Origin: Haliotis cracherodii
Lineage: Eukaryota
Direction of reading: 5' to 3'
NCBI RefSeq assembly: GCF_022045235.1
Contig: NW_027266264.1
Coordinates: 2,976,001 to 3,040,000, forward strand
DNA length: 64,000 nucleotides
Both the position numbers and the translations under genes were made by a program. Shown piece after piece: positions 1 through 64,000 of the stretch (its first letter is position 1; each line of letters starts with the position of its first letter). Under the pieces are notes generated by a model that worked only from the letters and a program-made list of their open reading frames with translations, did no database searches and was not told where the DNA came from.

Positions 1-35
1 ATTAATTTCATCAGCTATGGTATAACTTCCGGCTT

Positions 36-450
36 GTTATTCTGGACACTGTTATACCGGACGTTGTTAAACTGGACATTGTTATACTGGACATTGTTAT
101 TCCGGACATTGTTATACTGGACAATTGTTATTCCGGACATTGTTATACTGGACATTGTTATACTGGACATTGTAATAAATCAAATTGTTATACTGGAGAT
201 TGTTATTTCGGACATTGTTATACTGGACATTGTTATACGGGACATTGTAATAACGGACATTGTTATACTGTGCATTGCTATAACGGACATTGTTATCAGA
301 ACATTGTTATACCAGACATTGTTGTAACGGACATTGTTAAACCAGATATTGCTATAACGGACATTGTTATACCAGACATTGTTATACTGGACAGTGTTAT
401 GTCAGACATTGCTATAACGGACATTGTTATTCCAGACATTGTTATACTGA
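36..450 (+). repeat. 15-bp minisatellite (GGACATTGTTATACT)n
   Basis: Direct inspection; gives spurious DIVIL/WTLLY ORFs. Confidence 0.95.
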
Positions 451-1322
451 ATAAAATCGATTTATTTATATGAGTACGGGAGGAAGCATATTATTACACT
501 ATTAATGACAACTGTTTCGCTAATATTACGAAGCAACATATTCATACCACGAATACGTTGTCTTTCTTTACTTCCATATGGTTGCGATATAGCTTATAGT
601 CGAGCCTGGACCAACTAACCAGTGGTTGATAGTATGAGTATCATCCCACGCCACCAAAATACTATGACACATGGTGTAATGATAATAATACATATATCAT
701 TGTCCAAATAAGTAACCTATGCAATATTTTTGTCAATATTGAACAACCAATGTGACCAACTACGTACTTCAGAAAAGAGAAGGAGTTGGAGGATCAGTAC
801 TAACAAAAGGGAAACTAGCTACTTCCAACACATAATGATTCATCTGGTCTAATTACGAGAGTCGGGGCGGTGGATATGCAGTCATATGCAGGCCCTTAGG
901 AACGAGAGGGGGTGGGGGTCTAGAGGGCACTTAGATAATTTAGTTAGTATTTCATATGAGCTATTCTTGAAATAACTGCATATACATTAAAGCGACAAAA
1001 CCTTTTCAATATTCATTCTCTTCCTAATAAATCTCTGCCAAATACAGTGTCGATTTTACGATTCCGACTATACCAAAAGCATGTGTTCATAAGTTACTAT
1101 AGTGGTGATGACACCAGGTGTTCGTGGGGAAGACACCAGGAGTTCGCGACCAGGCGAACGCATATGAGCTACTTCTAGACAGAGGCAGTTGACAGTCGGG
1201 CCCTGTTCCACAAAACAATCTCACCTCGGCTTAACTTTGACCGGTAATTAACAATGGCTCGGCAATTTATCTGAATGATCATCATTCATTTCTTTATGTC
1301 CATAGTGTAACCTGTCTTTGTA

Positions 1323-1496
1323 CAGTAAACAACGTTTTTAACGAACACGCTTATAACGAACTGACCAATATAACGAACTTATTTTTTAGTCCCTGCCATT
1401 TTTTGTATATATGCATATATATGCTTATAACGAACTACGGTTATCACGAACTAAAATTAGTGGTCCCTTTGAGTTCGTTATAACCGTAGTTTACTG
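1323..1496. mobile_element. Tc1/pogo-type MITE
   Basis: TA|CAGTAAAC...GTTTACTG|TA terminal inverted repeats; internal TATAACGAAC repeats; second copy at 49688-49850. Confidence 0.8.
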
Positions 1497-1534
1497 TATA
1501 TGGCAGAGCAATGCGGGTTTTTACAAGATGTACT

Positions 1535-1771
1535 GACCCGTGAAGATGTGGGGTAGAATAGGTCTTCAGCAACCAATGCATGTTTGCCGTAAAAGGCGAC
1601 TATGCGATGGGATCGGATGGTAAGGCTCCCTTGACTTGGTTGATACATGTCATCGTATCCCGATTGCGTGGCTCGAAGCTCATGATGTCAATCACTGAAT
1701 TAACTGGTCCAGACTCGATTACTAACATGCCGCCGTCATATAGCTGGAATATTTCTGAGTGCGGCGTTAAA
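1535..1771 (+). mobile_element. ~260-bp SINE-like retroposon
   Basis: GACCCGTGAAGAT..GGTCTTCAGCAACC..GGTCCAGACTCGATT..ATAGCTGGAATATT. Confidence 0.8.
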
Positions 1772-2335
1772 CATGTGCTTGTGAGCATAGAAGGACAATT
1801 ACGATGAGACAAAAATAGTATTGGCAAAAAATACAAATTGTCAATATAAGATGTCATATGGGAATGTTAGTTTTGTTCAGTTTAAGTATGAATGTACCAT
1901 ATGACCGTGTTTCTGTATTAACGTTGAGGTTCAAACCGAAAGTTTAAAATAGTTTATTAGTGAAACTGCTTTCCATGATTATAATTTTCTCGAAAGTAAA
2001 TACTAAAAATAAAAAGATAAACTTCACAGTCAAACAAAATACATGGAATAAATACATAGGTAATATTAACCTTAGTGAGTTAAGGAAGAGTGAGGCCAAC
2101 CGTGGGTTGTGATCGTAACTTCAGGTATATTCATTTACATGCACACATTTACTTACGTAAGTTTATTTGTATAAACAGTAAATTAACTTCGGATGAGTAA
2201 ATATGTCATGAAAACGGCTCTGCACACGTGAGTATTAATACTCTTCAAACACTTTTACACACCACCAAAAGAGTTCGTGTAATAGTATATTTACTCCCTA
2301 AGTATTTTACCCCATGAGTAAACTATGTCTTGTAA

Positions 2336-2946
2336 TACCCCGTTCACATGCACAACATTTACTAACGTAAGTAATTTTACACGTGTAACTTTACACACGT
2401 GCGTATATGTAATGTTACTATGTATTCACACAAAAAAGCATCTTAGGTGTGTAAATAAAGTATGTAAATGGTGAAAGGTACACATATTCGCCAGTCTGTT
2501 CACGACTTTCAACACAAAACAGGTTGTTTTCCAATCAAAGTTGAATGAGAAGAGAGTTACTTCACCGAATATTTTTCGCGTGAAGCAACATGTGTTTGGT
2601 GTGTACAAATCTTTTTGACTCCTTGAAGCCAAAAGAAAACACCGTCCGCTCAACTCTGTATATACGCATGGCAATTTGTTTGCAGTTGACAATTTGTTTG
2701 GTGTTGGCAAAAGAATAGATATTAATTAGATCATCCTCTTACGTTGACATAAACGTTCACATTGCAACATATACTCACAGTGCAGATTTATATTTACACC
2801 TGCTCCAGACATGATACAAATTTCCTTCTGATGTAAATAAATACACATAAGTAAAGGCGTTCACAAGACAAGATACTCACATATGTATTTCTACACACGT
2901 ATGCACATATACACACATATGTATAGAGGCGCATGTGAACGGGGTA
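2336..2946. mobile_element. Harbinger/Tourist-like MITE nested in the larger element
   Basis: Perfect 16-bp TIR TACCCCGTTCACATGC; TAA on both sides. Confidence 0.8.
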
Positions 2947-3982
2947 TAAGACATTGGGGTGTAGGGGCATTGTAGTTTACTCACGTATGCAAACTGATAC
3001 CACCATGCCTATGAAACTTTTTTTCTGGTCATTTCATGGTATCCATGACAATCCATTTGTCTACCCCACCAGACATGCTACATTTCCTCGTCACACACCA
3101 ATGTGACAATCGATTACAATTTATTACGATACGTCTTTCAGAACCTTTATTTTTTGTGCCAACGGTGCAACAGATACCGATCGTTTTCTTTTCTGTCATA
3201 GATAAATGAATATGTGTGTTGTACATTACATTGTTCAGAATCAAATCACAATAAGTAATTTACGTGATGTACGTTTATTCAGAGGTTTATTAGTACACAT
3301 TGCAGCATGTTATTCATCATCAGTGTTTGTGGTACAGATGGCGGTGTCCAATGAGGATTGATGTGGCATAGTATTATACCACAGACAAGTTTGACGACCA
3401 TAGACTTTTCAGGCATTGACGAAATGTGCTGCCAAGTGTATGCCAAGTCATTACGCAGGCTGTTTGCGTTTTGCAGAGGATCATCGTCAACATCGTCATG
3501 GCCATCTTTGCTTGCCTCTATCCGCAATGTTCTTGTAGCTCCCATGTTTCATTTCACAAAGGTTCTGTGGTGATATTTGTAGTCATATGTAGCCTGGAGA
3601 ATGACTGATTACCAGCCCTTTCGATTGAGGATTTCGCCGTAGGCAATGGCTGATACAACAAGAAGGATATGGGTACCATCTATGGTCTCTCTGAATTTTT
3701 GAATCCCCGAAGTAAATTTTTAAATTGATTTAAATCGTATGGGGTTCAGCACCTGTAGGGAAGGTTACAGGTTTTCCGATATTTCAGTTTCCACAGACTG
3801 CGTGCACACATTTTCATACAGTTGCCATTCCAACCCAAACCAGATTATCGACAGTGCGGTATCCAGCATTAACTAGTACATAGCTATGGCAACTCTGTGA
3901 TGGAGTTCAGTAGGCTCTCTTTCGGGCAGGGAATCATTGAAGAAATTAATTGTTTCTTGTGTTATGCGGAAGGTTTTCTGAA

Positions 3983-4181
3983 TATACGGGGTAGAATAGG
4001 TCTTCAGCAACCCATGCTTGCCGTAAAAGGCGACTATGCTTGTCATAAGAGCCGACTAACGGAATCGGGTCGTCAGACTTGGTTGATGCATGTAATCGAT
4101 TCGACTCGATTATTTACCGACCGACGTCATATAGCTGGAATATGGCTGAATGCGGCGTAAAACAACAAACCAACCAACCAA
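3983..4181 (+). mobile_element. ~260-bp SINE-like retroposon (internally deleted)
   Basis: Same family motifs. Confidence 0.75.
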
Positions 4182-4790
4182 TCATTGTGACAGTGACGTT
4201 CATCTGACAATATCGTTCCACAGGATGCGTGGACGTTGCCTTGCCCATGCATTGAAACCTTCGTTAATCCCAGGACAAGGCATGGACATAGGAAATACGG
4301 ACAGTCAACTCATTGCGCGTACCTATGTCTGACTTGAAAAGGTTAAAAAAGGGTTCAAAATAGGACATCTCACGATAATCAAATCTCACGGTATGCAAAT
4401 CATAGATACTCTAATTGGATAAATGGTCATGTGAAAACAGAGTCAATTTACTTTAACTCCTTTACATAAGTTATTCCGTGTGTTAAAATACTCACAGAAG
4501 TAAATGCCGACATGTAAATGAGGCTTCAGTTAAGGTTGTTTCATGAAATAAGAAGCCAACCTCAACAAAGGTCTAAAGTTCAAATCTTATGACTTACGAT
4601 CGCTTTAGTACTTACAGAAGGAAACTAACCATGTCTGTCTACTCATTACTCATTACGCAACTGAAAACATAGTAGTCACATAGCTGGGATAAAGGGCCGG
4701 AAACATAAATGGTGTTGGGTTCAATCCTCAGATACACAAATAGGGTTATGTTGACATATTTATTCGAACTTGCACCAAATGTTTTTGCAG

Positions 4791-7700
4791 AATCTCAAGG
4801 AATAGTGTTGGATCCGAGCTCGAGAATCCTTTTTTACAGTGATGATAGAACTGCGGTCATTGGGAAATATCATCTGAAGACGAGAGTGGAAGAATTGATT
4901 GTACGTTCAGATTTGAGTCGACCACACGCCCTTGCAGCTGATACACAGAGAAGGTATGATGATGAGCATGTTTGCCGTTTTACATGATAGTTTATTGATC
5001 TGGTGTAGCAGATAGCATTTGTTTTGAAAAGGAAAAAAGTGTTCGCTCGTGAGAGCGAGTGTAAGTGTTGGTCTTGTATGGGTGTGAATGCGAGAGCGGA
5101 TGTGAGTGTTAGTGTTAGTGTTTGTGTGAGAGCGAGTGTGAGCGTTGGTCTTGTATGGGTGTGAATGTGAGAGTGGGTGCGGGTGCGGGTGTGAGTGTTA
5201 GTGTGAGTGTCAGTGTTAGTGTGAGAGCGTTTATGAGTGTTGGTCTTGTATGGGTGTGAATGTGAGAGTGGGTATGGGTGTGAGTGTTAGTGTGACTGTG
5301 AGTGTTAGTGTTAGTGTGAGAGCGAGTGTTGGTCTTGTATGGGTGTGAATGTGAGAGTGGGTATGGGTGTGAGTGTTAGTGTGAGTGTGAGTGTTAATGT
5401 TAGTGTTAGTTTGAGAGCGAGTGTTGGTCTTGTATTGGTGTGAATGTGAGAGTGGGTGTGGGTGTGAGTGTTAGTGTGAGTGTGAGTGTTAGTGTTAGTT
5501 TGAGAGCGAGTGTGAGTGTTGGTCTTGTATGGATGTGAATGCGAGAGTGGGTGTGGTGTGAGTGTTAGTGTGAGTGTCAGTGTTTGTGTGAGAGCGAGTG
5601 TGAGTGTTGGTCTTGTATGGATGTGAATGTGGGTGTGGGTGTGGGTGTGGGTGTAAGTGTTAGTGTTAGTGTTAGTGTTAGTGTGAGAGCGAGTGTGAGT
5701 GTTGGTCTTGTATGGGTGTGAATGTGAGAGTGGGTGCGGGTGTGAGTGTTAGTGTGAGTGTCAGTGTTAGTGTGAGAGCGTTTGTGAGTGTTGGTACTGT
5801 ATGGGTGTGAATGTGAGAGTGGGTATGGGTGTGAGTGTTAGTGTGACTGTGAGTGTTAGTGTTAGTGTGAGGGCGAGTGTTGGTCTTGTATTGGTGTGAA
5901 TGTGAGAGTGGGTGTGGGTGTGAGTGTTAGTGTGAGTGTGAGTGTTTGTGTGAGAGCGAGTGTGAGTGTTGGTCTTGTATGGATGTGAATGTGGGTATGG
6001 GTGTGAGTGTTAGTGTGAGTGTGAGTGTTAGTGTTAGTTTGAGAGCGAGTGTGAGTGTTGGTCTTGTATGGGTGTGAATGCGAGAGTGGGTGTGGTGTGA
6101 GTGTTAGTGTGAGTGTCAGTGTTTGTGTGAGAGCGAGTGTGAGTGTTGGTCTTGTATGGGTGTGAATGTAAGAGTGGGTGTGAGTGTGAGTGTTAGTGTG
6201 AGAGCGAATGTGAGTGTTGGTCTTGTATGGATGTGAGAGTGGGTGTGGGTGTGAGTGTTAGTGTGAGTGTGAGAGCGAGTGTTGGTCTTGTATGGGTGTG
6301 AATGTGACAGTGGGCGTGAGTGTGAGTGTTAGTGTTAGTTTGAGAACGAGTGTGAGTGTTGGTCTTGTATGGGTGTGAATGCAAGAGTGCGTATGAGTGT
6401 TAGTGTGAGTGTTAGTGTTAGTTTGAGAACGAGTGTGAGTGTTGGTCTTGTATGGGTGTGAATGCAAGAGTGGGTGTGAGTGTTAGTGTGAGTGTCAGTG
6501 TTAGTGTGAGAGCAAGTGTGAGTGTTGGTCTTGTGTGGGTGTGAATGCAAGAGTGGGTGTGAGTGTGAGAGCGAGTTTGAGTGTTGGTCTTGTGTGGGTG
6601 TGAATGCGAGAGTGGGTGTGAGTGTGAGAGCGAGTTTGAGTGTCAGTGATGTGTGAGTGTGGGTGTAAGCGTGAATATGAGCATGTGTGTAAGCGTAAGT
6701 GCGAGTGGGTGTGGTATTGTGAGTTCATTTGTTCGTGTGGGTGATTGAAAGTTCAGACATTTTACGTCCTGTCTCACTGAAATGGAATGGAGCAGGAGCT
6801 TATTTTCTTGTATGTCCGGTCCAAAATGTACAACCTAAATCAAGTTACTGATATTTCTGATTCCCATATAAGCGTGCCCTTATACAAACAGGAAACTCTA
6901 CTGGTCAGACATTGGAAACTCCCCTAGAATCGAAATGGCTGACTACAACGGGAATGACAGAGAAATCATTGTACAGTCCCACCTCATCTGGCCTACATCA
7001 CTGGTGTTGGACAAAACAGGTAAATTGTCACAAAAGTGTTACCCACTCACGAAAAGGCAGGTAACCCTTTTCCAGAAATCAAGCGTACACCGTACGGATA
7101 CATCCCGGATACAACATAAGTAACACGGTTAAATGTAAATTTCTAAATCGTTTTCAAGTTTGTCTGCACGACTTTGGTATGGAGGTATGATTCCGAGAGA
7201 CTGTTCCCTGCACATACGTATTCCCAGTATTCTAGATATGCCATATCATATGGTAAAGGCTGATAGTAGTAACAGTTAACTGTGTTATATAGGAGACAAT
7301 TTGTACTGGGTTGATGAACATGGATCCTTGAATGACGTGATGGCACTAAACCTCTCCACAAGGACTTCCAGATCTATACCGTACACTGGGCGCCGGCGGG
7401 AATTCTTCGATCTTGATGTGTACAACGACACTTTATACTTCATTGACCGGGAGGCAACGTTAGTGATGTCATGAATACTATTTGTGTGTTTATTGGTCTT
7501 GATTACTTTACAATGAAATTGAATTAACAGAGAGTCTTTAAAGAGAAGTATGGTAATATACCTGTTGTGATACTTTTTTTTTTAACAATTAAAATGTGTT
7601 ATTGTGTTCTTTTTTCACTCGAAGAAATATGAATCATACGACTTCTGAAACATTAACACCGTTAAGCATAACAAACAAACAATGAACCAAACGCAAGCAC

Positions 7701-7894
7701 ACGCCAAGGAAAATGAAATCTTACATTGAATGCCGACCTGTCTACTGTTTGTTTTTCAAAGAAATACTTACTGTCCCATGTTTCCAGGTCTGTCTATTTA
7801 TCGATGCCAATAACGGGAGGAGAACTGACACCAACATCAACGCCAGAAGGGATGTCAATGTACAGACACATCTGCGTGTTCCACTACCCACATG
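4791..7894 (+). CDS. YWTD/LDLR class B propeller module 1 (exons 2-5; first propeller exon lies upstream of window)
   Basis: Exons encode SQGIVLDPSSRILFYSD..., KLYWSDIGNSPRIEMADYNG..., DNLYWVDEHG...TLYFID, SVYLSMPITGG...VFHYPH. Window bases 1-40 match the intron start that follows exon 15664-15876. Confidence 0.85.
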
Positions 7895-10194
7895 GTGAAT
7901 ATAATACATTTGTGTGACAGGATTGAATAGAGGGGTGCTACAATGTTGTCTTTACAGGGGTCGGCAAATATACTACCTGTCTGGTTTTGCATTAAACAAT
8001 CTAGAGATAGACTTGTAACACCATGCGGAACTCAGTAGTATTACTGCTTCTTTACATACCTATGTAAGTGCTTGGGTTCTGATCCCTTCGACCGCCTCCG
8101 TGGTCTGGGAGAGAGCGGAAGGCCCGGGGTTCGATTCCCGGCCACGTCTTACCAAAAGACGTTAAAAGATACTTGTCACTTGGTACTTGTTGTTTCCCTG
8201 TCTGACGCTTGGCATAAAGGGGCTAACACAAGAACTGGTCGGCTCGGAGTCATTATACTGTGTCGTTTTGGGTATTTATGTTAAACTGCGGCATGGTATC
8301 TCAGTGAGCTAGCTCTATAAATCGGCATCTGTCCGTACTACAACAAGCAGCCATACACACGCACGCACGCACGCACGCAAGCACGTCGCTATGTAAGTGA
8401 ATATTCCTGGACGCGACGTTGAACCCGATTTCTCCTCACCTCTGATCCTTTTCGGAGTAAAGTGCACGGATTAATTTACATTCTGTGTGTTGGAACTATT
8501 TCAAAGACAATATCGCCATAAATTAATCTTCCATATCTCCACATGTCTGCATGGGGATTCATGGATTGACATGTAAAAGTTCATAAGAGTATATATATAT
8601 ATTCAGTTCTGTAACTTGTAATTTAGAAATTCCACGATGCCCGCCTGGTACCCATGGGAAGGAATGCCAAGTGCCGTGTGGACATTGTCGAGACGATGGG
8701 CCGTGCATGATTGATACTGGACGCTGTCCATCGGGGTGTCAACCAGGGTGGATGGGGAACATGTGCACTGAAGGTAGAACGTATTTCTTGCCAGATGGTC
8801 TTTGTCATATATTATCATTGCTAGCAAAGCTCGTATCATTTGTGTTTCATAATATTATGTAGTGCCTCTTATTTCGTAGCCATTGTATAACCTGGAGTGC
8901 CCAGATGGAAGTCACGTCCCAAGTGGACACTGAAGATAAACACTATTTATCCAATTTAATATGAAACAACCAGTTAAAAGCATTGGTGGCTGTTGATTGT
9001 ACATGTACTGACGTTGAACTAATTCATTATGTACATGTGATATTCTGACTTTTATCCTCATGACGGTGTTCTACATTTGCATGTCCCTTGCTACCCGTGA
9101 GACGAGACAGATAGTAGACAATGTACAGGTACAAACTTTAACGTACTTAATGTCTAATGTTTCAGGGTGTGCAGATGGGTATTTTGGCGTCAACTGCAAT
9201 GATTCTTGTGGCAAATGTAAAGGTGGAGTTGTCTGTGACAAAGCAGATGGACGATGTGCCTCAGGATATGAGACCGGCTGGATTGGGTACAACTGTACTC
9301 AAGGTGAGATTTATGTAAATAGGCATCATCTACAAGCTTCCATCCAAACTTGTAAAAGGGATGAGCTTGAAACGTCGGAAAAATATTCATTTGAAATCAT
9401 CTAATTTTCCTATGAAGCATATATCCTGGTTATCACGCGAGTGTGTTTGGGGATGGTAGAAAGTCAGGATTAGGAATGAACATTGTATTTAGCGAGACTT
9501 GGCGCGGTAAATACATAGTGTTTATTCCTAATACTGGATATGTAGAACATATTATTCTTCTGCTGTCATTACATACCCTTCTCATGTTATCCCACTCATG
9601 TATGCAATTGTTGTTACTGTTCATCCTCCACTTATTATATATATTCTGTACCATGTTCATCATTCAGTCTTGCTTGACAACGGTATAAGGATCTGTACCG
9701 AAACGTCGTCTTCACAGGCATTAAAGAAGTTGTTATCCATAAATTGTGTCTACTTTGACTGTGAGACTTATCGGCAGGATTCGTTACGGTCAAGCATCCC
9801 ATCCTCATATATTACCGACACTGCACTAGCTTGTTTGAATCCTATCATAGCTTCAGATATCAGCAAAAACCTGTGAATTGAAAACGATTTCCTGCCTACA
9901 AACTTTGCAAGGTGTCACTCAAGGCTCTGTCTTAGGACCAATATTGTTAACCCTATATGCACGGTCTCTCAGCAAAATTGGTGACAAGCACGAAATCAAT
10001 CAACACCAGTGTGCTAATGCTAACCAGCTGTATGTTGGTTTCTCACATGACGATGCAGGAAAATGGGTCGTCGTGTTGGGTATTTATGTTAAACTGTGAC
10101 ATGGTTTGTCAGTGAGGTAGCACTATAAATCGGCATCTGTCGGGACTAGAAGAAGCAGCCACACACGCACGCACGCACGCACGCACACTCACAT

Positions 10195-10229
<35 letters not shown>

Positions 10230-13200
10230 ATGTAAGTGAATAATCTTGGACGCGACGTTAAACCCCATTTCACCTCACCTCAGATCCATTTCGGAGTAAA
10301 GATAAGTTTACATTCTGTGTGTTGGTTACTATTTCAAAGACAATATCGCCATACATCAATCTTCCATATCTCCACATGTCTGCATGGGGATTCATGGATT
10401 GACATGTAAAAGTTCATAAGAGTATATATATATATTCAGTTCTGTAACTTGTAATTTAGAAATTCCACGATGCCCGCCTGGTACCCATGGGAAGGAATGC
10501 CAAGTGCCGTGTGGACATTGTCTAGACGATAGGCCGTGCATGATTGATACTGGACGCTGTCCATCCGGGTGTCAACCGGGGTGGATGGGGAACATGTGCA
10601 CTGAAGGTAGAACGTATTTCTTGCCAGATGGTCTTTGTCATATAAACTGAAGTACAAAAAAAAGTACACACCCCACTATTCTGACAGTAAAAGAAGACAG
10701 GGCAAACTTTATTGTGATTGTAATGTTTAATGTCATTGTTGAGTCATTTTCAAACATGTTTAGAATGGATTTAAAGATTTTTGGCCACATAAAACTTTCC
10801 AGTTGACAATAACGTCCATAGGCAGTCACTCATCAAAAATCACACTTGTAGAAATGATGACAGTCCCAGGTATGAAGGCCATGCGAGTGGTCTCAGTACC
10901 TCGTATGACCCCCATTTGAGTTAATGCAAGCCAGGACACGCCTTCTCATGGAAAAGGTCAACCGTCGGATGACGTCATTAGGGATCCGCTGCCACTCTTC
11001 TCGCAGAGCCTGTTCCAGCTGTGGTATGGTGGTTGGTGGCTGTGCACGTCGTCGCAACTGTCTACCGAGATGGTCCCACAGGTGTTCAATGGGTGACAAG
11101 TCCGGAGAGGCAAAAGCTGAATGTTCTGACGGTTCAGGCAGTCCATAGTGAGTCTAGCAGTGTGTGGTCGGGCGTTATCTTGCTGAAAAAGAAACCCCTG
11201 CCTTTGCCTCTGCATGAAGGGGATCATCACCGGCTGTAACACTTGGTCCCTGTACCTCTGGGCTGTCAGGGTCTGGTGGAGAATGACCAAATCCGTCTTC
11301 TGTTCGCCGCAAATGCCTTCCCAAACCATAACGCTGCCTCCGCCAAAAGGATGAACTTGTTGGACACATGCTCCAGCCAGTCGCTCGCCTCTACGTCGGT
11401 AGACTCTCACTCTACCGTCAGCATGGTAGTGGTTGAATCGACTTTCATCGGTAAAGAGGACTCGTGACCAGTCACGACGTTGCCAGCGTCTGACTCTTCT
11501 TGCCCAGCGAAGACGGCTGATACGGTGTTGAGCGGTCAAGGTCATCCCAAGGAATGGTCGATAAGCCCGGATACCGGCAGCTCGTAGTCGTCTCATGACT
11601 GTGTTCCTGCTGATGTGGTGACCTAACGCTGTCGACGCTGTTGATGCCATGGTGAGGAACCTGTTGCGCAGGTGAAATGTGCGTATGTACCGGTCTTCTG
11701 CAGGGGTCGTCACTCTCGGTCTTCCTCTTCTTGGGCGGTCGGATGTCTGGCCAGTCTGGTTGACACGACGAAGGAGTCTGATAATGGTTTGCCTGGTGCA
11801 GCCAAGGGTCCTTGCGATGTGACTGTTCGACGCCCCCACTTGGGACATTCCCACGGCTCTCTCTCACTCCGCTGCTGTTAAACGTGGCATTTGTCTTGTG
11901 TGTTTTTTCATTGAATGTGTAATGAACGATAGAATCCACTGCCTTTTATACTGTTACTACGCACATTGCACGTGCAAATGGAGAAAATTGCCATTTTCAC
12001 AATGTGTGCTTTTGTTGCCTATCATAATGTCAAGGTTACGTTTCTGCGATATGCTCTCAATGGTTTTGTTCATTACATTACGATAGCGCCAAAAATGTAA
12101 CAACATTTTCAACCATATGCGTAATATATGATATTTTAGGGGTGTGTACTTTCTTTTGTACTTCAGTTTATTATCATTGCTAGCAAAACTCGTATCATTT
12201 GTGTTTCATTATATTATGTAGTGCCTCTTATTTCGTAGCCATTGTATAACCTGGAGTGCCCAGATGGAAGTCACGTCCCAAGTGGACACTGAAGATAAAC
12301 ACTATTTATCCAATTTAATATGAAACAACCAGTTAAAAGCATTGGTGGCTGTTGATTGTACATGTACTGACGTTGAACTAATTCATTATGTACATGTGAT
12401 ATTCTGACTTTTATCCTCATGACGGTGTTCTACATTTGCATGTCCCTTGCTACCCGTGAGACGAGACATATAGTAGACAATGTACAGGTACAAACTTTGA
12501 CGTTCTTAATGTCTAATGTTTCAGGGTGTGCAGATGGGTATTTTGGCGTCAACTGCAATGATTCTTGTGGCAAATGTAAAGGTGGAGTTGTCTGTGACAA
12601 AGCAGATGGACGATGTGCCTCAGGATGTGAGACCGGCTGGATTGGGTACAACTGTACTCAAGGTGAGATTTATGTAAATAGGCATCATCTACAAGCTTCC
12701 ATCCAAACTTGTAAAAGGAATGAGCTTGAAACGTCGGACAAAGTATTCATTTGAAATCATCTAATTTTCCTATGAAGCTTATATACAGGTTATCACGAGA
12801 GTGTTTGGGGATGGTAGAAAGCCAGTATTAGGAATGAACATTGTATTTAGCGAGACTTGGCGAGGTAAATACATAGTGTTTAGAACATATTCTCCTTCTG
12901 CTGTCATTACATACCCTTCTCATGTTATCCCACTCATGTATGCAATTGTTGTTACTGTTCATCCTCCACTTATTATATATATTCTGTACCATGTTCATCA
13001 TTCAGTCTTGCTTGACAACGGTATAAGGATCTATACCGAAACGTTGTCTTCACAGTCATTATAGAAGTTGTTATCCATAAATTGTGTCTACTTTGACTGT
13101 GAGACTTATCGGCAGGATTTGATACGATCAAGCATCCAATCCTCATATATCACCGACACTGCACTAGCTTGTTTGAATCCTATCATAGCTTCAGATATCA

Positions 13201-16200
13201 GCAAAAACCTGTGAATTTAAGACGATTTCCTGCCTACAAACTTTGCAAGGTGTCACTAAAGGCTCTGTCTTAGGACCAATACTGTTTACCCCATATGCAC
13301 GGTCTCTCAGCTAAATTGGTGACAAGCACGAAATCAATCAACACCAGTGTGCTAATGCTAACCAGCTGTATGTTGGTTTCTCACATGACGATGCTGGAAA
13401 TTGTGTCGTCCAGATCGAAAGCTGTAATGGATGGCACCACACTGCTGAAACGTAATCGGGACAAAACAGAATTTATTGTGATAGGTCCCAAACGTCAAAT
13501 CCATGAATGTACAGCTGTTCAACAACGTGTTATAGGTGATGCTGTCATTGTTCATTCTGGTAACATGAAGAATCTGAGCGTAGTACCAGACCCGAACCAT
13601 CATGCAACCAGGGTGTGCCAAACAGCTAATTATCAAGAAATATTGGAAAATTTCGTCCATATCTAGCAAAACCCTATTCCGTGGAACTTCTATTGCCTCT
13701 TATGATATCCAGAACTGACTATTGTAACAGCCCCCTTGTGTATGACTTCAAGCCACCATGAATGCAGCTGCCAGAATTATATCCAAATCTTCCAAGTTTG
13801 ATCATGTACCCCAACATCTAATGGCGCTCCGCTGGCTGCCAGATGCAGCACTTGTCACCCGTAAGATCCTCATCCATGCCTACAAGCCTGCCTATCTCAG
13901 TTAACTCTTACTGATTTACTCTCCTCAACCAACTCTCTGATCTTAACAACAACAGTTTCCCGTGTTTAAACCTGTACTTTCGGAAATAGAACATATGCTG
14001 CATCGTTTCTGTGGAACAATCTGACGGAAAATCTGCTCCCACTATTTCCTCTTTCAAATCTCAGCTTAAGACATATCTGTTTCAACAGTCTTATAGTTGC
14101 TAAAGCGCACAGAGCATATGTGTTTTGAGAATTGTTGCCCTACACAGATGCATGTATTATTATAGAAACAACTTAAACGTTTATCACTTTGGTGAAACCC
14201 ACGATCATGGTATGGTGCCGATAAACCAAGAAACATAATCAGGGCGAATCTGGGATACGAAGCCACGTTTATAGGATTCTGGCAAGCCTAAAGGATGCAA
14301 AATGGACTTTGGGTGTACTTCTGACATTACTGCAGGAACATGAAAACATATATGTAGTTGTTTCATGACAGTGGGGTGTTCCGTGTTAAGAAAGCGGGGA
14401 TTTATGTTTCTTCAAGGCATCAAATTAACAATTTTGATTAAACTATGTGTTAATGTAGCCATTTCATTATGAATTTAAATCAATGAGGTCAACCTTTACT
14501 TATACTGTAAATATGGTTCACGTGAACCCTTTCTACAAACATATATCTAATTGGAGGATAGTTGGTCTAGTGTCTTAAATCTGTAAAGGATCCTGAGCAG
14601 AAGATGAGCTGAATACCCTTTCGCTATTGTCAGTTTGCTAACATTTAATAGACATCAATTTCCATATAAGTCCAACCTGCTGACGTCTTGAAAGGAGTCA
14701 TTGAACAGGAAAACATAAACTTTTTGCCGTAGTATGACTGCGACTACTCATATGTATGTTATTTGGGTATGATCAATTACTTTGGCGCCGATTACGTTGC
14801 ATTTTTCTTTGGTAGATCTACTTCCAAGACAGTATTCCCATGTAGTAATCACGTAATAAACTCTGCATTGGGATTCATTGATTGACAATTATTAAAGTAT
14901 CGTATTTCCATTACTTGTTTTTTTAGAAATTCCAGTTTGCCCGCCTGGTACCCATGGGAAGGAATGCCAAGTGCTGTGTGGACATTGTCGTGATGATGGG
15001 CCGTGCATGAGTGATACCGGACGCTGTCCATCCGGGTGTCAACCGGGGTGGATGGGGAACATGTGCACTGAAGGTAGAACGTATTCCTTGCCAGATGGAC
15101 TTTGTCATATGTCATTATTGTATATTCCCTTTTAAATCCTTTTGGTCCAACTCTAGAAGTACATCATATTATGCCTCAAAGTTATCAATCAGAGAGCAGA
15201 ACTACTGACCCCACATGAGCCCGTATACCGTCAGTAAAAATCCAAGATGGTTGTTACATTACTGCAGTTGTTTAATGTACAGCCTTCAAATAACGAACCC
15301 AGTGCTGGCTTTCTTTTCGTGATTCAAAAGTACTGAATAACTAAACAGCTTTTGGGTGATGATGTAAGACGAACCTGCTGTCATATTTTAAATGGGTTTC
15401 AGTGTATTTTACCACATTACTCTGGTTGTTTAATATACAGCCTTTGAATAACGAACCCGGTGCTGGCTTGTTTTTTGTTATTCGAAAAACGAATAACGAA
15501 TAACGAACCTGCATCTCACTTCAGGCCCCTGCTGTTTTGCACGCCTTGGTCAGAACCCCTGCGTTTATTACATACAAGGCTGGAACCCTACACTGAAACT
15601 GTCACATTTAACAAGCGAATTGTGTAGGAATAGTTTGAAATGGATTCTTACTTTCTTTCACAGTTGAAGTAATCGTCCTTATCACCGACCACAACGGCTA
15701 CATCTACAAGATGGATGCAAACAGCCAGGGCATCTTATACCACGACCAACAAGGAACAGAAGATATTGCCTATGATCCAGTTGAAGAACAAATCTATTGG
15801 TCCAATCTTGACACCCATTCTGTCAGCAGATTGAACCTCGATGGTGGAAATTACATGAAACTTTTCGACGTCCAAAGTAAGAATAATTTCATCAGCTACG
15901 GCATGCACAACCGGCTTGTTACTACGGACATTGTTATACTGGACATTTTTATACTGGACACTGTTATTCTGGACATTGTTATAAAGGACATTCTTATACA
16001 GGACATTGTTATACTGGACATTGTTATACTAGACATTGTTATACTGGATATTGTTATACCGGACATTGTTATACTGGACATTGTTATACTAGACATTGTT
16101 ATACTGGATATTGTTATCCTGGACATTGGTATACTGGACATTGTTATACCGGACATTGTTATACTGGATATTGTTATACCGGACATTGTTACACTGGACA

Positions 16201-19200
16201 TTGTTATACCGGACATTGTTATCCTGGACAGTGGTACACTGGACATTGTTATACTGGACATTGTTATACCGGACATTTGTATACCGGACATTGTTATACC
16301 GGATATTGTTATTCCGGACATTGTTAATCTGGACATTGTAATACCGGACATTGTTATACCGGACATTGTTATATATAGCTGGACATTGGCATACTGGACA
16401 TTGGTATAGGGACATTGTAATACTGGACATTGTTATACTGGCTATTGTTAAAATGGACACTGGTATACTGGCCATTGTTATACCGGACACTGGTAAACTG
16501 GACATTGGTATACCGGACACTGGTATACTGGACATTGTTATACCGGACATTGTTAAACCAGACATTGTTATCCTGGACAGTGGTATACTGGACATTGTTA
16601 TACTGGACATTGTTATACCGGACATTTGTATACCGGACATTGTTATACCGGATATTGTTATTCCGGACATTGTTATCCTGGACATTGTAATACCGGACAT
16701 TGTTATACCGGACATTGGTATATCGGACATTGTTAATGTGGACATTGTAATACCGGACATTGTTATACCGGACATTGTTATACTGGACATTGTCATACTT
16801 GACATTGGTATAGGGACATTGTAGTACTGGACATTGTTATACTGGCGATTGTTATAATGGACACTGGTATACTGGAAATTGTTATACCGGACATTGTTAT
16901 ACTGGCCATTGTTATACCGGACACTGGTAAACCGGACACTGGTATACTGGACATTGTTATACTGGACATTGTTATACTGGACATTGCTATACCGGACATT
17001 GTTATACTGGACATTGTTTTACTTGACATTGCTATACCGGACATTGTTTCATCGGACATTGTTGTGACGGACATTGTTAAACTGGACAATGTTATGCTGG
17101 ACATTGTTAAACTGGACAATGTTATGCTGGACATTGTCATACTGGACATTGTTAATCTGGAAATTGTTATACCGGACATTGTTATACCGGACATTGGTAT
17201 ACTGGCCATTGGCATACTGGACATTGGTATATGGACATTGTAATACCGGACATTGTAATACTGGCCATTGTTATACCGGACACTGGTAAACTGGACATTG
17301 GTATACTGGATATTGTTATACTGGACATTTTTATCCTGGACATTATATTATACCGGACATTGTTACTTTAGATGAGTACAGTGGGTAGCATATCGTCGTG
17401 TTTATCAGCCGACGCCAGCGAAATACTATGACACATGGTGTTATGATAATACACATATAATAAGTAACCTAAGTAACCTATGCAATATTGTACAACCAAT
17501 GTGACCAAATACTACACAGGCCGCCGTAATATAGCTGGGATATTGCTGAGTGCGGGGTTAAACAACAAACAAACAACAAATCAAACGTACACAGAGAAGG
17601 AATGAGAGTGTTTGTACTCACTGAAGAAACTAGCTGGTCCTGGCTACTCATTACTCATCGTGTCAAATGAAGACAGTCGTGTCGTTGTCTCTGTTGTCAC
17701 ATGATAGAGACATCGCGCCAGAAACAGGGCTGGTGTTGGGGTCGGTCCTCAGATACACAAAATGGGGTATATTGGCATATTGATTCTGCTTACAACAAAT
17801 GTTTTCTTTTGCAGAATCTCAAGGAATAGTGTTGGATCCGAGGTCTAGGATCCTTTTTTACAGCGATGATAGAACTGCGGTAATTGGGAAATATCATCTG
17901 AAGACGAGAGTGGAAGAAGTGATTGTACGTTCAGATTTGAGTCGACCACACGCCCTTGCAGCTGATACACAGAGAAGGTATGATGATGAGCATGTTTGCC
18001 GTTTTATATGATAGCTGGAAAAGTAGATACCATTTGTTTTGAAAAGAACCAAAGTGTTTCTGTGGTTGTTGGTGTCAGTGTGAGTGTTGGTCTTGGTGTT
18101 AGTGTTATTGGTAGTGTGACACTAAGTGTGAGTGGTAGTGTGAGTTTGACAGTGAGTTTAAATGGTGGGGTGAGTGTGAGTTTAAGTATAAGAGTAGTGT
18201 GAGTTTAAGTGGTAGTGTTACAGTGAGTGTGAGTGGTAGTGTGACAGTGAGTGTGAGTGGTAGTGTGACAGTGAATGTGAGGGTGACACTGAGTGTTAGT
18301 GTGAGTGTGACACCGTGTGTGAGTGGTAGTGTGACAGTGAGTGTGAGAGGTAGTGTGACAGTGAGTGTGAGTGTGACACCGAGTGGGAGTGGTAGTGTGA
18401 CAGTGAGTGTGAGAGGTAGTGTGACAGTGAGTGTGAGTTGAAGTGTGACAGTGTGTGTGAGTGGAAGTGTGACAGTGAGTGTGAGTGTGACACCGAGTGC
18501 GAGTGGTAGTGTGCCAGTGAGTGGAAGTGTGACAGTGAGTGTGAGGGGAAGTGTGACAGTGAGTGTGAGTGGAAGTGTGACAGTGAGTGTGAGTGTGACA
18601 CCGAGTGCGAGTGGTAGTACGACAATGAGTGTGAGTGGTAGTGTGACACTGAGTGTGAGTGTGAGTGTGACACCGAGTGCGAGTGGTAGTGTGACAATGA
18701 GTGACAGAGGTAGTGTGACACTGATAGCATTTGTTTTGAAAAGAACCAAAGTGTTTCTGTGGTTGTTTGTGTCAGTGTGAGTGAGTAAGTTTAAATGGTG
18801 GTGTGAGTGTGAGTTTAAGTATACGAGTAGTGTGAGTTTATGTGGTAGTGTTACAGTGAGTGTGAGGGGTAGTGTGACAGTGAGTGTGAGAGGTAGTGTG
18901 ACAGTGAGTGTGAGTGGAAGTGTGACAGTGAGTGTGAGTGTGACACCGAGTGCGAGTGGTACTGTGAGTGTGAGTGTGACATTTAGTGTGAGTGGAAGTG
19001 TGACAGTGAGTGTGAGTGGTAGTGTGACACCGAGAGTGAGTGTGAGTGTGACACCGAGTGAGTGTGATAGTGTGACAGTGAGTGTTAGTGGTAGTGTGAC
19101 AGTGAGTGTCAGGGGTAGTGTGACAGTGAGTGTGAGTGGTAGTGTGACAGTTACTGGCAGTGTGACACTGAGTGTGAGTGTGAGTGTGACACTGAGTGTA

Positions 19201-22200
19201 AGAGGTAGGGTGACAGTGAGTGTGACTGTAGTGTGACAGTGAGTGGTAGTGTGACACTGAGTGTGAGTGTGACAGTAGTGTGACACCGAGTTCGAGTGCT
19301 AGTGTGACACTGAGTGTGAGAGTGTGCGTGTGAGTGTAACAGTAGTGTGACACTGAGTGTGAGTGTGAATGTGACACTGAGTCCGAGAGGTAGTGTGACA
19401 GTGAGTGGAAGTGTGACAGTGAGTGTGAGGGGAAGTGTGACAGTGAGTGTGAGTGGTAGTGTGACAGTGAGTGTGAGTGGTAGTGTGACAGTGAGTGTGA
19501 GTGGTAGTGTGACAGTGAGTGGTAGTGTGACAGTGAGTGTGAGTGGAAGTTTGAGTGTGAGTGTGAGTGTTAATGTGAGAGTGACTGTGAGTGTTTTCCC
19601 TTTTCGCGAGCACCTGGTGTCATCGGTGATTTTCAGTGATCCATTCATATACCTTTCACCGCTATTGTGCCTTGTACGCCCAATAAAGTCAGTATCGTCG
19701 GATAATCGAGACTGATTATTCTCTGGTGTTGATGTTTAATGTTATACAAACAGGAAACTCTACTGGTCAGACATTGGAAACTCTCCCAGAATCGAGGTGG
19801 CTGACTACAACGGGAATGACAGAGAAACCCTTGTACAGTCCCACCTCATCTGGCCTACATCACTGGTGTTAGACAAAACAGGTAAATTGTCACACAATCT
19901 CCAGATGTGTCAGGGAAGGAGTCGTGTAAAGCACAGCACGAAAAGGCAGGCATCCCGCATACAACATAAGTAACACGGTTCAATTTAAATTTCTAAACCT
20001 TTTCCAAGTTTGTCTGTCTTGTTGTATACTTAACTGAACATAATGCACGACTTTGGTATGGAGGTATGATTCCGAGAGACTGTTCCCTGCACATACGTAT
20101 TCCCAGTATTCTAGATATGCCATATCATATGGTAAAGGCTGATAGTAGTAACAGTTAACTGTGTTATATAGGAGACAATTTGTACTGGGTTGATGAACAT
20201 GGATCCTTGAATGACGTGATGGCACTAAACCTCTCCACAAGGACTTCCAGATCTATACTGTACACTGGGCGCCGGCGGGAATTCTTCGATCTTGATGTGT
20301 ACAACGACACTTTATACTTCATTGACCGGGAGGAAACGTTAGTGATGTCATGAATACTATTTGTGTGTTTATTGGTCTTGATTACTTTACAATGAAATTG
20401 AATTAACAGAGAGTCTTTAAAGAGAAGTATGGTAATATACCTGTTGTGATACAGCTTTTTAAACAATTAAAATGTGTTATTGTGTTCTTTTTTCACTCGA
20501 AGAAATATGAATCATACGACATCTGAAACAAAAAACGAACCAAACGCAAGCATACGCCAAGGAGAATAGAATCTTACATTGAATACCGACCTATCTACTG
20601 TTTGTTTTTCAAATAAATACTTACTGTCCCATATTTCCAGGTCTATCTATTTATCGATGCCAATAACGGGAGGAGAACTGACACCAACATCAACGCCAGA
20701 AGGGATGTCAATGTACAGACACATCCGCGTGTTCCACTACCCACATGGTGAATATAATATATTTGTGTGACAGGATTGAATAGAGGGGTGCTACAATGTT
20801 GTCTTTACAGGGGTCGGCAAATATACTACCTGTCTGGTTTTTGTATTCGAAAATCTTGAAGTGAGTGAGATAGTTGCTTTAACTGCTTTAAACTGTATTT
20901 CCGTTATATCACGACGTGTCAGCTTGATGTGGGTAAAACACAGAAGTGATACAGGTGTTACAAGTTGACCACATTGGTACATGATATGGTGCTGATAAAC
21001 CAGGAACCATGATCAGAGAGAATCCGGGATGCGGACCCACGATCATAGGATTCTGGCCTGCCCAAGGGCCGCCAAAGCAAATTCTGACTGGGCCATATGT
21101 ACTCGGGACATTTTTGTAGGAATATGTATATAGTAGTTACATGATTGATAGTGGGGTGTTCGGCGTTAAGACCGCGGGGAGGTTGTTGTAACGATTTTCA
21201 TTAAATTCTGCATTAACATAACCATTTCGTTATGAATTATTATCTTTGAGGTCAATATGTAAGGCATCTAGACCAAAAGTTGAGGTGAACATCCTTTTGC
21301 TGTTGTCAAGTTGTTAACATTTAAAAGAAATAAGTCCAACCTGCTGACCACTCGAAAGGAGTCGTTAAGCAGGAAGACATACAGTTGTAGCTCAATGCGG
21401 TATCACTACCACTACCCCAGTGTATGTGCTTTGGACCTGTTCCTTGTCGGAATAAAGTGCGCCGATGTATTTACATTTTTGCGTGTTAGAACCATTTCAA
21501 AGACAATATCCCCATGAATTAATTTATTAACTCTACACGTCTACATTGGGATTCTTGGATTAAAATTTAAGGGATCGTAAGAGTAAGAGTAGTTTTGGAG
21601 TAACAGTTCCATAACTTGTATTTTAGAAATTCCAGGATGCCCGCCTGGTACCCATGGGAAGGAATGCCAAGTGCCGTGTGGACATTGTCGAGACGATAGG
21701 CCGTGCATGAGTGATACCGGACGCTGTCCATCCGGGTGTCAACCAGGGTGGATGGGGAATATGTGCACTGAGGGTAGAACGTATTACTTGCCAGATGGAC
21801 TTTGTCATACATTGTCAGTGTTGTATATGCCCCTAAAATCCTTTTGGCCCAATCCTAGAAGCACGTCATGTGCTGTGACCGTAGGACCTATAATGAACTG
21901 CTGTGAACTCACTGAAAAAAGATGTTTAAACGAAGACAAAACACATTCAATGCACATATCACCAATACTAAGAGTGAATATCTGACCAAATACCGAATGG
22001 TATGTACTCTTTAATCCTTTAGGTCCACTCCCAGAAGTACATCATATGTCGTGACCATACAACAAACAGTAAACAAACAAACAGTTATGAACGTACTGAC
22101 AAGAGAGACAAAACACAACTCACCTATACTTAGTGTGAAAATCTAACCGTATACCGAATCGTATCCACAGATTATGATAAGAGATCTAAACTTGGTCAAA

Positions 22201-25200
22201 TGAAAACTAATGGTTTCTGTATATATGGTGTAAATATGTAAAGGTCATTTCAAGCATCAGAAATTGTTAATTGGCTGCGTAACGCCAATAATTTGTGTTT
22301 CATGAAAGTGTGTGGTGCCTCTTAATTCCTAGCCATTCTATATCTGCATGACATAGAGTGTCCAGATGGAAGTCACGGTGATGACTGTCACGTCCCATGT
22401 GGTCACTGCAGTGACAACATCCCCTGCAACAAGACGGACGGTCTCTGCCCCAGTGGGTGTGCTGCAGGATGGACAAGGCCCCACTGTACTCGAGGTGACG
22501 TCTTAGCTTGCCATGCCTGGCCAATCCTAGAAATACATCATATGTCTTGACCATAGGACCTTAATAAACTGTTATGAACGTTCTGAGAAAATGCGATTTA
22601 AGGAAGACAAAACATGATCTATGCAAAAATAACTTATACTGAGAGTGAATATCTAACCGAATACCGTATTTTAAGTCTCTTATATCCTGTTTGTCCAGTT
22701 TTAGAAGTACATCACATGTCGTGACCATTGGACAAACCGTTATGAACCTAGTGACATGAGAGACTAAACGAGGACAAGACATATATCACCTGAACTAAGA
22801 GTACAAATCTAGCCGGATACCGAATCTTATGTTTCAGATTTTGGAAAGAACCCCACAGATTACAAAAAGAGATCTAAACTTGTTCAAATGTAAACTGGTT
22901 TCCGTATATATGTTGTGGATATGTAAAGGTCAATTCAAGCATCAGAAAGTATTAATTGGCTGACAAAACTCGCAAAATTTGTTGCCTCTTAATTCGTAGC
23001 CATTCCTTATAACCTAGAGTGTTCAGATGGAAGTCACGGTGCTGACTGTCACGTCCCATGTGGTCACTGCAGTGACAACATCCCCTGCGACAAGACGGAC
23101 GGTCTCTGCCCCAGAGGATGTGCTGCAGGATGGACAATGCCCCACTGTACTCGAGGTGACGACTTGGCTTGCTCTTCCTGGCAGATACTTTACCCTTGTG
23201 TCGTCGGACTATTCGGTATCATCAGATGATGTATACTTGTACTTCTCGCGGATCATGGTCATAAAAAACAGCTGTTTGATCGCCGGTATTTGTTTGCAAT
23301 ATATCACATAAGTAAGGCGATAAAACCCGCTCCATATTCAATATAAATCTCGATTGTGCGATTCCGACTATATCATTGGCATGTGTTTATGAATCACTAG
23401 TGATGATACCAGGTGTTCGCGAAACGGTGAGCGTATCCTGACTCACCCGTCACAAACACATACAAAGGCAAGGCAATTGTTTACCGAAAAAGCGCGGGAA
23501 CATATGGTACAAGTCAAACCAGGGAGATGCGTCAAATTTGGAAATGTCTTGGCCAAATTACCTAGTTTTGACGATTAAATGCTTTAGTTGTTGTGTATGT
23601 ACTGACGTAGAACCAATTCATTATGTATGTAGCATATTCTAACTTAAAGATGCAGAAGTAACGAGATGTAGTAAACTATGTAAAGGTACGAACTGTAGCA
23701 TCCTTATGACCAATGTTTCAGAGTGTACGTATGGCTTAAACCGAAACGAAACATAAAAAAAAGAAATTGATTTGAAATTACCATTTGACATGTGTATGAA
23801 ACAGCATAATTATTTGTAATATTATTTGGGTGCTATGGGGTGGAATGGGGTTATGCTTCAGAGTGTCTGTATGGGTATGTTGATGTCAGCTGCAATCGGC
23901 GATGTTCTTTAGCCCAAAACGCAATTATACGGTTTAAACGATCAGCAAGCCTGCTTTGATATATTCTAAATGCATTAAATAATACACAGTCTAAGTTACA
24001 TTGGTCTTATAGACGCGGAATCCACCTGGAGAAATCTTTGTATATTGGGTGGAATACAATATTTCAATGAATACAATGTTTCAATGTATACAATGTTTCA
24101 GGGTGTAAGGATGGGTATTTTGGTGACATCTGCGAGAAATCATGTGGGCACTGTGTGAATGGCATTGTGTGTGACAAGGCAGATGGGCGGTGTGCTTCAG
24201 GATGCGAGGCTGGATGGTTTGGGTACAACTGTACTCAAGGTAAAAAATCGATAAAGATCTACACGTTTCCGGTTTCAACAAGCATGACCTTTGGGCCTGT
24301 ATAAAAATAAATATCCATTCCCTTCAATGTATGTTTGAAAGGTTAAACATAAAACCTTTTCGAAATAATAACAAACATTTAATTCAGATCAAGCATTATG
24401 TATCCAGATATTCTGTTAATTGTATAATGGGGGTGAAATAATATATGTTTTAGAGTGCACCTATGGATATTTTGGTGTAAACTGCAATCAGTCCTGTGGC
24501 CAGTGTATGGGTGGAGTTGCTTGTGACAAAGGAGATGGACGATGTGTCTCTGGTTGTGCAACTGGCTGGATTGGGTACAACTGTACTCATGCTTCTACTC
24601 CACTAGAAACGGATTCACGTGAGTAACATGCGATATCTATGTAAGTGATCTAATGAAGATAGTACCCTTGAAGATCAGGGTTAGAATAGGTCTTCAGCAA
24701 CCAATGCTTGTCGTAATAGGCGACTATGCTTGTCGTAACAGGCGACTACCGGGATCGGGGATCATAGTCGCTGACTTGGCCTGTTCATGTCATCGTATCC
24801 CAATTGCGGGGATCAATGCTCATGACATCAATCACTGGATTGTCTGATCCAGACTCGATTATTAACAGACCGCCTTCACATAGTTGGAATATTGCCGTGT
24901 GCGGCGTTAGACAACAAACCAACACACAGTTATGAAGATAGTTGACATGGCTTACATGTTGGCCTATTTTCTTGTCATGTTTTATCACTAAAGTAGCAAT
25001 TTGAAAGCATACTGATGATCTCTCATTATGAACATGAAATACCACAGGGGAAACAAATCCATCTTGTCCAAATAAATAAGTTTTATTCACTACTTCATAC
25101 ACTGGTTGTATTTAGCTGAATATAAAAGATACCTTTTGATACTTTCTATTCCGATATGTATGGCTTCGATGCAAATATCAAAATGTGTATCGAATTAACA

Positions 25201-26085
25201 ACTGGGTGTCTTTGATTGACGGAGCTTGTACTTCAGATTTCAACCTCATTCTCGTCGTGGTCTGTGTTTGTGCTGCTGCTGCCGTGCTTCTAGTCACGGC
25301 TTTGGGTATCTACACATACAGGTGAATATAGCCAAAACCTTTCCATCATCATAAGAAATCTCTGCTAAAAGCACAGTCCATTTTACGATTCCGACCATGT
25401 CATATGCACGTGTTTATGAATTACTATCAAGTTCATGTCTGAAAACATCTAGTCAGTTAGCAGAAAGACACTATGCTCATATGGTACACGTTTGTCAACT
25501 GTTTGGAATTGAATGATAAAGCTTCTAATTGTACTAATGGATATGTCTCGGTAGTGTCTCCCTTTCAAACGTTACAAACTGGAGGTTGGTCTTTGTGGTG
25601 ACTATAATGCTATCTTGTTTGGTTGATATCGAACATTTGCCCAGGAACATTTCGCTCAATAGTATTATTGGGGGGAATGCCCTGACGTTGTTGAATACAC
25701 TGGAATAGCTCATGTTTATGATTGAAAGATTGAGTAGCCTGCTATTGTGTCTGGCACCATGATATGGTCTCACGGTTTTGAAAGGCCAAACACAAACCTT
25801 TTTGGGATGGGTAATGCTTCGTTAGAAAGATTCTGGGATCAGATAGTGTTTCTTCATGGGAAGTATTTGGTCCTTTAAATTGAGGAGTACTGAGAAGGTA
25901 AATGTGTCCCTGAGACAAAAGTAATGATTGTGTTAAAGTTGTGTATAATTAAACACCACTGGCTACAACATAATGATTAATTATTTATATTAATAAATAA
26001 TTTGATTTCTTTCATCTTCTGCAGACTCAGGAAATCATCAATACCCAATACAGGTGAGGATACAGTAGCATACCGCGTCATGTAG
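4791..26085 (+). CDS. Receptor A (5'-partial): 2x YWTD beta-propeller + up to 10 MEGF10/SREC-type EGF repeats + TM + short tail
   Basis: GT-AG, phase-compatible exons. Propeller 1: 4791-4953, 6892-7019, 7293-7458, 7788-7894. EGF: 8627-8773, 9166-9303, 10460-10606, 12525-12662, 14927-15073. Propeller 2: 15664-15876, 17815-17977, 19754-19881, 20172-20337, 20641-20747. EGF: 21627-21773, 22357-22494, 23018-23155, 24102-24239, 24454-24618. TM: 25237-25321 (LILVVVCVCAAAAVLLVTALGIY). Tail: 26025-26085. Blade motifs LITD, IYWSN, LFYSD, LYWSD, LYWVD, LYFID. Whether the two modules form one transcript is inferred. Confidence 0.75.
5045..6740 (+). repeat. GT-rich compound minisatellite
   Basis: Recurring GTGTTGGTCTTGTATGGGTGTGAATG core with variable (GTGTTA/GTGTGA)n. 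Confidence 0.95.
8089..8443 (+). mobile_element. tRNA-derived SINE with Meta-like central domain
   Basis: B box GGTTCGATTCC; ACCAAAAGACGTTAAAAGAT core; CACCT tail; flanked by a TCTGATCC duplication; partial copy at 10063-10282. Confidence 0.8.
8896..8935 (+). pseudogene. Dead EGF pseudoexon (duplicate at 12255-12294)
   Basis: Homolog of exon 23018-23155 with acceptor AG>GG, a 15-bp deletion between two GTCACG, and truncation. Confidence 0.7.
9590..9765 (+). mobile_element. Penelope-like terminal fragment with minimal hammerhead-like motif
   Basis: TTGACAA-C-GGTATA-aggatc-TGTACC-GAAAC-GTC followed by ATTAAAGAAGTTGTTATCC; related copies at 12930-13105 and 46870-47030. Confidence 0.55.
9850..10062 (+). 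mobile_element. Truncated duplicate of the L2/CR1 RT fragment
   Basis: ORF 9878-10099 contains QGVTQGSVLGPILLTLY; near-identical to 13210-13400. Confidence 0.75.
10645..12168 (-). mobile_element. Tc1-family transposon, defective
   Basis: 30-bp TIRs (AACTGAAGTACAAAA.AAAGTACACACCCC, 1 mismatch); TA TSD. Transposase 11890-10893 has TGA at codon 9 and a frameshifting deletion at the WP..SPDL motif. Confidence 0.95.
12930..13105 (+). mobile_element. Penelope-like terminal fragment (duplicate)
   Basis: Duplicate of 9590-9765 with a perfect GGTATA/TATACC stem. Confidence 0.55.
13200..14165 (+). mobile_element. Degenerate L2/CR1-type LINE, RT and 3' end
   Basis: GV..GSVLGPILF, N.DKTEFIVIGPK and later RT-thumb fragments; ends FKSQLKTYLF. 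Truncated duplicate at ~9850-10062. Confidence 0.75.
15664..20747 (+). CDS. YWTD/LDLR class B propeller module 2 (5 exons, all six blades)
   Basis: Its last four exons (163, 128, 166, 107 bp) equal the module 1 exons in length with near-identical sequence; the extra first exon is 213 bp; canonical splice sites. Confidence 0.87.
15918..17370 (+). repeat. 15-bp minisatellite (GGACATTGTTATACT/C)n, expanded paralogous copy
   Basis: Same unit and same intron position as 36-450, about 1.45 kb long. Confidence 0.95.
18060..19595 (+). repeat. GT-rich minisatellite (~24-bp GTGTGACAGTGAGTGTGAGTGGTA)
   Basis: Direct inspection; source of spurious VTLPLTL/SVTV ORFs. Confidence 0.95.
24664..24925 (+). 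mobile_element. ~260-bp SINE-like retroposon
   Basis: Same family motifs. Confidence 0.82.
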
Positions 26086-39900: not shown

Positions 39901-42112
39901 CGCGTCATAAAGATCACCAGACAACAGCCTTCATTATTGATGGATCAGCATTAATGTGGGCCGTTCGCAGGCCAGCATGGGGAAGAGTCTTAGATTTGTT
40001 GCTAGGTATCAAAGCTAACATTACATCAAAATTGAAAGTTGGAGATGTGTACTTGGAATTTGACCGTTACAAGGAGTACAGGATGTCACAAGGCAGGGAC
40101 GAACAACAAATGCCAGCAGTGGAGTTCATCACGTGAAGGTATCAACAATATTACCTCCCCAGAAGGTTGTCCTCACAGTCAAAGAACACAAACTAGTCAT
40201 TACCTTAGAGAATAATGTCCCACGTTAAGTGTGTAATGGTATCATATCCAGCAGACATGACATTGCCACAACGCAATGAGAAGCTGACAACCTAATTGTC
40301 CAACAGGCAATTTAAAGTAGCAGCAGATGGACTCCTTCCAGTGACTGTTCTGTCAGATGATACTGACGTATTCCTCCTGCTGTTACATTTCTACTACTTG
40401 CAGAATATCAAGGTACAGGTATTCATGGATATTGGAGCTTCTGTTTCCAAAAATGAACCTATAGTTCTAGGCCTACTTGCAGCACATTAATTGAGAGGTT
40501 GTGATACAACAGCATCATGTTTTGAGATTGGTAAAGGAATGTCTTAAAGGTTCGAGGGTTCGATTCCCAACATGGGTACAATGCGTGAAACCCATTTCTG
40601 GTGTCCCTTGCCGTGATATTGCTGGAATATTGCTAAAAGCGGCGTAAAATAATACTCACTCACTCACTGAAAAGATGGTCACTCTCTCTCACGGCTTGGA
40701 GATCCTACAGCAGATTTACTCGTAATCCCTTTACAAGCAGCTCAATTCATGGCGAACCAAACTGCACATCTGTCACAGAAGTTCGCTTACAAGTTTGCGC
40801 TACCAAAACTGGAAGAGGCTGTTCTCAAATTCCCAAGCTCTCAGCTTTAACGCCAACAGATGAAGCCTTCTTGGAAAACGTGAAGCGGGCACATCAAACA
40901 AGTGTGCGATGGTTCCAACCAAGTTTGATTTCCATAAAGAAATTACATCAAAACACCTACTATCAGTTACTGTACCTGAAAGTGTTACCCTAGCAAAACA
41001 ATATATGTTGAAACTTGTCAAGCGCACATGTGGCAGTGATAATACACCGTCAAAAGACAAATCGATGGGGTTACAGTCGCGCCCAGTTACCTTGTACAGT
41101 ATTCTGTGCCTGTGTATGCTTCAACCCACTCACTAACCGTGTTATTGATGATGAGGAAGAAACCTAAACTGGCTGTATGTATGTGAAGAAATCCTTGAAC
41201 CAATATTCACCTTTGAAAGCTCAGAATAATCAGTAATCCTAAAAGAATCACGTATTTGTTGATTTTTATAATATTTCGGCAGCCATTTTGCCAGTTATCT
41301 TGCTTATTTAGGACCAAATTATTATAGATGACAGTGTGTCATCAGTTAGTTGCATAATCTAGAATACACCATTAAACAAATCCAGCAATAAAAAAAATAT
41401 ATCCCCTTATTCTGGGTTGGGGTAAAATATTCATTTCTCTGCAGGACTATTGTCGATATCATTGAGGTAGTCGAGCTGTAAAAGCGTCCGTACGTCACGC
41501 CGAAGACCTTGGTTCGATTCCTCACATTGATACCATGTGTGAAGCCCATTTCTGGTGTTACCCATCGTGATATTGCTTGAATAGTGTTGAAAGAGACGTA
41601 CAGCTATACCCACTGTCGATATTTGTAGTATTTTTCATGTGAATAGGTCTCGATTGAAACGAAATGACATAAAACGTCCATTGGACTTCGTAAACAAATA
41701 TTTAATCAACACTCACACAATCAAAATTGCGTTTGTTTGTTGCCAAAGGCCGCAAACTATCTCCATATACCACTTCCTTTGTATTCCGTGTTTTTCAAGG
41801 TCACACTCCTGTCCCCGTGGTTGCTGGCGTATGTGGAGCGGCAGTTGCTGTAGGCGTGTTGGCAGTCGTCCTCATCTGCAGAAGAAGGTATACAAGTATA
41901 CAATTACATGGTACAGTTACAAAAACAAAACAAAAATCTTCGTCAAAATTAACTACGACATATTTCCATATATGTCTGTGTTTTTCCGCTCCAGCCGCCA
42001 GACTGCCTCTCCGCTGCCCCCGAAACAAGGAGATCGCTCGGTCATGTACAGGATTATGGAGGACATCCAAGACGCGAATACTTCCGGCGAAGGCCAACTA
42101 ATACAAGTTTGA
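28459..42112 (+). CDS. Receptor B: signal peptide + YWTD propeller + 4 MEGF10-type EGF + TM + cytoplasmic tail (~539 aa)
   Basis: Exons 28459-28522 ([22 protein letters not shown]), 29719-29946, 30266-30428, 31239-31375, 33354-33516, 34065-34171, EGF 34710-34847, 35272-35409, 36293-36430, 37303-37440, TM 41800-41887, tail 41995-42112. They sum to 1620 nt, in frame, with no internal stop. Confidence 0.85.
28888..29157 (-). mobile_element. ~260-bp SINE-like retroposon (TGTCGTAA.AGGCGACT hairpin, (AAAC/AACC)n tail)
   Basis: High-copy family; other copies at 1535-1771, 3983-4181, 24664-24925, 33765-33880, 36902-37181, 57128-57305, 57501-57732, 58121-58381. Confidence 0.85.
31376..32520 (+). repeat. 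30-bp minisatellite starting at a splice donor, degenerating 3'
   Basis: AGTTTCACAGTACTAGACGACAAGGGTAAT alternating with a ...TTGGACGATAAGAGTTAT variant. Confidence 0.92.
34205..34284 (+). pseudogene. Degenerate EGF pseudoexon 3' half
   Basis: [19 protein letters not shown] followed by the same downstream intron as the intact EGF exons. Confidence 0.6.
34285..35595 (+). repeat. 562-bp tandem duplication carrying an EGF exon
   Basis: Exons 34710 and 35272 are 562 bp apart with near-identical introns; a third copy lies at 36077-36450. Confidence 0.9.
35859..36028 (+). mobile_element. Short tRNA-derived SINE, (ACTC)n tail
   Basis: A/B boxes; TSD TATTGTTGA; other copies at 40550-40668, 41461-41612, 45760-45910(-), 49537-49647(-), 50691-50855(-), 62235-62400. 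Confidence 0.85.
36902..37181 (+). mobile_element. ~260-bp SINE-like retroposon
   Basis: Same family motifs; (AAAC)n tail. Confidence 0.82.
37890..41449 (+). mobile_element. Academ (AcademX-like) DNA transposon relic with XPG/PIN-like nuclease fragments
   Basis: Termini TAGTCCGGCAGAGA and (reverse complement) TAGTCCTGCAGAGA, with subterminal inverted ACTGATGAC..GTCATCT. Broken ORFs: [62 protein letters not shown]. No TSD seen. Confidence 0.7.
41461..41612 (+). mobile_element. Short tRNA-derived SINE, diverged
   Basis: CGTCACGCCGAAGACC..GGTTCGATTCC..TGTGTGAAGCCCATTTCTGGTG. Confidence 0.75.
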
Positions 42113-44480
42113 TACAAGCAGTAGTGAGGTTGTGGCTGTTGTGCTATCAGATGGTGTCCATACGCGTGTCTATTCTACATACACGTGTAGCAGCAGCACA
42201 GATGATACATCATCTCAAACATACATCGAAGCTGATTTTGGTACTTGCAGAACCGTAAATGTATTCTACTGCCACAAATCACATTGAAGTCTACAATAAC
42301 GGGTATCGATGACAAGAGTACAGCCCTCTTCACGAACACCCGGTGTCATCACTGATTTTCAGTGGTCCATTCATATAATTTCCACAGCTATTTGCCCATT
42401 ACGCCAAGTGGAATCTGTTTCGGCAGAAAATCTAGGATGGTTATTCTCTTGCACCGATTTTTTATATATAATTAAGTAAAGCGTGATTTAATAGCATTGT
42501 TGAATTATGGGCATGTGAATCGATGGTCCGTACATTTGTTCAACTTGTCACTACAACCCGCATATTTGTGATACAGCAGGATAGTTTTGTAGCCCTAAAC
42601 GACAGAATTTACAATAAAAGGGAGACAACTTACTTTTAGCTTTGTTAAAACTAATGAGACAATCAGTGCAACGCTGCCGAAATCGCAACCAGCTGAACTG
42701 TATCTCGGCCTCTATTTCGCACGTGTACATATCAATATGATCTGATTATTCCTACTCCATACTGCACTCCTTTGTCAGGATCCAACCTTTATCTCAGAAA
42801 TAACGTTGACTCGTTGAGCCTATTTGATGCATCTATGATGCAACTGCATAAAGACAGCCCTGTCCGAATATCTTACTTCTTAAATGGTTTATTTTGTGAT
42901 ATTTACTGCACTATTTCGTCGTTTATAAACGTATTATTTGCTGCATAGCTATATAGCGGTTGCCACACCCTCAGACTCGCTCATGTGACAACGGGTAATT
43001 TTCTCTACTTCACTGGTAATGCCAACATTTTCTCTATTATTACTAACTAGGTTAACAGATTTTTAAAAAAACCGTAGGCTCCATATTTGAAATAGGGTAT
43101 AAAGACATCACGTTGTTTGTTATTTCTGAAAAAGATTTCTGAAATAAAGAAAAAAAGGAAAAAGTGTTTATAATGACAGTTCAATGAGTGTTTGGCTTTG
43201 TTTTTAACCTACATTCTCTGTGCAGGCCAATCACAGTGCCAAGAACGACTACAACTGACAACGTAATATACAGGATGAGGTATAGTCTAGTCCAGGGTAA
43301 AAGCGGTTGTCAACTAGTCCTTGTACTCAGCTGATTCAAGAAAAGGATTCTCCTCCTGTTTGGAGTTGGTCCAATTTGTCTGCGATCTTCTTGAAGGATT
43401 CCACGATGTCTCCGTACCCTGGGGGTATTGATGCTTATGCTTCATCAGCAGAGGAGGTGGTTGTTGTTTCAGCTATTTTTGTAAAACTCGCGTGTGTTGG
43501 TCTGCTGTCGATATGGAGCGCTAAGACTATCGTAAGCCTATGTTAAAATATGGGGATTACGATCATCTTAGCGCTAGGATCGTTTGTGCAAACGGGCCCT
43601 GGAAAGTAATAGTTCTCTGAAAAATATTTAAGCATGAACATCCTATAGATATATTTGCTTTCCATGTAAAGCAACTGCAGAGACGAAGAGTGCAAGTTAA
43701 TTCAGATGAGATCGCTGTCAAAGAGTACGTCGAGAAAATGAAACGTTTGATTTGGCTGTCGTTGGAAGGCAACACCGACGTCATGGAGGGATTTCCAAAA
43801 TGGCTGCAGTTCCATCTTCAGCGCATGCTTGGATACATTGTCCGGACTGGGTGCGGCTTTTGAGACGGGGAGATGGAGTGGCGGGGAGATGTGGGTGGGG
43901 CGTGAGGCTGGAAACAAGATGGTAGGCGTACTAATTATGCAAACAGACAAACAAGGGTAGGTTCAAGCATTCTTTGTGGGCGACTGGAATGGCGGTATTT
44001 ACGAACTCATATGCACAGGTAGCCTTTGGTCTGACCCATGAGTAGTTGTCGTCTCCCGACCAACACCTAACCTAACTAATGTGTATAGCAGACATTTGGA
44101 TACTTGATTCATTCGTTGTGTTTCATCTTTACACGTACTCGCCATACAGTGTAATGTCTTGAGTCCCGATCTCTTCATATGGAATGTGAATGACATCCAA
44201 TCCACGCAGTTCACAACAACATTTGCATGTGTAACAATTTGCGAAACGTGTTTTGTTGCATAGAATGCGTTGCCACCTTGCTGAATCGTCATGATTGGAG
44301 TTATTTGCGTGGTGATGGGTTAAAATATAACTATTAAAAACTTTAAAGTAGAAACAATAAAGTGTAACAATATAGTAAAACTATAAAGTAACTATAATAA
44401 GAAGACCCATAAATTATAAACAATTAAGTATCAACAAATAATTAGATATAATAAAGTAAAGTAATCAAATATAATTGTTG

Positions 44481-44552
44481 TGTCCCGTCCGTGATTCGAA
44501 CCCAAACCGCCACACAGAGTCAGCGACCTAACCCACTCAGCCACTGAGGCTT
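44481..44552 (-). other. tRNA-like sequence (pseudogene or SINE head)
   Basis: A box TGGCTGAGTGG and B box GGTTCGAATC, but poor acceptor and anticodon stems. Confidence 0.35.
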
Positions 44553-44771
44553 CCACAAAAATTGAAGTTCGACAACTGGTAGTCTAGATCACAAACTTTG
44601 TGTTCCCCTCTGACAAGTGTAAATTGGCATGGCTTCCATTGCCGAAAGCTATGAACACATAATGCTATTTAGATTGGTCAAATGTGACAAATGTTATATT
44701 TGGGATAACACTTTCTTAGTAAAGAACAGATTATCGTACATTTTTGGTTTGAGTCCCGTCCGGGGAACCAA

Positions 44772-45652
44772 TATTGGTGTTCGTACATCTAGTTGGGTCT
44801 TCTTGAACAAAGATTGATGTTCGTACATCTAGTTGGGTCTTCTTGAACCAAGATTGGTGTTCGTACAACTAGTTGGGTCTTCTTGAATCAAGGTTGGTGT
44901 TCGTCCATCTAGTTGGGTCTTCTTGAACCAAGATTGGTGTTCGTACAACTAGTTGAATCATCTTCAGCCAAGATTGGTGTTCGTACAACTAGTTGGGTCT
45001 TCTTGAACCAAGATTGGTGTTCGCACAACTAGTTGAGTCATCTTCAGCCAAGATTGGTGTTCGTACAACTAGTTGGGTCTTCTTGAACCAAGATTGGTGT
45101 TCGTACAACTAGTTGAGTCATCTTCAGCCAAGATTGGTGTTCGTACATCTAGTTGGGTCTTCTTGAACCAAGATTGGTGTTCGTACAACTAGTTGAGTCA
45201 TCTTCAGCCAAGATTGGTGTTCGTACAACTAGTTGGGTCTTCTTGAACCAAGATTGGTGTTCGTACAACTAGTTGAGTCATCTTCAGCCAAGATTGGTGT
45301 TCGTACATCTAGTTGGGTCTTCTTGAACCAAGATTGGTGTTCGTACAACTAGTTGAGTCATCTTCAGCCAAGATTGGCGTTCGTACAACTAGTTGGGTCT
45401 TCTTGAACCAAGATTGGTGTTCGTACAACTAGTTGAGTCATCTTCAGCCAAGATTGGTGTTCGTACATCTAGTTGGGTCTTCTTGAACCAAGATTGGTGT
45501 TCGTACAACTAGTTGAGTCATCTTCAGCCAAGATTGGCGTTCGTACAACTAGTTGAGTCATCTTCAGCCAAGATTGGTGTTCGTACATCTAGTTGAGTCA
45601 TCTTCAGCCAAGATTGGTGTTCGTACAACTAGTTGGGTCTTCTTGAACCAAG
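44772..45652 (+). repeat. 40-bp minisatellite with two alternating variants
   Basis: AGATTGGTGTTCGTACAACTAGTTG followed by GGTCTTCTTGAACCA or AGTCATCTTCAGCCA. Confidence 0.95.
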
Positions 45653-45687
45653 ACATACCTCATTTGCAACAATCATATAGCCTAATC

Positions 45688-45726
<39 letters not shown>

Positions 45727-46187
45727 TGTGCGTTTGTGTGTGTTTGTATGTGTGTGTGGCTCCTTAGTGTGGTTTTACGCTTCTTTTAGCAATATTCCAG
45801 CAGTCACGGCGGGGGACCTTCATGAATTGCACCCATGTGGGGGAATCAAACACGGGTCTTTGCCGTGACGAGCGAACACTTTAAGCACAAGGCTTCCCCA
45901 TCCGCTACCTGCTTGCAAAAGTTCGGACGTGTACCGGTTTTATTGTGCCAGCCCACTGAAACAGCGTCACATGGATACTGACTCCGAGCCTTCAATACCG
46001 AGCTCCAGGGACCACCATTCTGTGACATATTTGGGTGGGGTGCGACTTGGGATCGAACCCGGACCTTCTGCTTCTCGGCCCCACGGAGCTGGTAGTGGAA
46101 ATAATAACCATATCCATCCGATGAAAATTTCAGGAACCCATAACACTCTTATGTGACAGTTTGCGTCTCCAGTCCATATTATAAATA

Positions 46188-46452
46188 AGGGGGCACGGGT
46201 GGCCCAGTCGTCCAAGGCTGTGCAGAGTTGCGTCCCTTGGGCACGTCAGAAACCTATGATTGTGGGTTCGAATCCCGGTTCACCCCGATTATGTTTCTAG
46301 GTTTGTCAGCACCATACCCGTGCTCGTGGGTTTCACCGAAGTGGTAAACGTCCGAGACCTGCATCACTTCGGCTTTTCCTCCCACATTAAGCTGACACGC
46401 CGTGATATAACTGGAACACTGTTAAAAGCGGTGTTAAACCCAACTCACTCAC
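46188..46452 (+). mobile_element. tRNA-derived SINE with extended head
   Basis: GGGGGCACGGGTGGCCCAGTCG..GGGTTCGAATCCC; near-identical copy at 54661-54935(-). Confidence 0.85.
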
Positions 46453-46869
46453 AATTATATAAATAGCGAGGGCAATATCAGTGTTTTATTTCACTAAAAT
46501 GAAAGGTCTATGATATTGGTAAATTGTACCTGAGAACAAATACCAATAATTCCCTTTATTCAAATGCCAATTTTGGTTGTGAAACATACCATAAAATACC
46601 CTAAGATAAAATGAACTTTTTATCCATAACTGATAGTGAATTGATAATGGCATGACATTATACATTTAACATTTACCTGTAATTGTAGTCAATGATCTAT
46701 GCACTTTCACTGTGACATCACGCGTTAGTGACAGTCTAATGCGACATGTGTTAACCTTGAAACCAAACACAAACTGTACTGTCAACAATACGACCACGAC
46801 AAACACAACGTGCAACTGACCATAAGGCCACGTAAAGCACAATAAACTGTGATATTGACCATAAAATCT

Positions 46870-47030
46870 TTGATAGGTGTTTAGATATGTGTAAACATAT
46901 CATCACGTATATATACATGTACTCTTACACTTACTCAGTATTCACCTGATGAAGGGGCAAGAAGTAGCCATGAAATGTCGTTATAAAGAATAAAAGAAGT
47001 TGTTATCCGTAAAAAGGTGTCATGTCTTAT
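46870..47030 (+). mobile_element. Penelope-like terminal fragment with degenerate hammerhead core
   Basis: CTGATGA-A-GGGGC...GCCAT-GAAATGTCG...AATAAAAGAAGTTGTTATCC; interrupts the 39-bp repeat. Confidence 0.5.
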
Positions 47031-47855
47031 TGATCGCGAGGCCATGAAAACACAATAAACTATTCTATTGACGATAAGGCCATGAAAAACACAATAAACT
47101 GCTCTTTTGACCATAAGGCCATGAAAAATACAATGAACTGTACTATTGACCGTAAGGCCATGAAAAACACAATAAACTGTACTATTGACCATAAGGCCAT
47201 GAAAAACACAATAAACTGTACTATTGACCGTAAGGCCATGAAAAACACAATGAACTATACTATTGACCATAAGGTCATGAAAAACACAATCAACTGTACT
47301 ATTGACCATAAGGCCATGAAAAACACAATGAACTGTACTATTGACCATAAGGCCATGAAAATCACAATAAATAGTACTATTGACCATAAGGCCATGAAAA
47401 ACACAACAAACTGTGTTATTAACCATAAGGCCATGGAAATCACAATAAATAGTACTATTGACCATAAGGCCATGAAAAACACAACAAACTGTGTTATTGA
47501 CCGTACGGCCATGAAAATCACAACAAACGGTACTATTGACCATAAGGCCATGAAAATCACAATAAATAGTACTATTGACCATAAGGCCATGAAAAACACA
47601 ATGAACTGTACTATTGACCATAAGGCCATGAAAATCACAATAAATAGTACTATTGACCATAAGGCCATGAAAAACACAACAAACTGTGTTATTGACCATA
47701 AGGCAATGAAAATCACAATAAATAGTACTATTGACCATAAGGCCATGAGAAACACAACAAACTGTGTTATTGACCGTACGGCCATGAAAATCACCAAAAC
47801 GGTACTATTGACCATAAGGCCATGAAAAACACAACAAACTGTGTTATTGGCCATG
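47030..47855 (+). repeat. 39-bp minisatellite just 3' of the nAChR stop codon
   Basis: TGAAAAACACAATAAACTGTACTATTGACCATAAGGCCA units. Confidence 0.95.
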
Positions 47856-47888
47856 GAGCTATAAACTGTCCGTCCGACTCCAATGGAA

Positions 47889-50800
47889 TCATGTTGAGAG
47901 TTGAATCAGGAAGATGAGGAAGGTGATGACAGACAGGGCCGCATACAGGATGAGGAACAGTCGGTCCAGGGTGAATGCGATGGTAAGCCAGTCCTGGTAT
48001 TCCATCGAATCATGTGCTTCCTTCTCATCATTGAGATGTTTGAGCAGATGATTCAGACTCTTTGAGATATTTTCAAATGAAGTCAAGACGGCCCCGAACT
48101 CTGTAGATGATGTTGTTGAAGATGCTGCTTCAGAGGTGTGGGGCAGGGATGACTCTCTGACACTTGCAGCTTGGTTATCTTTATCTAGGATACCCTGGTA
48201 AAACAAAAGTATATCAGCCACATTCTGTCAACGGTTAAATATTCTAAATCATTTAACGATATGTACTCTGAAAAAATAATTTATAGTATTTGGTCAATAA
48301 TATAGCAGGAACACAAATATCAGTCTGCAACCCTCATCGTTCAAGGGGAAAAATAGATCTCGTCTATACCCCTACTGATAGAGAATGTATGTATTACGAA
48401 GTGCTATATACTTACTGTAAAACTACAAGAAGTAGCCCTGTTCTAAGATACACAACTCCACAGATACATTCCACGATCATGTTACCATATGAGTGAAGCG
48501 ATAAAACCCTTTCCATATTCATAAGAAATCTCCGTTGAAAGCAGAGTCAACTATTCCGATTATATTACGAACAAGTGTTTATGAATCACAATCAAATAGT
48601 GATGATACCAGGTGTTCGCCAAAACGTGAGGCGAACCTGCCCCACCAATGATTTACATCAGGCATTATTTTGATCACTGATGCGTCAAATTTGGAAATGT
48701 ATCCACATGTGTACCACAGAACGTTTTGAAAGTTTTACTGAATGTTGTAATGTTTAAGAGATACTTAAATCAGGCACTTTGAAAGGTAATCAAACATGGC
48801 TATGGACACAGATTCCATGATTCATATCATGAGGTACATACATTTGCATGTTCTCTGAGAATGTGTGGCCGTTTCACCCGTAGTAGGCGGCCAAGCTTGT
48901 TGATGAGAAGTGACCGTGCTAGAGACGGAACCTTCCAGCCCTGCTCGCCCTTCATATGAACCCTGAGAACCACCACAGCCAGCACGCATGATGCACTCGC
49001 CAGCAGCATGATGAGCACGAGATAAATGCCTGAAAAATTGAAATATAAAACTTCAAAGCGCTCACTGAAAAGGTTAATATGTGAGTAAAGTGTCTTTTTT
49101 CATCCCTTGCCCTGTGAGTGAGTGAGTGTTTTTTGCAGCAGTTATCAATATACCAGCAATGTCATCTCTTCGCTCATCTCAAGGCATAAGGTTTTCAAGA
49201 AGGGTTTTAAACGTATTTGCCTAGCTTTTCTAATCATCTCAATCTTGTTTGAGAGTCTGAGCGAGTCAACACTTTTATTAAACATGTTGAAGTAAAAATA
49301 CAGAACAAGCAGTTACGAAATTTTACACACACATGTTGATAAATCGACATGTATGTATCGTCTCAAAGACGAAAGATAATTTCACGAAATATCGCAAATG
49401 AGATCGTTGTTCGAATCCCGTCGGTGACGCATCTCCTACTTTAAGTCTAGTAACATCCACTAAGGTTAAACCGAAGTTAAAGAGGTCGTTTACCGATGCC
49501 TTTTCATGCTGATGTGCCTAATAAGGTCAAAACAGTGAGTGAGTTTTGTTTTATGCCGCTTTTAGCAATATTAGCAATATTCCAGCAATATCACGGTCTT
49601 CGGCGTGACGAGCGAACGCTTTAACCACTAGGCTACCCGACCGCCCCAGGTCAAAACAGTACCCAATAGCGGTATCATGTGTTAATACAATAAACCACGC
49701 TTATAACGAACACGCTTATAACGAACTGATCGATATAACGAACTTTTTTTTTAGTCCTGATCATTTGTTGCATATATGTTTATAACGAAATACGGTTATT
49801 ACGAACTCAAATTAGTGGTCGTTTGAGTTCGTTATAACCGTAGTTTACTGTACTTTAATTTATGTACGACACAATTTAGCAGCAGAGTAAAGAAGAGTCA
49901 TTCCACATTAAAATCCAATAGACTTACACATGAGTGGCAATGGTTTGGAGTTTGGTGGCAGCGTGTCGAGTGTGAGGAACTGGAACACTGTGAGAGACAG
50001 CAGCAGGGTGACCTGCAGTCCGACCTTCTCTCCTGAAGCTGGTGGGAGGAAGAACCCAAGGATCGACATACTACAGATCAGGAAACAGGGGAAGAAGAAC
50101 GTGACCATGAAAAAGGCTGGTCGTCTTTGAATGGACACAGTGTATGTGACGGTACTGTAGTTTAAACCATTTAATGAATAAGGCCTCTTCATTGCGCCAA
50201 TCCCAGTCAGGTCCCATTCAGCATTCTCTTGGTAAGAGGTTGTGTCACCATCCATGTCGCTGTTCAGAACAACCACGGAGTCATCATATACCCACAAGCC
50301 AAACTGCAGGGGGCAGTCCTGCTTGTCAAAGGGGAAGTAGGTGGCGTCGACCTGGCAGATGCTGCTGAGGACGGTGGGGAACTTCTGTGACACCATACCA
50401 TCACTGGTCACGGCTAGCTTATGGAACTTCCTCTCCGACATGGCTATGTTGTTTCCAAAGGAAGTGCTGGAGTAATGAGAAAACACATCTACAGAACATG
50501 GTGATGACATGACGAGTCAGACAGAAAGTTTATTCAGTATTATGGGCCACATGGTCTAAAGTACTCGTACAATTAATACTAAAACAAAATACTCTCACGT
50601 GAATATACAGAAATTACATCTTTTTAAATCCGCTATTAAAAACATGTTTTTTACCCCTTTGTATCATCACAATTTGTTTTTGATCCATGAGTGAGTGAGT
50701 GAGTTTGGTTTTACGCCGCTTTTAGCAATATTCCAGCAATATCACGGCGGGGGACCCCAGAAATGGGCTTCACACATTGTACCCATGTCGGGATTCGAAC

Positions 50801-53800
50801 CCGGGTCTTCGGCGTGACGAGCGAAAGCTTTAACCACTAGATACCCGACCGCCCCTGATCCATGAACACATGGTCATGATACAGCCTGAATCGTACAATA
50901 GCTTTTTGTTGAGATGTGTTATGGAAAGGGTTTTGTCTATCAGATACGTAGCCACTGAAAGAATGACATGGTCATTTTCGTGAATAACATTATTCATTAA
51001 CATATATAGACATTATTCAAGAAAAAACATATGTGTACATCTAAAAGCGGACTACTTGTTACACCTGAATGTGCCGTGGAAGTTTGTAGAGTATGATGAT
51101 GGCGAGACGTCAGGGACATCACCGAATAACTACAACCACATGACATGCAACTTACTCGTCATACAGAGTCACGTCTGGGGTCCAAATACGGTGGAACGGA
51201 ACGTGAACAATCGCCGTCCCCTTCATGTCGGTCACATTCCACGCCAGTCGACAGTCTGTCCAATTCTGAGGGCAGAGAATAAAAAGTTGATATAATCGTC
51301 AGAGATTCAGATGAATCAATTTTCATGTCAAACATTCTTCACCAACGGTAATCTTCAATGCCCCCTTTCTAAAGACCGTTATGGTAAACATAGACAGAGA
51401 GAGTTTTCATGTATACTCTTCAAAAAAGGAACTCAAAGCCAGATCTGTGTGAGGTGGGAAAATACATTTTTACGAGGAACCGTACAAGGTATTGAGCCAA
51501 AATGTTGTGGAGAGAACACTTGGTGATTGTAGTCATCTCAGTTATCGGTACATAGGAAAAGTATATGTCCCCTGTTGGAATCGATAGCGGCCTGGCATCT
51601 CCTGCCCATGGAAGAGATGTATATGCGAATCACATCCTGGGGAATGGTAGCCCACTCGGCCTGCAACGCAAAAGCCAACTGTTGCAATGTCTGGGGTTGT
51701 GGTTAACGTTGGCGTAGCCGTCTATCCAATTCATCTCACAGGTGCTCTATCGGGTTCAAATCCGGGGATCTGGAGGGCCAGAGGAGAACATCAACGTTGT
51801 TGTTATGTAGACAGGCTCTTATGATCCGAGCTCTATGCGGTCGAGCGTTGTCCTGCTGGAATACGCCGTTGCCGTTGGCTGCAATTTGGAGGACGTGTGG
51901 TAGGAGAATTTCGTTGATGTATCGTTGAGCCGTAAGACTGCCCTGGATATGGACCAAACCTGTCATGCCATGATGAGAGATAGCCGCCCACAAGGACGTC
52001 TTGCTCGGAGACCTGCTCCTCTAAAACAGTTTCGTACGGTGTGGTCGGAGATTCTGCGCAGTCCGGGTATTTGGGATGCAGTTGAGGTGGCTGTGGTCGT
52101 CCTTTCATGTAGGTAGTTCAGTAGGATGTAGCGATCTTGGTCGGGGTTGGTAACTCTTAATCGTCCCGACCTTGGCCGATCACGTGTTGACCCATGCTGT
52201 TGAAACCGATCCCATGGCCTTGTGATGGTGCTTGGGCGCTACATTAAAAACCCTGGCTACAGCTGATCGGGATTCCAGTGCCTGCAAGCGGCCTATGACG
52301 TTGTTTCTTTGCACTTCTGTTAATCTTGGCATGTTGTTGAACTGCGACCGTTCATAGTGCTGCTGCACGTGCATTAAGTGCAGCTCCATGGTCATTTTGT
52401 TAATGCTCTGGGTGCGTTTTTTCGGAATCGTACGTGTTTCCCGACTAATGGTTTGCATGTCCTTGTTGTGATCATTGTGATCCGGGAAATTTCTCACTGA
52501 CACTATAACACATTAAACCTCTTAATTTTGCACCTCTTGGTCCGCTAATTTTGCTTTTATGGCCAAAAATATCCGTTATGCGTTTCTTTTTTGAGTATAT
52601 ATTTTCAACGTGCAATACAATCATTATCAGCAAGAGTGAGTTAAACTTTAACATCATATCGGCATTATTTCAGCCATACATCGACTGTCAGTAAGAGAAT
52701 AAATCTACATTCTCTGACCTCATTTTATATTTTAAATGTACAACTATACATGCATGAAAGTAAATATACTGAGTCAAATTAAAAACTTCATATTTTTAAA
52801 AGTAATCCCATATATGACATACAACGGACAAATGTATCAGAGAAGGTAATTTTTAATCAGTAATGTCCAAAGACGGATTTTAATTAACGGTGGTAACCAT
52901 AATTTGTTCCGAGCACCTACGGTATTCGGTAATAACATCAACAGTTTAAATCATAAGTCCCAAGCACGAGAATCTGATGGCACACAAGTTCAGTAGCGTG
53001 TATGGCCACCATGTGCGTTGACAACTGCCACACAACGCCTCCGCATGGACCTTGTGATGCTTGTGAACACATGATTGGGAAGACGACGCCACTGTTGCTG
53101 CAAAATGGTGCCAAGATCTTGCAAATTCTGTGGTTGGTTCTGGAGAGTGCGCAGACTTCTGCCAAGAGCTTCCCAGACGTGTTCAATGGGATTGAGGTCG
53201 GGAGACCTTGACGGCCAGTCCATGACGTTGACTCCCGCATTCTGAAGGAAATTCCTTGTCACAATTGCTGTGTGGGGTCTGGCATTGTCGTGTTGGAAGA
53301 TCAAACCGGGTCCATGTGCTGCCATAAAAGGCAGAAGTTCTGGTGCCAGTACCTGGTCGCGGTAAGCAGCAGCGTTGAGGTTGCCACGGATGACAAAAAG
53401 CCAGGAACGTGCATTGCCACAGAAAGCACCCCACAACATGACACTTCCGCCTCTAAATCTGTCAACATCCAATACACAACACTGGGCGTAACGTTCATGA
53501 CGGAGCCTCCACACCCTCGCCCTACCATCAGCAAATCGAAGATTAAATCGGGATTGATCACTGAAGACGACTTGATTCCAATTCCTCTGAGTCAATCGTA
53601 AGTGTCGCTGTGCCCACAATTGACGTTGACGTCTGTGTAATTGAGTCAGAATCGGCCCGCAGTATGGCCGTCGTGCTTGAAGGTGAGCAGTTTTCAGACG
53701 GTTTCGAACAGTTTGCGCACTCAGTCTACCCCTAAACAGTTCACTTCTGGTTGATGTAGCCGTCAAAAATCGGTTACTGAGGTGACGTAAGACAATCTGA

Positions 53801-56800
53801 CGATTGTCTGCATGTGACGTCAAACGTTGTCGACCTGGCCGAGAGCGATCAGCGGTGGTACCCGTTTGCTGTAGACGGGTCTGTAAATCATAAACAGTCC
53901 GTCGACTACAACCCATCGTCCTTGCGACTTCAGCTACGGACGTTCCCATCTGCAACATGCCGATGGCACGTTCAAGTTGCACATTTGAAAGGCGTGGCAT
54001 GACAAATGGCCGTAAAGACTTTTGTTTTCTTGTGTTTTTCTTTTTTTGTTAATGACTGCTAACAAGTATGTCTGAAACACGTGCGGTACTATGGCCACGT
54101 GACCAGTTGCACGTGAAAACTATAGGTCTGTGCACATGATTTTGATCGATTCACCTGCACAAAAACGGGTGTTATCTGAAGACAATACGTGGCCATTACT
54201 GTTTAAATACACAATAAGGGCCCACAATGATAACTGGTCAAAATCTTAAAATTTTAGGAGTGTGAAGTTTTTAATTTGGTTCAGTATATGTCCGAATATG
54301 TACATTGTGCACTTTCCTTTTTGGAAAGCGTGTAGCCAAAGCGGACGTTTCCTCTGCCATATATTTAATTGACAGTTTTATCTAAATACAGAAGAACTGT
54401 TGAAGTGAACTACGCACTTGTTTTCCTCCAACCTGGTGCGTTTATCCTGTTTCTAAGAAGTGTTTGTTTTCATAAATGCTGAGTGACCGCCTCTGCCCAC
54501 TGATAAAGCGAAGTAAACACTTTAATCTCACAAAACGTCCTTAAGGTTGATATGTGAAATCACGCTTATCGTCTTTCAGATATCGAATTTTTAAAACATT
54601 TAAAACTAGAATTCCCGGGATATGGTGGTCTCGGTGGCACAGGACACGTGACCAGGAGAGTGAGTGAGTTAGGTTTAACGCCGCTTTTAACATTATTCCA
54701 GTTATATCACGGCGTGCCAGCTTAATGTGGGAGGAAAGCCCGAAGTGATGCAGGTCTCGGACGTTTAACACTTCGGTGAAACCCACGAGCACGAGTATGG
54801 TGCTGACAAACCTAGAAACATAATCGGGGTGAACCGGGATTCGAACCCACAATCATTGGTTTCTGGCGTGTCCAGGGGACGCAACTCTGCACAGCGAATC
54901 GCTTCGCCTTAGACGACTGGGCCACCCGTGCCCCCTGACCAGGAGAGACTATGTGACATTTCACTTACCATGTTAAGAAACGTGTACTATACACGTATGG
55001 TATTGCATGTGAGATAAACTTGTACATCGAAAGGACTTTCATCCCAGGGATAATACGTATGTATTTAGTAACTAATCGGAATAATCAACAGATCAATGTC
55101 ACACATATCTCGTTATTACGGAAACATCAGCGTGGAATATATTTTTCTATCAAAACTTGCCTCTTTATCAATGCAAATTTTAAATAAAACTTACAAAATA
55201 TTTCAATGGTAATACTTTGATCAAGTACATATGTGCGTGACTCTATAAGTAATTTGGCGTGTGTGTGTGCGTGTGCGTGTGCGTGTGCGTGTGCGTGTGC
55301 GTGTGCGTGTGTATAACCCAATCTTAACTTTAAACATGGTGTTAGTATATGTCTTAATTTACCTTATCCAGATCATGACGTTATAATTTGTTTTTATGCC
55401 TAAGTGTCTCGTAGGCCATACCTAGTCGGATGTTATATCTTATTATTTGTGTACGTGTTTTAGTATGAAGTGTATATAACATGTGACACTACAATAAACA
55501 TTATTCTCTCTCTCTCTCAGCATTCAGGCGCTTTACATTATCATCACCCAGGTCAATGGATTAGTGTGCACAAAATTTGCATTCTCAACTCCATGGGGAG
55601 TATTAAACCCCAAGCTGTCTTTGAGGAGCAAGAAGGTTAACAGACACATTAACATCTTAACCTACCGGCTACCCACATTCTGCTGGTGCAACAGAGGTGA
55701 GGTGAGGTGAGGTGAAATGGGGTTTAACGTCGCGTCCAAGATTATTGCACTTATATAGCGACGTGCATGTACGTGTGTGTGTGTTTGTGTGGCTGCTTGT
55801 ACTAGTCCGGACTGATGCCGATTTATAGTGCAAGCTCACTGAGATACGATGTCGCAGTTTAACACTCAGACACAGTATGCTGACTCCGAGCCGACTAGTC
55901 CTTGTTTTAACCCCTTAATGCCGAGCGCCAGACAGGGTAACAACAAGTTCCATCTTTTAACGTCTTTTGGTATGACGCGGTCGGGGATCGAACCCCGGAC
56001 CTTCCGCTCTCCGGGCGGACGCTCTACCACTAGACCACGGAGGCGGTCTGGTTCAACAGAGGCATCGTTCGATCAAAGTCACTTACCTAAAGATACATGT
56101 ACCACTTACCTAAAGATACATGTACCACTTACCTAAAGATACATGTACCACTTACCTAAAGATACATGTACCACTTACCTAAAGATACATGTACAGCGTG
56201 TGCTACGTGTGCTAAATGTGCTAAATGCGCTTCAGTGTAGGCCAGGACTTTAGCCTGAGGCCCTTTTAGGAGTGAAGTTGACGAAAACGGTCACCTATCC
56301 AACTACTCTTCGCGAACAACGTTGCTAACGTCACCTGACTTGTGGCCTGTGCGATGTAGACAAGACCACCTGCTACCACGTAAAAATGGTTAAACCCTCT
56401 GTGAGAATCTGTAATAAGTGTCTGGATTTCAAAGTGATTTTGGTAAAATGTAAACCTCTTTTCATAATTTTAAACATGGTTTGAAAATAATATACTTTTG
56501 TGTATTGTGTGCAAACGTTGCTTGTAATATACAGATATTAATCACTAGCCGTACCCAAACGTTGCTTTAATAAACAGATATTAATCACTAGCCGTATACA
56601 GACGTTGCTTGTAATAAACAGATATTAATCACTAGCCGTATACAAACGTTGCTTGTAATAAACGTATATTAATTACTAGCCGTATACAAACGTTGCTTGT
56701 AATAAACAGATATTAATTACTAGCCGTATCCAAACGTTGCTTGTTATAAACAGACACTAACACAAAATGTATTCAAACGTTGCTTGTAATAATCAGATAC

Positions 56801-59201
56801 TAATCGTTTATCCAAACGTTGCTTGTAATAAACAGATACTAATCGTTTATCCAAACGTTGCTTGTAATAAACAGATACTAATCGTTTATCCAAACGATGC
56901 TTGGCTGAAATGAAGAAATATCACAAGACGTATCCAAACATTACTTGTTATAAACAGCTACTAATCACTAACCTATACAAACGTTGCTACCCGTATCATA
57001 ACGTTAGTTGTAATAAACAGATACTACTTACTAGACGTATCCAAACGTTGCTTGTCAAAATCTGCCTCGTTTCAGCCTGTAATAGATATATATGCGGTAT
57101 CCTCATTGTAATGTTAACTGACAGGCCAACCCATGCTTGCCGTAAAAGGCGACTAAATGGATCGGGTGGTCAGGCATGTCATCGATCCCAATTGCGTGGA
57201 TCGATGCTCATGATGTCTATCACTGAATTGTCTGGTCCAGACTCGAGTATTTACAGACCGCTGTCATATAGCTGGAGTGCGGCGTTAAACAACAAACAAA
57301 CAAACACTGACAGGCCAAACTGACATTCTGAAAATGGATATAGCTAATACAATTACATATGACTGATTAACTGTGACTGATTCCATGTTCAACATGTTGC
57401 AAAAGGGAACCGGAAACAGTGACCATTAAACATAAAACAGGACATCACACCACATAACCTCAAGATCAATGCCGTAACAAGATCACAGCCGTAACCGTTT
57501 ACCCGTGACAATCTGTATCAGATTGGGTCTTCATCAACCCATGCTTGCCGTAACAAGCGACTATGCTTGTCCTAAGAGGCGACAAACGGGATCGGGTGGT
57601 CTGGCTCACGCATGTCATTGTATCTTAATTGCGTGGGTCGATGCTCTTAACTTGAGTGTCTGGTCTAGCCTCGATTATTTACAGACCGCCGTCATATAGC
57701 TGGAATATTGCTGAGTCTTGGCGTTAAACAAACGTAACTTAGATATTGGGTACACATTGTTCCTTGAAGTCGAAACCTACCAGACTGACAACTTGTCTGA
57801 GTGCCAGGCCAAGGTGTATCTCCACAGGTGTGTCACAGCGAGGGTGCATATTCTTCTGGTAAGATCCCAACAAGGTGTCCAGAACGTCACATGTTTGATT
57901 ACTACCTGAATTACATAGCGATGTTGACATTATCGTCATGAGCACACATGTGATAACGTTCATTATGGGAGAGTGAAGGAAGTTGGTTTAATTCCTTGAA
58001 CATTGGGCGTAGAAGGAAACATAACTGCGAAATGAATGGGCCGTTACTTGGCCAACCCGAAGTTATACGTTTACCAACTTGTTGAACTATAAGACATGTA
58101 TCAGCTTTACTTCCTTGGTGAGACCCGTGAAGATCCGGGGTAGAATAGGTCTTCAGCAACCCAACCTTGCGTAAAAGGCGACCATGCATGTCGTAAGAGG
58201 CGACTAACGGGATCGGGTGGTCAAGCTCGCTGACTTGGTTGATGCCTGTCATCGATCCCAATTGCGTGGATAGATGCTCATGATATTAATTACTGGATTG
58301 TGTGGTCCAGACTCGATTATTTACAGACCGGAGTCATATAGCTTGAATTATTAGTGTGGCGTTAAACAACAAACAAAAACAACCCAGGGTGAAGCCTACG
58401 AGCAAAATGAATGGTTCTGAAGTATATTCACAGCGTTTCTCGGATTGGAACCTCCGACAATCACAGGATTCCCGCTACTCGTGACACCGGAGACAACTGC
58501 ACCACCATCACCATTACACAATTCCACATAGGAGCACACACCTTCACGTTGAACAAGTTGTATTCTTTTTCATGAGTTGCTCAAACGCTTTACATATCAT
58601 TGACTTTCTACATAAAGAAAGTATGTGACCAACCCTGAGATAAGGGAGCTTTACGTGAAAAATCACATTTGCACTTTTCATTGTATTTTAAAAAAACCCA
58701 TCATCTAACGAACGCAAAAATACAAGCCATATTTGATATTTATTATGGAGCTAATGACGTCACACATGGCTATCTTTACAGAAGAAGTGGACGTCAAACG
58801 TCTTTATGACGGCATGGCACAATTGTATCTTAGCACCCATTTGGTCCCCTTTCTCCTGGTGGGTCACGCATACACAGTTGTACTCACTTACGTATGTGTA
58901 CGAAAATATCAATATATCGTTTTAATTTTCATGTGATAATACGAAAACAGTAATATTAAAATCAGAACTCGAAGTCGGGGAAAATCGAACAATTTCGAAC
59001 TGTCGGTAGCTCGAGACTAGCGGAGTTTTGATATGAAACAAAATTACCGATATGATTTGTGCCAGGGCCTAAAAGTAACGTCGTTGACGATATGTCGAGT
59101 AAAGTAGTTCGAGTAAAGCAGTTCGAGTTATACTCACAATGTCCACAGAGGACCGGCTTGAAGATACACACAGCTAACCATATGTAGTATACCTGAGACA
59201 T
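47889..59201 (-). CDS. Cys-loop ligand-gated ion channel, non-alpha nicotinic acetylcholine receptor-like subunit (~458 aa)
   Basis: Exons 59201-59138 (signal peptide), 57905-57781, 57076-57032 (45 bp, AETRQILTSNVWIRL), 51265-51156 (110 bp, WTD...IWTPDVTLYD), 50466-49928 (Cys loop CQVDATYFPFDKQDC, TM1, PPASGEK-TM2), 49029-48842 (TM3), 48194-47889 (TM4, WLTIAFTLDRLFL). Total 1377 nt. The 45- and 110-bp exons are typical of nAChR genes. Confidence 0.9.
49537..49647 (-). mobile_element. Short tRNA-derived SINE, internally deleted
   Basis: TSD AGGTCAAAACAGT. Confidence 0.8.
49688..49850. mobile_element. Tc1/pogo-type MITE (same family as 1323-1496)
   Basis: Colinear with 1323-1496; TA flanks. 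Confidence 0.8.
50691..50855 (-). mobile_element. Short tRNA-derived SINE
   Basis: Same family as 35859-36028; TSD TGATCCATGA. Confidence 0.88.
51414..52597 (-). mobile_element. Tc1-family transposon, internally deleted and degenerate
   Basis: MPRLTEVQRNNVIGRL, FQQDNARPH, WPSRSPDLNPIEHL fragments; imperfect TIRs TACTC..AAAAAAG; TA flanks. Confidence 0.88.
52767..54286 (-). mobile_element. Full-length Tc1 (DD34E) transposon
   Basis: 24-bp TIRs TACTGA..CAAATTAAAAACTTCA (2 mismatches); TA TSD. Confidence 0.95.
52990..54000 (-). CDS. Tc1-family transposase, intact 336-aa ORF
   Basis: Paired-like HTH N-terminus; FSD, HDNARPH, SPDLNPIE with 34 residues between the second D and E. Confidence 0.93.
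   Translation of the reverse strand: MPRLSNVQLERAIGMLQMGTSVAEVARTMGCSRRTVYDLQTRLQQTGTTADRSRPGRQRLTSHADNRQIVLRHLSNRFLTATSTRSELFRGRLSAQTVRNRLKTAHLQARRPYCGPILTQLHRRQRQLWAQRHLRLTQRNWNQVVFSDQSRFNLRFADGRARVWRLRHERYAQCCVLDVDRFRGGSVMLWGAFCGNARSWLFVIRGNLNAAAYRDQVLAPELLPFMAAHGPGLIFQHDNARPHTAIVTRNFLQNAGVNVMDWPSRSPDLNPIEHVWEALGRSLRTLQNQPQNLQDLGTILQQQWRRLPNHVFTSITRSMRRRCVAVVNAHGGHTRY
54661..54935 (-). mobile_element. tRNA-derived SINE with extended head
   Basis: TSD TGACCAGGAGAG (54649-54660 / 54936-54947). Confidence 0.9.
55698..56049 (-). mobile_element. tRNA-derived SINE with Meta-like central domain, full length
   Basis: A box TGGTCTAGTGG; B box GGTTCGATCCC; (CACCT)n tail; TSD CAACAGAGG. Confidence 0.88.
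56080..56194 (+). repeat. Five perfect 23-bp repeats
   Basis: (CACTTACCTAAAGATACATGTAC)5. Confidence 0.95.
56510..57056 (+). repeat. 44/39-bp minisatellite overlapping the 45-bp nAChR exon
   Basis: CCGTATACAAACGTTGCTTGTAATAAACAGATATTAATCACTAG units. Confidence 0.9.
57128..57732 (+). mobile_element. Two ~260-bp-family SINE-like copies (57128-57305, 57501-57732)
   Basis: Same family motifs. Confidence 0.75.
58121..58381 (+). mobile_element. ~260-bp SINE-like retroposon
   Basis: Same family motifs. Confidence 0.82.
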
Positions 59202-59612
59202 GCTCCTTCAACACCTGGGTGATCACATGTAGTATACCTGAGACAGGCTGCTTCAACACCTGGTTGATCACATGCAGTATACCTGAGACATGCTCCTTCA
59301 ACGACTGGGTGATCACACGTAGTTCACCCGAGACAGGCTCCTTCAACGACTGGTTGATCACATGCAGTATACCTGAGACAGGCTCCTTCAACCACTGGGT
59401 GATCACATGTAGTTCACCTGAGACATGCTCCTTCAACACCTGGGTGATCACATGTAGTATACCTTTGAATGCCGCTACAACACCTGGGTGATCACATGTA
59501 GTACACCTGTGAATGCCGCTACAACACCTGGGTGATCACATGTAGTACACCTGTGAATGCCGCTACAACACCTGGGTGATCACATGTAGTATACCTGTGA
59601 ATGCCGCTACAA
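59176..59612 (+). repeat. 45/44-bp minisatellite overlapping the nAChR start codon
   Basis: GATCACATGTAGTATACCTGAGACA.GCTCCTTCAACACCTGGGT units. Confidence 0.92.
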
Positions 59613-61431
59613 TACTAGGAAGTGGGGACTGTATCGTTACGCGTTTCCCCATATGACCAACTGATCGACAATGCAGGAAAACTTGATTACAGCAACGTTC
59701 CTGGTGCTCGTAGCGCCGCAACTTTATCAATATTAAACACGTGCTTGATTTCTCAACAGATTGTTGACCTGATCGATAAAAGTAGGACCGATTCTTCTTT
59801 CGAATGCATGGTAATCTTAGATTATGTGCATGTGTCGTTCGATTATAATCTTCATGTACAGGTCTGTGCATGCATAATATTAATATACTAATGGAATAAA
59901 GTAACTGTGCTTACAATAAAGTGGGGTACATGTTAATAAAAATAACAACGTAATATTTGGTCATTCGTCTGATCAATGTTTTATCGAAACAAACCCATTA
60001 ACAAAACCTGGTATCAGGAGTCGATACGCCCTAAAAGCAGTGTTCAACAAGTCAATTGACAGTGTCATGACACTTCTCTCCTCCGTGTGTATGGCATCTG
60101 ACCACGTTCAGCCTGATGTCATAGAGCACTTTTACGCAGAGATAAGGAAATGTCTTATGAAGGCTAGCTCTAACCATATCCCCCAAAGTGGAACATGATG
60201 GGTTACATGAACCCCACTATGACATGAGGGTGGCAAGACGATAATGGATAGCCTGAGCCTATAGCGAAGTGGATGCAGTCACGCCAATACACAACACAAA
60301 ACGTCAATGCCAGAGAATAACCAGTCTCGATTTCCTGCCGAAAACATACTATTGGGCCTAAAATGTAAAACAGGAGTGAAAAGTTTATGAATGAAGCACT
60401 TAAAATCAGTGATGACACCAAGTGTCCGCAAATAGGGTAAGTATGTCCTGCCCGACCGGTAGAACCCACCACTCACACCTGTAACAACAGTACGCGTCCC
60501 CTTTGACAGCCATTTAGGTATTATCTTCCATACATTATTACTTACATTGAATGTGTTTTCTCCCTCCATGACTAAATCTGTTCGAACAGTTAAAATTTCC
60601 TGTACAAAGTACAGATAGAGGAATATAAAAGCGTCATTGAACTGCGTGATATGCCAGATGGCAAGAGCCCTACAATATATAGCCATGTTAACATACATTT
60701 ATTACGAATATCGTGTCACCGCCACCACGTAGTGTAGGCTTGCTGTTACAGGAACGTGTACCACGTCCCATAAAAATGTATTTGGATGGTAGCTGCACCT
60801 GATGAGATCCTCATTCATTGTTCAACGCACCAGGAATCAAATCTCTACTGGGTTTTACTTCGACAGGACGAGTTCCTTGATGATAATAGCCAAATCCACT
60901 TCTTAGACGGTTGTGTTTAGTTGATTGTTTTTTTCTTGGGACAGAGAACATTTTCCCATTTCCTGTTTACTTAAATATGTTTCGTAAAGGGCATATCCAC
61001 GACATACAGAATTTGAAGTTATAGTTTGAAACTCTTTCCTCTGATGATTCTATTTTGAATACAGCCATTATTCTTTTGGAATTATGGATCTTCAGGAATG
61101 TCAGAAGAACTGAGATGTATGAGTTCAATGCGTAAATCTCAGCTAGTGTACCTAAGAATGTTGAGGATTACATTCAAAACAGCACAAATTTCAATTATCT
61201 TTTGAAGGATCTTTTATTATCCACGGAATTGTATTAAGCTGTAGCAGACCTTATCTTGTTACTAATTGTTTTGAGAATTATCTTGACTTCTCATGACCAC
61301 AAATATATCCAGTTCAACTAGAATAAAAGACTTAGCACAGAATGTGTGTCAGCTTCAGATCCTCGAGTAATCTAATAGACAGAAAGGAATAGTAGCAGTT
61401 TCAACGTCCTGGGTGACTATCAGTGTCGACA

Positions 61432-63089
61432 TCAGTTGGACAGTTCGACGAGGAAGACTATAAGCACCACTAGGAACAGCGCCACGTGGAGGAGGAAGAA
61501 CAGTCGGTCAAGAATGATGGCTACTGTCAGCCAGTCATCGTATTCCAGATCTACACTATCAGGGTCAGGTTTCTTGTCTTTGGTATGTTTCACCAGATGG
61601 TCTAAACTCTCTGATATCTTTTGGTAGGACTTTAAGATGGCACCAAACTCTGTAGGAGATGTTGGCGCTTCCTCAGATACGAATGGAATCACAGCATTAG
61701 TGCCGTTTGCTTTAGGGTTCATCTTGTTGAGGTGCTTCTGGAAACAAAGGACATGGTTCATAAATGGACCTGGCAAGAACATTATCTCAGTGGTTTTACA
61801 GAATTTTAATTAAAGTTAGTCTAAGATCGAAGTTGATTGTTGCTGCTTCACAATATGTATATATGAAAGATTCTACATCTCCAAGGGGACACGGATAAGA
61901 TGAAGAAGAGTTGTATCCCTTAGGCGTTCCATAATGTCAGGCTTCCGCCCCTCAACAAGCTGACCCGTGATATACCTGAAACACTGTGCACGGCGGCGTG
62001 TAATCAGTCTCACTTACATCCGCATATTCTCTGAACTTATGTGGTCTTTTCACGCACAGTATACGACCAAGCCTGTCAATGAAGATGCTGCGGACCATAG
62101 GAGGAACCTTCCAGCCTTGTTGACCCTTCAGATGCACCCTGAGGACGACGACAGCCAGGAAACACGATGTGCTGGCCCAAATCATCACCAGCATAAAATA
62201 CACGCCTGAAATATGTAAAAGACATTAACATATTTAGGTGAGGTAGTCTATTGGTTAAAGCGGTAGGCTTGTCACACCGGAAAACCTAGGTTCGATTTCC
62301 CACACAGACAATTGTGAGTCGCCCATCTATGTGTACACTGTCGCCATATAGCCGGTATAGCGACTAAAGCGCCGTGTCAAATTCTGCCACCCACTCACTC
62401 ATCAGGGGAAGCCGGAACAACGTTATCTTACACAATGAATGCTATCAGTTAGTTAATAACAGATCACTGTTATCGTTAATAACGAAACCGGAATATTTGT
62501 ATTTGTATGGCCGTCATTATCTCTGTACTCACTATGATAAATGGACTTACATATAATTGGCAATGGTTTCGAGTTTGGAGGAAGCCTTTCCAAAGTAATA
62601 AACTGGAACAATGTAACAGACAGGAAGACGGTGACTTCGAGCCCAATCTTCTCCCCAGACGCCGGGGGCAGGAAGAACCCGACGGCGGATATACTACAGA
62701 TCAGGCAACACGGGAAGAACAACGTCAGAAGGAAGAACAGTGGCCGTCTACGTATGTTCACAGTGTAGATGATGGTGGTGTAGACGCTGTTGGTGTATAT
62801 GTTTGGGTTCGTCACTGCACTGACGCCTGTGAGGAACCACTCAGCGTTCTCTTGGTACGACGCGACGTCTCCTTGCTCTGTGCTTGACAGGGTCACCATG
62901 GAGTCGTCATACACCCACAGTCCGAACTCCAGGGGGCACTGCTGCAGGTCAAAGGGGAAGTAGGTGGTGTCCACCGAGCAGATGCTGCGGAGGATGGTGG
63001 GGAAGAATTGGGAGACGTTGCCCTCACTCGTTACTGCCAGGTTGTAGAATTTCCTCTCCGACAGAGCTACATTATTGCCGGAAGCAGTG
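61432..63089 (-). CDS. Second non-alpha nAChR-like subunit (3' three exons; 5' exons beyond window)
   Basis: Exons 63089-62551 (539 bp; CSVDTTYFPFDLQQC, PPASGEKIGL), 62205-62018 (188 bp), 61737-61432 (306 bp). Lengths and phases are identical to the neighbouring paralog. Confidence 0.9.
62235..62400 (+). mobile_element. Short tRNA-derived SINE, diverged
   Basis: TAGTCTATTGGTTAAAGCG..GGTTCGATTTCC..CACTCACTC. Confidence 0.7.
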
Positions 63090-63158
63090 CTGAAACATGT
63101 GACACATCAAGTGTATGACATGTACCATGTTGTAGAAACTAGCACATTTACATAGTAC

Positions 63159-63212
<54 letters not shown>

Positions 63213-63599
63213 TTAAGGGCCTGATGAAGTACGCCTCTCAAAACTGGGTTACAGAAAGCCAAGAAGAAACTCTTTTTACCCTAATAAATCTTTCTCATTA
63301 TCGTTTGTACATTTTGGCTATGTCATTCTGTAATCAAATGTATGATTTACCGATTGAGAAACGGAGGTCACTTAAACAATTTAACCAATAATTTCCACAG
63401 AATCATCTTGATAAATTAAAAGACATTATTTCAGTCACTCTTAATGCGGAATGTTCTATGCATGACATTAGCTGTTGCGTGTATGCTGCTGCTCGAACAC
63501 TGGAGGAACTCCATACAGTTTCCTAAAGACAATGAACCAAAATACGGTAATAAATAAATCATCAAAAGAAAAACCGGTTCCAAATAAAAAATAAATGAA

Positions 63600-64000
63600 A
63601 CAAGGAAAGCTATATCCTGGATAGAACTTTGCTTGACATTCCTCAGGGCAACCAATGTCAAAGAGACAACAAAGAGAAAATTCTATATCTTGATTCTCCA
63701 AAGGCAAAATTAAAGCTTTGGACAGAAAGAAAAAGTGAGTGGGATAAGAAAAATAATTTCATGAAACAAACTAAACTTTTTAATTTTACTGAAAAACAGT
63801 TTTGCAGGCAATTAAATGCAACTAATGGCAATGATGAGAAAAGGCCAACCATGGATTCCAGTGAAAGGTTTTGGAAACTTTGGTCTATACTCGGCAACTG
63901 TAACCTCGAGGATCCATGGGTAGAGGAGTACAATAATAGTGTACATGACAAAATAAAGTAACCATGGTTGTGTTTCATTACACTTGATTGCCTGAAACAA
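63600..64000 (+). mobile_element. Possible R4/Dong/NeSL-type non-LTR retrotransposon fragment
   Basis: QTKLFNFTEKQFCRQLN...SERFWKLWS...PWVEE resembles the pre-RT region of these clades (from memory). Confidence 0.4.

What the first reader, a model, noticed from the sequence alone, without database searches (positions are those of the whole stretch)
4791..42112. Tandem family of hybrid receptors: LRP-type propeller on a Draper/MEGF10-type EGF stalk with a YxxM tail
Seen: both genes splice into propeller(s) + 8-Cys EGF repeats + TM + short Tyr tail, with no LDLa repeats, no EMI domain and no NPxY in the reconstructed exons. Known: LRPs cap each propeller with a 6-Cys EGF and use LDLa/NPxY, while CED-1/Draper/MEGF10 and SREC carry 8-Cys EGF arrays without a propeller. 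Inference: exon shuffling through phase-1 junctions placed a propeller as a ligand-binding head on an engulfment-receptor stalk. This makes a candidate lineage-specific innate-immune, phagocytic or allorecognition receptor family that automated pipelines would probably label LRP-like or MEGF10-like.
Basis: partly seen in the sequence, partly recalled or inferred. Interest (0 to 1): 0.72.

Follow-up and report, generated by a model that had tools for sequence, protein, structure and literature searches.

The report
Abalone propeller-tipped scavenger-type receptor family
Two neighbouring abalone genes encode cell-surface proteins with an LDL-receptor-type propeller joined directly to a scavenger-receptor-type stalk; they belong to an unnamed abalone family that likely arose by one exon swap and likely binds protein ligands, signalling or taking them up through a short tyrosine tail.

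Summary
The architecture is real. Gene B (28459-42112, 572 aa, not 539) and gene A (starts upstream of the window, 1070 aa, two propellers) have open frames and all-canonical splice sites. Each reads signal peptide, six-bladed YWTD propeller, 8-Cys SREC/PEAR1-type EGF repeats, TM and a VxYxxM tail, with no LDLa, EMI or NPxY. RefSeq fuses A and B into one 'MEGF10'. The genome holds 12 more propeller-to-8-Cys junctions, and all 19 such proteins found are from Haliotis. Their propellers form one branch and share a five-exon cassette with abalone genes capped by a 6-Cys EGF, which supports a single phase-1 exon swap. Corrections: YxxM is not family-wide (H. asinina gene A ends YxxV; paralogues carry ITIM-like or no motifs), and the propellers are not hypervariable, so allorecognition is unsupported. 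An immune role is plausible by analogy with snail scavenger-class-F-like receptors, but untested. Verdict: a new head on a known mollusc receptor scaffold. The scan's notes held nothing similar.

The parts
4791..7894 (+). Gene A propeller 1, exons 3-6 (4791-4953, 6892-7019, 7293-7458, 7788-7894); signal-peptide exon and exon 2 lie upstream of the window (L001:9244-9313, 9783-9995)
   Evidence: H. rufescens model P0232 uses the same exons
8627..15073 (+). Gene A first stalk: five EGF exons (8627-8773, 9166-9303 with 7 Cys, 10460-10606, 12525-12662, 14927-15073), all phase 1-1
15664..20747 (+). Gene A propeller 2 (15664-15876, 17815-17977, 19754-19881, 20172-20337, 20641-20747); internal duplicate of propeller 1, 14 amino-acid differences; no similarity to the signal-peptide exon in the intron before it
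   Evidence: a second propeller also in H. rufescens P0232, single in H. rubra P0152 and H. asinina P0155
21627..24618 (+). Gene A second stalk: five 8-Cys EGF exons (21627-21773, 22357-22494, 23018-23155, 24102-24239, 24454-24618)
25237..25321 (+). Gene A transmembrane exon
   Evidence: in RefSeq P0001
26025..26085 (+). Gene A tail exon ending VAYRVM-stop
28459..28522 (+). Gene B start codon and predicted signal-peptide exon
   Evidence: same contig depth as exon 2 in 4 of 4 runs
29719..34171 (+). Gene B six-bladed YWTD propeller, five exons (29719-29946, 30266-30428, 31239-31375, 33354-33516, 34065-34171)
   Evidence: orthologue model folds as 24 strands in six blades and matches LRP6/LRP4/nidogen
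34710..37440 (+). Gene B stalk: three identical-protein 8-Cys EGF exons (34710-34847, 35272-35409, 36293-36430) and a fourth (37303-37440)
37771..37869 (+).
   Evidence: contig arithmetic
41800..41887 (+). Gene B transmembrane exon
41995..42112 (+). Gene B tail exon with VMYRIM and stop
   Evidence: covered by spliced contigs

Best explanation
Genes A and B encode single-pass surface proteins in which a YWTD propeller is joined directly to 8-Cys SREC/PEAR1-type EGF repeats; they likely arose from one exon swap in the abalone lineage and likely act as ligand-binding receptors that signal or internalise through a tail tyrosine. Shown: exon structure, open frames, domain order, spliced transcripts for B, and a family of about 14 genes. 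Strongly inferred: a phase-1 exon swap put 8-Cys EGF exons where related mollusc propellers have a 6-Cys EGF cap, once, followed by duplication. Inferred: the propeller top face binds a protein ligand, the stalk spaces it from the membrane, and clustering lets a Src-family kinase phosphorylate VxYxxM, which recruits an SH2 protein (PI3K as in PEAR1, or an SHP-type phosphatase for the ITIM-like paralogues) and can double as a YxxPhi uptake signal. A scavenger or immune-surveillance role is the most likely setting (about 0.4), untested.
For: Open frames and 34 of 34 canonical introns. Contigs in runs X1, X4 and X6 splice B's propeller exons and end 30, 30 and 31 nt past exon 6, as expected where a 31-mer contig enters the repeated EGF exon; an X1 contig of 725 nt fits EGF4 + short exon + TM + tail with exactly the 23 nt expected. 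Orthologous models in three other Haliotis species join the same exons. AlphaFold model: six-bladed propeller, block pLDDT mostly 77-95; Foldseek rmsd 2.3-2.7 A over about 260 residues to LRP6, LRP4, LDLR and nidogen. 12 of 32 fetched regions hold propeller directly followed by 8-Cys EGF, 15 junctions with the window's 3. Same intron pattern (phases 1,1,2,1,2,1) in 6-Cys-capped abalone genes on C4, C19, C78 and C67. 8-Cys-linked propellers are one side of a branch, SH-aLRT 90 and 94. Tails: YxxPhi 13 vs 4.4 shuffled (0 of 5000), ITIM 5 vs 0.75 (p=0.001) in 9 representatives. PEAR1 signals through a single YxxM and PI3K (PMC12557594, passage). Snail receptors with the same stalk class and swapped heads lie under a schistosome-resistance peak (PMC13712769, section 20).
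Against: No ligand, tissue or challenge data. The exon 6-to-EGF joint was not displayed directly. No RNA was laid on gene A. YxxM is not enriched (p=0.08) and is YxxV in H. asinina A. No sign of diversifying selection. Pfam finds no EGF family above threshold in 7 of 7 family proteins scanned, so the stalk type rests on my own profile and BLAST. A tree that joins a cueball-like propeller to the family is not rejected (p-AU 0.29). Tree supports are SH-aLRT from quick searches, and the rows were picked with a profile built from the family.
Confidence: 0.55

Rival explanations
1. Cargo or sorting receptors in the manner of cueball or LDLR: the propeller binds cargo and the tail tyrosine is only a YxxPhi signal for clathrin adaptors, with no kinase signalling and no immune role.
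For: Atlas feature search ranks arthropod cueball first for two family members (0.92-0.93). The cueball tail recruits GGA (PMC3127973, passages). All A/B tails fit YxxPhi, including the YxxV form. Purifying selection.
Against: The -2 Val/Ser and ITIM-like spacing are kept across orthologues (SxYxxL in P0112, P0233, P0234), which AP-2 would not need (recalled). Two members end in a hydrophobic stretch with no tail (P0005, P0092). The cueball-like P0297 has 6-Cys EGFs and no 8-Cys hit.
Confidence: 0.25
2. Polymorphic allorecognition or pathogen-recognition receptors under an arms race.
For: About 14 genes, mostly on C1; recent exon and propeller duplications in A and B; mixed activating-like, inhibitory-like and tail-less ends.
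Against: B propeller 97% identical to H. rufescens and 70-72% to H. asinina/H. rubra, no lower than its first EGF (72-74%); pN/pS about 0.38 between A propellers; top loops 0.65 vs bottom loops 0.66 identity; one-to-one orthologues kept across species.
Confidence: 0.1
3. Wnt/BMP-pathway modulators: a free LRP5/6-like propeller that sequesters NxI-motif ligands such as Dkk or sclerostin-like proteins.
For: Fold matches LRP6 and LRP4 propellers. WPN/PN is kept in 4 of 11 aligned members.
Against: A and B have Thr where LRP4/6 have the WPN asparagine; LRP6 N185 contacts the NxI Asn (PMC7585440, passage); that this column is N185 rests on recalled numbering. Nearest propellers are mollusc orphan ones, not LRP5/6-like ones.
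Confidence: 0.05
4. One three-pass fusion protein A+B as RefSeq predicts, or gene A as an assembly artefact.
For: RefSeq fuses A and B in 3 of 4 species; in H. asinina they are isoforms under one name. could not show B's 5' end.
Against: The three fusions use three different joints; A has its own stop and B its own ATG and signal peptide; H. asinina has complete separate forms; the double propeller recurs in H. rufescens.
Confidence: 0.05

Closest known systems
[quoted passage not shown]
   Same: Signal peptide, SREC/Tie2-type EGF stalk, one TM, mostly short tail, clustered expansion, exchangeable heads
   Different: Described heads are fucolectin or none; here the head is a YWTD propeller; no disease association known here
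SCARF1/SREC-I and PEAR1 (Jedi-1); CED-1/Draper/MEGF10
   Same: Same EGF repeat type (B stalk 41% to SCARF1, E 3e-31; 38% to PEAR1, E 9e-25); PEAR1 also has a single YxxM
   Different: No EMI, NPxY or ITAM; propeller head; 28-45-residue tails; 4-5 repeats per unit
Cueball (Drosophila CG12086)
   Same: Single propeller + EGFs + TM without LDLa; top Atlas hit
   Different: The cueball-like sequence in hand has 6-Cys EGFs after a long linker; its propeller falls outside the family in the best tree, though sisterhood is not rejected
LDLR/LRP family, pro-EGF, nidogen G3
   Same: Six-bladed YWTD propeller fold
   Different: No LDLa, no 6-Cys EGF cap, no NPxY; internal introns differ from the multi-propeller LRP-like gene at C34:25.57 Mb

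Membership tests
LDLR/LRP family | YWTD six-bladed propeller | tested here: met
   PF00058 over cut-off; model and Foldseek
LDLR/LRP family | LDLa (class A) repeats | tested here: not met
   No PF00057; no LDLa profile hit in the window region
LDLR/LRP family | 6-Cys EGF capping each propeller | tested here: not met
   8-Cys exon follows directly at 3 of 3 window propellers
LDLR/LRP family | NPxY in tail | tested here: not met
   None in the window tails or in 18 family proteins' C-terminal parts
CED-1/Draper/MEGF10/PEAR1 | N-terminal EMI domain | tested here: not met
   Propeller starts right after the signal peptide; no EMI in Pfam
CED-1/Draper/MEGF10/PEAR1 | Array of 8-Cys EGF-like repeats | tested here: met
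   Own profile hits 11 repeats in each of 2 PEAR1 proteins; BLAST E 9e-25 and 5e-19; Pfam EGF_laminin/EGF_PEAR1L not reached
CED-1/Draper/MEGF10/PEAR1 | NPxY and ITAM/YxxL tail (PMC8092387, passages) | tested here: not met
   Single VxYxxM only
CED-1/Draper/MEGF10/PEAR1 | Drives engulfment | not testable with these tools
   Needs a cell assay
Scavenger receptor class F-like (SREC-type, mollusc) | Signal peptide + SREC-type EGF stalk + one TM + short tail | tested here: met
   41% to SCARF1 over 160 aa, 43-46% to Haliotis draper/PEAR1-like stalks
Scavenger receptor class F-like (SREC-type, mollusc) | Binds modified self or microbial ligands | not testable with these tools
   No binding data
Cueball | Propeller + 6-Cys EGFs + TM | tested here: not met
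   EGF type differs from unnamed cueball-like P0297; its label as cueball is my reading
Cueball | Orthologous propeller | tested here: inconclusive
   Best tree places P0297 elsewhere; AU p=0.29 does not reject sisterhood

The most novel reading that the evidence does not exclude
An abalone-specific paired-receptor system that uses the LRP propeller as its recognition head: about 14 genes with divergent propellers on SREC-type stalks, wired to activating (YxxM), inhibitory (ITIM-like) or tail-less decoy outputs, serving haemocyte self/non-self or damaged-self recognition.
Probability: 0.2. Interest if true: 0.72.

Novelty: new variant of a known kind. Interest (0 to 1): 0.46.

Why it matters
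It gives a clean, traceable case of a receptor family born by one exon swap, with the likely donor cassette still in the same genome. It also exposes about 14 abalone surface receptors hidden under at least six unrelated automatic names and fused gene models. If they act in haemocytes they are candidate resistance genes in a farmed and partly endangered genus, parallel to the snail scavenger-class-F-like cluster. Head swapping on this stalk is already known in molluscs, which limits the surprise.

Tried and rejected
No run was on record as RNA; the runs used are 'RNA?' and count only because their contigs skip introns. Abalone repeat contigs flooded the joint table, so no exon joint is listed there; the direct view of exon 6-to-EGF and any read evidence for gene A remain open. 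The word-indexed search with the family alignment missed 10 of its own 11 rows, so it is weak evidence on taxonomic range; one search added only Haliotis members. Only 150 of 6748 hits were seen. Paper searches listed nothing that describes this architecture; the library lacks most subscription journals. The H. laevigata shell proteome (PMC6003135) has no EGF, LDL or propeller term in its main text; supplements not read. No hypervariable top face found (face labels from my reading of the model's strands). The careful tree did not finish (quick tree used). Propeller-EGF packing is not judged: pTM 0.51. Scan notes: 2 unrelated findings, none by words. Large LRP loci on C7, C8, C10, C11 and C67:40.6 Mb were not fetched. 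P0092, P0005 (no tail) and near-duplicates were left out of the tail statistic.
Full report
Place and identity. The window is G000:C1:2976001-3040000. A search with B's first propeller exon returned one protein, RefSeq XP_071080721.1, 1316 aa, named 'MEGF10', Haliotis cracherodii. It fuses most of gene A to gene B and so holds two membrane spans.

Anatomy. Gene B has 13 exons from 28459 to 42112, 12 of 12 introns GT-AG, and 572 codons without a stop. It reads signal peptide, five propeller exons, four 8-Cys EGF exons, a 6-Cys exon, TM, and a tail with VMYRIM. Gene A has 23 exons, two of them upstream of the window, 22 of 22 GT-AG introns and 1070 codons. It reads signal peptide, propeller, five EGFs, propeller, five EGFs, TM, and a tail ending VAYRVM-stop. 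Every intron flanking a propeller or EGF exon is phase 1. Pfam finds PF00058 but no LDLa, EMI or EGF family over threshold. An AlphaFold model of the H. asinina B orthologue shows 24 strands in six blades with the EGFs starting straight after. Foldseek matches LRP6, LRP4, ApoER2, LDLR and nidogen propellers at 2.3-2.7 A over about 260 residues. By BLAST the stalk is nearest to other Haliotis draper/PEAR1-like proteins (43-46%), then SCARF1 (41%), PEAR1 (33-38%) and MEGF6 (35%).

Expression. No run was on record as RNA, but contigs from 4 runs of 4 coded organisms lie on B's exons. In X1 one 1056-nt contig holds exons 2, 3 and 5 in abutting pieces, with room for exon 4 (137 nt) and exon 6 (107 nt). 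It then ends 30 nt later; X4 gives 30 and X6 31. That is what a 31-mer assembler does on entering a repeated sequence, here the triplicated EGF exon; a retained intron would not predict it. A second X1 contig of 725 nt leaves exactly the 23 nt expected if it holds EGF4, the 99-nt exon, TM and tail. So the propeller-EGF joint is inferred, not displayed. Gene A has no read evidence here. It rests on the intact frame, pN/pS about 0.38 between its two propellers (15 nonsynonymous and 11 synonymous changes) and orthologous models: single-propeller in H. asinina and H. rubra, double in H. rufescens. The doubling is therefore recent and shared by two species, not an assembly error. The three RefSeq A+B fusions use three different joints, which points to annotation error.

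Family. A full HMMER search gave 6748 hits, of which 150 were seen. Of 297 proteins fetched in all, 204 have a propeller hit and 19 have both propeller and 8-Cys EGF; all 19 are named Haliotis, under the names MEGF10, MEGF11, LRP1-like, LRP4-like, LRP6-like, pro-EGF-like, nidogen-like or uncharacterised. These searches favour near relatives, so other gastropods are not excluded. In the own genome PF00058 gave 119 matches. Of 32 regions examined around them, 12 show a propeller followed directly by 8-Cys EGFs: 15 junctions, about 14 genes, 10 regions on C1 plus C20 and C34.

Origin. Predicted splice sites (best or second candidate of a simple score) give the same five-exon propeller, phases 1,1,2,1,2,1, in the family and in genes on C4, C19, C78 (3 genes) and C67 whose propeller is followed by a 6-Cys EGF on its own phase-1 exon; two uncapped propellers on C5 share the pattern, while the multi-propeller gene at C34:25.57 Mb has other internal introns. 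The first 8-Cys exon has a phase-1 acceptor in 12 of 12 junctions displayed. In a 110-row tree the 31 rows linked to 8-Cys EGF are one side of a branch (SH-aLRT 90). In a 35-row tree rooted on VLDLR-like rows they form a clade (94), sister to a Gigantopelta protein and an abalone C78 gene, both 6-Cys-capped (93). Related mollusc propellers sit beside SRCR domains, so the cassette is mobile. The stalk exon is abundant (1896 candidates, 150 scored). One phase-1 swap followed by duplication is the simplest reading.

Tails and mechanism. A and B orthologues keep V-x-Y-[RK]-x-[MV]: YxxM in H. cracherodii and H. rufescens A and in all four B tails, but YRTV in H. asinina A. Across 9 representative tails YxxPhi (13 vs 4.4 shuffled, 0 of 5000) and ITIM-type motifs (5 vs 0.75, p=0.001) are enriched and YxxM is not (2 vs 0.48, p=0.08). 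Two members end in a hydrophobic stretch without a tail. PEAR1 signals by a single YxxM through Src and PI3K (PMC12557594, passage). CED-1, Draper and MEGF10 use EMI, NPxY and ITAM/YxxL (PMC8092387, passages), which are missing here. I infer ligand binding on the propeller face, spacing by the stalk, and tyrosine-based output. A and B lack the WPN asparagine, likely the N185 that binds NxI ligands in LRP6 (PMC7585440, passage; numbering recalled), so their ligands probably differ.

Against an arms race. The B propeller is 97% identical to H. rufescens and 70-72% to H. asinina and H. rubra, like its first EGF. Top and bottom loops are equally conserved (42 of 65 and 33 of 50).

Known relatives. 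Biomphalaria has a cluster of SREC-type single-pass receptors with no head or a fucolectin head, some with phosphatase tails, under a schistosome-resistance peak (PMC13712769, passages and section 20). The abalone family is that scaffold with a new head. Cueball is the nearest Atlas look-alike and is described as membrane-bound, EGF-like with LDLR repeats (PMC4321038, passages) and as a GGA cargo (PMC3127973, passages); PMC13168543 (passages) added little. An unnamed cueball-like protein has 6-Cys EGFs and falls outside the family, though not significantly. Seven paper searches listed no description of this architecture.

Verdict. Real, expressed for B, apparently undescribed in the library searched, and a new variant of a known kind. 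Architecture and origin are well supported; function is inferred. Interest 0.46.

Noticed in passing
window 10961-11863 (-): Tc1/mariner-type transposase ORF in an intron of gene A (PF01498); a similar ORF at 52993-54048 (-).
   Followed up: partly
window 31376-31900: A 30-nt minisatellite after B exon 4 repeats the exon's donor context; 5 of 6 further donor-like copies are in frame and could add repeats to the propeller. Contig lengths fit use of the first donor.
   Followed up: partly
window 34196-34283: Decayed EGF-like exon remnant between B exon 6 and the first EGF exon.
   Followed up: partly
window 47892-50516 and 61435-63106 (-): Two similar ligand-gated ion channel (nicotinic receptor-like) genes with few, long exons (PF02932 weak hit; ORFs).
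   Followed up: no
G000:C1:57.375 Mb (P0092) and H. asinina P0005: Family members ending in a hydrophobic stretch with no cytoplasmic tail, possibly GPI-anchored decoys; P0005 has an independent propeller-EGF doubling.
   Followed up: no
G000:C5:41.386-41.404 Mb; proteins P0116, P0143: SRCR + propeller proteins without EGF caps in Physella and probably abalone: the same propeller cassette on another partner.
   Followed up: partly
G000:C56:36.9-37.7 Mb and C1:18.977-18.996 Mb: Dense arrays of the same 8-Cys EGF exon, probably large SREC-type receptor clusters.
   Followed up: no
window 34710-36430: Three EGF exons of B encode identical peptides and their introns are 95-97% alike; the H. rufescens model has one fewer, so stalk length changes fast.
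   Followed up: partly
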